Source of the DNA: a virus
Length of the DNA: 64,000 nt
Strand: one strand, 5' to 3'
IMG/VR virus record: IMGVR_UViG_3300014208_000003
Span: 64,001 to 128,000 of that record
Position 1 is the first letter of the stretch. Every line of letters begins with the position of its first letter. This document shows, in pieces, positions 1 through 64,000 of the stretch. The translations under genes were made by a program, and so were the position numbers. The notes beneath the pieces are model-generated. The model saw nothing but the letters and a program-made list of their open reading frames with translations, did no database searches and had not been told where the DNA came from.

Positions 1-4
1 AGCA

Positions 5-295
5 ATGGCATATAACGGAAGAGCAAAAGAACTATATGGGGAATTTGCTGTAGTGAATGATTGTGGTTTTATATTTAATTATGTTCCGGATAAAATTAAA
101 AATAAGACTTCGAAATATATTGGTGTAAGAAGATTCCGAAATAAAGATAAAAAAGAAATGGGATGGACTGCTTATTATAACTCAAAATATATCGGATACT
201 TTAAAACAGAAGATGATGCAAAACAAGCTAGAGATAAATATGTAGAAAATTATAACAAACCATCGCCTGAATATTATATTGGAAACGGTGTTTAA
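5..295 (+). CDS. AP2-domain protein, probably the C-terminal part of an HNH-AP2 endonuclease truncated at the window edge
   Basis: AMAYN..AKELYGEFA and TSKYIGV..W.AY....YIGYFKTEDDA AP2-like repeats. Confidence 0.7.
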   Translation: MAYNGRAKELYGEFAVVNDCGFIFNYVPDKIKNKTSKYIGVRRFRNKDKKEMGWTAYYNSKYIGYFKTEDDAKQARDKYVENYNKPSPEYYIGNGV

Positions 296-912
296 TAACT
301 ATTCCGAATCATCTTTAAAATAAATCTTCCGGATCATTATTAGAAATATTTCCGGAAGATGCTTTTCAAATAATCAATCTCTAATCATTCTATCAACACA
401 CTAATAGTAAACATATATTATGCGCAATGTAAATTCCTTATTCCGGAATATGGTATGGAAGGATTATCGGAAATGGGTTCGGAATACTTCTAGAATGATT
501 CCGGAAAATGGTATCTGAATACTTTCCGGAAGAACTTATCGGAAGAGGGATCCGGAATATTGCTTTATAGGGTATAGCGGTTTTTTATACAGGAGGCGGT
601 TTTGGGGTGTCTAAAGGGGGTGCTCAGATTCGGAATTCTTTCAAAACATTCTTGCGGAAATATTGGAGGAATGATTAGATGAATGTTCCGGAAATCTCAC
701 ATAAAATAATTCTAGAAGTATTCCGGAAGATATTTGTGTTTTTTATTCCGGAAGATTATATTGGTATGAATTTTTGGATTTAATTTTTCGGGAAGTTTTT
801 TGGCTATAGAACTTTTTGTGATTGGTATGAAAATTGCTATGATATTTAATTCCGGAAGAATGTTCAAGAAATAATTTTGATTTAGTATTGTGATATGTTA
901 TTTTAGCGTGGT

Positions 913-1179
913 ATGTATAAAATATTTATTACGAGTGAAGAGAATAGATATCCTGTTATAGTATTATTGCGTGATGGTTGTTTGATGACATGTTATGGTA
1001 CTAAGGTTGAAATATGGATAATACAATGGTCGGATAATTTGAGAAATGAATTACAACGAGTTTATAAAGAAGTTGATATAGAAGATGTTCCGGAGATTTA
1101 CAGGGAATTGGTTCGGAACAGATTATCAGATCCGTTTTTGGATATAGAGACTAGAAGGTTAAAAGTTAAAGATGAATAA
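913..1179 (+). CDS. Small protein, DPFxEID-motif family
   Basis: C-terminal DVPE...LSDPFLDIE; part of an overlapping gene array. Confidence 0.8.
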   Translation: MYKIFITSEENRYPVIVLLRDGCLMTCYGTKVEIWIIQWSDNLRNELQRVYKEVDIEDVPEIYRELVRNRLSDPFLDIETRRLKVKDE

Positions 1180-1450
1180 ATTTAATATTGAGAATGTTAT
1201 ATGTTTCAGGGCGGGTAATGTATATGCGTGTTTTGTTGGGAAGATAATGTGTAAATATAATCTGAAAAAATATATAGCGGTTGAAATGTACAGAAAAATG
1301 ATTGGGATAGATTGGTTTTATAGGATGCAAAAAAATTCGGATGAGAGTATTACCATTCAAGAAGTTCCAGAGAATCTTCAGGAATATATTTTATCACCAT
1401 TTTTTGAGATAGATGTTCTGAGGCAATATCCGGAAATTATTTGGTTATGA
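1172..1450 (+). CDS. Small protein, DPFxEID-motif family
   Basis: EVPE...SPFFEID...YPEIIWL. Confidence 0.8.
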   Translation: MNKFNIENVICFRAGNVYACFVGKIMCKYNLKKYIAVEMYRKMIGIDWFYRMQKNSDESITIQEVPENLQEYILSPFFEIDVLRQYPEIIWL

Positions 1451-1713
1451 GATATTTTACATGGTATAATCATAAAGATCTTGTAGGATATTTGTGTTAT
1501 GCTTATGATGATAGGAAAATCTATTTACGTGCTAGTGATGAGACAGAGGATATTGAATTTACTAGTTATTATATTCCGGAGTGGGTGAAACAAGGTAAAT
1601 TAATAGAAGTTTCTGGTGATATTGTTCCGGAAGTTCTTAAGGAGAGATTTCGGAATAGGTTTGCTGATCCTTTTTTAGAGATTGATTATGAAAGGTTCCT
1701 GAATAGTTTATGA
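1441..1713 (+). CDS. Small protein, DPFxEID-motif family
   Basis: IVPE...ADPFLEID. Confidence 0.8.
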   Translation: MVMRYFTWYNHKDLVGYLCYAYDDRKIYLRASDETEDIEFTSYYIPEWVKQGKLIEVSGDIVPEVLKERFRNRFADPFLEIDYERFLNSL

Positions 1714-1997
1714 GGATATATTTAACAGAACATCCGAATTATTTTACTGTGTTTATTATTTTATTGGAGAAGGGTGATTATTTTGTTTATGTTGGATTTA
1801 AGGAAGATGAATCTGAATCCGGAAAGATTAAATGTGAAGAACTGTTTAAATCAACGACAGAAAGTTTGAAGAGAAAATATCGAGAAATTGGTGTAGATGA
1901 GATTCCGGGAGATTGGAGGGAAATTGTTCAAGGCTTTCTTTCGGATCCTTTTTTAGAGATAGATGTTCGGAGGCTATTGGAAAAGAAATTTGGATGA
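1710..1997 (+). CDS. Small protein, DPFxEID-motif family
   Basis: EIPG...SDPFLEID. Confidence 0.8.
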   Translation: MRIYLTEHPNYFTVFIILLEKGDYFVYVGFKEDESESGKIKCEELFKSTTESLKRKYREIGVDEIPGDWREIVQGFLSDPFLEIDVRRLLEKKFG

Positions 1998-2099
1998 CTT
2001 CGGGAATTGATTGGGATAGGGTTAATAGGCATGTGGGTTGAAGGAATATGTTCAGGAGTGTTTCGGGATAGGTTATCAAATATAAGAAATTTGGGATAG

Positions 2100-2390
2100 G
2101 TGTTTATGGATATTGAAAAGTTTAAGTGTTATCAGCAATCGGTTGGTTTTTATAATATTGTTTTGGGAGAGCAATCGAAATATAGGGTTAAGAAAATTGC
2201 TATTACATTTATTAAAAAATCGGAGAGGTGTAATTCTGATATTTTAATAGATAGTTGGCATTTCGAAGATTCTATTTCTGGCACCGTTATTAAGTTTGAG
2301 GAATTGCCCGATGAGTTATTGAGATATATTCGCGATCCGTTCTTTGAGATAGAAGTAGCGAGAAAGTTTCCGGAGATTGTTTGGTTATGA
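2100..2390 (+). CDS. Small protein, DPFxEID-motif family
   Basis: ELPD...RDPFFEIE...FPEIVWL. Confidence 0.8.
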   Translation: MFMDIEKFKCYQQSVGFYNIVLGEQSKYRVKKIAITFIKKSERCNSDILIDSWHFEDSISGTVIKFEELPDELLRYIRDPFFEIEVARKFPEIVWL

Positions 2391-2680
2391 AAATAGTAAA
2401 AGATAATATTGGTGTTGGTGATGTGTATAAAATGTGGTTGTTCCGGAGTGGTTCAAAAATTATTTATTATAGGTTTAATTTGAATTGGACAGGAATATCA
2501 TATTATTTATGGACAGGTGGTATTATTTATGAACACGATGTAACTTATAATTGTAATGTTGTTCCGGAGAATTTGAGGAAATTGTGTTTGAATATTCTTT
2601 CGGATCCTTTTTTAGAAATTGATTTGAGAAGGAAATATCATAAGTTGTTATCTGGTAATGATGTAGAGTGGTTTATATGA
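2381..2680 (+). CDS. Small protein, DPFxEID-motif family
   Basis: VVPE...SDPFLEID. Confidence 0.8.
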   Translation: MVMKIVKDNIGVGDVYKMWLFRSGSKIIYYRFNLNWTGISYYLWTGGIIYEHDVTYNCNVVPENLRKLCLNILSDPFLEIDLRRKYHKLLSGNDVEWFI

Positions 2681-2934
2681 AATATTTAAAATCTATTAAA
2701 GACTGTAACATGGATTATATTGTTGCTATATCTTTGAGTGAAAAACGTTATTCTAAAAGATATTATTTTGTTTTCTTTTGGGACGATAATGAATTTGGTG
2801 ATTTTCATGAAGGTATAAATTTAGATGATTACAAAGAGATTGATTATAATGCGCTTCCGGAAGATTGCAGAAAGTTTATAGAGTCACCGTTTTTTGATAT
2901 TGATGTTGAAAAGGCACGTGGGAAATTATTATGA
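2668..2934 (+). CDS. Small protein, DPFxEID-motif family
   Basis: ALPE...SPFFDID. Confidence 0.8.
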   Translation: MVYMKYLKSIKDCNMDYIVAISLSEKRYSKRYYFVFFWDDNEFGDFHEGINLDDYKEIDYNALPEDCRKFIESPFFDIDVEKARGKLL

Positions 2935-3245
2935 GGATCTTCCGGAATGAGGAGATATATTCATTGGTTTTAATTTGGAACGATAGAATTCCCGGTGTGG
3001 ATATAAAAACATTGGAAATTATAAGATGGGGTTCTGGGCATTTTGAATTAATGGACGATAGATGGGACTTGGATAGAGAAATTGGTTTAAAAGATATTCC
3101 GGAAGATGTTCGAAAAGAGTTTAGAGAATTTCTTTCGGATCCTTTTTTGGAGATAGATATTCTTAGAAATGATGAATATATAATTAATGGTGTTGATAAG
3201 GCATTGTTTTTTAAGAATTTGCAGGAATATAGAGAAAAGTTATGA
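2931..3245 (+). CDS. Small protein, DPFxEID-motif family
   Basis: DIPE...SDPFLEID. Confidence 0.8.
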   Translation: MRIFRNEEIYSLVLIWNDRIPGVDIKTLEIIRWGSGHFELMDDRWDLDREIGLKDIPEDVRKEFREFLSDPFLEIDILRNDEYIINGVDKALFFKNLQEYREKL

Positions 3246-3525
3246 TTGGGAAATATTATAATTTGGGTAATGATTGTTGTTATTTAGCACGACTTGTTGA
3301 AATAGGTAGTTCTTCTAAAGTTGGATTGTATGTAAGTATTTCTGGAAATTGGATATCTATTTACAAAGAAGATAGTATTCGTTGGTTTATGGTAGAAATG
3401 TTTTCGATGGATGGTATGCTACTAAAGATGTTCCAAAAGATATTCAAGAAGCATTCCGGAAGAAGCTTGATGATCCGTTCTTTGAGATAGATTTTGAAAG
3501 ATGGAAGAGATCAAAAGGACTGTAG
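3242..3525 (+). pseudogene. Frameshifted DPFxEID-family gene
   Basis: The ORF track frame ends at 3490, but the -1 frame from about 3376 reads ..KDVPKDIQEAFRKKLDDPFFEIDFERWKRSKGL* (TAG 3523-3525). Confidence 0.7.
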
Positions 3526-3762
3526 AAATTTTTGATAATCTAATTCCAGAAAAGGATCACGGAATTTTTCTTCAAAGGCTTTTCTGAAATGTTCCGGAAC
3601 ATCTTTTGCTAATACTTTTTTAACAATGTGAGGTGTGTTAGAAATTACGGGCATAGATAATGTAACATGTATTTTCTCACGACCAAAAATATCACGACGA
3701 CCTTTAACCAATATTCCTTTTTTCTGAACGTAATAATAAAGATCAGATTTAAAATATTTCAT
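3511..3762 (-). CDS. Small protein, DPFxEID-motif family
   Basis: KDVPE...RDPFLELD. Confidence 0.8.
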   Translation of the reverse strand: MKYFKSDLYYYVQKKGILVKGRRDIFGREKIHVTLSMPVISNTPHIVKKVLAKDVPEHFRKAFEEKFRDPFLELDYQKFLQSF

Positions 3763-4058
3763 TGTTGGTAATTTTTGGTAAGACTGTAATTGATATTAAT
3801 ATTTGTTGCTACCGGTTTTTGGATATAAGAAAAATACAGTCTCAAAGTAGTAGATTTATTGTTCTCTTTCCATCTTTCATAATCCAACATAGCAAACGTT
3901 TTCATATAATCGGTTAAAGGTATTTTTTGAACATTATATTTTTTATGAATGTTTGCACAATAGTTACCATTAAAACCTTCCCAATAGTCTTCGGATTCAT
4001 CAACTATCAACCATTCTTTATTATCGCTGGTTTTAATAGCGCATCCAATACATATCAT
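3759..4058 (-). CDS. Hypothetical protein
   Basis: ORF overlapping neighbours in the minus-strand operon. Confidence 0.6.
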   Translation of the reverse strand: MICIGCAIKTSDNKEWLIVDESEDYWEGFNGNYCANIHKKYNVQKIPLTDYMKTFAMLDYERWKENNKSTTLRLYFSYIQKPVATNININYSLTKNYQQ

Positions 4059-4992
4059 CGTAGCACTCCATTATAAAATTATCAAACCATTTTGTATCAA
4101 TATTTTCCGGAAGATTGCTTTTAGAAACTAGGTCACTTATTCCGGAAATTATTTCTTCTAATTTTTCGGCAATACCATCGTTCAAATAATGGTATTGTCC
4201 AAGTTTTATTTTGAGTAATTCCGGAGCCTGTTTAAGAGGGTATTTTAAATCACCCGTCTCTAGTATTTCTTTTATTTGATACCCGGCTCTGAATGCATGT
4301 GACACGGCTTTCCAATCGATCCCGGAATTATCTCTTGCTTGTTTTGCTCTGGTTCCATATCCTTCATAAATTCTGTGTAAAATGTTCAGGGCATATTCTA
4401 CGGTAACTGTTTCGGTAATCATTTTTCCGCAACACTCATAATGACGAAGTTCTGGTTGTTTTGGGTTAATAATATTTTTAGTTGGATAAGAGAATTCGTC
4501 TACCGGTAATTTTTCGAATATGTCTGAAATCTTCCGGAATGATTCGAATTGTTCAAGTGTCTTTATAACATTTTCTATGGAAGCTACTCTGGAACCTTTA
4601 ACACCATACTTAGCTGTTTGTGTTTTAATATAACCAAGATAACCTCTCATATTTTTGGAATAGAATTTTGAACGGTTCCTGTGAATTTCTTTCCATATAT
4701 CCGAAGAAGTTATCCAAAGATTTTCCGGAGAATGCACCATATCAATTACGCCCATTTCTCCTTGTATAGCCAATTGAAAGAAATATTGTAGTGAATATAT
4801 TTCTTCATCAACATCATCTTTAGTATTCTTTTCGTTTTGTTTTCCGGTAGTGCTATGAATAGATTTTGGGATTTTATTCAGGAAGCATTGTTCTTTTGTC
4901 GGGAGCATTACGCCTTTAAAATCGTTATCTGAATCTGGCGAATTTGTGCCATACAAGTGACTACCGAAAATTGTTTTAAATATTGTTTTCAT
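4033..4992 (-). CDS. Pol-beta-type nucleotidyltransferase, T4 NrdC.11-like
   Basis: MKTIFKTIFGSHLYGTNSPDSDNDFKG (GS..DxD motif) and DWKAVSHAFR; start refined to 4992. Confidence 0.85.
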   Translation of the reverse strand: MKTIFKTIFGSHLYGTNSPDSDNDFKGVMLPTKEQCFLNKIPKSIHSTTGKQNEKNTKDDVDEEIYSLQYFFQLAIQGEMGVIDMVHSPENLWITSSDIWKEIHRNRSKFYSKNMRGYLGYIKTQTAKYGVKGSRVASIENVIKTLEQFESFRKISDIFEKLPVDEFSYPTKNIINPKQPELRHYECCGKMITETVTVEYALNILHRIYEGYGTRAKQARDNSGIDWKAVSHAFRAGYQIKEILETGDLKYPLKQAPELLKIKLGQYHYLNDGIAEKLEEIISGISDLVSKSNLPENIDTKWFDNFIMECYDDMYWMRY

Positions 4993-5278
4993 GACTATTA
5001 TCCCTAAATTCTCTGTGTGTTGTTCCGAAATCTTTTTTAACATCTATTTCAAAAAACGGATCATTAAATTTTTCTAGTATATCTTTTGGTGGAATTACTT
5101 CGGGAAATATTTCTAATGATTCTGTTTTCAATGTACAGTACCACCAAAGAATATAAATCAAGTCTATGAAAAGCATTTTAATACCTTCCCATCCAATTTC
5201 TGTTTTTACAATAGGATAGAAATAAGTATCTGGTGGCGTCATAAAAGAAGTATGTTTGAAGGCGTGGTAAAATTTCAT
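4976..5278 (-). CDS. Small protein, DPFxEID-motif family
   Basis: IPP...FNDPFFEID. Confidence 0.75.
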   Translation of the reverse strand: MKFYHAFKHTSFMTPPDTYFYPIVKTEIGWEGIKMLFIDLIYILWWYCTLKTESLEIFPEVIPPKDILEKFNDPFFEIDVKKDFGTTHREFRDNSHENNI

Positions 5279-5279
5279 A

Positions 5280-5328
5280 AAAAAAGAAAAACCCTCCTAC
5301 TATACTTCAGAGGGTTTTAACAAGAAAA
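5280..5328 (-). terminator. Intrinsic terminator, near-identical to 50764-50811
   Basis: AAACCCTC/GAGGGTTT stem followed by a T-tract on the minus strand. Confidence 0.75.
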
Positions 5329-5332
5329 GGTT

Positions 5333-6439
5333 TTATGATTTACGTTTGTTTCCGGATTGTACTTCCATAATTCTCCGTTTAATTTCTGGATTACATAGAA
5401 GTAGTTTTTCCGGCCATGTCTTTTTATTTTCTCTGTGTCTCATGAATTGTTCAATCAGTTCTGCCATAATTTCTCCGGGAACGTCTTCAACATAATTCAA
5501 AAGGTTATTGGATATTTTACACGCAACTTCCGAGAACTGTCCACCAAGCTTATCAAAATGTGATTCGTTCTCTTCAAACCAATTACACATTTCACGATTA
5601 ACAACAGCAAGATCCTGAATATTCATTTCCTTAATATCTTTTTTAACTTTCTGATAATTAAGTAAAAGAGTACCTACATGTATTTGTTTATTCTCTCTCC
5701 AAAATTGCATGAAGGTAGCTGTTGCGGCGGCTCCTACGATACTGAACACAACATTTGATATAGTGTGCTCATTCAAATCGGAATTGTTATTAAGAACATC
5801 AGAAACTCTTTTCCACGATCTTCTTGAAGGATATACGGAACCATTAATAGCTTCTTTTCTGGAAGGTGGGTCGAGCAATGAAGTATTTTTGGAAAGGAAT
5901 CCAATTACTTTATTATGAACCTTTCTCGATAACGCCCAATCTACCCACTCATCAAAAGTAGGACGGAAATCAACTTTGTTAAATCTATCCAATAAAGCAG
6001 GATCCAAATCTTCAACCTGATAAGAACCATTATTACTAGGATTAACAGCAGCAACTATCCGAGTATTTTTTGGTAGATCTTTTCCTGCTAATCTTCTGTT
6101 CAAGCATAGATCCATAATGACTTGATGTATTTCTGGTCTGGCACGATTTAACTCATCAAGGAACAGTAGAATCTTTTCATCTGTATCTTTTGGCCACCAG
6201 AGCGGAGGAGCATAATCAGTATATACAATTCCGTTCTTCTCGACTTTATTTGGCAAACCTATTATATCACCAGCATCAGCCATTTGTCCTAGAAAAAGAA
6301 CTATGATCCGATAACCCTTTTTTGAAAAATATTCCGAAACAACTTCTGATTTTCCTATCCCGTGAATGCCTTCTAACATGATTGGTTGGTTTATCGGGGT
6401 GGCATCAATAATTTCACATGTTTCTTTTGCACTAGCCAT
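5333..6439 (-). CDS. MoxR-like AAA+ ATPase
   Basis: Walker A GIHGIGKS, Walker B LFLDELNRA, LDPALLDRF, PSRRSW. Confidence 0.9.
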   Translation of the reverse strand: MASAKETCEIIDATPINQPIMLEGIHGIGKSEVVSEYFSKKGYRIIVLFLGQMADAGDIIGLPNKVEKNGIVYTDYAPPLWWPKDTDEKILLFLDELNRARPEIHQVIMDLCLNRRLAGKDLPKNTRIVAAVNPSNNGSYQVEDLDPALLDRFNKVDFRPTFDEWVDWALSRKVHNKVIGFLSKNTSLLDPPSRKEAINGSVYPSRRSWKRVSDVLNNNSDLNEHTISNVVFSIVGAAATATFMQFWRENKQIHVGTLLLNYQKVKKDIKEMNIQDLAVVNREMCNWFEENESHFDKLGGQFSEVACKISNNLLNYVEDVPGEIMAELIEQFMRHRENKKTWPEKLLLCNPEIKRRIMEVQSGNKRKS

Positions 6440-6777
6440 TATTTAACTCCTACTGGTAAATTTGTAAATATGTCAATAAAATCATTACTGAAACAAGAAG
6501 GACATTGAGTAACATCTTTGTGAACACTTCTTCCGCAATCCTGACACCGAATAAAATCTTCACGGACATCATCAACAATAGATTCAATATACCTTTCCGG
6601 AATCATTGTACCATCAACTAATACATAATCTTTCGGAAGGAGTTTAGTAGTATCACATTCGATAGTACATCCTTCAAGCTGTTTTAACTTCGCAACAAAT
6701 TTTTGGTTCGGAAATCTCGCGCAAAGTTGATTCTGAAAATGAACGGTTAAAGCATTGTCCTTGATTTTGACTCTCAT
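6439..6777 (-). CDS. Hypothetical protein with C-terminal zinc ribbon
   Basis: CQDC...CPSC. Confidence 0.65.
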   Translation of the reverse strand: MRVKIKDNALTVHFQNQLCARFPNQKFVAKLKQLEGCTIECDTTKLLPKDYVLVDGTMIPERYIESIVDDVREDFIRCQDCGRSVHKDVTQCPSCFSNDFIDIFTNLPVGVK

Positions 6778-6902
6778 TACAAATCCTTTTCTGTTAAATT
6801 TTTATGATACTACAAGATAACTTTTAAAACTAATCAATGTCAAGTCATTTAGAATATTCTCCGGAAACATAATCAAACTATGCCTTTGAATATTATTTTG
6901 AA

Positions 6903-7274
6903 TTACTTTGTTGCCGAGTATGCTTCAATTACTTTTTCTATTGTAAAAAATTCTGGGTTGATGAATGCTAGAATTGTTGGTTCTACGTTGAAAATAATAC
7001 ACAACAAAGATATCAATACAATCAAACCACTCACCAATAATCCAACTATATAAAAAACATTATCTTCTTTTTCTTTTTCAAGGAAATTATAAAATATTCC
7101 GAATATAACTCCGAATATAGCAAAAAGACATGTACTATAAACCATTGCCAGATATTGTTTAGCTACAGAATATTTTATAAACTGTTCACTAATATTTTGC
7201 ATATGAGGAACCATTCTAGAAACAATACCTTCCATTTTTGAGAAAGCCAGATTTACAGAATTCGTGTCTAACAT
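6903..7274 (-). CDS. Membrane protein
   Basis: Two hydrophobic segments; GGAG ribosome-binding site. Confidence 0.7.
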   Translation of the reverse strand: MLDTNSVNLAFSKMEGIVSRMVPHMQNISEQFIKYSVAKQYLAMVYSTCLFAIFGVIFGIFYNFLEKEKEDNVFYIVGLLVSGLIVLISLLCIIFNVEPTILAFINPEFFTIEKVIEAYSATK

Positions 7275-7354
7275 TTTTGAAACTCCTTTTTGAATAATTA
7301 TTTTGAATCTTGTTCCGGAACATCATTAAGAAATCTTCCGGAACTATTTTTTTT

Positions 7355-8335
7355 TTACATCATAGTTACTAAATCAAATGCTTTCTGTTTCATCGTTGCA
7401 CCTGTTCCGAACATTATTGAATTCATTCTCATATCAGCATTCTTTTTAACTGCTACAGCTTCATGATCCGCAAATTGAGTAACTGCATTTAATAGACTCC
7501 ATGCTGTTCCGGAAATACCTTTAAGATTATTTTTAGGATCATTTTCAAAATTGTTTTTAACACGAGTCATTATATTCTTTGCTCTTGTACTTGCTTCATC
7601 ACCTTCTTCTTTTTTAGGAGCGAAACAATCAAGAAGGAACTGTTCAACCATTTTAGAATCAACCTGTTTTAATGCAAGATGATTAGCTATTTCTGAAAAT
7701 TTATGTGTGTATTCTGCATTGATATTTAATATTGTCTGTGCTTCCTGTATCCTTGATGAAATATCTCCTGTATGACGAATTGATACTGCATTCTTAGCAC
7801 CACGAATAGCAGCATTAAGAGTATTGTTACAAACCACTCTTATATTTGTAAAGAATGATTTTAATGCAAGTGATCCGTCATGAGAATTAAAAACACATAT
7901 ATAAGTATCAGAAACATCATCAGTACCATTTATTCTTACCTGATTTTTTGTCTTGGCTGTTGCAAATACTCTTCTACCACCAAATAAAGATCCAGCGGTT
8001 TCGTATTTTAATTCACCACAACCAACCAACGATTCAAAAAATGCAAACATTTCTGTATTCTGTATTGGTGCATAATCTTCTCCGACAACCGATAATATAG
8101 CTTTAGTATCATTGCGAACTATTGCCACTTTTTCCGGAACAGCGATATCCAAAAAAGGATCACAATTAGGAACAACCATATCCATTTTAGATACAGACCA
8201 ATCCAAATGAGCAGCTTTAATCATTTCAAAAGAACCTACATCCTGTTCCAACTTCTGTCCTAAATTGTGCCACGGTAGATTTCCCGAAAAAGCCATCTCG
8301 CTGATTCCGTTTGTATTTGTAATTTCATGTGCCAT
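7355..8335 (-). CDS. DUF932 / phage-plasmid TIGR03299-type protein
   Basis: PWHNLG, YETAGSLFGGRRVF, NSHDGS, RVVCNNTL, IRHTG, GTAWSLLNAVT. Confidence 0.9.
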   Translation of the reverse strand: MAHEITNTNGISEMAFSGNLPWHNLGQKLEQDVGSFEMIKAAHLDWSVSKMDMVVPNCDPFLDIAVPEKVAIVRNDTKAILSVVGEDYAPIQNTEMFAFFESLVGCGELKYETAGSLFGGRRVFATAKTKNQVRINGTDDVSDTYICVFNSHDGSLALKSFFTNIRVVCNNTLNAAIRGAKNAVSIRHTGDISSRIQEAQTILNINAEYTHKFSEIANHLALKQVDSKMVEQFLLDCFAPKKEEGDEASTRAKNIMTRVKNNFENDPKNNLKGISGTAWSLLNAVTQFADHEAVAVKKNADMRMNSIMFGTGATMKQKAFDLVTMM

Positions 8336-8413
8336 ATTAAAACCTCTTTTCTTGTTTGTTGATTTGTATCTGTAGTAAATATAAATGATGAAAACTCCAA
8401 AACCAAGAAAAAA

Positions 8414-8731
8414 ATGAATTTAAGACAACTTTATTTTACGTTTAGTTTGGATAATCACTTAAATCTTTTATTAACAATCACTTATGAGAATGGTTCGGAA
8501 CTTACTGTTATACCTATTCAAAACATTTCTTACAAAACAAAATATATTCAAGAACACTTATTAGATTTTTACAACAGACTTAAATCATATTCGGAATCTA
8601 TTGGAATATTACTACTAGACAGAAATATCAAAGATCCTACCACAGAACTAATTTATAGGTGGTTTATCGAAGGAAGTTTAGAAAGCATTGTTTTGAATAC
8701 TAATGAAGAAGAATTCCGGAAGATGCTTTAA
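8414..8731 (+). CDS. Hypothetical protein
   Basis: Isolated plus-strand ORF. Confidence 0.5.
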   Translation: MNLRQLYFTFSLDNHLNLLLTITYENGSELTVIPIQNISYKTKYIQEHLLDFYNRLKSYSESIGILLLDRNIKDPTTELIYRWFIEGSLESIVLNTNEEEFRKML

Positions 8732-8997
8732 CATTTTCTGCTGCCTTTACGATTTATTTCCGTCAACGCATTATTGGCAGCAATTAGAGACACGGCTTCA
8801 TCCGAAAGTTTATTACATACATCAATAAAAAAACCTACATTCATATCGCACACTGGGTTGCACTCTTCGGAGTAGTCAAAACACAGTAATGTATGACCAT
8901 CAACATCACCAAGAGCCACTGGATATGATAACCCTAAATCAATCGACCGTTTCTGTATCAATGCTTTTATTACTATTTCAACATTGGATTTTCTCAT
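8728..8997 (-). CDS. Cassette gene 3, hypothetical protein
   Basis: MRKSNVEIV start lies inside the inverted-repeat-bounded unit. Confidence 0.65.
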   Translation of the reverse strand: MRKSNVEIVIKALIQKRSIDLGLSYPVALGDVDGHTLLCFDYSEECNPVCDMNVGFFIDVCNKLSDEAVSLIAANNALTEINRKGSRKC

Positions 8998-9052
8998 CTT
9001 CAGCCTTTCCCGAAAGTTTACTTGTGTTCTGTCTTGCACAAAATGTTATTGC

Positions 9053-9161
9053 ATCTAACGTTTAGGTTTGGTGAAGTGCCAAACCACTATAATCAATTAT
9101 TCGTTTGGCATTTGGGTCGCAGCTGGCTTGTCCAGCGGAGCCACCAAACCGTTTGTTGTGC
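9053..9161 (-). repeat. attC-like site 1
   Basis: Minus strand: GCACAAC AAAC GGTTTGGTG...CACCAAACC TAAAC GTTAGAT with two internal hairpins. Confidence 0.75.
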
Positions 9162-9183
9162 GATGTAAACCATGCCACTGCCT

Positions 9184-9435
9184 TTATTTGAATCTGATTG
9201 TTGCATCTTTGAAAACTAATCCCTCTGTAACGGTTCCCTCAATTCGAGTTCCATTAGGAGATGTTGCTATAAAACCTGTTTTGTAAACATCATCTTTCCC
9301 GCCCGCAAGAAAATCATAGCCAGTGAATTGAATGTCCTTATATCCATTTGCTTCAAGAATCCTTCTTGCACTATCCTCATTAGTGCAATTAGCAAAAAGT
9401 AACATTCCGATAACAACGATAATTGTCTTTAACAT
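9184..9435 (-). CDS. Cassette gene 2, putative small lipoprotein
   Basis: Signal peptide ending LLFANC; GGAG ribosome-binding site. Confidence 0.75.
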   Translation of the reverse strand: MLKTIIVVIGMLLFANCTNEDSARRILEANGYKDIQFTGYDFLAGGKDDVYKTGFIATSPNGTRIEGTVTEGLVFKDATIRFK

Positions 9436-9495
9436 CTTTACTCCTTTTCAGCGGGTTTACCCGCGTTAATTATGCCTTGTGGCATGGTTTATTTC

Positions 9496-18274: not shown

Positions 18275-18558
18275 TTTTTATTTTTCCCTGTTAAATATTT
18301 GATTTTTGCTTCTTCCCATTTCTCAGATAAAAAACTATGTGCGAAATGACTAGTTACAATTATTAAACACGATGCGGATATACAGATTACACCGAGTTCA
18401 TGAGAAGGGATATTAAAATTCCAGATATAATTCATAAGAGAACCTATACACCAAGTTGAACCCACTAATATTCCTATAAGTATACTGATTTTAAGAGCAA
18501 ATATAACAAGTCCTTTTAACACATCCCATAAAAATAATAACAAGACTTTCAAAAACAT
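18271..18558 (-). CDS. Small membrane protein
   Basis: Hydrophobic sequence. Confidence 0.55.
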   Translation of the reverse strand: MFLKVLLLFLWDVLKGLVIFALKISILIGILVGSTWCIGSLMNYIWNFNIPSHELGVICISASCLIIVTSHFAHSFLSEKWEEAKIKYLTGKNKK

Positions 18559-18882
18559 TCAAACCTCCAACATTTTAATTAGTTTCACATTATATTTTCC
18601 AATTAGTTTTTTACATTTATTACAAGGCTCTATTGGCAACAAATCACCTCTAGGATTGACTCGGAATAATATCATAGTTGTTATTTTTCCACCATGTTTA
18701 CTAATAGCGTTTTGTTCAGCGTGATTTCCGGCACCTCTTTTATTGAACTTCCCGGGTGTGTTTGTGTGGACTCCTATTAACTCACCTCTTTTATTCAGGC
18801 ATATTACGGAAATCTTAAACTTACAATGAGATTTCTGAGCCTTTGTGATAGCTGTTTTATAATACTTTTTATTGATAGTCAT
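18559..18882 (-). CDS. Cytidine/dCMP deaminase-like protein
   Basis: HAE...PCxxC. Confidence 0.8.
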   Translation of the reverse strand: MTINKKYYKTAITKAQKSHCKFKISVICLNKRGELIGVHTNTPGKFNKRGAGNHAEQNAISKHGGKITTMILFRVNPRGDLLPIEPCNKCKKLIGKYNVKLIKMLEV

Positions 18883-19087
18883 GAGTTGTAATCATTCAAA
18901 CCATTAAGACCGTTATTCATAATTTGTTTATCACCTTCCAAATTATATACTTCAACATGTTTTTTATTGATGTCTTTTAATATCCAGTATAAACGGAATA
19001 TAGACTTTCGATTACCAAGCCATTCCAGTTTATCATCCGCATCTAATTTATCTTCCGAATTTGTTACATACCATATCAATCTGAATC

Positions 19088-19336
19088 TCATATAGTAACT
19101 TTCAAAATCTTTTTAACAGGGAGTAATTGAAGAGTATTTCCAGTATATGCGATCACTAGTTGAAAATTATCCTTTATATTATCTTGATGTATATAATAAC
19201 ATGTATCGTGACGTAAACTTAATGAGTACAATTTATATATCATATTTTTGATTTCCACCACACTAAAATTTTGATTATAAAAGGTAGAATTGGTACTGTC
19301 TATAAATTTTACAACATCATACACGTTAAATTTCAT
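19088..19336 (-). CDS. Hypothetical protein with LLPVKKxLKV tail
   Basis: C-terminus shared with the neighbouring gene. Confidence 0.6.
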   Translation of the reverse strand: MKFNVYDVVKFIDSTNSTFYNQNFSVVEIKNMIYKLYSLSLRHDTCYYIHQDNIKDNFQLVIAYTGNTLQLLPVKKILKVTI

Positions 19337-19536
19337 AACATACTCACTTTCAAAACTTTTTTAACAGGAAGTAGATCAATTTTATTCGGATCTTTTTTAA
19401 TTTTTTCTTTAGAGAAGTGTGTTAAATAATAGTTATAATAATCTTCGCGATTGTTTAGCACCCGCCCAAAATCATCGGGGTAAATTTTGCTTGTCATATA
19501 GTCAAATTTACTTAGCGTGGTGAAGTCGAATACCAT
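19333..19536 (-). CDS. Hypothetical protein with LLPVKKxLKV tail
   Basis: C-terminus shared with the neighbouring gene. Confidence 0.6.
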   Translation of the reverse strand: MVFDFTTLSKFDYMTSKIYPDDFGRVLNNREDYYNYYLTHFSKEKIKKDPNKIDLLPVKKVLKVSML

Positions 19537-19827
19537 ATTTTTCCTTTTCTAAAATATAATAGATGAAAGTTTTAAATCCTAATTATTTCTCAGTAATTAT
19601 TTGAATAGTTCCGATTATTGATATATTTTTATCCAACTCTATCCAATTCTTATAAAAAACAATTTTCTTAACATTCCGGAAAACTCCTACTGTGTCACCT
19701 CCGGAAAATTGAACCACCGTGTATGTTTCTGATTTGTTAGACCGTTGATCTTTTTTATCCGATTCAATTAAAATCAAAGTAACAAAACTGAAAAATAATA
19801 TTGTCCCTATGACTACTAACAAGGCTT

Positions 19828-20499
19828 TCATGATTCGTTCTCGTGAATATAGGTGTCAACTTCATCCAGATCCATTTCAATAAAAGTTCCTCGGGAATAT
19901 AGTTTAAAAAGTTCTCCTTCAAAACCATACAGACCACCAAGAATCATATTACTTTTTAATTCTTTTCTGTCTAAATGCACATTACAAATTTTATTGTTGT
20001 TAATCATTAATCGGATATCACATAAATATTCACGTTTGCCTTCTTCCTTATCAAAACCGACGTGTGTAAAACCATGTGAATCGGATGTAATAAATGTAAT
20101 ATTGTGTCCTTGTTCTTCATCATCTAAATCTTCTTTGAATTTATCTACCAGCTCGGATATTTTAATTTTTTCCGGAACTTGCTCTAGAAGAATTTCGTCC
20201 ATCATTTTCTTTGATTTTTCAATACCATATTCCGTCAATGCTTTTTCAATAGTGTTTTTAACCAGCACAGAAAGATTGTGATTATATTCCGCGAAGTTTG
20301 TTTTAGATAGATCAAGACAAATGTTTTCTTTAATTTGGTTTTCGATCTGTTTTGCAATATCTCCGTAGCTAGAAAATAATCTCTGACATGTGCTTCTAAC
20401 CATTTCGGTAGTTTCTTTTTCAATGATCTTGTTAAAAGAACCATCCTCGATCATTTTCTGAATTTGCTCGGATAATAGTGTTTGTAAATCAATTTGCAT
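19828..20499 (-). CDS. Hypothetical protein
   Basis: Long ORF with a ribosome-binding site. Confidence 0.65.
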   Translation of the reverse strand: MQIDLQTLLSEQIQKMIEDGSFNKIIEKETTEMVRSTCQRLFSSYGDIAKQIENQIKENICLDLSKTNFAEYNHNLSVLVKNTIEKALTEYGIEKSKKMMDEILLEQVPEKIKISELVDKFKEDLDDEEQGHNITFITSDSHGFTHVGFDKEEGKREYLCDIRLMINNNKICNVHLDRKELKSNMILGGLYGFEGELFKLYSRGTFIEMDLDEVDTYIHENES

Positions 20500-21841
20500 T
20501 TGTTACTCCTTCTGTTTCTATGTTATCTTCTGGTTCGGCGCTTTCTATATCAACGGTTCCGGTATCTAGTTCTTTTGTTTCAAATTCAAGAAATTTAAAT
20601 GATTTCAATTTGTAAACGTCGATATCATTAACTTCTCTTCTTAATACAATACCCTCGCTTGGAACTTTATTCAAGCAGTATTCGCATTCTTTTTCCAGAT
20701 ATGTTTCTTTTAATTTATTGATGAATGTTTCCTGCCATACTTTCAAACCTTCTTCGGAATCAATATCTGTAATAGGAATATCATACATGTCTTTAGCATA
20801 ACCATAATAGAATTGTTTTACGGCATTCAAACCCTTTTCTCTACACCAATCCTGAACTTGTTTCGCCGACCATTCAAAAACATCGCCCTGAGCATTTACA
20901 GAAGTGATACGATAAATATGTACAGAGAAATTATTTGGTTCGTTCCCATAATCAAAACTTTTCTGTATCATTCCACCAGAAGGAAGATGACCAACAATTT
21001 CCGCATAATAAGTCATACCTTGTTTCAGAGTATCTTTTATTTTATCTGCTGCTAGAGTCCATATATCTTCTTTATAAAAATGTTGGTGTACTTTATTCAG
21101 GTCATCGTTTTTCACCACTTTTCTTGATGAAACGATAGTTGCATATTCGGTATCAACAATGTTTACTTTAAGAAATTTTAAAATCTTTTCCGGAATACTT
21201 AATTTCTTTTTGCAGAGAATGTTTCCAACTATTAATGATGACCCATGCCATTTAGATGTAATGGATATAATATCTTTCGGTTTAATCTTCCACAAATTCT
21301 TCGCTAATTGCATTGTGTCAATATGATAGTGAAATTGATTCTCTAAAAGTCTAGATACCTTTTTCTTAAAACCCTTCTTCAAATTATTTTTTTCGGATCT
21401 GGAATACTGTACTCTTATAACATACTTCTTACAAATCTTTATTCCGGAAACCTCGTCAAAAGAATCCCCTATATTGAAACAGTATTTTGTAAATGATAGG
21501 CTTTCGATAGGTAGAAAAATTCCCATGCTTTTCTGATTACGGAACTTTATGCAACGAATTCTTCCGGACTCATCGAAATAACCCTTCTTTGTTTTATCTA
21601 CATTCAATTCTGCTTTTCTATATAAGTTATTCTGTGATAAAAACTGTTCGGATAATTGGCATTCAACAGGAAAGAAAACTCCTATCTGTCCTATTTGTGT
21701 ATCTTTTCCTACAATAACCTGATTACCATAAATAATAGCACCTACTACATTATCACAATTTTCCAGAGGTATTAATGTTTTTATTTCAACAATCTCTCCG
21801 CAATAATTCTCGTTCTCGGGTTTCTTTAGACTCATTTTCAT
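20489..21841 (-). CDS. RNA ligase, DRB0094/Rnl2-like
   Basis: N-terminal OB-like domain, KWHGSS, YAEIVG, EGIVLR, KLKS. Confidence 0.8.
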   Translation of the reverse strand: MKMSLKKPENENYCGEIVEIKTLIPLENCDNVVGAIIYGNQVIVGKDTQIGQIGVFFPVECQLSEQFLSQNNLYRKAELNVDKTKKGYFDESGRIRCIKFRNQKSMGIFLPIESLSFTKYCFNIGDSFDEVSGIKICKKYVIRVQYSRSEKNNLKKGFKKKVSRLLENQFHYHIDTMQLAKNLWKIKPKDIISITSKWHGSSLIVGNILCKKKLSIPEKILKFLKVNIVDTEYATIVSSRKVVKNDDLNKVHQHFYKEDIWTLAADKIKDTLKQGMTYYAEIVGHLPSGGMIQKSFDYGNEPNNFSVHIYRITSVNAQGDVFEWSAKQVQDWCREKGLNAVKQFYYGYAKDMYDIPITDIDSEEGLKVWQETFINKLKETYLEKECEYCLNKVPSEGIVLRREVNDIDVYKLKSFKFLEFETKELDTGTVDIESAEPEDNIETEGVTNAN

Positions 21842-22325
21842 ATTCCTTTTTTAACGTGTATATTTTATTTATGCTTACCGGATAAAAATCATTATTATCT
21901 ACACCAACATCATATTGCAAACCTTGACCTTTTAAATTACCGTGAGAATGTCCGAAACACTGAAAGCTACCGTAATGACTTCTTGTCCAAACCCTTCCCG
22001 CATAATGATCGCAAACAACATACAGACCATCAATATTTTTCTCCCACCGTTCATGATATTTTTCTTTATCTAACCATCCATCATGTGAACCTCTTAGAAA
22101 AATATGATTACCAGTTAATTTTGAAACATAATTTTCATAAACAAAATCACAATTGTGTAATAGTGTAAAATCTCCACAATGAATTACTGTATCATTATCC
22201 TTTACTACCGAATTGTGCCTTTTAATTATCTCATTATCCATTTCTAACACTGTCAAAAAAGGTCTGGAACAATATAGGATTATGTTGTTGTGTCCGTAAT
22301 GTTGATCCGCCGTGAAAAAATACAT
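21786..22325 (-). CDS. Calcineurin-like metallophosphoesterase
   Basis: ADQHYGH, GD, GSHD, GHSH, DVGVD. Confidence 0.88.
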   Translation of the reverse strand: MYFFTADQHYGHNNIILYCSRPFLTVLEMDNEIIKRHNSVVKDNDTVIHCGDFTLLHNCDFVYENYVSKLTGNHIFLRGSHDGWLDKEKYHERWEKNIDGLYVVCDHYAGRVWTRSHYGSFQCFGHSHGNLKGQGLQYDVGVDNNDFYPVSINKIYTLKKEYENESKETRERELLRRDC

Positions 22326-22619
22326 TTAATCCCCTTAATCTATTATTTTCTTAACTATTACTTTCGCTTTATCTACCCAATTATTAAACGTCAATTCTAC
22401 TTCATCTCCAACCTTTTTATTTTTCAGATATTTCAACCGCGATATTCCATGACCTAAAGAACAGTTTTCTAAATTTTCTTCCGGAATTTTGCTCATATCT
22501 TGTTCGGTGTTATCTTTTATATTAGTTATTTTAATCTTTCTCCATATAGATCCATCACAAGAAACTTTTTCGCAATTAGCACATACAGTTATAGTTTTTG
22601 TTGGCATTTATTGTTCCTT

Positions 22620-22910
22620 TTAAATTTCCATACCGTGTGATTCTTGTTCCCGAAATCTTTTTAAATCTATCTCAAAGAATGGTTCCGCAATTTTATCGTT
22701 AACAATTTTTCTAATATCTTCCGGAACATTCCTACAAATTAAATTATAATCTCTAAATCCTTTTATTAGTTTCATTTCTCCATTATATTTTTCATATCTT
22801 ATAAAACAAGATACAATCGAATGAATTTTACTTTTACATTCGCCAACATATCTATAAAACGTTCCACCTAAATCGGCTTCGTCAATAAATTCCCAATATT
22901 CTTCAACCAT
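22620..22910 (-). CDS. Small protein, DPFxEID-motif family (dispersed copy)
   Basis: NVPEDIRK...AEPFFEID. Confidence 0.75.
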   Translation of the reverse strand: MVEEYWEFIDEADLGGTFYRYVGECKSKIHSIVSCFIRYEKYNGEMKLIKGFRDYNLICRNVPEDIRKIVNDKIAEPFFEIDLKRFREQESHGMEI

Positions 22911-23244
22911 TTTTAATTTTCAGATATAGGTTTCTTTTATATTCATTTCGGTGTGGATGACAGAATCTTTGGATATGAGTTGTGTCTATAGAAAGTTCTG
23001 TTTTATAGGGAGTACCACAACAATCACAGTTTCGTACATAAAGAGTTTGTTCCGGATATTTCTCTACTTTAATCCACATTTTACTATAATTTTTCAGTTC
23101 TTCGTTATCTCCTCTTTTTCTTCCGGTATTGCAATTAGAACAGAAAACTTTATTGTCTTTAATATTGTACATTTGTTTTCCGCATTCTTTACATGTACGG
23201 TTGTATTTTGTAGCTCTTGTTCTGAAATAGTTTTGAAGTGACAT
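22903..23244 (-). CDS. Zinc-finger protein
   Basis: Multiple CxxC motifs. Confidence 0.6.
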   Translation of the reverse strand: MSLQNYFRTRATKYNRTCKECGKQMYNIKDNKVFCSNCNTGRKRGDNEELKNYSKMWIKVEKYPEQTLYVRNCDCCGTPYKTELSIDTTHIQRFCHPHRNEYKRNLYLKIKNG

Positions 23245-23264
23245 GTTGTTCCTTTTATAGTTGT

Positions 23265-24461
23265 TTAAGATTCGTGTCTATCTAAATGAGCTACTTCACC
23301 CCAATCAACAGGGGGTTTATTCTGTTTGTTGGTCATAAGCCATAATACTTTTGTTTTAGAAGGTTTAGTTGGAGCATCTGCAAAACCATCTGTGTAAATT
23401 ATAAGTCCGTCAATATTTTCTTTTTCTGCTAGGTTTATAATTGCCTGAAAATCTGTACCACCTCTACCATGAACTTTTACAGAATCTTTTGCCTTTCTCC
23501 ATTTTTTCTCTATATGCTTAATTTCTGTATCAAACTGTACACAAGAAAGTTCGGAATGCTTACAGACAGAATTGATTACCGAAAATGCTTCTGCTAAATC
23601 TTGATCTGAAACACTTCCGGAAACATCAACAGAAAACATAATTTTACTTTTATAATCTCTTCTATGTCCCGGAACTTCAAATTCTCTTCTCCGGTTCATT
23701 TTCATTCTAATTGCGTGTTGCTGTGTAGTTGTTACCGATGTTGTGAACCTTCTTAGAATATCTCTCCAATAAATTTTAGGAGTAACAGAAGCAATAATAT
23801 CACCGACAGCTTTACCAGTATATTTTCCCCATTGCTTTGATGATCCTTTATTTTGATTTATCAGTTCTTTTACTTCTGCATCCATTAACTGATTTTCTTC
23901 CCAGTATTTCGCAGTATCACCAAGTTGTTTCATATACTCTTTTAAATCTTTGGTTGCTTTCGAATCTCCTTTTTGTGGTTCGAGATTCATCATAGTAGAA
24001 GGAATTTTTGGTGTATTTTCTTCCAACCATTTAAAAAAGAATTCGTAATAAGCATTATCCTTGAAATCATCAATACCAAACATTTCAGGAGTTAATGTCT
24101 TTGATTCGGAGCAGTCGTGCAAGCAGTTATTTACGGTCAAATTACTTGCTAGTGCTGCGAGTTCCCTTGGTGACTTTAAACGTGTTGTGGGATGTCTGTA
24201 GAGCATTCTGAAGCCTTCCGATACCAAAACAAATTCCAGAACCTCATCGTTTATTTTATTAATGTATTCCGGATTATATTTCAAAGATGGTCTGGAACCT
24301 CTTGGATCGATAGCTACGGTTTTAATTGTAGTATCTTCTTCTTTTTCTAATAAGCAATATGTCTGAAGTAAAACTGGATCGTTAAAGAAAAATTTTGTAA
24401 TCTGGTTTTCAATACGGTCTTTAGCACTCATGAAGTCTTTTCTCCTGTAAATCGATTCCAC
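23265..24461 (-). CDS. DUF2201-like (metallopeptidase-like plus VWA) protein, probable MoxR partner
   Basis: VDVSGS, QFDT, GRGGTDF, YTDG MIDAS motifs. Confidence 0.85.
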   Translation of the reverse strand: MESIYRRKDFMSAKDRIENQITKFFFNDPVLLQTYCLLEKEEDTTIKTVAIDPRGSRPSLKYNPEYINKINDEVLEFVLVSEGFRMLYRHPTTRLKSPRELAALASNLTVNNCLHDCSESKTLTPEMFGIDDFKDNAYYEFFFKWLEENTPKIPSTMMNLEPQKGDSKATKDLKEYMKQLGDTAKYWEENQLMDAEVKELINQNKGSSKQWGKYTGKAVGDIIASVTPKIYWRDILRRFTTSVTTTQQHAIRMKMNRRREFEVPGHRRDYKSKIMFSVDVSGSVSDQDLAEAFSVINSVCKHSELSCVQFDTEIKHIEKKWRKAKDSVKVHGRGGTDFQAIINLAEKENIDGLIIYTDGFADAPTKPSKTKVLWLMTNKQNKPPVDWGEVAHLDRHES

Positions 24462-24685
24462 ATAGTTCCACAGTCAGGACATTTCCAATAAGAGATACCG
24501 TCATATTTTTGTGCATCTTCTACACCAATCAATCTTGAAAATCTGTATGGTGGGGAATAATATTGTTTGACTGTGATTTCAATTTCTTCTTTTGTTTTCC
24601 ACGGTTCTTGTTCATGAAGTTTTTCGACAATTGATCCACCATCCCACGAAGAACCACATTCCGGACATTTTTTTAATTTTTCCAT
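24428..24685 (-). CDS. Zinc-ribbon protein
   Basis: CPECG...YDG...W.CPDCG..W.RF. Confidence 0.7.
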   Translation of the reverse strand: MEKLKKCPECGSSWDGGSIVEKLHEQEPWKTKEEIEITVKQYYSPPYRFSRLIGVEDAQKYDGISYWKCPDCGTMWNRFTGEKTS

Positions 24686-24991
24686 TTAACACCATTTCTT
24701 CATAAAGTCATTGGATTCTAACACATGGAGATCTGTCAAAAAATTATGGTACACATTCATCTGCATTTTTCCTTCTTCGTTACCATCTAATCTATCTCGT
24801 TTTTCAATTTTTCGATGTTCAATTCTTTGTAATAATTCATCATCGATATTATCAAACATAAAACTCCCTTCGATTCAATTATTTGTGATTTGTTTGCAGA
24901 GATTATAATATAACTGTTAATGATTCATAAACCAAATAAAAAAGAGGAACCAAAGCCCCTCTTTTGAAATTAAACTTCATAACTTAATTTT

Positions 24992-25396
24992 TTAACTAAC
25001 CGTAATTACTTTTTCTTTTTCCGGAACAGCTTCTACTATTAACAATCCATCAACCATTTTTGCCGTGACAGATTCCGGAACAAATAACACCTTTAAATTT
25101 GTGGTGAATGAGTAATCTTTAACCACATTGTCGTTCTGTTTTACTGTGATGGATATTGTCTGACCTCTTACCGAGACACTTACAGATTCTTTTTTAATAC
25201 CGGCTAATTTAAATGATGCCTTGAATGAATTAATAGTGTCTGTAATTATTGTACAAACATTATCAGGTACAATATAAAGATCATCACTTGACCATTCTAA
25301 ATTTGTGGTTCGGTGTGTTAGAGGAAACCAACCGCTCAGATCATAGTTTGAATTATACGGAAAGCTAGGGAAACTCGGAAAACTAATTAGACACAT
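24992..25396 (-). CDS. Small heat-shock protein (Hsp20)
   Basis: LAGIKKE.V.V, AKMVDGLL.V. Confidence 0.8.
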   Translation of the reverse strand: MCLISFPSFPSFPYNSNYDLSGWFPLTHRTTNLEWSSDDLYIVPDNVCTIITDTINSFKASFKLAGIKKESVSVSVRGQTISITVKQNDNVVKDYSFTTNLKVLFVPESVTAKMVDGLLIVEAVPEKEKVITVS

Positions 25397-25498
25397 ATAA
25401 AACTCCTTTGTTTAAAATTTACAAAATATATCGCAAAATCAATGCCAGAAAATATTCCGGAAAATTCCAATAAAAACAAGCATTGACAAAATAATGTT

Positions 25499-26248
25499 TC
25501 ATACTTGTACTAGCTGTGTTTCATTTGGTTGAACAATTTCTCTCGGAATAGATACCAAAGAAGAACAGTCGTCACACAAACCAACCAATGCATTCTTATG
25601 GATTTTATTATTTAAAAAAATATCTTGTGTATATAATGTAGCCGATGAAATTTTATTACACTTCTGACAATACACAATCATCATATCCGATTCTTTTCTT
25701 ATATGTTTTTTATGAACCAATTTTCTTGTCTGTGCTTTCACTGGTTCATTATACATTAATAATTTTCCGTCTATAATATCTCCCATTCCTCTTGTTAAAA
25801 TTGTGTGATGATTTGGACACAATATTATCAAATTTTCGGGACTGTTATTTTTTCTATTAAAATCTATATGATGTACGTCTAAACAACTCGATTCCAAAAA
25901 CCATCCACATATTTCACATTTGTTTTCTCTGGTTCTTAAAGTTATAATTCTATAATCCTCGCCCTCTAACTTCTTTTTGTTTCTAAAAGTATTATAACAA
26001 GCATATGTACAAAAATGTTTTCCTGTGTCAGATCTAGGCATATAACAATTGTGTTTTTCAAACTCTGTCCCACATTCCGTACATTTAACTATAGTTCTAT
26101 AAAATTGTCTCTGTTTGTTATAATAATTGTTACTGCATATTTTATTACAAAAATTTATATTATTTTTTAACGATAGTAATTTTGTACATTCTTTCCCACA
26201 AAACCCACAATTAAAATCAAATCTTTTTGCTGGTTCAAAAATAGACAT
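25499..26248 (-). CDS. HNH endonuclease with zinc fingers
   Basis: CEICG..LDVHHID.N..NN..ENLI.LCPNHH; start refined. Confidence 0.85.
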   Translation of the reverse strand: MSIFEPAKRFDFNCGFCGKECTKLLSLKNNINFCNKICSNNYYNKQRQFYRTIVKCTECGTEFEKHNCYMPRSDTGKHFCTYACYNTFRNKKKLEGEDYRIITLRTRENKCEICGWFLESSCLDVHHIDFNRKNNSPENLIILCPNHHTILTRGMGDIIDGKLLMYNEPVKAQTRKLVHKKHIRKESDMMIVYCQKCNKISSATLYTQDIFLNNKIHKNALVGLCDDCSSLVSIPREIVQPNETQLVQV

Positions 26249-26249
26249 A

Positions 26250-26510
26250 TCAATAAGGAGCCTTGTCACCCAATAGAACAGATGCCATATCGTTGTTTGA
26301 CAGATTCTTACGATATGCCTTCTTCCCGTATGTATAATCGTAGGCGCCCGGACAATCAAAACTCTGACCATCGAAACAAGTTTTTATAACCAATTTTCCT
26401 TCTTTACATTTCGGACATATTTCAGGAGGATTCATATCTTTAGGAACGGATGGACTTGTCGAATACTCTTCTTGAAAATCACACTTTGAACATTTGTAAT
26501 CGTATAACAT
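26250..26510 (-). CDS. FmdB-family zinc-ribbon protein
   Basis: MLYDYKCSKC...CPKC. Confidence 0.8.
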   Translation of the reverse strand: MLYDYKCSKCDFQEEYSTSPSVPKDMNPPEICPKCKEGKLVIKTCFDGQSFDCPGAYDYTYGKKAYRKNLSNNDMASVLLGDKAPY

Positions 26511-26823
26511 TATAACTCCAATAAATTTTTAAGTTTTTGTTTTATTGTTTTTTGTTGTAGCTTTAGAGTAAGTTCATCTATTTTATTTCTTGCCTCGTTT
26601 ACCGCATTATAAAGAAAAGAATTGTCCGGAATATAACAAATTTTATCTCCTCTAATTTTTTCAATAGACGTAGAAACAAATTTTTTAGTGTTGAAGTTTT
26701 GGTTTAAATTTCTCGCATGTACATTTGAACTACATAAAATTTTCACATCTTTTACAGAACTTATTTTTGTTGTATACCCGATTTGTCTTCTGTTGGCAAT
26801 CTCTTCTAACAATTCAAAATTTC

Positions 26824-27519
26824 TCATATCAACTCCTCTATTATAATTTCCGCACCTTGTTTCAAATTTTCCAGTGAACCATTATTATCAACCGTATAAA
26901 CAAATTCAGTAAAGTTATCCAAAGCAGTTTCTGATTCATGTTCATTGACTGTATTTATAGAATCGTTTTTTCTTTCGACCCTTACTGTAATAAGTTCGTA
27001 TTTATCACTTTGCATATTTTCTATTTCATTAGGGAATCTGACATCAGTAATTAAAATAAAATCTGCCTTACTGTTCAAAACTCTTTCTTTAGTTTGATTG
27101 ATCCAGAAATTATCTTCAACACGTTTCCGGAATATTTCTGTACCATATATTTGTAATAGTCTTCTTGTAATTTCTGTTTTATTTTCGTACCAATTTTCAT
27201 CAGCTATTTTCAACGATTCTATTTCACTATATATCTGATTAAATCTATGTCGTAAAGGTAGCATATCAACATCCCACTGAGAGGCATAATTACACATATC
27301 ATCCAGAACATCCCGAACCAAGGATTTTAATTTATCAGAATAATTATTAAGATATTTCTGTACTTCTTGAAAATCATGTTTGGAACCGTCTTTAACACCT
27401 TTTGCGAACAGATCCATTTCAACAGTTCTTCCCTTTGCTTCTAGAGATTGTTTCATAAAATCTGCTAGTTGGTTTTTTCCTGAACGCATTTTTCCGCTTA
27501 ACAAGATGACACTTTTCAT
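26824..27519 (-). CDS. Deoxynucleoside monophosphate kinase
   Basis: GKMRSGK, RRLLQ.YGTE..R, TDVRFPNE, HESE. Confidence 0.88.
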   Translation of the reverse strand: MKSVILLSGKMRSGKNQLADFMKQSLEAKGRTVEMDLFAKGVKDGSKHDFQEVQKYLNNYSDKLKSLVRDVLDDMCNYASQWDVDMLPLRHRFNQIYSEIESLKIADENWYENKTEITRRLLQIYGTEIFRKRVEDNFWINQTKERVLNSKADFILITDVRFPNEIENMQSDKYELITVRVERKNDSINTVNEHESETALDNFTEFVYTVDNNGSLENLKQGAEIIIEELI

Positions 27520-28133
27520 TCATTCTCCTTCTTCAACAGTTCTTTATTTAATTTTTTGAAATATCTGTTTATAAATTTTGTTTCTGTTTCAAATGTTACT
27601 ATAGGATTTTTGTTGTACTCTATAAATTCATCATCAATATAAACGTAATCAATAATCAATCTATCACATAAACCACAGAAAAAGGCATCTTCCGGAATTT
27701 CTTCGGCATCCTTGAACTCATAATAATTACCACAGTTAGGACAAGATATAGAAAACAGTATATCGTTATTTTTCTTTGCTTTGTTGTCAGGATGTTGTTT
27801 TGCGTTTTTTATTTCGGAAAGTTCTTTTTTATATACTTGTTCCGTTTCAAATTCAGTATGTTCACAAAGCCTATAAGATTTTCCTTCAACATCAATCAAA
27901 TCAATAAACCTAAAAGAATCTAGTCCTAATCTTATTTTAATATATCCCGATTCTGTTTCGACTTGGCTCATACAGTTTTCAATACCTTTTAAGTAGCCTA
28001 TTAACCATTCTTTATTTTTACATACAACAGGAACAAAATATTTCGGAACATAAAAGATAATTCCGAAATCATCTATAAATAATATTTTCCGGATTGCTTG
28101 TTCATTTTTATCGAGTAGAATTTCAGGTCGCAT
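27516..28133 (-). CDS. Hypothetical protein with zinc ribbon
   Basis: CPNCG...CGLC. Confidence 0.6.
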   Translation of the reverse strand: MRPEILLDKNEQAIRKILFIDDFGIIFYVPKYFVPVVCKNKEWLIGYLKGIENCMSQVETESGYIKIRLGLDSFRFIDLIDVEGKSYRLCEHTEFETEQVYKKELSEIKNAKQHPDNKAKKNNDILFSISCPNCGNYYEFKDAEEIPEDAFFCGLCDRLIIDYVYIDDEFIEYNKNPIVTFETETKFINRYFKKLNKELLKKENE

Positions 28134-28485
28134 AGTAGGTTTTTATTTTCTTTATTGTTTCTGGTTGTAGTTTTTCGAGTAACATTTCTGCATCAACGGA
28201 ACCTAATTGAAAGAATTCCGAAATCATTTTAATATCTTTTTCGTCTCTCTTTTTTGTTTTAATGTACGGAAGATAGACTTTATAATCTGGTAAAACATTT
28301 TTTAATAACCTTGCGTGAGATTGCTTCGGAATAGTTCTTTTGTTTAATTCTTCGGCAACTGGTAGAAAAATATCCGACATTGAAACACATCTATTAATCA
28401 TATACGGATCATAAGTTGCTAATTCATGTTCCGGAAGATCGGACTTATTCATAAACAAATCATTAACATGTTCAAAAAGTTGCAT
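28123..28485 (-). CDS. Clamp loader small subunit, gp62-like
   Basis: YDPYMINRCVS...AEELN...YLPYIK; genomic context. Confidence 0.75.
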   Translation of the reverse strand: MQLFEHVNDLFMNKSDLPEHELATYDPYMINRCVSMSDIFLPVAEELNKRTIPKQSHARLLKNVLPDYKVYLPYIKTKKRDEKDIKMISEFFQLGSVDAEMLLEKLQPETIKKIKTYYAT

Positions 28486-28493
28486 TTAAACCT

Positions 28494-29366
28494 CTATTCA
28501 ACAATTTCAAGAGTCTTTTTAATCTTTACTAGCGGATCATCTCCTAATAGTTTTACTCTGATATTCTCTGCGTTTGTTTTAATATTCTCTGTCATTAAGT
28601 ATATAGTCCCATCATCTTCGGATTTTATAGACCTTATTTCTTTATACATTTCCTTATACAATATAATCACTTTGTCAGAAACCAGAGTTATTATTTTCCT
28701 CATCTGTTCTCTAGTAATTGTTGATTTAATATTGTACATAAGATCTAAGTATTCTGTAATTATTAAAACCATCATTTCAGTCTTTTGATTACAGAACATT
28801 GTGAATTCTGCTTCGGACATCTCGGTTATATTTGTTGTTTCAATAGATTGTTTTAATGAACTTCTTTTCAAATCATCCAGAACAGTATTAATAAGAACTT
28901 GAAAATACTTATAGTCGCGATGGGTTTTAACATCCTCTTCTTTATCTAATGCCTGACGTAATTCTTGGTAATACTGTTCCGTGAAAATATTCCTGATCTT
29001 TATGTTAACGTCTTCAACCACCATCATTATATGTGTTATTGACTCTTTAAATAGCAGTCTGTCTTTTTCTTCTGCTAGTTTTAAAGTTTCTGTTACAATC
29101 GTTTCCACTAATGACTTTGAACGATCGTCATAATTATAAAAATCAACTGCATTTTTAATCTTCTTACAAACTTCCCCATAAGGACATTCTTTTTGGTTAG
29201 AAGATGTTGTGAATTTGAACGGGCCAACTGATATATTAAGTATCTTTCCTAGAACAGAACTCAGAAGCAAAAGTACAATGAAAACTAAACCGACAGCTAT
29301 CCCCAACACCAATAAAAAGATGTTAGGATTTTTTTGAATTAGATCTACAATTGCATTTAGTTCCAT
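28494..29366 (-). CDS. Single-TM protein under a late promoter
   Basis: N-terminal TM helix; TCTAAATA at 29373-29380. Confidence 0.65.
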   Translation of the reverse strand: MELNAIVDLIQKNPNIFLLVLGIAVGLVFIVLLLLSSVLGKILNISVGPFKFTTSSNQKECPYGEVCKKIKNAVDFYNYDDRSKSLVETIVTETLKLAEEKDRLLFKESITHIMMVVEDVNIKIRNIFTEQYYQELRQALDKEEDVKTHRDYKYFQVLINTVLDDLKRSSLKQSIETTNITEMSEAEFTMFCNQKTEMMVLIITEYLDLMYNIKSTITREQMRKIITLVSDKVIILYKEMYKEIRSIKSEDDGTIYLMTENIKTNAENIRVKLLGDDPLVKIKKTLEIVE

Positions 29367-29372
29367 TATCTG

Positions 29373-29380
29373 TATTTAGA
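29373..29380 (-). promoter_or_regulatory. Late promoter TCTAAATA
   Basis: 6 nt upstream of the ATG at 29366. Confidence 0.55.
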
Positions 29381-29909
29381 ACTGTTTTCTCTTTCTTTTG
29401 TAGTACTGTCTTTGATGGAGTTGCTTCTAGAATTTTTTCTTCGATGCCAAGATATTCGTAAAGAGCATTGAACTTAGAATCTATCTTATCGTTTAAATCA
29501 GAACGGATGAGCTTTGCTAAATCATATAAATGTGTCATATCATCATCTACTCGTTTAAAATTATCGGCTACATTAATATTCTGATGAAAGGTTGTAAATG
29601 CCCCTACTAATGTTTTTCTTAACCCAAACTCTTTAATAATATTATCGGTCATTTCGTCTTTAATAACATCTAATTCTTTCTTACTGATTCCAAACATTTT
29701 AACTCCTTATTTTGATCCTTTTTCTGTCCACATTTTCTGACATATTAAACAAGTAAAATCCGTATAATATCCATCCTGTACCGGATCGTAGTTACCGAGA
29801 TCTGCCCAGTGTTTCTTTTCAACTTTAAGATGCTCACAATCAGTCTGGACTTTTAATAATTCTGTTTCTAATTTATGAATTTTATCTTTTATTTTCTGGG
29901 CTTTTGTTT

Positions 29910-30224
29910 TCATATCTCGCCCCTTAATTTATTTCTTAATGTTACGATCTGGCTTTCATATAATTGACCACCTATACAGAATAATATCTCACCTTTTTTA
30001 TAAATACGAGTTTCCGGAAAGAGCATAGACATTTTATATTTCTTGTATAATTCTTTGTGCTTATCTACATCAAAAATATGAAAGGATAATTTATATTTAT
30101 TCATCATATCATCAACGTGTCTTTTACAGATCGGACAGTATTCCTTAACATATATAACAATGGTCGGAACCTCTTTCTGAATAATACTTTCAAACTCTTC
30201 TTTGGTATCTATAAAATTAACCAT
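29910..30224 (-). CDS. Thioredoxin-like protein
   Basis: YCPIC, DVD, FP. Confidence 0.8.
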   Translation of the reverse strand: MVNFIDTKEEFESIIQKEVPTIVIYVKEYCPICKRHVDDMMNKYKLSFHIFDVDKHKELYKKYKMSMLFPETRIYKKGEILFCIGGQLYESQIVTLRNKLRGEI

Positions 30225-30431
30225 TGTCTTCCTCGAATTTTTTCCATGATTCTTTAAATTTGTGGTATAACGGATTCTCTTTTCTGAAACAGCATTCTTC
30301 CGGAGTTTTTCTAATACAAAGACTAATCATATCACCACACTCATTATGCTTCAAACAAAACCACCGCAAATCTTCTATCAATGGGTTAAGTTCTTTAATA
30401 GTGAACAACACACCTTTATTAAAATCATTTT

Positions 30432-31388
30432 TCATACGCACCCAATCAGTTCAAGAATACACGCTGCTATATGGATTTCTTTATCATTAGCGAAAGAATG
30501 CCATTTCATATAATCCGCAATAATTAATATAGCTTTTCCTTGATTTTCTTTAGGAAGCATTGGAATAAGGTTGTCGAATAATTCTCTGTACAAATCATCT
30601 ATATTAACGTTATTTTCGATTATATATTTTCTTGCATTAGTCAGATCCCTATCCATAATAAATTTAAAGAACTGTTCCTGTAAATTTATTGTTGTGAAAA
30701 TATTCGAATCAATTTTCCCATACATTTCGGAATATAGAGAAAGAGTATTAATCATCCGTCTAATATCAGGATAAAATTTCTCGACAACTTTTACCAATAC
30801 GTCTTCATCATAAATTACTTTTTCAAAATCCAATATCCCTTTAAGTCTCTTTAATATTTTTGGTTTTAACTCTTCAACAACTTCTTTCAAATCAAACGCA
30901 AAAGGAATATTCTGGCAACGCGATTCTCTGAGAGGTTTAATAATTTTATGAATATTATTTGAAGTAAGTATGAAACGACAATATTTATGATACTCTTCTA
31001 TAAATGCTTTCAATGCGTCTTGGAACGTATCAGATGCACGATCACACTCATCTAATATCACAACCTTCATTTTTGTTTTAGACCCTATTCCGACACTCAT
31101 TACAAACCGTTCTATTTCGTTCCTGAGTGTATCAATAGAACCGGACTTTGAAGCATTGATGTAAAGATGTTGTGCACCTATTTCTGTACAAAGAGCTTTA
31201 GCAGTAGATGTTTTACCAGTTCCGGGACTTGTACTATAAAAAAGCATGTTCGGAATATCTTTTTTATTAACCTGTTTCGTGAAGAAGGTTTTTAATGTAG
31301 CGGGTAAAACAAGATCCTTAATAGATTTTGGTCGGAACTTTTCTACCCATAATATATTTGCCATTTCTTGTTTACTCATTACATACAC
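30432..31388 (-). CDS. Clamp loader large subunit, gp44-like
   Basis: LWVEKFRPK, PGTGKTS, ILDECD, SRC, YPDIRR. Confidence 0.93.
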   Translation of the reverse strand: MYVMSKQEMANILWVEKFRPKSIKDLVLPATLKTFFTKQVNKKDIPNMLFYSTSPGTGKTSTAKALCTEIGAQHLYINASKSGSIDTLRNEIERFVMSVGIGSKTKMKVVILDECDRASDTFQDALKAFIEEYHKYCRFILTSNNIHKIIKPLRESRCQNIPFAFDLKEVVEELKPKILKRLKGILDFEKVIYDEDVLVKVVEKFYPDIRRMINTLSLYSEMYGKIDSNIFTTINLQEQFFKFIMDRDLTNARKYIIENNVNIDDLYRELFDNLIPMLPKENQGKAILIIADYMKWHSFANDKEIHIAACILELIGCV

Positions 31389-32583
31389 TCTTTCTCAAAT
31401 CTTTCGATGATACATATCCTATAAAAATCTTTTCTGTTTTATAATATTGGGAACATCTTACTAAAAATGATGCGTAGTAATTTCTAAGTTTTTCCGGAAT
31501 TTCTACCCAACAAACAGGAGCTTTTTCTTTGGCTTCTTTAATACCTATTTCTAAATCAAATTTATCACCTTTTTTATAATTCACTAGAGAATATCCAATC
31601 TGAACTCCATTATTAACTTTTTCACCATAGAAGATTCCGAGTCGTTTTCCGTTATCATCTCGAATATAAGAATAAATAAAATTTTGCATACACGTCCTAT
31701 TTTAAATTAAATGGCGAAGTTGTACTGTTATACGCATTTTCGCCCATAAATTTTTTAGCAAACCGCAAATCCTCTATATTTGGTTTGAGTCTATTTTCTA
31801 TCAACCCACACTTTGTACATTTAACTGTATACGCCTCTACGTACTTAAAAAGCCTTGTACCATCATCTTTGAAGTGTCCAAACCAAAAGACTTCTCCCAC
31901 ACCATTATTATCGAAATACTTTAATTTGTGATGTTTAACTTTACACCCAATATTAATAAAAGGAAACGGTAAATATAGAATCCACCAACAAGTACACAAA
32001 AGAGGCAAGAGAAAGTAAACACTAAAGAAAAAAATAATATAAGTCATATATACCTCAAAAATAAAGGTGATCCGATTAAAGACCACCTTTTTAATAATTA
32101 CTTCTTTTTTGCAGGATTCCGGAACAGCTTATAACCTCTTGTAGTTGGTTTAAGTCTTGATTCCGCTATTACTGTTTCTCTGCCTGTTTTAATATTTTCT
32201 ACAAGAACATGCGATTGATGGATATGTAGAATTCTCAGGCTTCTCTTCTCTCTTCGTCTATCAGCATCCAACCAGATCTGACCTTTCCTAACAGTTTTCT
32301 TCTTTGTCATCGAAACTCCTATTTTTTGAGATTTTGGTATATACATTTACAGGCAATAGGAACTTTATTGTTTCCATCCAAAGCAATTCCTGTATAACCT
32401 CTTCCGAAACATTTTTTACAATTTTTTTTCGGATTACTTATGGTTACAGAATATCTTTTAGCAGATTCAACAATTTTATCCCAAGGTGAAAGTTCCTCAT
32501 AATTTTTAACAGTTCCGCTTTCTGGTTCAACAAAGACTACCTTTTCTTCTGGTAAAGTATAGTCTTCAAAGTTTTCCAATTCA

Positions 32584-33297
32584 TCATTCATTCTTAACTC
32601 CTGCATAAATATTAAGATCAAACTCTTCCGAAACAAGTTTGAATCTTACTATCGAACCATTATAAACAAACACTTCATAATTACCTTTTGGAAGTGCTGT
32701 AAAAACATCCGCTGCTACTTTTGCATTTGGTTCTTCTGATTCAACCTTATAATCAAAATCCTGTTCAAAACTGTTATTGTGATTATGTGTGTGAAAAACA
32801 ATCTTCAATTTACCTTCTTCTGATTTAATTTCTGTCCATACGATATCAGAACCCTTTTCACATGTACGGATCAAATTAACCATCTTCTTTATTTCTACAA
32901 GTTCATTATCGGAAATATTGAACGTAGAAGAAAGTTTAAAATCATCGAGATTAATAAAAACTTCACATTCAATAATTTCTGGTTCGGCCAATACATAACT
33001 AAATTTTGACTTATCTTTCTTAATAGTTAGTTTATTTTCTTTTAGTGCGAGTACCGGTGCCTGAAAACTATTCATTATCTGGAAAAAATCATGAAAATTA
33101 TTAAAAGCAATTTTCGGAATATCAAACAGGAATTTTTCAACGGGTGCAGATAGATCATAAAACAATGTAGAATCTTTCCCAGCATTACCATTAAAGATTT
33201 TTACTCTCTCACCGTTCTCAATCACTACCTTAGAACTTATCACACACAACGAATCGATGAGTGATAAATAATTCTTGTCAAATGGAATCATGAACAT
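32584..33297 (-). CDS. Sliding clamp, gp45-like
   Basis: Size, context near gp44/gp62, pattern Y.LAEP.II and LPKGNYEV. Confidence 0.7.
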   Translation of the reverse strand: MFMIPFDKNYLSLIDSLCVISSKVVIENGERVKIFNGNAGKDSTLFYDLSAPVEKFLFDIPKIAFNNFHDFFQIMNSFQAPVLALKENKLTIKKDKSKFSYVLAEPEIIECEVFINLDDFKLSSTFNISDNELVEIKKMVNLIRTCEKGSDIVWTEIKSEEGKLKIVFHTHNHNNSFEQDFDYKVESEEPNAKVAADVFTALPKGNYEVFVYNGSIVRFKLVSEEFDLNIYAGVKNE

Positions 33298-33446
33298 TCT
33301 CCTTTATAATTTGAATGAAGTTTACCGTCTTTAGTTAGTATTTTTGCTTCGATTAAACGCTGTTCTACTATTTTCGGATTTGTTTTTATTTCGGCTTTTA
33401 ATTCTTTTAAAACTTTTCGCGCATCTTCTATATCATTCATAGTTTT

Positions 33447-33474
33447 AATATAAGCACTTTGAATATAAAAACAA
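33447..33474 (-). promoter_or_regulatory. Sigma70-type early promoter
   Basis: TTGTTT-N16-(GTGCT)TATATT. Confidence 0.6.
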
Positions 33475-33478
33475 GAGG

Positions 33479-34051
33479 TTAACTGACTTGATCTTTTATT
33501 ATGTAAATGTAATCGTAAAGTTTTAATCTGAATTCTTCTGTTTTATTATATCCACACGTTTTAAATTCTGGACACAAACCATTTCTATAGATACATTCCG
33601 GAACACAGACAGAAACTAATTCCGGTTCTTTTGTTTTAAGCATATCTAGAAATGATTGCCATGCTTTTGTTGTTTCTGGATGAGCCTGTTTACAAAGACG
33701 TTTTCTGGATATGCTTATTATAGATTGTGCGTTGGCTATACAATTATGATTTACAGGAACGGATTGAATTAAACTATCTCTATTCTTTCCTGTTCGATCA
33801 TCTCTTTGTGTGGTGACGAAATGTTCTGTATTATTTTTAGAATGTCTCACAAAATGAACGGATATCCAAGACTTTATTCCTTTCCATGTCCAATCTATCA
33901 TCTTCTTTCTTATCGGGGAATGTTCGGAAAGATATAATTTCTTTAACCAACTTCTAGACGGTGGTTCTAATGCACTCGGTTTATTTACAGTGTTCCTAGC
34001 TGCATCTAACATCTCTTTATTGTTATTTGATATGTAATTTATTTTAATCAC
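33479..34051 (-). CDS. thyX: Flavin-dependent thymidylate synthase-like protein
   Basis: EHSPIR, HFVRH, TQR, RKRLC, VPECIYR.G.CPE. Confidence 0.8.
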   Translation of the reverse strand: MIKINYISNNNKEMLDAARNTVNKPSALEPPSRSWLKKLYLSEHSPIRKKMIDWTWKGIKSWISVHFVRHSKNNTEHFVTTQRDDRTGKNRDSLIQSVPVNHNCIANAQSIISISRKRLCKQAHPETTKAWQSFLDMLKTKEPELVSVCVPECIYRNGLCPEFKTCGYNKTEEFRLKLYDYIYIIKDQVS

Positions 34052-34602
34052 ATCTTCTCCACTATTTTATCTGCAATACCGTATTTAATAGCTTCTTCGG
34101 GAGTTAACCATGTGTCGGTTGGTTGTAGTAAAAAATCAATAATTTTCTCTTTATTTTTCTTTACTGTTAAATGTTTTCTATAATGATTTCTAATTTGTTT
34201 CGCTGTTATTTCGAATGCTTTTGTCGCTCCTAATAATTCATGTTCTTTTCCATGACTTCCCCAAGAATATTGATGAGAAAGGATCAAAGTGTTTTTTGTA
34301 ATCGTTCTGGTGCCCTTTTCTCCTGTCATGAATATCAACAATCCACACGAACAAATCTCCCCTAAACCTATTGTCTGAATCGGTATTTTTGAAAATTCCA
34401 TAAAATCAGTTAAACCAAAAGAGGCTGTTATTAATCCACCCGAAGAATTTATATATAATTTTAATTTAGATCTTTTTATAGGATTTATATTTTCTTCTAT
34501 AATCCATTCTATGCTAGGTTTCACTGTCGCGGTTGATATATCTTCCGTCAATAACATTATACCACAATCTTTTAAACTTTTTGAATCTTTAACTGGCTCC
34601 AT
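34048..34602 (-). CDS. clpP: ClpP-like protease
   Basis: YINSSGG, ICSCG, SHQ, DTWL.PEEA..YG.AD. Confidence 0.88.
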   Translation of the reverse strand: MEPVKDSKSLKDCGIMLLTEDISTATVKPSIEWIIEENINPIKRSKLKLYINSSGGLITASFGLTDFMEFSKIPIQTIGLGEICSCGLLIFMTGEKGTRTITKNTLILSHQYSWGSHGKEHELLGATKAFEITAKQIRNHYRKHLTVKKNKEKIIDFLLQPTDTWLTPEEAIKYGIADKIVEKM

Positions 34603-34922
34603 GTATTTCCTCTGTTTTAATTGTGATTCGTATATCTTGATTTTAAAATTTTTGGATTATCGTTTTCGTCAATGTATATTACCAATTCGCTTTTTGTGAA
34701 TATATTAAAAGGACAAGTAAAACAATTCCTATTTATTACAGAAATATCATCCATTTTATTTTCTTTTCTCAAATCATTTTTGTCTAGATATATAACGATG
34801 CCTTTAAACAATATCATCCTCCTTTGTATATAATTCTCCAAAACATAATTGACAAAACCATAAAACTAATAATATTAAAAATGCAATCGGTAGAAAAATA
34901 ATAACACGAAAATAATTTTTAA

Positions 34923-35411
34923 TCATGGTTTGAACGATAACGGATCTATTTTTTGTAAATTGCTTATATGATGTATTTCCGGATATCCATCATTACCCTT
35001 TACACAAATATATTCTATACCACCGTTCGTTAATTTTCTTAAACAACGGTAACAAGGATAACACTCGCTTCCAGATTTTTCTATGAATTCTCCAGTCTTA
35101 ACACCAAAAGCTGATATATAAATAGTTGATCCTTTTCTATCTTGGGGACTAGAAAAAATTATAGCATTTTCTTCTGCATGAATAGCCGGACAATCTTCAA
35201 AGCCAGTTCTGCTTTTAACACCTTCTCTTCTGCACACACCAGTATCACAACAATTAACCGCACCTCTACACGATCCATTATATCCAGTAGATTTTATAAC
35301 ATCATCTTTTACTATAACAGCTCCGTACATACTTCTAATACAACTAGATCTCTTAGCAACAACAGAAGCAATATTCAAATAATATAAATGAGTAGGTGTC
35401 CTTTGAATCAT
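34923..35411 (-). CDS. dCMP deaminase
   Basis: TGYNG, HAEENA, PCYRC. Confidence 0.9.
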   Translation of the reverse strand: MIQRTPTHLYYLNIASVVAKRSSCIRSMYGAVIVKDDVIKSTGYNGSCRGAVNCCDTGVCRREGVKSRTGFEDCPAIHAEENAIIFSSPQDRKGSTIYISAFGVKTGEFIEKSGSECYPCYRCLRKLTNGGIEYICVKGNDGYPEIHHISNLQKIDPLSFKP

Positions 35412-35944
35412 TTGGATTTTCTCCGGAACAAAACCTTATTAAAAAAACCACAAGGAATAAAATATCCTAGTGTAAACAATCCCAATACACTACCTCCAAA
35501 CAGAGCAATCAACAAATCCGCTATTGTTATTTCACCATAATCATTTAAAATAGAATAAATCATTACGGAAACACCCACGATACACCATAAACAAATTCCG
35601 ATAATCCAAATCATATCCACCTCTTATTTTTAAATGTCAAAATAAAAACTATCAAAAAAGGAACAATAGGAATCAAACCAATTATCATGACCAATCTAGT
35701 TTCTATTGAATGAAAATCACATAAATATATAATTAACTGAAATAAATACATAACAATTCCTATAGCGATCAACCACTCCATTATTCCTCCACTTTCCAGA
35801 ATATTTTATTACAACGAGAACACTTATTTATTTTTATTAAAGGTCTATTCAAAACATCTTTCAGAACAATTAGATCCATATCTCTTTCTAAAATTTTCTG
35901 TTTAATATGTCCTAATAATATACACACAATTTTTCTAAAAACTA

Positions 35945-36427
35945 TCAACAGGATCTCCATTTAATTTGTAGTTGATCGATTTCTTTAATACGTGCTTTCG
36001 ACATTCCTCTTTTTGCTAATCTTCTTACTCGTTCTTTTTCATCACAACTGGCAAATAACACAGTATCAAACCTTTCACAAAATTTCGGTAATATTCCATC
36101 CATAATTATATCTGAATGTTTATAGAGAAGTGGTTTGAAAATTTGCTTGAATAATAGATTTTCTAACTGCTCTCGGAATAACTTATCACTAATCAAAACT
36201 TTTATCAACCTATCCTTATCCACAACCAATGTCTGAAATCCTTCTCTCGGATCTATACAAATAACTTCTCCGTGATTCTTTGATATAAAATCCCTAATCA
36301 CAGAATTACTTATATATGCCTCTTTTACCATCTCATCACAATTCACAATCTTATATCCAGAATTCTTAAACAAAGCACTTATTGTAGTTTTTCCTGAACC
36401 TGCTTTACCATATATTCCAATTTTCAT
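35945..36427 (-). CDS. coaE: Dephospho-CoA kinase-like protein
   Basis: IGIYGKAGSGKTT, NCDEM, R..RL..R..Q. Confidence 0.8.
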   Translation of the reverse strand: MKIGIYGKAGSGKTTISALFKNSGYKIVNCDEMVKEAYISNSVIRDFISKNHGEVICIDPREGFQTLVVDKDRLIKVLISDKLFREQLENLLFKQIFKPLLYKHSDIIMDGILPKFCERFDTVLFASCDEKERVRRLAKRGMSKARIKEIDQLQIKWRSC

Positions 36428-37368
36428 TTTAGTAGATACCTTTCTGCAAATTCTGGGTTAAACTTCCGAAGACCTCTAATCTGACTCGAAGAAATATGTT
36501 CCAAATGCTTATCACAAAAGAAATACACAAATTGGATTTTATCATTTATATCCAGTACAGTTTTTCTTAAATTATCTTCATAGCCAATATCGTGAACATT
36601 CCTCAAACCACGTACAAAGAAAAATTCTACATTGTGAACTTTCTGAAATAATTCTGTTATCAATCCGTCATATATCACAACCTCATTCAAAAGAGATTCC
36701 GGAATAGATTCTTTCTCTTGTTCTTTATCCGGATTAATCCCTCTCGCAATAATCACCTTATCAAACATGGCTTCTGCTTTTCGAACAATATTAAAATGCC
36801 CTATATGAAATGGACTAAATGATCCCGGATAAATGCCTATCTTATAAATTTTGTTAGATATATATTCAATCAATTCCGGAACATGTGGTAAATTGTGCTT
36901 CTGGGAAATGTTATACAGAAATTCAATTCTCTTGTTTCTATATATTTCAATGTCCACAAACTGATATTCTTTAAAGATACCGTTCTCATACTTAATTAAA
37001 TCGTTTAGAGGCTTTTTAAGGACACTAATATCCAAGTTAATCATTATATCGGTTAAAACATTTCCCGTGATTGTATGGTGTTTAGTCGCGTTTATGCAGT
37101 CAACTACTAAAGAATCTGGTTCCAATCCTTCTAACGTCATAAACCATTCATATCTTTTTATTGATTCTTCTTCATTGTTGGATTGCCTTGGATCATAAAC
37201 ACAATCATGAAACAGAATAGCCATAGAAAGAACTTCGGTATCTGCTTCGTGTAATTTTAAAACATCCAATTCACCAAGCATTTCTATAATATGATTTCTG
37301 GAATGATAGTAAGGCTGTTTGTAAAAATTTTCAAAAACATATTTGGAAGCGGTTTCGAACAAAGTCAT
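36424..37368 (-). CDS. coaD: HD-domain and phosphopantetheine adenylyltransferase fusion
   Basis: YH...H, FHD.VYDP...NEE.S (HD domain); GIYPGSFSPFHIGH, NPDK, VRGLR, ISSS.IR. Confidence 0.82.
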   Translation of the reverse strand: MTLFETASKYVFENFYKQPYYHSRNHIIEMLGELDVLKLHEADTEVLSMAILFHDCVYDPRQSNNEEESIKRYEWFMTLEGLEPDSLVVDCINATKHHTITGNVLTDIMINLDISVLKKPLNDLIKYENGIFKEYQFVDIEIYRNKRIEFLYNISQKHNLPHVPELIEYISNKIYKIGIYPGSFSPFHIGHFNIVRKAEAMFDKVIIARGINPDKEQEKESIPESLLNEVVIYDGLITELFQKVHNVEFFFVRGLRNVHDIGYEDNLRKTVLDINDKIQFVYFFCDKHLEHISSSQIRGLRKFNPEFAERYLLK

Positions 37369-37395
37369 CTAAAAACTCCTCTTGAAGAAAAAATA

Positions 37396-37481
37396 CAGAG
37401 AGGGTAGGATTCGAACCTACAAGGGATTATTACTCCCGGCACATTAGCAAAGTGCTGCGTTACCAATTACGCTACCTCTCT
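37396..37481 (-). tRNA. tRNA-Ser(GCT)
   Basis: Cloverleaf with loop TTGCTAA, long variable arm, GTTCGAATC; CCA not encoded. Confidence 0.88.
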
Positions 37482-37487
37482 AAAAAA

Positions 37488-37560
37488 TCCCATAGTACGA
37501 ATTTGAATCGTAATCTTTAGTTCCACAAACTAAAACTCTAACCAATTGAGCTACTATAGG
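37488..37560 (-). tRNA. tRNA-His(GTG), atypical
   Basis: TTAGT-TTGTGGA-ACTAA anticodon arm, TAGCTCAATTGG D arm, TTCAAAT T loop. Confidence 0.8.
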
Positions 37561-37570
37561 GGTGAAAATA

Positions 37571-37641
37571 TAGCGGAGAATGGAGTTGAACCATTTTGTC
37601 AAGCTTATGAGACTCGTGAGTGACCGTTACTCTACCCCGCT
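37571..37641 (-). tRNA. tRNA-Met(CAT) with initiator-like acceptor and D arms
   Basis: AGCGGGG/CTCCGCT acceptor stem, CTCATAA loop, GGTTCAACTCC. Confidence 0.82.
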
Positions 37642-37647
37642 TTGTTT

Positions 37648-38964
37648 TTAATCTTTCTCTAACTCTCTTATGAAATTAACACAAGATTCAGACCATCCGT
37701 TAATATGTATCCAAGAACCATATCCTACACCATTTTTATCAGGAGAAACATTAATAATATATCCTTTAACATTCTTGGGACAGTTTGGAACAGCATCTTG
37801 ACTCTGTTCGTCTGTAATAACAATCATTCTTTCAATATCTGATTCACTTCCAAAAGTTGCGTTAATAGCTGCACCCATAGCCGTTCCACCGTGATCCTGA
37901 GAATTGTGCATTAGATCTTTCAAAGCAAATCCTCTTCTCGGAGCCATTTTACATAATTGATTAGAAAAAGTGAATATCGAAACATCATCACAAATTTCTC
38001 TGGCTAATATTGCGACACCATAAGCAGCATCTAATCTTGTTAATTCACTTTTTGCTGAAACTGTTGCATCCATACTTCCGGAAACATCAACCAGAATAAC
38101 TGTCTTCCCTTTAATCTTTTCTTCAGCAATAACACTCTTAAACATCAACTGCTCTAATTCTGGTTCAAGATCAGGAGCATATTTAGCAGCACTTAAAAAT
38201 CTAAAAGGCAATACTCTATCAATCTTCATGGTATTCAAAGCATTCTTAATAGCAGTTTTCGGAACATTCTTTTCAATCATATTCCGGAGATTTCTTAATA
38301 ATGCTAAAGAACCCAATTTATTTTCAGAAAGCAATCTTACCCATGAATCTTTATTATTACCTTTTCCAGAAATTTCAACTTCCCATGTATCAGGAGTTTT
38401 CAGTTCATCTTTTACTAACCGATTCCAAATATCCTGTTGTTCGTCGTTATCTGGTTTTGGATGAGATATGAATAAAACATCTTTAAGAGTAACTGTATTT
38501 TTTCGATTATATTTTGCAAGAGAATATTCGTTAAACTTCTTGAATGCTTTCGCTAATCCTTTTTTAATTTGATTTGCAACTGGTGTTTTTCCTTCTTTCC
38601 AATATATCGATAAAAATTCTGTCAACTCATCCGGACGCTGTATAATCCGTTGTAATGTATCAGCAACTTCAGAACGATGCTTTTCGGAACGTGCCATCTC
38701 TCTAACTAACAATAAAGGTACATGTCTAAGCTTTTGTTCATTCCTTGCTTTTATAGCCATTTCCTTAATATCTTTTGTAGATACTTTCGGAACAAGGTCT
38801 TTAATACGATCAGCAACAGAAACACCATCCTCATAGAAATTATTTTCCCATAACATACAAGTCATTACGGTTCTTTCTAATTCCTGCTTTGCTGAAATGT
38901 TTGATGCTTTTGCGCCTTCGTGTGTGATTCTTTTTGAGACTGTTTTCTTGTTAGTAGATGCCAT
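37648..38964 (-). CDS. rsr: Ro60 (TROVE plus VWA) RNA-binding protein
   Basis: THEG, LWE..FYE.G, RHVP, TPDTWE, ALLRNLRN, PFRF, VDVSGSM, ITDEQ. Confidence 0.95.
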   Translation of the reverse strand: MASTNKKTVSKRITHEGAKASNISAKQELERTVMTCMLWENNFYEDGVSVADRIKDLVPKVSTKDIKEMAIKARNEQKLRHVPLLLVREMARSEKHRSEVADTLQRIIQRPDELTEFLSIYWKEGKTPVANQIKKGLAKAFKKFNEYSLAKYNRKNTVTLKDVLFISHPKPDNDEQQDIWNRLVKDELKTPDTWEVEISGKGNNKDSWVRLLSENKLGSLALLRNLRNMIEKNVPKTAIKNALNTMKIDRVLPFRFLSAAKYAPDLEPELEQLMFKSVIAEEKIKGKTVILVDVSGSMDATVSAKSELTRLDAAYGVAILAREICDDVSIFTFSNQLCKMAPRRGFALKDLMHNSQDHGGTAMGAAINATFGSESDIERMIVITDEQSQDAVPNCPKNVKGYIINVSPDKNGVGYGSWIHINGWSESCVNFIRELEKD

Positions 38965-38987
38965 TACAAAACTCCTTTAAAAAAATA

Positions 38988-39046
38988 TCGGGGTACAAAC
39001 GTTTAGAGGCTTGTTTGAAAGAAGTAACTCTGAACTACGCCACCGA
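38988..39046 (-). ncRNA. Minimal Y RNA (Ro60-binding stem only)
   Basis: TCGGTGGCGTA...ACTTC...CGTTTGTACCCCGA terminal stem shared with the neighbouring units. Confidence 0.7.
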
Positions 39047-39062
39047 AAATATAAACAAAATG

Positions 39063-39124
39063 GTGCGGAATAAGCGTTAACGGGTTTATTTCCCCAAGAA
39101 GTATCCGTTAACATTCGCCAGCAC
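39063..39124 (-). ncRNA. Minimal Y RNA (Ro60-binding stem only)
   Basis: GTGCTGGCGAA-GTTAACGG-ATACTTC...CCGTTAAC-GCTTATTCCGCAC. Confidence 0.7.
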
Positions 39125-39136
39125 TTATACTAAAAA

Positions 39137-39269
39137 TCTCTGGAACAAACGAATAGACTCTAAAGCTTCTGCTCTGCCAACTGAGCTAACACCCGATGAA
39201 ACCGAGTGTGATGGATTCGAACCACCGACCCGAAGCGCCAATGAAGAAATTCTATTCTACGCCAAGAGA
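39137..39269 (-). ncRNA. YrlA-like Y RNA with permuted tRNA-like domain
   Basis: Terminal stem, then T arm GGTGGTTCGAATCCATC, closed acceptor hairpin, D arm TAGCTCAGTTGGCAGAGC. Confidence 0.85.
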
Positions 39270-39277
39270 AAATATTA

Positions 39278-39409
39278 AGAGAGGAACGTTCGGAAAGAGA
39301 GTTTAACGTTTTACCATTAAACTACGTTACAAGTTTGAATTGCAACGACCGGATTCGAACCGATAACTTTTCATTAATAGTGAAGTATCTCTTTCCATTC
39401 ACCATCTCT
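39278..39409 (-). ncRNA. YrlA-like Y RNA with permuted tRNA-like domain
   Basis: T arm ATCGGTTCGAATCCGGT, acceptor hairpin CGTTGCAA/TTGTAACG, D arm TAGTTTAATGGTAAAAC. Confidence 0.83.
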
Positions 39410-39446
39410 ATTTTTTTATTCAAAGAACTGATTTTTTGTATACCTT

Positions 39447-39475
39447 AATATAACCACAATTCGTAAAAACTACAA
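39447..39475 (-). promoter_or_regulatory. Early promoter of the Y RNA-Ro60-tRNA operon
   Basis: TTGTAG-N17-(GTGGT)TATATT. Confidence 0.65.
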
Positions 39476-39704
39476 GAAAAATCTTTTTACCCAAGTAAAA
39501 TAGGTTTATCTGATTCTACAACTTCTGTAATAGCCGTTTCCTGCATTGGTTTCATGATATGTATATGACCACATTCTGAACAATGCATCTCGAGTATATC
39601 TTTTTCTTTATTGAATTTTTTGTTAGTAAGAATAGTCCCACATTTCACACACATATAAACTTTTTTATTTTCAAAAATTTCCATTAGAACCACCTTTTTA
39701 AAAG

Positions 39705-39712
39705 TCTAAATA
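39705..39712 (+). promoter_or_regulatory. Late promoter TCTAAATA
   Basis: Upstream of the endonuclease gene at 39804. Confidence 0.55.
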
Positions 39713-39803
39713 ATATTGAAGGTTAGATTACCGCTTGTTACGGAAATCAATCTAAGGGAGAGTTAGACTGTCCCTTCAACATCAATATTTAGAGGGAGAT
39801 ATC

Positions 39804-40808
39804 ATGGGAAAGAAAAGATTAACAACAGAAGAATTCGTTCAAAGAGCAACAGAAATTCATGGCGATAAGTACGATTATTCAAAGGTAATATATCTTAATA
39901 CAATGGCTAAAGTCAATATAATTTGTAAAATACACGGAGAATTTCAACAAACACCAAATAAACATTTAAGTCATGAGCATGGTTGTCCGTATTGTGGTAA
40001 TAATGTGATATTAACAACAGAAATATTTTTAGATCGATCAAAAGTAGCTCTTGGTGATAGATATGATTATAGTCAATCTGTATATGTGAATAGTTCAACA
40101 CTTATTAAAATAAGATGTAAAGAACATGATCTTTGGTTTAATCAAAGACCGAGAGAACATATTCTAGGTCAATTAGGTTGTAAAACATGTAGAGATATAA
40201 TAGCTCATAATAAATTCGCCAAAACCACCGAACAATTTATAAAAGAAGCACAAGAACTACATGGCAGTATAAGATATTCTTATCATAAAACAAAATATAA
40301 TAAGGCGTTGGAAAAAGTAGAGATTGTTTGTAATAAACATAACATGTCTTTCTTTGTAAAACCGTCACACCATTTAAGAGGAATAGGATGTCCTTTATGC
40401 AATTCTTCGTTCGGAGAGAGAATTATTAAACTATTTTTAGATAATAATAAAATACAACACATACACCAAAAACGTTTTTATGATTGCAGAAACAAAAAAC
40501 CGCTACCGTTTGATTTTTATTTACCGGAACACAATACATGTATTGAATATGACGGTGAACAACATTATTTTCCAGTTATAAGATTTCAGAAACATTACGT
40601 TACAGAACAAAATGCAATAAAAATACACGAAACTGTAAAAATACACGATTCTATTAAAACAAAATATTGCGAAGATAATAATATAAAATTACTAAGAATA
40701 TCATATACACAAAGAGATGATATAAAAAATATTCTTAGTAAATATTTATTAAATAATCATCCACATTTAGAAAATGTACACTGTGAACATTTTACACAAC
40801 CATCGTAA
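39804..40808 (+). CDS. Free-standing homing endonuclease (DUF723-like repeats plus PD-(D/E)XK/Vsr-like domain)
   Basis: Repeated F...A...HG..YDYS..Y....I.C..H; PLPFDFYLP..N.CIEYDGEQH; LLRISY. Confidence 0.85.
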   Translation: MGKKRLTTEEFVQRATEIHGDKYDYSKVIYLNTMAKVNIICKIHGEFQQTPNKHLSHEHGCPYCGNNVILTTEIFLDRSKVALGDRYDYSQSVYVNSSTLIKIRCKEHDLWFNQRPREHILGQLGCKTCRDIIAHNKFAKTTEQFIKEAQELHGSIRYSYHKTKYNKALEKVEIVCNKHNMSFFVKPSHHLRGIGCPLCNSSFGERIIKLFLDNNKIQHIHQKRFYDCRNKKPLPFDFYLPEHNTCIEYDGEQHYFPVIRFQKHYVTEQNAIKIHETVKIHDSIKTKYCEDNNIKLLRISYTQRDDIKNILSKYLLNNHPHLENVHCEHFTQPS

Positions 40809-43800
40809 TAAATCATTTTTGAACCACAAGATTCACATATTTCTTTATATGATTCACCATCTTTGATATACTGTTTAAGAACTCTAGAAACGCTTTTATC
40901 GAACGAAGTAAAGTCGTCGCTCTTATTAAGTTGCTCAACTATGAATCTCAGGGGTACACCATGACGGATTGACATTGAGATAAATCTTGCTAAACTTCTT
41001 TCTACCGTACTTCCAAATTTACCCAAATTATCAATAAGGATTTCTTCGTTGCATAACAATCTATAATGATTTGTTTTTACTTTACGAATTATTCCCGATG
41101 TATGTTTTTCGTATTTTTCTTTATCTTTTTCATCTATAATAGCTACAAACATTTCATAAAGCATACCATTCAATTTACCAACGAGAATTACCATATGATC
41201 GGATTTTACTTTTAATACCTTTATATCACATTCCAAGTCTTGCGGTCTTTTAGGTGCATCTCTACGACTAACATTTTCATTCTCTTTTACATCACTAGAA
41301 GCATGTCCTAATATATTATTTCTACATTCATCGCGATATACTGTAACACCGATTACACCTTTTTTATAAGCATCTAGATAAACCTTGGCAACCTGTTCTT
41401 TGGTAGCTTCTTTAGGCATGTTGATTGTCTTACTTACTGATAAAGATACATAGTTAGCAAATGGTTCTAATATTTCGAGATGCCATTCGGGAGATATATC
41501 ATTAGCAACTACGAATGTATCTTTTTCTTCTTTAGTTAGATATTTACAACTTTGAACAGAACCGTTATGTTTAGTTACATGTGCGAGAATTTCTTCTTTA
41601 TATTTAAGATATTTTTCATCAATAAACTTTTCAAAAACAGGATCTGCTATAAACATTTCGGTGTATTCTTTATTTCCTGTTTCTACTTTGCGAATATATA
41701 CCAATCCAAATACAGGTTCGATACCAGAAGATGTGTTGACAATCGTAGAAATACTTCCTGTTGGAGCTATACTTGACAAACTGGAATTATATACTCCGTG
41801 TTTTTTAATATCTTCCACAAGATTATTATTAACAAGCATCCCGAATCGTTTAACAAAAGAATCGTATTGACTAAAAAGTCTTTCGTTAGCTTTCAAATAT
41901 ATTTTTTCGTCATACCACTCAAACGTTTTTTTATTTTCTTTAGCTATTACACAACTTTCATCCATACCAACTAGCGTAATAAATTTCATTAGATCTTCTG
42001 CTATAGTTTTTGCTTGTATGGAATTATATTTAATTTTCATTTCGTATAAAGCATGAGCAAAACCCATTAATCCTAAACCAATGGGACGAGATGAGTGCGA
42101 TACTTTTTTTATCTTCTCTAATGGATAATTATTATTATCGATCACTGCATTTAGATAACGTACAGCTTTTCTAACAATGATATTTAAACGATCATAATCA
42201 AAATCATTTTTTGAAACAAATTTAGAAACATCTATTGAACCAAGATTACAAGAAGTATAAGGAACAGTTGTGACAAACTCGGAACAATTTGAAATATTAA
42301 AACCATTACACCAAAAAGTATGAGAATCATTATCAACCGTTATATCAAAAACCGAATTTATACCCATTGATTCTGTAGAAATTATTTCAAATTGTCTTTT
42401 TTTACGAGTAGTTTTTCGTTCCTCATTTAAAATAGTAATAACTTTTTCATTTTTATATTTTTGTAAAAATTTTATTTTATTAAAAAATTTATCTTTATCA
42501 GAACAAACATTTAAGTCATAAGATTCTTTAGATTTATATATTCCATTATCCCAAGTAATATTAGATGCTTTATTAGTTGTATAATATGACATGATTCCAA
42601 TAGAATTTAACATTAATTGAACTTGATTTATCAATTCTTTACATGTAGATTTGAGAGTGATTCGTCCACCTGTAACAGAACCATTTGCGGAATATAAGCC
42701 TATTAAAAATCCAATTTTTTTAGAAGTATTTCCATAAAAAAATCTATCAGGTACTTTTCTAACAGGTAACAAAGGAAGTTCAGCAATAGTTATAGTGGTT
42801 TTTATTTCGTAAATTTTATCAGATGATGGATATAAAGTACCTATTATTTTATCTTTTATATCAGAAATAAAATAATCACTATCATTAGCTCCTATTATTA
42901 ACCCAATATCTTTGTTTCTATTGCTTAAATTTTTAAAATTTTTAGAATTGGTTGTTCCATCACCCACAACAAGACCATCCATTATATCTCGAGGATCTAT
43001 ATTTTCAAATATATTTTCTCCAACTATCACATCTAACATTTCAGCATCTTTAATTTCTATCTTGATATCATCATTAACAATTCTATGATTATCAGTAGAT
43101 TCTAAATAACCTGCTCTAGTTGTATATTTATAAACTTCCTTTTCACCTGTATACCATTTATTAATTACTGTAGTCCATCCTTCATTAGACCAAATTTCAT
43201 CACCAATATTAATATCTTTTAATTGAACAATACCTTGCTTAGACAATAGAAGCGCGGTATCCATCAAACATGGGTTTGTAAGTGCTTTATTATCAATATG
43301 TATTAGTGTGCTTCTATCCTTTATAAAATCTTCGTTAATAATTCCCGGTTCTGCTACACTCCATGCCTGTTCAATAATTATATCCCACAACATTTCATAA
43401 GTATATTCTTTTCCGGAACTATCTTTTAAAACATTTTCCTGACCATTTGTTATGTTAATTGTTTTAAATATTTTTTTCGGATTTGCTTTTAAAACATTAT
43501 AAAAATCATTATCTATCTTTATTGAAAAATTACTTCTGTTATATTCATTTAAGTTTTTCTTTGCATTTATAAAATCTAATATTTGTGGATGATATATTGA
43601 CAAAAGGGACATGCCAGCTCCGCGCCTTATTCCTTGACGAATGCCACTTAAAACCGCATCATAAATTCCCACAAAAGAAAGTACACCACCGGATTTTTTA
43701 CCAGTTCCTTTCACCAATTCTTCTTTACCTCTTAATACAGAAAAATCAAGACCAACACCACCACACGCTTTTGTCACTAGCGCAACTTCTTTCATCGATT

Positions 43801-44056
43801 CCATTATATCTTCCATATTGTCAGCAATATCCATAGGAAAACAAGATGATAGTGTACCTTTTCTTTCTCCGTTTGTATTAGCATTCATTAAAGTTGGAGA
43901 TGATGGTACGAATTCCATTTTTTCTATATGTTCCGACATTGGTTCATATAATTTTCCTACACGTTTTGCTAATTGTTGCCAAGAAGTTTCGTCATCTAAA
44001 AAATATCTATCTTTAAGTAGTTTTAAAATTTCTGGTGTCATAATCTCATTCCCCAT
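40757..44056 (-). CDS. nrdJ: Class II (B12-dependent) ribonucleotide reductase with intein
   Basis: PSSPTLMNA, LSSCF, NP|C.E, CNLGSI, IAPTGSIS, SGIEP, SKTIN, GVTVYRD, C-terminal zinc ribbon. Confidence 0.92.
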   Translation of the reverse strand: MGNEIMTPEILKLLKDRYFLDDETSWQQLAKRVGKLYEPMSEHIEKMEFVPSSPTLMNANTNGERKGTLSSCFPMDIADNMEDIMESMKEVALVTKACGGVGLDFSVLRGKEELVKGTGKKSGGVLSFVGIYDAVLSGIRQGIRRGAGMSLLSIYHPQILDFINAKKNLNEYNRSNFSIKIDNDFYNVLKANPKKIFKTINITNGQENVLKDSSGKEYTYEMLWDIIIEQAWSVAEPGIINEDFIKDRSTLIHIDNKALTNPCLMDTALLLSKQGIVQLKDINIGDEIWSNEGWTTVINKWYTGEKEVYKYTTRAGYLESTDNHRIVNDDIKIEIKDAEMLDVIVGENIFENIDPRDIMDGLVVGDGTTNSKNFKNLSNRNKDIGLIIGANDSDYFISDIKDKIIGTLYPSSDKIYEIKTTITIAELPLLPVRKVPDRFFYGNTSKKIGFLIGLYSANGSVTGGRITLKSTCKELINQVQLMLNSIGIMSYYTTNKASNITWDNGIYKSKESYDLNVCSDKDKFFNKIKFLQKYKNEKVITILNEERKTTRKKRQFEIISTESMGINSVFDITVDNDSHTFWCNGFNISNCSEFVTTVPYTSCNLGSIDVSKFVSKNDFDYDRLNIIVRKAVRYLNAVIDNNNYPLEKIKKVSHSSRPIGLGLMGFAHALYEMKIKYNSIQAKTIAEDLMKFITLVGMDESCVIAKENKKTFEWYDEKIYLKANERLFSQYDSFVKRFGMLVNNNLVEDIKKHGVYNSSLSSIAPTGSISTIVNTSSGIEPVFGLVYIRKVETGNKEYTEMFIADPVFEKFIDEKYLKYKEEILAHVTKHNGSVQSCKYLTKEEKDTFVVANDISPEWHLEILEPFANYVSLSVSKTINMPKEATKEQVAKVYLDAYKKGVIGVTVYRDECRNNILGHASSDVKENENVSRRDAPKRPQDLECDIKVLKVKSDHMVILVGKLNGMLYEMFVAIIDEKDKEKYEKHTSGIIRKVKTNHYRLLCNEEILIDNLGKFGSTVERSLARFISMSIRHGVPLRFIVEQLNKSDDFTSFDKSVSRVLKQYIKDGESYKEICESCGSKMIYYDGCVKCSQCTFSKCG
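42287..43270 (-). mobile_element. Intein with LAGLIDADG endonuclease (328 aa)
   Basis: Starts CLMDTALL, contains T.NHRI, GLVVGDG and GLYSANG, ends NGFNISN before the +1 Cys. Confidence 0.9.
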
Positions 44057-44378
44057 CTTTTTCTGTAATAATGTTTTCCAAGGTTGGTTTAATCATTTCT
44101 TCTAGTTCTTCTATTTTACTTTGAAGTTTTTCGTTCTGTTCTTCTAGTCTCTCATTTGCTGTTTCTAATTCCTCGATCCGTTCTTCTGCGTCATTCAATT
44201 CTTCTTGTGCTTCGTCCAAGCGTTCTTTTTCATAATTATTCCGATTAATTTCTTCCAGCAGTTTTTCGATACCTTCTTCCGTGACCTTATTTGAAATAGC
44301 TCCATCGAATAAGATTTTGTATTCGTTACCTAGATTAAAATCATGTCTATCGATAATGTTTTGGATATTATTTTGCAT
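44046..44378 (-). CDS. Coiled-coil hypothetical protein
   Basis: Heptad-rich sequence; early promoter at 44399-44426. Confidence 0.6.
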   Translation of the reverse strand: MQNNIQNIIDRHDFNLGNEYKILFDGAISNKVTEEGIEKLLEEINRNNYEKERLDEAQEELNDAEERIEELETANERLEEQNEKLQSKIEELEEMIKPTLENIITEKDGE

Positions 44379-44398
44379 TATGTTTTTCTCCTGATATT

Positions 44399-44426
44399 AA
44401 TATAAGCACATTGAACTAGGAATCAA
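44399..44426 (-). promoter_or_regulatory. Early promoter
   Basis: TTGATT-N16-TATATT; nearly identical to 63833-63860. Confidence 0.65.
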
Positions 44427-44878
44427 GATGGAAAAAGAGATGTTTCGGAAATAACTACGAATTCAAAACCTCTATCGGAACAGAATTCTTTAGCAGTTTT
44501 CCATTTATTTTGATTTTTGATATAGGTAGCGCATTCATTTAGATAATTTGCTTTTGATTTTTGAGTAACATTTTTTGGTTTTCTTGGTGGAATCATTTGT
44601 TTTTGTGGTTTGATTTCTACTATGAATTTCCGGATCTTTTTAAATTTATCTATAGCTTCGAAGTAGAAATCCGGATAATATTTATGAGTCTTTTTATCTA
44701 GTTCATAATAATAGGGAATTACTAAACATTCCGATCCCCATTTCAATACATTCGGGGAGTGATCGAAATATTGTATTGCTCTTAATTCCCATGATGATCT
44801 ATAGTGAGGTGGTTTTTCTCCTATATATTTACTTTTATTAACCACCTCATAATCACCATCAAGCCACTGTTTTCCCAT
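44423..44878 (-). CDS. Head completion nuclease, T4 gp4-like
   Basis: KY.G....YRSSWE, W.SE..IPY, YYPDF, EIKP, N..KW..A. Confidence 0.9.
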   Translation of the reverse strand: MGKQWLDGDYEVVNKSKYIGEKPPHYRSSWELRAIQYFDHSPNVLKWGSECLVIPYYYELDKKTHKYYPDFYFEAIDKFKKIRKFIVEIKPQKQMIPPRKPKNVTQKSKANYLNECATYIKNQNKWKTAKEFCSDRGFEFVVISETSLFPS

Positions 44879-45507
44879 TAGATTATCTCGTCAACTAGTC
44901 CATATTCCAAGCATGTTTTTGAATCGAACATTATATCATGCTTTAGAAGTTCGTTTAATTTTGCTTTAGGAATTTTTGTGTGTTCCAGATATATTTCTTT
45001 AATCAGTTTCATTTCATCGTGAACATTACTCATACCATCTTTTAATTCTTCATATTTTCCCCATACACCTCCAGATAATTGGTGTATAAGAATTCTGGAA
45101 TGTTTGTGCATGAGTCTTCTGGAGCATACGCAAGATATAAGTGATCCAGCAGAAGCAGCCACGCCATCGACAATAGAAACAACATCTACTTTTTTCTTTA
45201 GGTTTATAATATGATCTACACAAGCAAGTCCAGCATATAATTCGCCACCGTTAGAATTGATATGTAGAAAAACTTTATCCTGAACACCTTCTACGATAAT
45301 TGCTTGTGTAATGACTTGATTAGATATACCATGAAGAGTTTTATTTAATTTTAGAACAGAGTCTCTAGTAATTTCGGAATAAAAATAAACTCTATTATCG
45401 ACCACTTCTAGATAGGTTGGTTCGAGAAAAGATAAATCTGGAGTTATATCGGGAGTTGGTTCGCATCTGTTAAAACTAAATTTCTTACTTCCAAAATTAC
45501 TATGCAT
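44878..45507 (-). CDS. clpP: Second ClpP-like protease
   Basis: HINSNGG, AASAG, IHQLS, YGLVD. Confidence 0.85.
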   Translation of the reverse strand: MHSNFGSKKFSFNRCEPTPDITPDLSFLEPTYLEVVDNRVYFYSEITRDSVLKLNKTLHGISNQVITQAIIVEGVQDKVFLHINSNGGELYAGLACVDHIINLKKKVDVVSIVDGVAASAGSLISCVCSRRLMHKHSRILIHQLSGGVWGKYEELKDGMSNVHDEMKLIKEIYLEHTKIPKAKLNELLKHDIMFDSKTCLEYGLVDEII

Positions 45508-46366
45508 TTAGAACCTCTGTTGTTAAGTGTTTGATTGATTCAGTGTAAAGAGCAAAATCATCCTTAATCTTTTTTAGGCTATTGGTAACACAAAATTCTA
45601 AAAATTTCATATAACCAAAGGACTCTAAACGGATGCTATCGAATGTATTTAACACCGATTTTTTAACATCTTCCGGAATCTCTTCAAACGATATTAACAA
45701 TCTATTTCTTTTAATATTTTCTTTTACTTCGTCTGGTTGTTTATCATCGTACAAAATACCTTCATTAAAATATTTTGTAGCTTTTACTGGCCCTGTTTTT
45801 GGAAGAATTGCTGGAATATTATCACCGGAATCTCCCATTATAATTTTTACATCTAGATCTGTTAGGGGATTAAGACTTTCAAGATAATCGGCAGCGCAAG
45901 GACTGAATATTTTTACACCTTCAAATTTTAGTAGTTGTATAAAATCCTTATCAGAAGAAACTATTGTAATATCTCCCAAATCTCTTTCTTTAGTTAGGAT
46001 CGCAACAATATCATCACACTCAGAATCTTTAACTCTCATCCAATAAAAATTTGGGAATACTTTCTTTAACTCTTCTACAAAACCATCATTCACTTTATAG
46101 AACTGTTCATAATCGATTAGAGAGGCTTTACGTGCGTCTAAACGTTGTGCCTTATATTCCGGATATACTTTCTTTCTCCATGACTTTGAATCGATTGCTA
46201 TGACCACTCTATCAGGTTTAAATTTCAAAACATAATCCAGAATAGTTTTTGTCATTAAATGCTTCCAACCACCATAATTATCATCTATCAACATATTTTT
46301 ATAAGCAATATATAAATTACGATACATTATATTATGCCAGTCAATCATTATTGTTTTTTTTCTCAT
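45500..46366 (-). CDS. rnh: T4 RNase H-like 5'-3' exonuclease
   Basis: WRK..YPEYKA.R, ECDD, SSDKDF.QL, GDSGDNIP. Confidence 0.9.
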   Translation of the reverse strand: MRKKTIMIDWHNIMYRNLYIAYKNMLIDDNYGGWKHLMTKTILDYVLKFKPDRVVIAIDSKSWRKKVYPEYKAQRLDARKASLIDYEQFYKVNDGFVEELKKVFPNFYWMRVKDSECDDIVAILTKERDLGDITIVSSDKDFIQLLKFEGVKIFSPCAADYLESLNPLTDLDVKIIMGDSGDNIPAILPKTGPVKATKYFNEGILYDDKQPDEVKENIKRNRLLISFEEIPEDVKKSVLNTFDSIRLESFGYMKFLEFCVTNSLKKIKDDFALYTESIKHLTTEVLNA

Positions 46367-46686
46367 TAGTTTTCCTTAAATGTGTTGTGGATGGTGGTTA
46401 TATATTTTAAACAATCTATTTCTAAGAACGGATCCGAAAGCATGTTCAGAACAACTTTTTCAACACTGTCCGGAACTTGGTTTATTGCTCTCTGTTTGTT
46501 ATCTAAATTGTGATCCCATGCTAATTCTGGTTCCGAACATTCTCCCATATTAGTTTCTACTCTTATCGCAATTACATATTCTCTATCTTCTATTTTTATT
46601 AGATTGTCAAAATAGTAGTAATAAATGATCCAATCATCCTCTATCCTGTCCATATTTATAGCGTACCAGAAACCTTCTAACGCCAT
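46366..46686 (-). CDS. Small protein, DPFxEID-motif family (dispersed copy)
   Basis: QVPDSV...LSDPFLEID. Confidence 0.75.
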   Translation of the reverse strand: MALEGFWYAINMDRIEDDWIIYYYYFDNLIKIEDREYVIAIRVETNMGECSEPELAWDHNLDNKQRAINQVPDSVEKVVLNMLSDPFLEIDCLKYITTIHNTFKEN

Positions 46687-46807
46687 TTTCTAACATCTAT
46701 ACAATTAAATTTTGTACTATCACAATCATCTGTTTTGGAATTATAATGTCTATCTTGTTTAATACCCGCACAAGAACAAATTAGTAAAAGAGCTACTATT
46801 ATTTTTA

Positions 46808-47611
46808 TCATTGTCTCTCCATGAATTCTTTGTTTCTGAATGAAATATTTGGAATCATATTTAACTTATGTTTTTCAATTCTATCTATCGCTATCTTCCA
46901 GTATTTCTCTTCTTTTTCAATTCCAATGAAATTTCTTTTGGTAGATAAACACGCTATTGCGGTTGTTCCGGAACCTATGCAATTATCTAAAACAGTATCA
47001 CCTTCATTCGTATATGTTTTAATCAAATATTCAAATAACGCAACTGGCTTTTGAGTAGGATGTACAGCGTTTTTATCATTAGGAAAGTAAATTAAATCTA
47101 TAGGATAATTTTCAAACTCTTGTATATATGCTTTATGTGAAGGTCTTGGTGCTTTAAAAGAATGTTCGTTTGTTGTACTATAATCACAACCACTTCTTTT
47201 CTTAGTACATGGAGTTAAACCTTGTGGATTATATAACATTCTTCTTTCTGATTTGTTAGCTGTTGTACCATTAGAAAAAACTAAAATATCTTCATGCTTT
47301 TTCATTGGTTTATTTTTCACATTCATACAATCACCAGCGTTTGATTTTTCCCAACACCAAGCATATTTCAGCATTTCTATATTTGATGCTCCTAAAGCTG
47401 TTGTAAAAGGTTGACTTGCTGTTAAAACTATAGCACGATTATCTTTTATTATTCTTTTATATTGTTCCCAAAGAGGTTTAAAAGGAATTACTGTGTCCCA
47501 TTTACAAGCAGTAGTTCCATAAGGCAAATCACAAAGTATCATATCCACACTTTTATCTGGAATGTACATCATCGCCTCGAGACAATCACCTAAAATTATT
47601 TCATTTAGCAT
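46808..47611 (-). CDS. Beta-class N4/N6 DNA methyltransferase
   Basis: DLPYG, HPTQKP, DNCIGSGTT. Confidence 0.92.
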   Translation of the reverse strand: MLNEIILGDCLEAMMYIPDKSVDMILCDLPYGTTACKWDTVIPFKPLWEQYKRIIKDNRAIVLTASQPFTTALGASNIEMLKYAWCWEKSNAGDCMNVKNKPMKKHEDILVFSNGTTANKSERRMLYNPQGLTPCTKKRSGCDYSTTNEHSFKAPRPSHKAYIQEFENYPIDLIYFPNDKNAVHPTQKPVALFEYLIKTYTNEGDTVLDNCIGSGTTAIACLSTKRNFIGIEKEEKYWKIAIDRIEKHKLNMIPNISFRNKEFMERQ

Positions 47612-47632
47612 ACTCTCTCCATGAATTCTTTG
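46814..47632. repeat. 19-bp direct repeat flanking the methyltransferase gene
   Basis: TCTCTCCATGAATTCTTTG at 46814-46832 and 47614-47632. Confidence 0.85.
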
Positions 47633-48264
47633 GTTAAAACATTCTCCGGACTTTTTTTGGAAACTTTCTGGAATACTTGTTGTTGTTTAGGATTTAATGT
47701 ACTCAGATCAATTATATTATTTCTTAGCTTCAATTCTGTTTGTAATAATTTTGCTATCCACCATGCATCTATTATATCACTTTTAGGAGAATCAAAATCA
47801 TTCAACCAGTTCAAATCAATCTGTTCATCTTTATTCGGATACATATTATAAGCACTTTGCATGGCCACTTTATTAGAATTGCCTTTTAACGTCGAAAATA
47901 ATTTTATCGTTGTCGGCTCGTACACTCTCATTTTAATACCCATCATGTAAACAGAAAGCTTGACATTTCCGCAATATTCCGCTATGTCAAAAACAAGACC
48001 TTTAGATGAACCAAAAGAATATCCTTCGACTGCCGCATAATCCGATCCAAAAACAAATTCGGAATATTCTCCTTGCATAAATTCAAACTGGTCATAATTA
48101 TTGTTAAAATCCTTCTTCCGGAAATAATGTATATGATCATTCGTTAATTTTTTTACAGTATTAAATCCGAGATAATCTACTTTTGTTATTTCTAATTTAT
48201 CATCAAGAACAAACTTTACAAAACCGGGGCTGTTGATACTTAAATCCAAACCACATATAATCAT
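47605..48264 (-). CDS. RuvC-like Holliday junction resolvase
   Basis: GLDLS, VEGYSF, P..IK...KGNSNK, D..DA. Confidence 0.8.
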   Translation of the reverse strand: MIICGLDLSINSPGFVKFVLDDKLEITKVDYLGFNTVKKLTNDHIHYFRKKDFNNNYDQFEFMQGEYSEFVFGSDYAAVEGYSFGSSKGLVFDIAEYCGNVKLSVYMMGIKMRVYEPTTIKLFSTLKGNSNKVAMQSAYNMYPNKDEQIDLNWLNDFDSPKSDIIDAWWIAKLLQTELKLRNNIIDLSTLNPKQQQVFQKVSKKSPENVLTKEFMERVC

Positions 48265-49238
48265 TTTCTTTCCTTAAACTGAATTGATGGGATCTTGTTC
48301 TGTTTATATTTAAGGATTCTATTTTCTGCTATTTGTATATATTCCGGATTTAATTCACAACCAACATAATTCCGATTATTTTTAAGAGCAACGATAGCAG
48401 TAGTTCCGGAACCCATGAAAGGATCTAATATCAAACCATTTTCCGGACATCCTGCTTTAATAGGTGTTTCAATCAATTCTTCCGGAAATACTGCGAAATG
48501 AGCTTCTGTAAAAGGTTTTGTAGGAATATCCCAAACACATCTTTTATTTTTCGTGGTATAATTATTATGAACAAGACCACCCATTTTAGTTCTACCGGGT
48601 GTGTTATTTAATCTTGTATCGTCTCTATTCCGAAAAGTGTTATCTGTACTGGTTGCTTCTTCTTTTACCGAATCCTGATCAAAATAATACTTCTTAGATT
48701 TTACCAGAAAGAAAATTTCCTCAAAGTCAACCGTGAATCTGTCTTGAACACTCTGAGGCATTGCATTTCTTTTATACCAGATTATTTTGTTTCTTAAAAT
48801 CCACCCTCTATTAGTCATTTCAATAGCAAATCTAGAAGGAATTTGTAATAGGCATTTATCAGAAGAATAACTATCACCCAAATTTACAAAGCATGTTCCT
48901 TCTGATTTCAATACTCTCTTTACCTCTTCAAACAAATCACACAACTTATTCACATATTCTTCCGGAGTATTTTCAAGACCTATTTGTTGATCTATTCTTT
49001 TTGCACCACATTTTTTACATATACCAGTAAATACACCATAAGTAACACGTCCAAAACAATTCTTACCACCTTTATTATCTCTCATATGATTACAGTCACT
49101 ATTTCCACCTTCCCAATTCGCTGTTTTATAATCTCGGAGTCCGTAATAGGGAGGACTAGTAACACAGCAATCAATAGAGTCATCCGGAAGTGTTTTCAAA
49201 ATGTCTAAGTTATTGCCTTGGAATATTTTGTTCGTCAT
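48261..49238 (-). CDS. Beta-class DNA methyltransferase, probably N4-cytosine
   Basis: TSPPY, HFAVFP, DPFMGSGTT. Confidence 0.92.
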   Translation of the reverse strand: MTNKIFQGNNLDILKTLPDDSIDCCVTSPPYYGLRDYKTANWEGGNSDCNHMRDNKGGKNCFGRVTYGVFTGICKKCGAKRIDQQIGLENTPEEYVNKLCDLFEEVKRVLKSEGTCFVNLGDSYSSDKCLLQIPSRFAIEMTNRGWILRNKIIWYKRNAMPQSVQDRFTVDFEEIFFLVKSKKYYFDQDSVKEEATSTDNTFRNRDDTRLNNTPGRTKMGGLVHNNYTTKNKRCVWDIPTKPFTEAHFAVFPEELIETPIKAGCPENGLILDPFMGSGTTAIVALKNNRNYVGCELNPEYIQIAENRILKYKQNKIPSIQFKERK

Positions 49239-50239
49239 ATTAAAACCTTATCATAAAGACTATTGGTGAAATATGTTCTCAATTCGCGAAACGAGAATGA
49301 AAACTTGTTCAAAGCCAAACACACATCGTTCATATCCCATTTCTTCCGTTCACCTAATCCGTTATCTTTCAAAAATTTATTCCATAAGAAAACATATTTA
49401 CCATGATTTAACATTTTCTTACTGGCTATTCTTCCTGCTTCATCTCCGTCCAATAAGTAATAGCATTTTAACGGTTCTAATTTTTGTTTAACACTATTCG
49501 TAAAAGCTGTTCCTAAAACTGCTACGGAATTTTCTATCATCAAAGAATCGATAATGCCTTCTGTTACAATTACCGGATTTTTAATATCAATAAAATCTAT
49601 GTTATATATTGCTTTATCCCTATCCAATAACCGATTTAAATATTTCGGTTCCTGTTCTTTTAATGCTCTTGCCTGATAATAATAGATCTTGTTCTTTGAA
49701 TCATAAAACGGAATCACTAATCTATCCTTATAACTACCATCAACGGCTATAAACCATTTCTTCCAAACATTTTCCGGAATATGCCTTTCAATACAATATT
49801 TTATAGCATTATCGAAAAGATCTCCGGAACCTTTTAGAATATTAACAAAATGAATTACTTGTTCCTGTTCATATTCTAATTTCTGTATTCTTTGGATAGC
49901 TTCTTCTTTTTCTAATTCCTGTTTTAAATTCCTCTCATACTCTTTCAAATTAACAGGATTTTCTAAAATACATTCTCTAAGATAGGACTGATATTCTGAG
50001 AAAAAATATTCCTTTAACCATTTTTCAACAGGGATCGAAACATTACAATTATGACAGATATATGTTGGATGCTTATTAAAAAGAAAATATCCTCTACGTT
50101 TAAAAGAATTTGTCTTGGAATCACCACAAACGTTACACCTGATATTTATATATTCTGATGTTATTTTTGACTTTCTAAAATTATTCCGGACAACCTGTAA
50201 TATGTATTTTTTTAAAAGAGAAGTTTTGAATAAGTTCAT
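49235..50239 (-). CDS. DNA primase, gp61-like
   Basis: C..CGDS zinc finger, RLVIPF, TEG.IDS, D.D. Confidence 0.9.
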   Translation of the reverse strand: MNLFKTSLLKKYILQVVRNNFRKSKITSEYINIRCNVCGDSKTNSFKRRGYFLFNKHPTYICHNCNVSIPVEKWLKEYFFSEYQSYLRECILENPVNLKEYERNLKQELEKEEAIQRIQKLEYEQEQVIHFVNILKGSGDLFDNAIKYCIERHIPENVWKKWFIAVDGSYKDRLVIPFYDSKNKIYYYQARALKEQEPKYLNRLLDRDKAIYNIDFIDIKNPVIVTEGIIDSLMIENSVAVLGTAFTNSVKQKLEPLKCYYLLDGDEAGRIASKKMLNHGKYVFLWNKFLKDNGLGERKKWDMNDVCLALNKFSFSFRELRTYFTNSLYDKVLI

Positions 50240-50757
50240 CTTGGTTTTAAAATAGATGTTAAAGATGGAGTTGGATCGTTGTTTATATATGCGTCTAATT
50301 GTTCCGAAGTTATTTTTAAGACATCCGTTCTACCATCAAAAACCACTATCATAGAATCGTGCATTGGTGCCGACCCTTCACCTACCATTACACCATAAGT
50401 ATTGATTCCCTTGAAAGAAACCCTGCCTTCAATAAAACACATAGATGTATAATTTGGTTTTATAACTTCATGGAATAATTTTGTTGATGTGCTAACGGGG
50501 ATGAGAAAAACACATAATTTATTCTTACAACTTTCTTCAACACCTTTCTTAACAAAATTATCTTTAGACGGTGTGGAATATGGAGGATTAATAAAATTTC
50601 TTGTTTTCCAATCTATATGTATACCATTCCACGCTGAAAGATCATGATTTATCGGACAAGGATCAAATTGAAAATCAAACAATGTATTAAGTTTATTATA
50701 AAGATATTTCGGTGTTTTCCAATTATCCTTATGTTCTATATTTCTGTTTTTCATCAA
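50236..50757 (-). CDS. Phage Dam-like N6-adenine methyltransferase
   Basis: DNWKTP, FDPCP, FINPPYS, GR.SF. Confidence 0.85.
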   Translation of the reverse strand: MMKNRNIEHKDNWKTPKYLYNKLNTLFDFQFDPCPINHDLSAWNGIHIDWKTRNFINPPYSTPSKDNFVKKGVEESCKNKLCVFLIPVSTSTKLFHEVIKPNYTSMCFIEGRVSFKGINTYGVMVGEGSAPMHDSMIVVFDGRTDVLKITSEQLDAYINNDPTPSLTSILKPR

Positions 50758-50763
50758 TTCTCC

Positions 50764-50811
50764 AAAAAAGAAACCCTCCTACTATATTTCAGAGGGTTTT
50801 TAACAAGAAAG
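50764..50811 (-). terminator. Intrinsic terminator, near-identical to 5280-5328
   Basis: Same stem and loop followed by a T-tract. Confidence 0.75.
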
Positions 50812-50813
50812 AG

Positions 50814-51728
50814 TCAGTTATCTTGACGTAGACTATTCAGGAAATCATCATCGTTATCGTGTGTATTAGAAGTATCAGCAGGTTCATCGCTAGTGGGTTC
50901 CTGATAATCTTCTGCCTTTACCATATCGTTCTTAACTGCTACGGATGCCTTTTTAACACCCATAACTTTCCTGAATCGTTCATTGCATTTGTCTGTAATA
51001 TTATCTTCCAACTTAGTGAGATAAGACATATCAATAAGTTTAAGAGCGGCCATATCAACAGCATTCATTTCCTTAGAGAATTCGGATTTGAGATACTGAG
51101 GCAAAACAATATAATCGCTGGGATTCTTTTTCGTTTTGTTAGTATTTGGCATCTTCTTAGGAGTAATAGTAAGTTTGAAATCCGGTGCAGAAAGAGGATT
51201 CCAAGGTATAAATGGGCTAGGCGTTTCCCCAAGATCTTCATCAACTACTGGGAACATAGCATTATCCAGAATCTTTTTAATTTCATTTCCAAAACTAAAC
51301 AATTTCACTTGACCTTCTAATTCTGGTGTCAATACGTCTTTTTTAATAAGGAGATTCGTGACCTGATCATACTTTCTCTTAAATATCTTACCCTCTTCAG
51401 TACCGTATAATTTGTTTTCATATACGTGCTGACAAACCGGACAAGAGCCATTTACCTTTGTATAATACTGAGGGCAAAGAGCAGCATACCACATACCATT
51501 GATCTGAAAAAAGTGTTTTGCAACGGTGGTAATAAAATTTTCTGAATCTGTAACAAAACGTACCAATTTTCGAGTTATGGGATAAATACCTTTGTCGTCT
51601 GGTTCTGCATTAAAAACAGGCTTATAGAAATTGTGATCCGTATAATCTTTTTTAGTATTAGTTCCGGAAGATGCTTTCTGATCCTGAATCTTCTTCAACA
51701 TATTATCCCAATTAAGTGTTCCAGCCAT
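50814..51728 (-). CDS. ssDNA-binding protein, gp32-like
   Basis: H.F..NG.WY...CP...CPVC, PELEG.V.LF.FG, acidic tail DDDFLNSL. Confidence 0.88.
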   Translation of the reverse strand: MAGTLNWDNMLKKIQDQKASSGTNTKKDYTDHNFYKPVFNAEPDDKGIYPITRKLVRFVTDSENFITTVAKHFFQINGMWYAALCPQYYTKVNGSCPVCQHVYENKLYGTEEGKIFKRKYDQVTNLLIKKDVLTPELEGQVKLFSFGNEIKKILDNAMFPVVDEDLGETPSPFIPWNPLSAPDFKLTITPKKMPNTNKTKKNPSDYIVLPQYLKSEFSKEMNAVDMAALKLIDMSYLTKLEDNITDKCNERFRKVMGVKKASVAVKNDMVKAEDYQEPTSDEPADTSNTHDNDDDFLNSLRQDN

Positions 51729-52404
51729 TTAGATTCTCCTTTTGATTTTTGTAAATAGAATTAATTTTTTTCATACATTTTTTGAATAATTTAAAATCGT
51801 CAGTTTGTTCGTTATTATTTTTGTTATCTTCCTCCTCGTTCACATAATTGGTAACATATAGATTTTCTGTTAAATACCTGTTTTTAATAAGTTCGTAAAA
51901 TATATTTGAACCAGTTTTTCGTATACTTAGAAAATCCTTTATTGGTTTTTTTAATTGTGTCTGGTATTGCGAAAGAACTTCTGAATCTATTTTCTTTTGT
52001 TCATCAGACATCATTCGAATAACTGTATCTATATTATAATCACAAAAATCAAAAGCACGACCTTTTTTTTCATTTATTTTCTTCCAAGGCAATATATAGA
52101 AAGCCATGCCTAGAAGAATGTCGTGTATCGTGTAATTCTTATATTTGATAGACTGGTATAATCCCTCATAATATTTTATAAGGTGTACAGTAGCGTTAGA
52201 TTCCTCTATAACAGCAGGACAATCGAAAGCAGCATGAAGAAGTTTCGGAACATTCATCTCAGTATTGTTTTTAAGATACCATCCCAGAAAACGATTAATC
52301 TTGTATAACCGAAAACTGTCCAGAATAAACTTATCACCATTACAAGTAAAAACCATTATTTCAAGACTTTCTTCCGGATCTATAACCCAACATATATCCA
52401 ACAA
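51712..52404 (-). CDS. Possible helicase loader (gp59 position)
   Basis: Size and synteny with T4 genes 33-59-32 only. Confidence 0.35.
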   Translation of the reverse strand: MLDICWVIDPEESLEIMVFTCNGDKFILDSFRLYKINRFLGWYLKNNTEMNVPKLLHAAFDCPAVIEESNATVHLIKYYEGLYQSIKYKNYTIHDILLGMAFYILPWKKINEKKGRAFDFCDYNIDTVIRMMSDEQKKIDSEVLSQYQTQLKKPIKDFLSIRKTGSNIFYELIKNRYLTENLYVTNYVNEEEDNKNNNEQTDDFKLFKKCMKKINSIYKNQKENLNGWNT

Positions 52405-52448
52405 AAAAATTCAATAAAAATATAAACCAGATAATTATAAAATCCATA

Positions 52449-52874
52449 TCAACCCTCTATTGGTAATCCGTCCTTTTTCTTTTCCCTAATAAATTTTGAA
52501 AGAGTTACAGGAATTTCTATTGCATATTTTTCAGAAAGTTCGTTTTTAATAATTTGTACATTCTCTTCGTCTAATAATGTTTTGATTCTTTGGACTGTTG
52601 TATAATTTTCTTCGAAGTATAATAGAACATCAACTAATGGAACTTTTGAGTCTGTAGAAATTTTCCGGAGGTGGTGGTTAAATGTGTATAGTGTTCTTAG
52701 CGGTAGTCTTTCATAATTAAAAAATATAGAAACATCAAATCCTATTTCTTTGACTATCTTTGCGACTTTATTTTTATTAATATTTGTTTGTTGCTGGTTT
52801 TCATAATAATCACAATTGGTACTATCTGTCATAATTAATTTAGGCCGCTCTTCAACATACAAACGTTCTTCCAT
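52449..52874 (-). CDS. Possible late-transcription co-activator, gp33-like
   Basis: Synteny; near-C-terminal TLSKFI resembles the polymerase tail TLSTFL. Confidence 0.45.
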   Translation of the reverse strand: MEERLYVEERPKLIMTDSTNCDYYENQQQTNINKNKVAKIVKEIGFDVSIFFNYERLPLRTLYTFNHHLRKISTDSKVPLVDVLLYFEENYTTVQRIKTLLDEENVQIIKNELSEKYAIEIPVTLSKFIREKKKDGLPIEG

Positions 52875-52882
52875 TTAAAACC

Positions 52883-54262
52883 TCATTTGAAAATTATTGG
52901 TGAATCTTTTTTAATAACATCTTTAATCAAACTAACACCTTCATCTACTTTTTGTTGGCTAGTAACTGGTTGTTTTACATTAGGATTTTTCAGCTTTTCT
53001 AATTCAACGTCATCATCCCAAATACGCATCTTATAAAAATCAATATTAACAGGGAACTTAATCTTATTTAGTCCGTACCTATTCTTAACAATATTGAACA
53101 TGTACTTTCCGTTGGTTCTTAGATCATCATTTTGAGTAGCTGCAATAACAACATCAGAATCAAATGCAACACCTATAGAATCAGAAATATCATCCATATC
53201 AATATCCAATTTACCGAAACCATCTCTATTAACCTGTATCGAAGAAATTACCGGAATACTCATCTCCATACTTAATGCTCTTAATTCTTGGGCTATACGC
53301 TTCTGTTCCGAATAACTATTATCAGATTTACCCATAGCATTAGGACAAAGAATGGCTAAGTAATCAACAAAAATAATGTCCGGAATAAACTTCTTTTTAA
53401 CTCTTAATTCTTTCAGCAGATTTCGGATATAATTTGTGTTTGCTGATTTTGTCGGGAACTCTCTAATAATAAACTTTGTATTGAATGTCTTTTTACTCTG
53501 ATTGAACTTATCCAGAAATTGTTCTTTATTCAGTTTTCTTAGTTCTGCTCTATTCAAATTAAAAACATTAAACATAACCCTTTCGGAAATCTTCTCTTCG
53601 GCCATTTCAAGAGTAACATATAAAACCTTCTTATTGTTCATTATACAGTTTGAAGCAATAGCAGTTTTAATAGCAGTTTTTCCACCGTTTACCTGACACA
53701 ATATTAATGATAAACTCTTCTCGTGAAAACCTCCGTCTAGCCAATAATCCAAAACCTTTAATCCGGAAGATACCGTAAAATCATCTGTGTTAAAATATGT
53801 CCAAAGCCTTTCACCATCCTCAAAAAAATCTAATCCAACCCTATCATCAAGAGTAAACGCCATCGCTTCTCTTAACTGTTCCGGAGTATTCTTTAACTTA
53901 CTTAGATCTTCTTCTTTTAAACCAGTCGCAATATCAGTAATAAAAGAATATAACAGCTTCTTCTTAAAAAAATTCTCAATCTCTATCTTTAATACCTCTT
54001 GCGAATATTCCGAAACATCCTTATTCAAAATTTCTGTTAATGAGTCAAACACTTCCCTATCTGTTAGTTTCAATTTCAAATCACTAACTGTAGGAAACTT
54101 CTGGAACTTATTCTCAAAATACAGAATATGCTTGACGAGTTCTTTACAATCAAAATCATCAAACAAATCTACTCTTAAAATCGGAACTACTTTATCTCTA
54201 ACCTCTGTATTTTGAAATAAGAGTTTGACCAATATTGATTCAAACTCTATTGGATCTATCAT
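52883..54262 (-). CDS. Replicative helicase, gp41-like
   Basis: NGGKT, VTLEMAE, IFVDYL, QVNRDG, KNRYG. Confidence 0.92.
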   Translation of the reverse strand: MIDPIEFESILVKLLFQNTEVRDKVVPILRVDLFDDFDCKELVKHILYFENKFQKFPTVSDLKLKLTDREVFDSLTEILNKDVSEYSQEVLKIEIENFFKKKLLYSFITDIATGLKEEDLSKLKNTPEQLREAMAFTLDDRVGLDFFEDGERLWTYFNTDDFTVSSGLKVLDYWLDGGFHEKSLSLILCQVNGGKTAIKTAIASNCIMNNKKVLYVTLEMAEEKISERVMFNVFNLNRAELRKLNKEQFLDKFNQSKKTFNTKFIIREFPTKSANTNYIRNLLKELRVKKKFIPDIIFVDYLAILCPNAMGKSDNSYSEQKRIAQELRALSMEMSIPVISSIQVNRDGFGKLDIDMDDISDSIGVAFDSDVVIAATQNDDLRTNGKYMFNIVKNRYGLNKIKFPVNIDFYKMRIWDDDVELEKLKNPNVKQPVTSQQKVDEGVSLIKDVIKKDSPIIFK

Positions 54263-55335
54263 GCTTCCTCTTTAACTGATTCTTCTTCGGAGATTTCTTC
54301 TTCACCCATTTCTCTTTCTTCACCCGTATTTCCAAGAGAGAGTGTATTTTTTATATTCTCATTAATTTTATTTAACAAGGTTTCATCCCACTCCATTTTC
54401 CATAATTCTTTTTCGGAAATAGATTTACCTCCTACCGACCATCCTCTAGTTTCTTTTTTGAGATATGTACCACCAAATTCCTGAAGACCATAATATTTAT
54501 GTAATCCATTAAAGAAATCGAGATACGTAATCACTTTTGCTTGTTCTCTGGCTGTACGGTTTTTAACATTTTTTGCTGTTATATAGAATCCAAGCAAATT
54601 TCCATCTTTATCTTTTGCATTCTTTTTCTTCAAATCAATCATAACACTCGCAATATATTCTGGCCCTTGACCTCCGGAACCTTTTGTAGTAGGAACATAA
54701 CTTCCGATGATTGAGTATGTGTGATTAGTTACCAGCATAGGAATTTTTGCTTTTGCTAATTTAAGATTTATTGAACGGTAAATTGATCTAATGATTTTAG
54801 CTCTGGTCATATCACTTACATTTTTACCTTCTTCGGCATCTGCAATTTCTTTGTTTGTTGATAAATTACCAAGAGAATCTAAAATGATTAGTAATTTGGG
54901 TCTTTTTGGATCTGTGTTGTTATTATAATCATTAATTACTTTTATTAATTGATTTCTGAAATTTTCTACAGTATCGATCGGAACATACATCACTTTATTC
55001 GGATCAATACCACGAGAAACAAACATAGATTTTTCGGTAGCATTTTCAGAATCAAAATAAACAATATAATATCCCTTTTCTATTGCTTTCTTTGCTATTG
55101 ATAACACCATATAAGTTTTACCACAGGATTTCTCACCTTGAAACAAAACCACCTTATTATTCGGAATGCCTTTGTTTATATCCGCTGTCATCAATCCATT
55201 CAAAGCCATAGAACCCGTATCGATCCAATCTGTTGTATTAGATAAAGCATCGTCTTCCAAAATACTCGCTAACTCATTCCCAGATGCTTTCAATAATCCT
55301 TTTAAAAAACTGTCAGTCACACCTTTTTTAGCCAT
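54259..55335 (-). CDS. uvsX: RecA-like recombinase UvsX
   Basis: DTGS, GEKSCGKT, FDSE, LDSLGNL, DMTRA, TNHTY, SGG. Confidence 0.92.
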   Translation of the reverse strand: MAKKGVTDSFLKGLLKASGNELASILEDDALSNTTDWIDTGSMALNGLMTADINKGIPNNKVVLFQGEKSCGKTYMVLSIAKKAIEKGYYIVYFDSENATEKSMFVSRGIDPNKVMYVPIDTVENFRNQLIKVINDYNNNTDPKRPKLLIILDSLGNLSTNKEIADAEEGKNVSDMTRAKIIRSIYRSINLKLAKAKIPMLVTNHTYSIIGSYVPTTKGSGGQGPEYIASVMIDLKKKNAKDKDGNLLGFYITAKNVKNRTAREQAKVITYLDFFNGLHKYYGLQEFGGTYLKKETRGWSVGGKSISEKELWKMEWDETLLNKINENIKNTLSLGNTGEEREMGEEEISEEESVKEEA

Positions 55336-55648
55336 TAAACACCCCTTGCTTCATTAAAAACCTTTTCACATAATTTCAAGCATTTTATCTGATTATTTAT
55401 TTTTGATAATGATTCTGGATTTCTATTTTCTCTTATCATCATATCTCTCTTATCTAAAAAATATTGCAAATCTGTTCGCATCTATTCTCCTATATGTTCC
55501 AAAAGTTCTTCACTACATATCTTAAAAGTTTCTCCGCCATATCTTAAACTCATTGATATAGCGTCCGTTTTTCCTTCGTTTTGTTTAATTAATATATCGC
55601 CTCGCTTATTCCAATTTTCGGCTAGTTCTTTTAGAGTCATTTTATCCC

Positions 55649-56278
55649 CTATATGTTCGCGGTGTAAATTCTTTTTAGTTCTGACTTATTTTCCGACAAT
55701 ACTTTTTTAACATCTTTTACTACTGTTTTCAGATCCTTTGACAGATAATCACAACAACCAAGAACCCATTTCGGAAGTTCAGTATAATCATCTATATCAC
55801 AAACTAATAGAACCGGTATATCAAACATTTTCGCAACTGTTAATTCAGCAGGAGTGCCATAAGTAGCAACACCTTTTATCCAATAACATAACACAACATC
55901 ACTTTTAATCAATGCCGAAAGATCTGTCTGAATAATATTATATGCCCATTTCTTTACTTCAGAATATTTCAACTCATGTCGGGAACACTTATCGAATAAT
56001 TGCAGTTCACCATTCAGTTTATTTTTCTCAGCGGGATTGAAAGAGTCTATATTGTGTTTCTGCAATTTCTTCTCGACTATTTTTCTCCAATCCGCACCGT
56101 AATCTGTCAAGTATTCCATTGCGCCGCATAAATAGCAATTTTTATTTTTTATTTCTATCCGATTTAAAGTTCTGATTGTTTTGGTAAAAGACATTAATCG
56201 ATTTATTCCGGATGATTCGTGATCCTTATAATTATTTTCTAATTTAATCACATTTTTCTCCTTTAATGTTTTTTTCAA
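55649..56278 (-). CDS. Nucleoside 2-deoxyribosyltransferase-like protein
   Basis: YLCGAM...DWR, FNP, DL..L..SD, GT..E. Confidence 0.75.
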   Translation of the reverse strand: MKKTLKEKNVIKLENNYKDHESSGINRLMSFTKTIRTLNRIEIKNKNCYLCGAMEYLTDYGADWRKIVEKKLQKHNIDSFNPAEKNKLNGELQLFDKCSRHELKYSEVKKWAYNIIQTDLSALIKSDVVLCYWIKGVATYGTPAELTVAKMFDIPVLLVCDIDDYTELPKWVLGCCDYLSKDLKTVVKDVKKVLSENKSELKRIYTANI

Positions 56279-56462
56279 TTTTATTTAATAATTGTTTTAT
56301 AATCAATATATTTTCTAAATTTGAATCGATGTATTCTACCATAATAGTTTTAGTATTTTTATTTTGATAAGAATTTAATATCTTTCCTTTTTTGAACCAA
56401 TTGAAAGCAGTTTTGTAACACACATTTTTAATTTTAGCATATTCTGATAATTTTATTATCAT
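56244..56462 (-). CDS. MerR-type HTH resembling the IS607 resolvase N-terminus
   Basis: KLSEYAK..NVCYKTAFNWFKKGKI. Confidence 0.65.
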   Translation of the reverse strand: MIIKLSEYAKIKNVCYKTAFNWFKKGKILNSYQNKNTKTIMVEYIDSNLENILIIKQLLNKIEKNIKGEKCD

Positions 56463-57175
56463 ATATTTTTTCCTAATATAGTTTGGATACTATTTATTTT
56501 ATTATAATGTATTCTTATTAATTTTATACCTTTTTGTTTACAATATTTTGTTTTTATTTTATCGTGCTTTTGTGTTATTAAAACATTTTTCATACCGTCT
56601 TCATTTTTGTGTTTAAAATAAGGATAATAATGTTGTTTTCCGTCAAACTCTATACATATATTTTTATCGGGTAAATAAAAATCAAATGGTAAAGGATTTT
56701 TATTCTTGCAATCTTCAAATCTATAATTATGATTATATCTTATATTGTTTTTTTCTAACCACGTTAATATTGAACGTTCTCCTCTGGATATTCTACACAA
56801 TTTACAACCAGTACCTAATAATAATCGTTTAGGGTTAACTAAAATTTCACCGTGTTTTTTACAGATTATGATTATTTTGGTTTTATTGTTGATATAATTA
56901 ACTTTTGAATAATCATACTCCTCTCCGTATATTTCTTTAACTTGCTTTATGAATATATTTAATGGTTTTGGTTGAAGAATTTTAGATTTCATCCATATAC
57001 ATTTTCTACAATCATGGTGTTGTAAATGATTTTTATAATTACATTCAAATTCACCGTGAACAGGACAAATCACAATTATTTTATTTTTTACTCTGTTTTC
57101 CATGTTTGTTTTCGAATAATCAAATTTACCGTTCCAAATTTTTGATGCCTTTTCTATAAATTCTTTTGTAGTCAT
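56459..57175 (-). CDS. Homing endonuclease, paralog of 39804-40808
   Basis: DYSK..ICPVHGEF repeats; PLPFDFYLP, IEFDGKQH, LIRI.Y. Confidence 0.85.
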   Translation of the reverse strand: MTTKEFIEKASKIWNGKFDYSKTNMENRVKNKIIVICPVHGEFECNYKNHLQHHDCRKCIWMKSKILQPKPLNIFIKQVKEIYGEEYDYSKVNYINNKTKIIIICKKHGEILVNPKRLLLGTGCKLCRISRGERSILTWLEKNNIRYNHNYRFEDCKNKNPLPFDFYLPDKNICIEFDGKQHYYPYFKHKNEDGMKNVLITQKHDKIKTKYCKQKGIKLIRIHYNKINSIQTILGKNI

Positions 57176-57193
57176 ATAAATCTCCTTTAGAAG

Positions 57194-57201
57194 TATTTAT
57201 A
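57194..57201 (-). promoter_or_regulatory. Late promoter TATAAATA
   Basis: Exact T4 late consensus before the AAGGAG ribosome-binding site of the endonuclease. Confidence 0.65.
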
Positions 57202-57237
57202 TATCTAACAAAGAATTTATACATATTTTTCTATATT

Positions 57238-57780
57238 TTATTTTCTAAAGTAATCATTATAAGCCTTCTGTTGTGATGTTGATAATTCTTCTTTATAAAA
57301 CTTCCGAGAATTATCTTTAGCCCATTCGTATTCATCCATAAACCAGTTACGGAAAACATTCTTAGAGAACCGATTCATGGCTACTTGTCTGGCATTATGT
57401 TCATAAGATTCTTTTAACCACATATCTTTTTTCGTTTCGTTTTCTGTCATTATTTCGTTTTCTACTTTAATGACATCTATATACAGTTTTTTCTCTGCTT
57501 CTTCTTTAGTGCGGTCAAACCAATCATATTCTTTCTCGATCAATTCTTTAGAAACCTTATGAATAATCGCAACTAATGTTCTCGGGATCTTTACTTCTTC
57601 ATAACCATAACCATAATAAACATCAATAGTGGGTGGTTCATAATTGTAACAATATTTTTTGGTCGCCATTTTAGAAACTTTACAGCATTTTTTAACACCA
57701 GAAATAATTATATCTCCATCTTTCAAAACCACTTTAGAACCAACATACGCCTCTTTGTTTTGCAATGTAACAGCTACCAT
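57238..57780 (-). CDS. Hypothetical protein
   Basis: ORF with GGAG ribosome-binding site. Confidence 0.6.
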   Translation of the reverse strand: MVAVTLQNKEAYVGSKVVLKDGDIIISGVKKCCKVSKMATKKYCYNYEPPTIDVYYGYGYEEVKIPRTLVAIIHKVSKELIEKEYDWFDRTKEEAEKKLYIDVIKVENEIMTENETKKDMWLKESYEHNARQVAMNRFSKNVFRNWFMDEYEWAKDNSRKFYKEELSTSQQKAYNDYFRK

Positions 57781-57788
57781 TTTAACTC

Positions 57789-58073
57789 CTACTGTTCAAG
57801 AATTCCTATATCACCATTTTCAAGCATTTTTTTGTCTTCATATGGCGCAACAACACTTCTATTAAACTCTGCTAGAACGTCTGTAAGCACTCCTGTTACA
57901 TCAGAAAGATTGGAATAGGTAATGCCCTTCTTTTTAATATATAGATGAACCAAGCGCGTTATAGAGTAGTTTAAAGCCCCTCTGTTCAGATCAGTTCCGT
58001 CCCAAAGTGCATAAAAAAGATTATCAACATGTGTATCTATCTTTTTTCGTTCAAACTGTTTTATATATGGCAT
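57789..58073 (-). CDS. Conserved phage protein of the MPYI...G.LNY type
   Basis: MPYIK, GALNY.IT, EF.R..V.PYED.K..ENGD. Confidence 0.7.
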   Translation of the reverse strand: MPYIKQFERKKIDTHVDNLFYALWDGTDLNRGALNYSITRLVHLYIKKKGITYSNLSDVTGVLTDVLAEFNRSVVAPYEDKKMLENGDIGILEQ

Positions 58074-59133
58074 TTATTCATTCTCCAAAATTTTCATATC
58101 TTCTACTTTTTCAAAATCCATCTTTAACAGATCCAATGCTTCTTTCTCATGGATTCCGAATGATTTCTGTAATTCGTTTAGTGTGCTTCTCTTAATAGTT
58201 GTTTTAGTGACTTCCATATCATTCCTTAATTGTTTGAACCACTATTTCAGAAGTTTTTCCAGACCAAGGATCAACAAAGAATATTTTAGTAAGTCCGAGA
58301 ACATTATTAACTTCTACGTCTGTTACTATGTCGTTTTTGTGCGGGAGGTTATCGAGTCTGTTCAAAGCCATTTTAGACCACCTTTCTTTAAATTACTTCG
58401 ACACCATTATTCGTACACCATTTTTCATAACTTTTATCCATATCTCTTTTCAGGTCGTTAATAATATAAGCACAATTTTTAAAATCGGCGTGAGATAAAA
58501 CTATTTGATCTGCCCAAGGATTTCCGGTTCTAATTATTTTCCATATCCATCTTAATCTTTCTTTAAAACTAAGTGGTCGAACATCATTACCTAGCTTCCA
58601 CATGCTTACATAAACTAATGGTGAAATAGGTTCGGAATCATCTAAACAAAACTCAATTGCTTCTTGACCATCTGTACATTTTAAGAATCGCGATTTCATA
58701 TTATTTGCTCCATGATTTATTATCGTTAAACCATCGATTAGTTTGTATTATTGTATCTCCTTCATTTCCCCATAATCCATCTAATTTAACAAAGGTATTT
58801 TCCGGAATCTTTTTAACATACGTAGCTGCTTTAATTTCATTCCAACCAGCAGACGGTAACTGTGTTCTAATAATTACAGCAATACATTTTTGATTCATTC
58901 TATTATGGTATTCTTGATTAGCTTTCTCATTAGCAGAAAAATCACAAGAACAAAAAATCCCAAGACTAACAATACACATTAAAACTTTTGCTTTCATAAT
59001 TTCTCCATTGTATCCAGAATAAATGCAATTGTAAGACTAACAGATATGACAAATTCAAAACCAAATTCCCAAAAAGGTGCCAGCAGCATACTTAAAATTA
59101 TTGAATATCCAATGATTCTTAATAAAGCTCTAA

Positions 59134-61395
59134 TCATTTTTCCTTCTTTCTTAAAAATGTTGATAATGTTGGTTTTACTAGATTTATAACACCCCAGCCC
59201 ATTACATCATAAAATCTTTGAATCTTATCCTGAAATGTTTTGTTCCATTGTATTTCAAAATCTATCTTGAAATTATTTTTGATATATTCCGGACAGTTCC
59301 CAATAAATCCAATGACATCTTGTTTCAGAATATTGTTTGTAGTACAGTAATAATATCTAATCTTACTTCCGGAATCTACTTGCTGATTAGGTATGTTAAA
59401 ATGTTTTATTATAGCATTGTAATTGATACCTGCTCTTGAAGCCATTGGTGTATGAGGTTTGAAACAATTACCTTCAAGAATTGTTTTCATTATATTTTGG
59501 GATTGAATATCGTACTTACCAAAATCAGATATACCTTTAGGAGAAGCAATTTTTTCAATGGACTGTTTACAAAATTCTGCTTTAAGTTTAGTTAGATATT
59601 CGGTGACTTTAATCCGATCCTTACTTTCCATAATCAATTCAATCATAGACAATAATTTTTCTCTGCACCATGAAGGAGTATCGGATCTTACAACTTCTAT
59701 TCCGGTAATTGCTAGTTTAGGTTTATCGTATATTTTATGTTCTTTTGCAAGCATTCTAATAGCATATTTTTTCTTGGCTTGTATGAACATCGCATCGGCT
59801 ATTTTATCACGTTGGAATTTAATACGATTTTCAATATTATACTTAGCACAAAATATATCCAGCATCTTCTTGAATAATGGTTCCAAAACTGTTTTATCCA
59901 AGTCTAAAGCAAAATCTAAAAATGAACGTTTATCCTCTAATGTCTCTTGAAGTTCCTTTACAGAATAATAATTGCTGTCCGTATCGATAAGTTGACATGG
60001 TGCGAGTTTCAAAGGTTGCTTCCCGAACTTTTTTGGATAATGGTTCTGAAGATAATCATTAGTATTGTTCGCAAGATATTTTATAATAGTCTGCCCGAAA
60101 CCCGTAATAACTCTGGCATGGTTTATATTATAGAAGTTAAAATAGGGACTTGACATGATGCCATACAAACTATTTATTGCGATCTTTCGGATATACTGCA
60201 TACGATCATAATATTCTTCTCCTACCTTATCTCCTTTTAAACCACACTCTTTCTGCAATTTTTTAAAACGAATTCTATCATTAAAAATATTCTCAGTAAC
60301 TTCCGCAATAATTCCCTTTTTAGATTTATCATAATACACACCAGCGATAGGAGTTTTTATTAACATTCCTTTTGCTTCTAACTCTGCTCTTCTCTCACAC
60401 TCATCTTGCATAACAATAGTAGTAGCACACATATTCGTTGCCATAATAATTGACGGATAAAGGCTCTGAACATCATAACTAATAATATTCTCATAAAAGC
60501 CTTGATTCGCCATAACATAAGCACCATCAAATTGTTCTTTATGAAAATCTCCTTTATCAGACACTACCATATTTTTATTGTGCAATGCCTTCATAACATA
60601 ACCAGTCAAAACCGCTACAGAAGAAAAGATAGATTCAAACGGACATAATGATTCGTAACACATTGTAATAGCTAATCCGATATATTTCATCTTAGCATCT
60701 AGTTTAATTATTAGATTTACGTCCTGAATATTATACTCTACAAACTTATTCCAATCAGTTTTCCAAATAGTGTTTATCGTACCATCAAATTCTAACTTAC
60801 CCTCATTAATTTCATGCATACAAACAGAATTCAAATTATATGACTCTAGTTTCTCTTGCTGGAATTTTTTATAAAGATCCATATAATCTAAACAGGCAAT
60901 TCCACCTATCTTATTTTCCCATACTTTAGTCATCTTCCCTTTAGAATCATATTTTTCTTTTTGTTCTGTTTTCCATTTGTGTATAGGCGACATCGTTCCT
61001 TCAACACCTAATTTCTGGCATCGATTTATTAAGTAAGGTATATCAAATTGTGAAGAAAACCATCCCGAAAGAACTTGTATATTAGACTTCCGGAACCATC
61101 TACAAAACTTCTCTAACATTTCCTTTTCATCGGGATTGTAATAATAGTTTTTTGTAATAGTAGTATCATCAAGAGGGTATAGACCAAATGTATAGAACTC
61201 ACTTGTTTTTGATAAGTAAACCGTTATTAGATTGATAGGGAAATTAGCATCTTCTGGCTTGGGAAAAACGGGTGCAACATAATAACAACTATCTTTAAAT
61301 AAACACCATTTATTAGATTTTTCATCCCATATTTCATAATCATTAGAATTATATCGTTGTTCAAACTCTTTTATGGATATGTATGTTTCCGACAT
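59134..61395 (-). CDS. Family B DNA polymerase, large C-terminal fragment
   Basis: FDIPY (ExoII), YNIQD (ExoIII), DVQSLYPS, K..INSLYG, DTDS, KKKYA. Confidence 0.93.
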   Translation of the reverse strand: MSETYISIKEFEQRYNSNDYEIWDEKSNKWCLFKDSCYYVAPVFPKPEDANFPINLITVYLSKTSEFYTFGLYPLDDTTITKNYYYNPDEKEMLEKFCRWFRKSNIQVLSGWFSSQFDIPYLINRCQKLGVEGTMSPIHKWKTEQKEKYDSKGKMTKVWENKIGGIACLDYMDLYKKFQQEKLESYNLNSVCMHEINEGKLEFDGTINTIWKTDWNKFVEYNIQDVNLIIKLDAKMKYIGLAITMCYESLCPFESIFSSVAVLTGYVMKALHNKNMVVSDKGDFHKEQFDGAYVMANQGFYENIISYDVQSLYPSIIMATNMCATTIVMQDECERRAELEAKGMLIKTPIAGVYYDKSKKGIIAEVTENIFNDRIRFKKLQKECGLKGDKVGEEYYDRMQYIRKIAINSLYGIMSSPYFNFYNINHARVITGFGQTIIKYLANNTNDYLQNHYPKKFGKQPLKLAPCQLIDTDSNYYSVKELQETLEDKRSFLDFALDLDKTVLEPLFKKMLDIFCAKYNIENRIKFQRDKIADAMFIQAKKKYAIRMLAKEHKIYDKPKLAITGIEVVRSDTPSWCREKLLSMIELIMESKDRIKVTEYLTKLKAEFCKQSIEKIASPKGISDFGKYDIQSQNIMKTILEGNCFKPHTPMASRAGINYNAIIKHFNIPNQQVDSGSKIRYYYCTTNNILKQDVIGFIGNCPEYIKNNFKIDFEIQWNKTFQDKIQRFYDVMGWGVINLVKPTLSTFLRKKEK

Positions 61396-61415
61396 ATTAA
61401 CCTTTATGTAAAAAT

Positions 61416-62294
61416 TTATTTCTCAATTTTATCATTCTTGTGCGCGGTTTTGGTTTTTTTTTCCTTTAGAAATAGTTCAAATTCTTCATCTGTCATGGAA
61501 GCGTATCGTTTACCCATAATTGTTTGTTGATTTGTTTGTTTCCCCTTTTTTCCAGCAGATATAGATAGTCCACGTTGTATAGGATCTGCTGTTCGTAACG
61601 ATTTGTCTAATCTTGCGATTTGTTCTTCTTTGGTTAATTTATTTATAAATTTTTTGATAGATATTGAACTTTTAATATACATTTCGGGTGGATGATTTTT
61701 TTTATATTCTTCTTGACGAATTTTCTTATTCTCTTCTGATTCATTCTCGTAAAATTTTCTCAGGGATGATATTCTTTTTTCTCTAACTTCTGGTCTCAGT
61801 TGAATCATTCTTATTCTCTCGGATCTACAACGTTTCGATTCTTCTGGTTCATTCGCATAAAACTTTTTCATTCCTTCTACAGACTTTTTAATACGTGCTT
61901 GGTTTTCTTCTTCGGACAAAGAAGCATAATATTTTCTAACACCAATCGAAATTTTTTCTGCTATTTCTTTGTTTTTGGTTGGATGATTTTCCGCATATAA
62001 TTTTCTCATATATTCAATATCCTGCAAACCCATTCTATTTCCATTATGACTATCTACCGACATATATCTAAATGCACATATTAATTTCATTCTATATTCT
62101 GTATTATAATAAATTTTTACTAATAAATGATGAGCTACATAATGTTCTTTTACTCTTAACTTAACAATATTTTCTGCGCCGTTATTTCCTCCTACACATT
62201 TTGGTATTATATGATGTTTTTCATAATATCCATCGGTATAATCTCGTTTCTTTGCGGTTTCTATCAAATTATCATAACATTTTTTGTAATTCAT
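61416..62294 (-). CDS. HNH homing endonuclease inserted in the polymerase gene
   Basis: MNY...Y..LI, EKHHIIPKC.GG.N..EN.V.L..KEHY.AH.LL. Confidence 0.9.
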   Translation of the reverse strand: MNYKKCYDNLIETAKKRDYTDGYYEKHHIIPKCVGGNNGAENIVKLRVKEHYVAHHLLVKIYYNTEYRMKLICAFRYMSVDSHNGNRMGLQDIEYMRKLYAENHPTKNKEIAEKISIGVRKYYASLSEEENQARIKKSVEGMKKFYANEPEESKRCRSERIRMIQLRPEVREKRISSLRKFYENESEENKKIRQEEYKKNHPPEMYIKSSISIKKFINKLTKEEQIARLDKSLRTADPIQRGLSISAGKKGKQTNQQTIMGKRYASMTDEEFELFLKEKKTKTAHKNDKIEK

Positions 62295-62301
62295 GTTGAC
62301 T

Positions 62302-62333
62302 CCTTTTATAACTATTTAGATTAGTTATAAAGG
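62302..62333 (-). promoter_or_regulatory. RBS-occluding hairpin with late promoter TCTAAATA spanning its loop
   Basis: CCCTTTATAACTA-ATCTAAA-TAGTTATAAAAGG-AG before the HNH ATG. Confidence 0.75.
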
Positions 62334-62345
62334 GAATCTCTATAT

Positions 62346-62741
62346 CTACCTCTTTCTTATTTTTATTTTATGAGAAGAAGAAAATCCGGTGTCCCCTACT
62401 CCGATCTCTATGTCAAAAAAAGCAACATTAAAATTATTCAGATTCGGTGTTATATCTCTTTTTTCGTATTTGTGTTGTAAAAAGGAGAGTTCTTTCTGAA
62501 TATCTGTTTCGCAAAGATAAACATTGGCAGCTTTCTTATTCTTTATTTCCTGATATTCTTCCTGATATTTTTTTATAACAGGTACACCATATATATCTGT
62601 TATTTCCGATTGTCCTGTTTGATCCTTTTCGTAATATATATGTCTGTATTTGTCTATATGATGTTTGACTTTTCCGTTAGCATCAAATTCCCAAAAATGA
62701 AATTTCCTGTCATCATAATCATAGTAAGTTCCTGCAAACAT
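62346..62741 (-). CDS. Family B DNA polymerase, N-terminal fragment including ExoI
   Basis: TDIYG.PV, E.DI, VAFFDIEI (ExoI DxE). Confidence 0.85.
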   Translation of the reverse strand: MFAGTYYDYDDRKFHFWEFDANGKVKHHIDKYRHIYYEKDQTGQSEITDIYGVPVIKKYQEEYQEIKNKKAANVYLCETDIQKELSFLQHKYEKRDITPNLNNFNVAFFDIEIGVGDTGFSSSHKIKIRKR

Positions 62742-62748
62742 TAACCCT

Positions 62749-63180
62749 CTATTTCTTTTTTAATTCTGGATTCTCAAAAATATTCCCGACAATTTTCACA
62801 TATTGCTCCTCGTAAACACTTTCTCCACCATTTTTTTCAACACACCAACTAGACCATCTTGAACAAACATCGTCTTTAGAACGAGGAAAATAATAAGTAT
62901 ATCCGTTATCTTCTTTCTCCCATACATCACAACCATCTTTTCCGTCGTTACTTGTTACCAGAATGTCACCTTCATATATTCTTTTACCAGTCTTATCTTT
63001 AAAATCGGTTTCAAAACATACTACAAAATATTTTTCTATACACGAAATTATATTACCGTCAATATTTTTATGATACAACTTTCCATCTTGTCCTATAAAG
63101 AAATCAGGAACTATATCTTTTTTAGTTCTCTTATTAATAAAAAGTTTGTTTTGTTTATCCCATACTCTAAATTTTTTCAT
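62749..63180 (-). CDS. YopX-family protein
   Basis: KFRVWD, DKTGK.IYEGDI, VGNIFENPEL. Confidence 0.88.
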   Translation of the reverse strand: MKKFRVWDKQNKLFINKRTKKDIVPDFFIGQDGKLYHKNIDGNIISCIEKYFVVCFETDFKDKTGKRIYEGDILVTSNDGKDGCDVWEKEDNGYTYYFPRSKDDVCSRWSSWCVEKNGGESVYEEQYVKIVGNIFENPELKKK

Positions 63181-63832
63181 TCGTGTTCCTCCAAATCAAT
63201 AACATTATTCTCAAAAAATACTTCAGGCATTCCGTTAAACATTCCATCACCAAAAATAAGCATAACATCCCACAATTCGGTTATCAAATATCCATCTTTC
63301 AAAGGAGGAATACGAACGGGCATTCTAGATATACTATATAGTTTTTTATAATGATTTTCGTAATGCTTCAGACCACTTTTCGTAAGCTTGATTTTAACAG
63401 TATCATTTATGTTTATTCGCATTCAATCTCCGTTATAAAACCCAAATGTCTCAAAACTTCATCTAATATCAAATCAAGTTTATAGTAATCGCCTTGTGAA
63501 ACTTTTATACCGTCGATAAAAACATCAGTACCGAAAGTAGTACAACATCCATCTCCGCAAGTGTGCTCCCAATCAGAAAGCTTTATTTTTATTTTCTTGT
63601 TCTTTGGCATTTTTTATTATTGTGTAAAGTTTATCGAGATTTTCTAGTGTTGAGAATGATCTGTATGCAAAAATACCCAACGATGCACCTAATATTTGTC
63701 CACCATATTTTATCTCGAAGAAGTAAAAAAATAAGGAAACAATTAACAAAAAATAAGCCATTGTCCAAGAAAACAATCCATCAAAAATCTTTTCAATAAT
63801 CTTCATACAAACTCCTTTAATAATGTGATATT

Positions 63833-63860
63833 AATATAACCACATTGTATCAGGAATCAA
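63833..63860 (-). promoter_or_regulatory. Early promoter
   Basis: TTGATT-N16-(GTGGT)TATATT. Confidence 0.65.
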
Positions 63861-64000
63861 GACCCTTTACCGAGAATTTTTTCAGTTTCTTTTCTTTTTC
63901 CATCTGACTCAAAAAAGTTCCGCAAACAGCACAATCCAAAACAACATTAAACTGACATTCTCCCACGAATGAATTCGTGAGGTTCTTGTTTCCCTGAATC

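Follow-up and report, generated by a model that had tools for sequence, protein, structure and literature searches.

The operators OR1-3 and OL1-3 of lambda are the tripartite operators of temperate phages, TF1 of SPO1 is a phage-encoded DNA-bending protein with preferred sites at early promoters, and CCWGG, together with Dcm and Vsr, is the very-short-patch repair word of E. coli. Cyanobacteria carry the highly iterated palindrome HIP1, GCGATCGC, and alternate highly iterated palindromes have been described there as well (Elhai 2015, PMC4390886; Xu, Lawrence and Durand 2018, PMC5861425). Set beside the at least 15-fold genome-wide over-representation that serves as the criterion for HIP1, the hexamer TCCGGA is over-represented 25.8-fold in the 158,262-bp phage genome analyzed here (301 copies, with 11.7 expected at zero order). 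Its extension TTCCGGAA, an 8-letter palindrome, is enriched ~117-fold in this genome and 205-fold in a relative. A literature search yielded nothing relevant on this word, either in phages or as an over-represented word.

TCCGGA is over-represented at the DNA level

Within the window, the whole 64,000-nt stretch of DNA that was analyzed, TCCGGA occurs 119 times, compared with 7.30 ± 2.39 copies (maximum 12) in 100 dinucleotide-preserving shuffles; the tally of 110-120 copies given in the initial annotation is thereby borne out. The octamer TTCCGGAA makes up 65 of these 119 sites, against an expectation of 0.95. TCCGGA is the only enriched palindromic hexamer of the genome, most other G+C-containing ones being depleted, and one-letter variants of the octamer reach observed/expected ratios of 13-47 at its outer positions and 2-12 at its inner positions. 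Zero-order, dinucleotide and codon-aware nulls were used, whereas a maximal-order Markov expectation was dropped as uninformative, because 5-mers already hold the excess. Coordinates of the features discussed are collected in Table 1.

Table 1 Features of the window related to the TCCGGA word.
Feature	Window coordinates	Strand	Remarks
TCCGGA copies	84..61095	none	119 total, 105 coding (all three frames), 14 non-coding
Early control region, non-coding, 617 bp	296..912	none	10 TCCGGA (8 are TTCCGGAA)
Site pair 23 bp apart	7314..7342	none	39 and 62 nt upstream of minus-strand ORF 6903-7274
Motif-free segment	8721..10755	none	small-gene cassette array, G+C 0.36
Motif-free segment	38636..43411	none	non-coding stretch, 334-aa zinc-finger ORF, most of an nrdJ-type gene
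Second N6_N4 methyltransferase (DLPY), 267 aa	46808..47611	-	adenine type by motif
Beta-class N6_N4 DNA methyltransferase, motif IV SPPY	48261..49238	-	N4-cytosine type by motif
Small Dam-family methyltransferase (NPPY)	50236..50757	-	in phage and relative, absent at the outgroup's place
Three genes	56244..57780	-	no counterpart in relative, no motif
292-aa ORF	61416..62294	-	between DNA polymerase and neighbor; absent from relative; motif at 0/6 compatible positions

A codon-aware correction had been named beforehand as a possible refutation of the excess, and the signal persists under it: coding sequences of the genome contain 271 sites, compared with 68.2 ± 6.5 when synonymous codons are shuffled gene by gene and 30.6 when codon order is shuffled. 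TCCGGA thus occupies 35% of the amino-acid-compatible positions (271 of 773). Sites fall into all three frames (149/88/33), and another 31 are not fully coding across the whole genome, in line with the earlier claim that all frames and non-coding DNA are involved and that no codon effect is at work. The unequal frame usage might nevertheless suggest a neutral by-product of codon usage, of a peptide motif, of an RNA motif or of a repeated paralog module, as might a 29-member small-protein family whose conserved V/I-P-E is encoded by TCCGGA. This explanation can hardly be correct, contradicted as it already is by the synonymous shuffles, which yield only a quarter of the observed count, by the paralog family, which was rejected as the source of the excess since it accounts for at most 31 of the 301 sites, and by a flank signal that is symmetric on both strands regardless of gene orientation; the word is moreover frequent in spacers. 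At sites unique to either this phage or its relative, Ser-Gly was created by amino-acid replacements. Differences in site density between genes are weak after multiple testing. The excess lies at the level of DNA.

Two relatives also carry the trait, at 3.1-3.2 sites per kb, and it is not present in the next syntenic outgroup or in about 60 distant T4-like loci; the excess is restricted to a small clade of T4-like phages. Scans of JGI metagenomes and IMG/VR with the helicase and polymerase returned distant relatives only. Where amino acids are conserved between the phage and its relative, 16 of 17 motif hexamers are identical, compared with 42% of control hexamers (p = 1e-5), and only 47% of 4-fold sites are identical. 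As judged from this comparison of sequences, the sites are held by selection, with a retention far above neutral. Occupancy in conserved contexts is high in both genomes (56% and 71%), so some of the shared sites (21 seen, 16.3 expected) could be due to an equilibrium that both genomes have reached. Unrelated phage contigs display an excess of TCCGGA beyond codon usage, without the flank pattern and without the exclusion of close pairs described below, hence a more general cause of the excess is possible.

Flanking context, spacing and arrays of the word

Flanks of occupied sites were compared with those of unoccupied positions of the same amino-acid context. Occupied sites have more T at flank positions 1 and 3 (p = 1e-33 and 1e-14) and again at 10-13 (p = 1e-10 at position 12), and more A at 4-8 and at 16-18. 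This profile is found on both sides and in all frames, survives removal of the paralog family and is the same in both relatives. The A/T context is symmetric and helically phased, extending to ~18 bp on each side; A/T phasing of roughly 10 bp is typical of protein-bent or -wrapped DNA.

Sites furthermore avoid each other at short range. In coding DNA, 54 pairs of compatible positions lie 4-20 bp from each other, and in no pair do both positions carry the word (6.0 such pairs expected, P = 0.002). The whole genome has no pair closer than 22 bp (8.4 expected), compared with 16 at 21-27 bp (3.8 expected). For coding pairs alone, the excess at 21-27 bp falls short of significance (7 vs 4.7), so cooperativity is supported in spacers only. 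Overall site spacing is clumped (CV 1.3) rather than even. Early-region spacers reach 6.5 non-coding sites per kb, those elsewhere only 0.44 (p = 4e-9), and the early-region sites form runs of three to four; arrays at 22-26 bp spacing are confined to early-region intergenic DNA. The early control region contains a run at 500/525/551, with intervals of 25-26 bp, pairs at 328/351 and 722/747, and many one-off copies (TTCGGAA, ATCGGAA, TTCCGAA). A run of four at 22 bp, its fourth member one-off, lies at genome coordinates 62025-62091, and other pairs are separated by 23-26 bp. As in the operators or iterons of promoter and origin regions, copies of the palindrome thus follow one another at regular intervals of some two helical turns (the 22-bp run and the 25/26-bp run). 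A promoter-like class, TTGGA-N6-ACTTTC...TATTATATTT, includes the word in only two of its five copies, so the word does not belong to that promoter.

Flank symmetry, close-pair exclusion and arrays point to a symmetric DNA-binding reader over a bare 6-bp enzyme site. Among the interpretations offered in the initial annotation, that of a binding signal has gained most support from the phased flanks, the exclusion of close pairs and the operator-like arrays. A recombination or nuclease signal, that is, a palindromic Chi-like exonuclease attenuator or a nick/initiation site for recombination-dependent replication whose density pays directly, appears quite improbable. Recognition of Chi takes place on single strands and requires no symmetric context of 40 bp, such a signal leaves early-spacer arrays and close-pair exclusion unexplained, and a site-specific nickase was not identified. 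It would, however, agree with a density of ~2 per kb, similar to uptake sequences or Chi-rich phages, with a palindrome, which works from either end when the genome is linear or concatemeric, and with the full T4-type set present here, comprising UvsX, gp32, an RuvC-like resolvase beside the methyltransferase and an SbcC-like protein.

We tentatively favor the view, somewhat short of calling it probable, that TTCCGGAA with its core TCCGGA is a double-stranded DNA recognition word, selected to be dense and most likely read by a symmetric DNA-binding protein. The putative reader would probably be dimeric, would contact or bend ~30-40 bp, and could be encoded by the phage or by its host. In early-region intergenic DNA it would meet operator-like arrays of sites 22-26 bp apart with weaker TTCWWGAA palindromes midway, and at these arrays it would control early transcription and possibly the start of replication. 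Elsewhere, single intragenic sites, about one every 0.5 kb, would have been written via synonymous codons and some amino-acid changes, and incoming foreign DNA would start without the word.

Methyltransferases, motif-free DNA and the host

The initial annotation had proposed that the word is maintained by a phage methyltransferase. This proposal gains from the SPPY methyltransferase, which is clade-specific at its position, the motif-free outgroup having none there, and whose gene carries the most sites of any gene in both genomes (6, of which 5 are common to the relative), a density of p = 0.012 among 245 genes that is not significant after correction. It loses in that phage contigs with SPPY homologues 48-57% identical contain zero TCCGGA, and in that the relative, with its higher motif density, has no DLPY methyltransferase at the syntenic place. 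Homology therefore does not give specificity, and methyltransferase homologues were discarded as a predictor of the word; PDB relatives are of mixed N6/N4 type. The outgroup, without the two methyltransferases at this locus, avoids GATC (observed/expected 0.15) and CCGG (0.46), and in the clade both words are at parity outside the motif, in keeping with a protective role of methylation. As CCGG is not avoided there, the SPPY enzyme may act on plain CCGG. A restriction endonuclease gene, as would belong to a type II restriction-modification system for TCCGGA (BspEI/Kpn2I type), was sought beside the SPPY methyltransferase gene and not found, the neighbors being a primase and the RuvC-like resolvase.

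The C5 methylase (PF00145) and Vsr (PF03852) families have no match in the complete genome. Transition variants of the word are enriched rather than depleted (TTCGGA/TCCGAA 4.5-fold, TCTGGA/TCCAGA 2.8-fold), and a search for depleted one-off variants found none. A Vsr-type repair drive was accordingly rejected, both its genes and its footprint being missing.

SeqA needs two GATC sites, an arrangement resembled by the site pairs described here, whose members lie about two helical turns from each other. A methylation-linked iterated palindrome in Elhai's sense would be one in which the mark placed by the SPPY enzyme is itself a signal by which, for instance, a methyl-sensitive protein tells new DNA apart by strand or age, much as with Dam/SeqA on GATC, or in which methylation-dependent repair creates the sites. 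TCCGGA is a classical type II site, deviations of the octamer concentrate at the outer letters, as is reported for HIP1 (PMC4390886), and both the clade-specific presence of the SPPY enzyme and the site-rich gene encoding it agree with such a link. We nevertheless consider it unlikely: a 6-bp enzyme site leaves the 18-bp symmetric flank signal and the close-pair exclusion unexplained, neither a mismatch-repair gene nor a Vsr gene was found, and the TCCGGA-free SPPY contigs, the unavoided CCGG and the non-significant gene density all stand against it. Under the favored recognition-word reading, the SPPY methyltransferase would most likely methylate the CCGG-containing core and be a companion of the word, not its cause. 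It probably protects that core, and methylation could then render some 300 restriction-type sites no liability, as we propose; as a cause of the excess, the case for this enzyme is only circumstantial.

TCCGGA is absent from both motif-free segments of Table 1, the second of which includes most of a class II ribonucleotide reductase gene with a LAGLIDADG intein, from 56213-58800 and from all positions past 61094. The segments named in the initial annotation jointly span 8.4 kb without a site, where 16 are expected; the word occupies 0 of their 15 compatible positions, compared with 271 of 758 in the remaining sequence (p = 0.002, post hoc). Genes acquired by this genome only are without sites. 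The earlier statement that the word is absent from foreign segments thus holds for the listed stretches and is incomplete, since emptiness is not specific to foreign DNA and core genes for late structural proteins are empty or nearly so, too: occupied compatible positions number 0/6 in the major head protein, 1/8 in the tail sheath, 1/7 in the baseplate wedge and 0/6 in the SbcC-like gene.

These word-free newly acquired genes are expected under gradual amelioration if the word were borrowed from a host whose chromosome is saturated with TTCCGGAA, the same host reader or repair bias acting on all DNA replicated there for long enough. We regard this as possible, though on balance rather unlikely. 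Two complete unrelated phage genomes with a ~7-fold TCCGGA excess in 10-14-kb stretches and no N6_N4 or C5 methyltransferase speak for it, as does the failure to find a phage-encoded reader: the Pfam families HU/IHF, HTH_3 and AP2 have no match in the genome, and among the roughly 40 early-region ORFs, the 10 scanned show no DNA-binding domain. One methyltransferase has 79-82% nucleotide matches to Polaribacter and Flavobacterium phages, by which a Bacteroidota affinity of the phage is hinted. A Polaribacter phage, however, has 0 TCCGGA and has purged CCGG; phages of marine Flavobacteriaceae therefore do not share the trait as a rule, and a T4-like phage replicates by its own machinery. A TnpB element carries no site; with best matches 58-60% identical, it is no recent transfer from the host, and it therefore says little on a host origin of the word. 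Most small early ORFs are without a family, and the ORF adjoining the big array encodes an HNH endonuclease with possible AP2-like repeats that Pfam did not confirm.

A combined scenario, doubtful in our view, is that the phage wrote the TTCCGGAA of its host's chromosome into its own genome, so that a host reader protein would treat phage DNA as chromosome; arrays would steer early transcription or replication, the phage's own N4-cytosine methyltransferase would shield the sites, and the host would belong to the Bacteroidota.

Comparison with known systems

Phages normally purge short palindromes, and this phage has purged nearly all others. One palindrome kept at 100-fold excess despite an amino-acid cost therefore implies an important reader. 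A protein probably reads the word described here, which is a phage counterpart of the cyanobacterial highly iterated palindromes. The function of the latter has been open for about 30 years, and both the search for a reader and tests of the word's role would deal with a much smaller system in this 158-kb phage, which offers dense early arrays, a candidate methyltransferase, clear spacing rules and, as internal controls, foreign genes free of the motif. A host with the same word would make this a new type of host mimicry, one that works through DNA words, and in the combined scenario above a virus dependent on iterated palindromes would make their function testable.

The term HIP1-like genome mark, used in the initial annotation, is apt for a hyper-abundant palindromic octamer. 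Like HIP1, TTCCGGAA is built on a 6-bp restriction-type core, with a 15- to 300-fold excess and about one copy per 0.5-1 kb (PMC4390886; PMC5861425), occurs in all reading frames and spacers, is conserved between genomes beyond neutral expectation, deviates at its outer letters and has a candidate cognate methyltransferase, here the SPPY enzyme, whose homologues also occur in phages without the word. The word itself differs from HIP1, and it sits in the A+T-rich genome of a virulent-type phage, within a narrow clade, rather than in a bacterial chromosome; its phased A/T context, the exclusion below 22 bp and the early-spacer arrays do not appear in the parts of the two HIP1 reports consulted here.

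Among the other systems, the lambda operators likewise line up three or four palindromic sites at center-to-center distances of 22-26 bp in divergent promoter regions, whereas the phage word also occurs ~270 times inside genes and no repressor gene was found. TF1 shares the concentration of sites at early promoters and a long footprint, with bending here suggested by the phased A/T tracts, but this genome has no HU-family gene, and the sites of TF1 do not repeat one exact palindrome. The very-short-patch word resembles it as a methyltransferase target of raised genomic frequency and differs in its C5 methylase, its Vsr and the depletion of T:G-derived variants, all lacking here. Chi, the uptake sequences DUS/USS and Dam-GATC with SeqA are likewise short, dense words read by a DNA-handling machine and written through codon choice; Chi and the uptake sequences are, however, oriented, non-palindromic and host-owned, and GATC is only 4 bp long and not enriched by two orders of magnitude.

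Excess of the TCCGGA palindrome and its distribution among phages

The over-representation of TCCGGA claimed in the initial annotation was confirmed, with 119 copies (sites) in the window versus 7.3 ± 2.4 in dinucleotide shuffles; 65 of these belong to the palindromic octamer TTCCGGAA, hereafter the word, for which 0.95 copies are expected. The complete virus record (158,262 bp, G+C 31.7%), whose bases 64001–128000 constitute the window, harbors 301 sites versus 11.7 expected, and 301 of its 435 CCGG tetramers are flanked by T and A. TCCGGA is the sole enriched palindromic hexamer of this genome, other G+C-containing palindromes being mostly strongly depleted (CCATGG 0, CTGCAG 0, and GGTACC 1, with 11.7 expected each). 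The excess persists upon codon-aware correction, which the initial annotation had set as a test able to refute it: coding DNA contains 271 sites, compared with 68 ± 6.5 when synonymous codons are shuffled within each gene and 31 expected from codon-order shuffling. TCCGGA thereby occupies 271 of 773 amino-acid-compatible positions, with occupancies of 52% in x-Pro-Glu/Asp, 38% in Ser-Gly, and 13% in [FLIV]-Arg-x contexts. The excess is real and strong. A family of 29 small genes (76–106 aa) was considered as its source and rejected, as it accounts for at most 31 sites. These genes combine unrelated N-termini with a common C-terminal module, [VIL]PE-x(6-12)-DPF[FL]EI[DE]. TTCCGGAA encodes V/I-P-E in 24 of the 29, usually 15 residues before PF-EID, and the word thus stands where variable and constant parts of the genes join.

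The termini of the record overlap by 123 bp, consistent with a circularly assembled genome. It contains a T4-type replication/recombination module (family B polymerase, gp32, UvsX, DnaB-like helicase, primase, RuvC-like resolvase, and SbcC-like protein) together with T4-like head and sheath genes, and a search of the phage collection yielded no close named relative. A syntenic Logan contig (30.6 kb, 27.2 kb of which were fetched; the relative) matches w44–71 kb of the window with proteins 51–87% identical and carries 87 sites, or 3.2 per kb. In a third clade member, one conserved protein of which shows 84% identity, 27 sites occur within 8.6 kb. In the next relative, a syntenic 168-kb T4-like contig with 44–49% identity (the outgroup), TCCGGA is absent from 30.8 kb, and ~60 further, more distant T4-like loci revealed nothing comparable. 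This distribution makes the word a derived trait, limited to a narrow clade. Samples relevant to the relatives are SRR28981388, SRR6846456, and ERZ27284553, with ERR7850082 for the outgroup. As a separate observation, another palindrome, TGGCCA, occurs 5–8 times above composition in several related freshwater T4-like metagenome loci (L018, L022, L025, L034, L057, and L086).

For a wider check, viral contigs were scanned for two TTCCGGAA copies 12–20 nt apart. Matches were mostly chance pairs; others came from unrelated contigs in which TCCGGA exceeds what codon usage explains. TCCGGA is the top hexamer in the unrelated IMG/VR contigs L172, L139, L210, L186, and L223 (G+C 44–52%). L172, a siphovirus-type fragment whose portal resembles prophage portals of Firmicutes (Streptococcus, Anaerostipes, and Clostridium), contains 50 copies, whereas composition predicts 2.6 and synonymous shuffling yields 16. 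The flank profile and pair exclusion described below are absent from these unrelated TCCGGA-rich contigs, and two complete contigs, with ~7-fold excess in the stretches that were fetched, lack genes for N6_N4 and C5 methyltransferases. TCCGGA is thus favored in several phage lineages, perhaps for differing reasons. One alternative is that the word may be borrowed from the host; regarding that host, 79–82% nucleotide identity over ~150 nt between one methyltransferase and Polaribacter and Flavobacterium phages gives a weak hint at Bacteroidota.

Symmetric flanks, spacing, and arrays of sites

Occupied coding sites were compared with unoccupied positions of identical amino-acid context. Flanks of occupied sites differ symmetrically and position by position: counting outward from the core, T is elevated at positions 1 and 3, A at 4–8, T at 10–13, and A at 16–18. 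This signal is significant on both sides, in each frame class, and also with the paralog family removed; the relative and the third clade member each display the same profile independently. Every site hence lies within a symmetric ~40-bp context with A/T phasing of roughly 10 bp, far exceeding what a 6-bp enzyme site needs.

Site pairs less than 22 bp apart are absent from the genome (8.4 expected), and among 54 compatible coding pairs at 4–20 bp, double occupancy never occurs (6.0 expected, P=0.002). Pairs at 21–27 bp number 16 versus 3.8 expected; nine of them are located in spacers, and coding pairs in this range show no significant enrichment. Of the 31 non-coding sites, 28 fall in spacers of the early region (genome 44.5–71.4 kb), at a density of 6.5 per kb versus 0.44 per kb in other spacers (p=4e-9). 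They form arrays here (see table), with weaker palindromes, TTCTAGAA or TTCAAGAA, positioned midway (~11 bp) between TTCCGGAA cores, and two spacers share an element, TTC(C)GGAATACTTCTAGAAT. The early-region arrays resemble tripartite phage operators or iterons.

Our best-supported reading, advanced tentatively, is that of a word maintained by selection, which would be recognized by a DNA-binding protein that is symmetric and has a long footprint; in early control regions it would serve as an operator-like element, with a clade-specific methyltransferase as its probable protector. Alternatively, the word may be a recombination or nuclease signal. An HNH_3 endonuclease is encoded by a 238-aa ORF that lies directly upstream of the largest TTCCGGAA array; it has two C-terminal repeats of AP2-like appearance, and Pfam AP2 gave no match to this ORF. 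Separately, a promoter-like box, TTGGA-N6-A(C/T)TTTC-N4-TATTATATTT, is conserved upstream of five genes, and two of the five copies contain TCCGGA within the N6 spacer.

Positions of the features discussed (w, window coordinates)
Feature	Position	Details
DLPY methyltransferase	w46808-47611	
SPPY methyltransferase	w48261-49238	beta-class N6_N4, motif IV SPPY
NPPY methyltransferase	w50236-50757	small, Dam-family
Array	genome 62025-62091	four units, exactly 22 bp apart, the fourth a copy with one letter changed (one-off)
Array	w296-912	617-bp spacer; three units 25-26 bp apart and many one-off copies
Weaker palindromes	genome 62025-62110; w470-520	
HNH_3 endonuclease ORF	genome 63579-64295	3' end within w1-295
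Promoter-like box	upstream of gene starts at genome 27911, 54685, 56381, 72335, 146096	w8335 for one
29-gene small-protein family	w913-3762, 22620-22910, 46366-46686; genome 58510-62980, 130263-143773	
Ribonucleotide reductase gene	w40757-44056	class II-type, with LAGLIDADG intein
Corresponding locus of the relative	L008 15290-17062	NrdD-family (anaerobic) reductase gene
ClpP-family protease gene	w44878-45507	
TnpB-type (IS605 OrfB) gene	genome 18400-19464	

Methyltransferases and the word

All three methyltransferases noted initially were recovered, and their motif IV sequences are SPPY, DLPY, and NPPY. This phage and the relative both have the SPPY and Dam-family genes located between gp32 and the RuvC-like gene, whereas in the outgroup the primase directly adjoins the RuvC-like gene, and the only methyltransferase is encoded elsewhere and is unrelated. 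Established motif rules suggest N4-cytosine methylation for the SPPY enzyme. The outgroup avoids GATC (15 versus 97 expected, O/E 0.15) and CCGG (12 versus 26, O/E 0.46), as does Polaribacter phage P12002S (CCGG 1 versus 21.8 expected, GATC 22 versus 132). Within the clade, both tetramers are at parity outside the motif, which fits a protection of GATC and CCGG-type sites by the Dam-family and SPPY enzymes.

The initial annotation had proposed a genome mark maintained by a phage methyltransferase. Protection by the enzymes does not account for the 100-fold excess, on four lines of evidence. Contigs with 48–57% identical SPPY homologues have no TCCGGA; C5 methylase and Vsr genes are both absent from the genome; no one-off variant is depleted, the most enriched being the transition variant TTCGGA/TCCGAA (4.5-fold); and the DLPY enzyme is missing at the syntenic place of the relative despite its higher site density. 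Alternatively, methylation itself may be the signal.

Conservation, empty regions, and comparison with HIP1

Fourfold degenerate sites outside the word are 47% identical between this phage and the relative. Among 41 positions with compatible amino acids in both genomes, the word is present in both at 21, in one only at 10, and in neither at 10 (Fisher p=0.002 for co-occurrence). Given conserved amino acids, motif hexamers are identical in 16 of 17 cases versus 42% for control hexamers (p=1e-5), and sites found in one genome only often involve amino-acid replacements that produce Ser-Gly. Occupancy at conserved contexts amounts to 56% and 71%; owing to these high values, conservation by itself cannot tell selection from strong drive, and part of the sharing could reflect two genomes at one equilibrium.

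The empty segments described initially were confirmed (no site in 8.4 kb, with 16 expected, and none of 15 compatible positions occupied), but emptiness is not confined to foreign DNA: late core genes are nearly empty as well (major head 0 of 6, sheath 1 of 8, and baseplate wedge 1 of 7, in total 2 of 21 versus 35%, p=0.009). With 0.44, the early region has the highest occupancy, the structural region reaching 0.29 (p=0.004). Comparison with the relative identified several empty segments as insertions specific to this genome, and the four larger genome-specific genes contain no site in 3.4 kb (P=0.001); DNA arriving from outside hence begins without the word. The ribonucleotide reductase gene and its intein have 1 of 13 compatible positions occupied, and the differing reductases of the two phages (see table) point to an exchange of reductase type at this conserved locus. 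Two further genes were observed: a TnpB-type gene between the tail sheath gene and later structural genes, with no TCCGGA and best relatives 58–60% identical, and a ClpP-family protease gene present in this phage and the relative, not at the syntenic place of the outgroup.

The closest known phenomenon is HIP1, the highly iterated palindrome of cyanobacteria (PMC4390886, PMC5861425). The phage word shares most of the descriptive features of HIP given there, and differs from HIP1 as described in these accounts in carrier, word, flanks, spacing, and arrays.

Follow-up and report, generated by a model that had tools for sequence, protein, structure and literature searches.

A 37-member family of small variable-head, constant-tail proteins in a T4-like phage, and its possible role as a repertoire of host-interaction binders

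Expanded viral gene families with fast turnover are usually a sign of the front line between virus and host. Tandem multigene families of this kind include MGF360/505/110 of ASFV and the host-range gene families of poxviruses, and the poxvirus ankyrin-PRANC (F-box-like) proteins form a viral family with a variable head and a constant adaptor. In T4, the internal proteins IPI-III and Alt share an N-terminal capsid-targeting sequence that the prohead protease cleaves, and are expressed late. At the DNA level, HIP1 is the highly iterated palindrome of cyanobacteria, and conserved boundary sequences promote mosaic exchange among lambdoid phages.

The family described here resembles each of these systems in part. 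Like the ASFV and poxvirus families, it consists of lineage-specific tandem paralogs in variable parts of the genome, with copy number and content that vary among close relatives and a presumed role in host interaction; unlike those families, which belong to eukaryotic viruses and have other folds, it occurs in a T4-like phage, its proteins are ~90 aa long and unalignable over half their length, and its motif is partly a DNA palindrome. It shares with the ankyrin-PRANC proteins a variable N-terminal, putative recognition part, a conserved C-terminal module and dozens of copies per genome, but has no sequence or fold relation to them, and its heads are narrow in size and seemingly form one domain with the tail. 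As with IPI-III and Alt, otherwise unrelated small phage proteins carry one short constant segment; here, however, that segment is C-terminal, ~30 aa long and predicted to be helical, and it is encoded in apparently early/middle regions without late promoters. Like HIP1, the palindrome TTCCGGAA lies inside genes far above chance through codon choice, whereas in the phage one copy is fixed in the motif of a protein family, so that protein and DNA constraints coincide. Short conserved stretches beside highly divergent segments, and close relatives that are mosaic, recall the lambdoid boundary sequences, but the conserved stretch of the phage family is coding and under protein-level selection, and exchange is only suggested.

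The window analysed comprises 64,000 nucleotides (positions 64,001 to 128,000 of IMG/VR record IMGVR_UViG_3300014208_000003), and coordinates refer to it unless marked as genome positions. Six-frame translation yielded 13 copies of the core motif PF[LF][ED][IL][DE], against a chance expectation of 0.0 (mean of mononucleotide shuffles) or 0.025 (triplet-block shuffles). They correspond to 12 intact genes and one frameshifted gene, encoding proteins of 83-106 aa (Table 1), and all 13 lay where the original prediction had placed nine plus-strand, one convergent and three dispersed copies. Its estimate of at least 13 members holds for the window and is too low for the genome: the whole 158-kb phage, assigned as T4-like by its gp23-type capsid, S77 prohead protease, gp46/gp47 and nrdC.11-like genes, carries 37 members plus decayed remnants. 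The family thus accounts for 37 of ~266 genes (~14%, or about one in seven) and 6.4% of the DNA, which is exceptional for a T4-like phage, and it is annotated nowhere. Genes within the arrays are tightly packed, with overlapping stops and starts. Reading frames are intact in 36 of the 37 profile-detected copies; the exception, member 9, has a one-base frameshift that separates the frames of its head and tail ORFs; the tail frame also has a TAG at 3373, and the copy is a pseudogene unless the sequence is in error.

Table 1. Coordinates of family members and adjoining features in the window.
Feature	Position	Strand	Evidence or remark
Member 1, 88 aa, opens plus-strand array	913..1179	+	ORF; profile E=1.4e-23; VPE encoded GTTCCGGAG
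Member 2, 92 aa, ends PEIIWL	1172..1450	+	ORF and profile
Member 3, 90 aa	1441..1713	+	ORF and profile; palindrome site GTTCCGGAA
Member 4, 95 aa, AlphaFold-modelled	1710..1997	+	ORF and model
Member 5, 96 aa, ends PEIVWL	2100..2390	+	ORF and profile
Member 6, 99 aa	2381..2680	+	ORF and profile
Member 7, 88 aa, short 11-codon spacing	2668..2934	+	ORF and profile; palindrome site CTTCCGGAA
Member 8, 104 aa	2931..3245	+	ORF and profile
Member 9, frameshift-split near 3370	3242..3525	+	Head ORF 3242-3490, tail ORF 3382-3525
Member 10, 83 aa, convergent to plus-strand array	3511..3762	-	ORF and profile
Member 11, 100 aa, between AAA_5 and RlaP genes	4976..5278	-	ORF and profile
Member 12, 96 aa, dispersed, AlphaFold-modelled	22620..22910	-	Profile E=1.5e-26
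Member 13, 106 aa, dispersed	46366..46686	-	Directly upstream of RNase H and a ClpP gene
99-aa ORF, possible decayed relative	3759..4058	-	Tail-like stretch AMLDYERWKEN; family profile only E=0.32
RlaP/nrdC.11-like nucleotidyltransferase gene	4033..5043	-	Pfam
AAA_5 ATPase gene	5333..6439	-	Pfam
Spacer upstream of plus-strand array, palindrome-dense	296..912		10 TCCGGA, 8 of them TTCCGGAA

Database searches bore out the suggestion that the family had not been described before. None of 81 scanned members reached any family cut-off in Pfam-A or PHROG, the best recurrent matches there (POTRA_1 and PepSY_like) being found in 2 of the 81 with E values of at least 0.013. GenBank phages gave no family match, a comparison of PDB chain sequences with the family profile gave no real match (only four hits, E at least 0.16), and no report of the motif was found in the literature. 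The only relatives retrieved were small: 1.84 billion proteins yielded 58 further clusters of 35-122 aa, all metagenomic.

The predicted architecture of a variable head on a constant tail was supported. The shared module comprises the C-terminal ~27-31 aa, with 11 residues between PE and DPF, or 7 in the short form, and is nearly invariant across the 37 genome members at P (37/37), F (36/37) and I (36/37), as well as at E/D, D/E and R/K positions. Heads, by contrast, are unalignable: BLAST E values below 0.01 were obtained for only 11 of 666 head pairs, ~105 heads fell into 84 BLAST clusters with no profile-profile similarity, and the N-termini have at most M-x-x-aromatic in common. What the heads retain is length (median 57 aa, SD 11.7, range 46-82 aa) and a richness in aromatic residues, F, W and Y making up 17.0% compared with 10.5% in the larger proteins of the phage (W enriched 2.9-fold, Y 1.9-fold). 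The tail was never found on a larger protein, nor on any partner other than a 46-82-aa beta-rich head; the single fusion in the family joins an HD domain to one whole member, and the two are separate genes in the related phage L147.

In both AlphaFold models, of members 4 and 12 (pLDDT 74 and 72, pTM 0.53 and 0.42, respectively), a beta-meander forms the head and a capped helical hairpin comes after it. Strands are predicted at residues 3-8, 11-15, 24-26 and 58-60 and helices at 67-77 and 82-94 in member 4, compared with strands at 6-9, 17-26, 32-42 and 45-53 and helices at 64-74 and 79-92 in member 12. The tails reach pLDDT 80-89, while the heads, for which the input alignments were poor, are modelled with moderate confidence (pLDDT 58-76, pTM 0.42-0.53). 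Both halves of the motif sit at helix N-caps in the two models, [VIL]PE capping helix 1 and [DSN]PF capping helix 2. Fold searches with the two models matched no known fold. The PepSY-like family PF11396, whose fold sets a helical hairpin on a four-stranded sheet, scored under its cut-off in two members (E=0.045), PDB 2k5w (PepSY-like/BLIP-like) gave a profile E of 0.25 and a Foldseek E of 3.2 with a reversed order of elements, the phage family being sheet-first, and the comparison with the ToxN/AbiQ fold (Z=3.8-4.7, rmsd 3.4-4.1 A over 87-91 residues) lay within the noise range of this search. The family thus appears to have a common predicted architecture with an unmatched fold and unalignable heads rather than to comprise ordinary paralogs of a known fold with the motif in its core. 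Given that the tail is exclusive to 46-82-aa heads and that the motif halves fall at modelled helix N-caps, a tail forming an integral part of one small domain would match these observations no worse than a detachable one, and the docking tag of the original prediction is a candidate reading.

The first third of the tail carries a double code. [VIL]PE is encoded as xTT-CCG-GAA (VPE as GTT CCG GAA), which is the iterated palindrome TTCCGGAA of this genome; codons and flanks of the site copy the palindrome, the flanks matching its genome-wide symmetric context, and are conserved as DNA. The Pro codon at the VPE site is CCG in 27 of 35 members, compared with 23% genome-wide (p=2e-11) and with only 8 of 37 at the DPF site, so TTCCGGAA is maintained there by codon choice beyond the need for the amino acids. 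In the relatives the site is encoded N-T-CCGGA, that is, with TCCGGA, in 30 of 36 members, and TCCGGA is carried by 29 of 32 family genes versus 23 of 49 non-family genes in the 80-120 aa size range. The palindrome, of which there are ~300 copies genome-wide, is denser in family genes (4.2 per kb) than elsewhere (1.4-2.2 per kb), and its placement, uniform in other genes, is fixed at the VPE site in the family; where it is lost there, a copy appears elsewhere in the tail. The PEI(I/V)WL endings, confirmed on the two members for which they had been noted, are instances: member 2 has no TCCGGA at its usual VPE site and one in the YPE of its C-terminal extension (codon 85), and in member 5 TCCGGA sits in the FPE of the extension (codon 89). 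In the DPFFEIDLxR block only the protein sequence is conserved, the synonymous codons being scrambled. [VIL]PE is therefore not a purely protein feature, which calls for caution; the site cleanly exemplifies bases that serve both a protein motif and a DNA signal found genome-wide, and through it the family is connected with the phage's TTCCGGAA lattice.

Comparison of array content across related genomes revealed differing member sets at shared sites. Fragments of the syntenic relatives L146/L147, L149, L152 and L153 have arrays at equivalent sites with different copy numbers: four members follow gp46 in relatives versus two in this phage, and the interval from RlaP to the convergence point holds ~6 members among 8 small genes in relatives versus one member and the 99-aa ORF here, an ORF with orthologues at the equivalent place in L152 and L153 (37-38% identity). 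Flanking proteins are 62-84% identical across the relatives, whereas family members match over ~30 tail residues only. Between the RlaP/nrdC.11-like and AAA_5 genes (4033-6439), which are 65-76% identical to those of L149 and L152, members intervene in all three phages, yet the heads at that position in L149 and L152 do not align with member 11. The convergent layout of member 10 recurs in L153. With tandem arrays, copy number and content that vary between relatives, and decayed and frameshifted copies in the genome, the family has the features of viral birth-and-death evolution. Pooled dN/dS was 0.59 for heads and 0.66 for tails, compared with 0.16-0.34 for neighbouring genes; these values and the scrambled synonymous codons of the DPFFEID core indicate that selection acts on the protein, and the head value, being below 1, does not demonstrate positive selection. 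Between the near-identical L152 and L153, divergence is confined to the heads, synonymous sites included (head dS 0.54-0.57 versus tail dS 0.06-0.18 in two genes). A diversity-generating retroelement is not indicated, the complete genome having no RVT_1 match and paralog heads sharing no DNA similarity.

The arrays neighbour gp46/gp47, RNase H, HD and DHH genes and not structural genes. Plus-strand sites of the late promoter TATAAATA lie mostly at genome 16-47 kb, the region with the gp23 capsid and S77 protease genes, and the main array regions (genome 58-69 kb and 130-144 kb) contain none; the sole site close to any member (genome 110660) is inside member 13 and not upstream of it. From the absence of this one motif and the gene neighbourhood, early or middle expression would be the best reading.

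We consider the family most readily explained, with a probability of roughly 45%, as a birth-and-death repertoire of early/middle, small cytoplasmic host-interaction binders on a constant scaffold. Each member would probably be one compact domain, as suggested by the narrow head length, the absence of the tail from larger proteins, the fusion of a whole member to the HD domain and the two independent, concordant models. In such a domain a fast-diverging N-terminal beta-meander of three or four strands, rich in Trp and Tyr, would be backed by a constant C-terminal helical hairpin, both helices of which would start at the conserved motifs. Array genes, set among replication and recombination genes of early/middle type, would duplicate, diverge, get lost and sometimes recombine, leaving different sets at shared sites in related phages. 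On the strength of this evolutionary pattern and the analogy with viral multigene families, the heads may be a repertoire of binding surfaces directed at host proteins that vary, whether defence or takeover targets, with the hairpin as their shared scaffold and possibly with a common functional surface formed by its invariant F, I, E, D and R. Should the heads indeed be binders, the phage would naturally possess a collection of small anti-host proteins that all use one tiny scaffold.

The near-invariance of these polar and aromatic tail residues across paralogs that otherwise share nothing exceeds the usual need of a folding core, and there may be a common partner. It speaks for an adaptor library, in which the constant hairpin would dock one partner and the heads would bring different host proteins to it; candidates are the phage's own ClpP pair with a host unfoldase, the AAA_5 protein and the sliding clamp. 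The adjacent AAA+ ATPase of the original prediction is indeed present, and ClpP genes lie nearby: besides a T4-type prohead protease the phage has two ClpP-like proteins, the gene for one of which, showing Ser/His/Asp motifs, belongs to the gene string of member 13, and adjacency of AAA_5 to a family member is conserved in three phages. With 37 copies genome-wide, however, adjacency to any given gene is expected, the phage encodes no ClpX-type unfoldase, the tail is never borne by heads of other sizes or folds as a true docking tag would be, and helix capping and hairpin packing explain the motif positions, so that we regard adaptors as a possible but rather doubtful reading. Cassette exchange, in which the tail, with TTCCGGAA at the head-tail junction, would serve mainly as a crossover point for head swaps among paralogs and between co-infecting phages, is unlikely. 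The conserved module does start at the palindrome, head similarity does not follow tail similarity (r=0.08), certain pairs of paralogs from different arrays have unrelated heads on tails with 39-53 identical bases or 85% nucleotide identity, and L152 and L153 diverge in the heads alone; but most tails are synonymous-saturated and lack long identical runs, the palindrome is widespread and evenly placed in other genes, eight bases are too short for homologous recombination, and exchange accounts for diversity and not for protein function. The recombination anchor of the original prediction fails for most tails, whose codons are scrambled at the DNA level, and survives in part: the runs of identical tail bases beside unrelated heads in a few paralog pairs and the relatives differing only in their heads make occasional tail-mediated exchange plausible. 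An improbable further reading combines these ideas in a self-diversifying binder library, with the TTCCGGAA junction as the head crossover among the 37 paralogs and between co-infecting phages and possibly with tail delivery to a common machine such as the ClpP pair; if this were true, the phage could assemble its anti-host proteins combinatorially.

A role as internal proteins packaged into the virion, for which the tail would signal capsid targeting or ejection, draws on the analogy with the T4 internal proteins and on the presence of a T4-type prohead protease. It is disfavoured and appears very improbable, since the shared module is C-terminal and not N-terminal, no late promoter lies in or before the arrays, their neighbours are of early/middle type, and the members are acidic to neutral, not basic. 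We likewise give little credence to the idea that the ORFs are incidental carriers of the palindrome lattice and their proteins functionless. The high palindrome density of family genes, and the fixed site with a copy that shifts within the tail, would be expected of such carriers; the intact frames, the DPFFEIDLxR block kept despite scrambled codons, the retained head length and composition and dN/dS below 1 would not. The palindrome-dense spacer upstream of the plus-strand array has no Rfam match and no unusual fold, and shares two conserved blocks with its syntenic counterpart in L153.

Exactly 13 copies were recovered by an ORF list for window positions 1-7000 together with a six-frame motif scan, at the very positions for which the original prediction had claimed a family of small proteins (about 80-105 aa) with variable N-terminal heads and a shared C-terminal tail. 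The family is supported directly by its core, PF[LF][ED][IL][DE], which occurred 13 times in the window versus 0.0-0.025 times in shuffles. Adjacent family genes overlapped by 4-13 bases, and a purine-rich stretch preceded the start of most family genes. The scale of the family is likewise a direct result: the source record is a complete virus of 158,262 bp with terminal repeats, and a profile built from the window's members found 37 members in the whole genome, where they amount to 37 of ~266 genes and take up 6.4% of its DNA.

Family members in the window and in the whole genome (window positions unless marked genome)
Feature	Position	Strand	Source
Eight intact plus-strand members	913 to 3245	+	ORF list, motif scan
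Ninth plus-strand copy, head and tail in different frames	head 3242-3490, tail 3382-3525	+	
Convergent member	3511-3762	opposite to plus-strand array	
Dispersed members	4976-5278, 22620-22910, 46366-46686	-	
Member array	genome 58.5-63.5 kb	-	profile search
Member array	genome 64.9-67.8 kb	+	profile search
Member array	genome 130.3-132.6 kb	-	profile search
Member pair	genome 138.7-139.2 kb		profile search
Single members	genome 69.0, 86.6, 110.4 and 143.5 kb		profile search
Tail-only remnant (besides the frameshifted copy)	genome 54.5 kb		

The genome carried T4-like markers, namely a gp23 capsid protein (E=2e-77), an S77 prohead protease (genome 3909-4352), gp46/gp47-like genes, RNase H and an nrdC.11/RlaP nucleotidyltransferase; the capsid-gene DNA found no match among GenBank phages. 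Late promoters of the form TATAAATA were present, and their plus-strand sites lay mostly at genome 16-47 kb, where the genes for the gp23 capsid and the S77 protease also lie. The main array regions had none, the sole site near any member being inside the dispersed copy 46366-46686. Because the main arrays lack TATAAATA and their neighbours are replication, recombination and nucleotide-metabolism genes, we infer that the arrays are probably expressed early or in the middle period. A scan for sigma-70-type promoters and terminators gave counts at shuffle expectation.

As to its kind, this is a viral multigene family, unusually large for a T4-like phage, and it is unusual within that kind in that one half is unalignable and the motif overlaps a genome-wide palindrome. 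The family is undescribed. Neither single members nor all 81 aligned members scored above threshold in Pfam or PHROGs, tblastn of one member against 50,697 GenBank phages and a comparison of the family with PDB sequences gave no match, and literature searches on motif strings and multigene families found nothing relevant. Among 1.84 billion cluster representatives, searched exhaustively with HMMER, 93 proteins were recovered (35 of the phage's own and 58 external); they were 35-122 aa long, none was named, and every one came from a metagenome assembly in ENA, Logan or JGI. A degenerate DPFFEID DNA pattern hit 18 loci in IMG/VR and at least 119 in JGI/ENA metagenomes, chance matches of which none passed the family profile.

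Anchored on an invariant proline, the tail read [DSN]-P-F-[FL]-[ED]-I-[DE]-hydrophobic-x-[RK]-aromatic (Pro in 37 of 37 members, Phe and Ile in 36 each), with an upstream element, [VIL]-P-E-[DE]-[VI]-x-[KE]-x-[FVL], 15 codons before it or, in the short form, 11. Since the synonymous codons of DPFFEID were mixed (Pro CCT/CCA/CCG 19/10/8; Glu GAG/GAA 17/13; Ile ATA/ATT 19/17; Arg AGG/AGA), this block is conserved as protein. The architecture class found direct support in models of two members built from the 81-sequence alignment, 1710-1997 (pLDDT 74, pTM 0.53) and 22620-22910 (pLDDT 72, pTM 0.42): both had N-terminal beta strands, four of them long and antiparallel-type in 22620-22910, followed by two C-terminal helices, one starting directly behind PE and the other directly behind DPF (tail pLDDT 80-89). 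Because of these starting points, each half of the motif is predicted to N-cap one helix of a helical hairpin. Foldseek searches of PDB and BFVD with the two models gave no usable match (best E=0.04-0.8), exhaustive and wide VIA-align comparisons with the PDB did not rise above background (best Z=4.3-4.7), and recurrent weak pointers to ToxN/AbiQ and PepSY-like structures were at noise level; ESM Atlas returned no feature matches, and its own model was poor (pLDDT 0.41).

The sole fusion was a 264-aa protein in which a whole member is joined to an HD phosphohydrolase domain (L002:3542-4336(-), equal to genome 131542-132336). Since the two parts are distinct genes that overlap in L147, a contig of a related phage (174 aa for HD, 85 aa for the member), the fusion would have arisen by an indel or be a sequence error. 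Searches for longer carriers found the tail on no larger protein, a point of slight weight by itself. Together, the N-cap role of the motif halves, this absence from larger proteins and the fusion with a whole member favour one small domain rather than a detachable tag.

The heads resisted alignment: only 11 of 666 pairs in the present genome reached a BLAST E<0.01, ~105 heads from all sources formed 84 clusters (68 of them singletons), and hhalign, run between profiles of the three biggest head clusters, gave probabilities below 1%. Head length was nonetheless narrow (median 57 aa, SD 11.7), and head composition was distinctive: W was enriched 2.9-fold, Y 1.9-fold and each of C, M and R ~1.6-fold, and A, P, Q and T were depleted. 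Derivation of heads from one another by frameshift was rejected, there being no DNA similarity in other reading frames, as was DGR-type hypermutation, there being no reverse transcriptase in the genome.

While shared DNA runs were being compared between members, it was seen that V-P-E is written GTT-CCG-GAA, which is TTCCGGAA, a form of the palindrome present in the genome as 301 copies of TCCGGA. The VPE proline codon was CCG in 27 of 35 members, versus 23% genome-wide (p=2e-11) and versus 8 of 37 for the DPF proline (Fisher p=4e-6), and the codon before it had T as its last base in almost every member. Where the palindrome was lacking at this site, a copy usually lay elsewhere in the tail, either in the AFRN/AFRK frame or, for the PEI(I/V)WL pair, at the PE of the extension. 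In relatives the site read N-T-CCGGA, thus with TCCGGA, in 30 of 36 members, and the family flanking consensus AAAGATGTTCCGGAAGAT.TT..AAAA agreed with the symmetric context of 259 non-family sites. The palindrome was present in 29 of 32 family genes versus 23 of 49 others of similar size, at 4.2 per kb versus 1.4-2.2 per kb. Dual coding is directly supported by this codon bias, the relatives' TCCGGA, the enrichment in family genes and the flank match, so that ~10 codons of the "protein motif" are constrained as DNA and as protein at once; the part that is a signature of protein alone is DPFFEIDLxR. The 617-bp spacer ahead of the plus-strand array (296-912) held 10 TCCGGA, 8 of them TTCCGGAA; its blocks at ~578-635 and ~784-818 were conserved in the syntenic spacer of the related contig L153, and it matched no Rfam family and showed no unusual RNA fold.

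Contigs carrying the external family proteins were fragments of related phages syntenic with the present genome, in the orders gp46, four members, gp47, HD, members (L146/L147); AAA_5, members, RlaP, array (L149 and L152); and HNH endonuclease followed by a plus-strand and a minus-strand array that converge (L153), the same layout as window 1-5043. Flanking proteins were 62-84% identical to those of the present phage. Turnover is evident directly: members at the same position in relatives matched only over ~30 tail residues, the best match usually being a non-syntenic paralog, and copy number per site differed from that in the present genome, so that the pattern is one of birth and death.

At a probability of roughly 0.45, we read these genes as an early/middle small-protein multigene family in which a constant hairpin scaffolds a fast-changing beta surface directed against variable host targets, the heads thus acting, presumably, as binders. 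Pooled dN/dS (heads 0.59, tails 0.66) exceeded that of neighbours (0.16-0.34), so that constraint on the family is relaxed, but values below 1 give no proof of positive selection. That new heads instead arise by cassette exchange over shared tails is rather improbable, although occasional recombination through tails is plausible. Most tails had no long identical run in common with another, and tail and head similarity were uncorrelated; in a few pairs from different arrays, whose heads were unrelated, the tails had 39-53 bases in a row alike or were 85% identical. Between the almost identical, mosaic phages L152 and L153 (L152:9200-11300 vs L153:4480-7427), two adjacent members had heads of only 65-80% identity, and the sole other places with such a drop were parts of two small genes next to them, the tails with their palindromes staying at 93-100%; head dS in these two members was 0.54-0.57 versus a tail dS of 0.06-0.18.

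A tail that docks onto one common partner is unlikely, if less so than cassette exchange; it gains a little from the near-invariance of polar tail residues, and a little from two phage ClpP-like proteins besides the prohead protease, one of which shares a gene string with 46366-46686, but the phage encodes no ClpX-type partner (AAA_2). Capsid targeting of the kind known for T4 internal proteins is highly improbable for arrays placed among replication genes and away from late promoters. Equally improbable are non-functional ORFs that merely carry the palindrome, given a DPFFEIDLxR block that is conserved despite its mixed codons.

The two ClpP-like genes, at 44878-45507(-) and 34048-34602(-), scored 104 and 94 bits with Pfam CLP_protease, each had Ser/His/Asp motifs, and they were additional to the S77 protease; phage ClpP as a query found no close relatives in IMG/VR, and such a pair in an early/middle region is unusual for a T4-like phage. 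An HNH/AP2-type homing-endonuclease-like gene (window 5-295(+), gene start genome 63579) lay between the minus- and plus-strand arrays, its L153 counterpart being 79% identical, in the same position and annotated Pfam HNH_3. Adjoining the convergent member, a 99-aa ORF at 3759-4058(-) with a tail-like stretch AMLDYERWKEN (family profile E=0.32) had orthologues at the equivalent place in L152 and L153 and may be a decayed or divergent family relative. A DUF932 protein was encoded at 7355-8335(-). The AAA_5 (MoxR/CobS-like) ATPase at 5333-6439(-) and a DUF2201 VWA-plus-metallopeptidase protein at 23265-24461(-) formed a pair separated by 17 kb, each with a family member close downstream. At 40757-44056(-) lay a 1099-aa class II (B12-dependent) ribonucleotide reductase, whose best GenBank phage matches, in Bacteroides phages DAC16/DAC23, were only ~28% identical.
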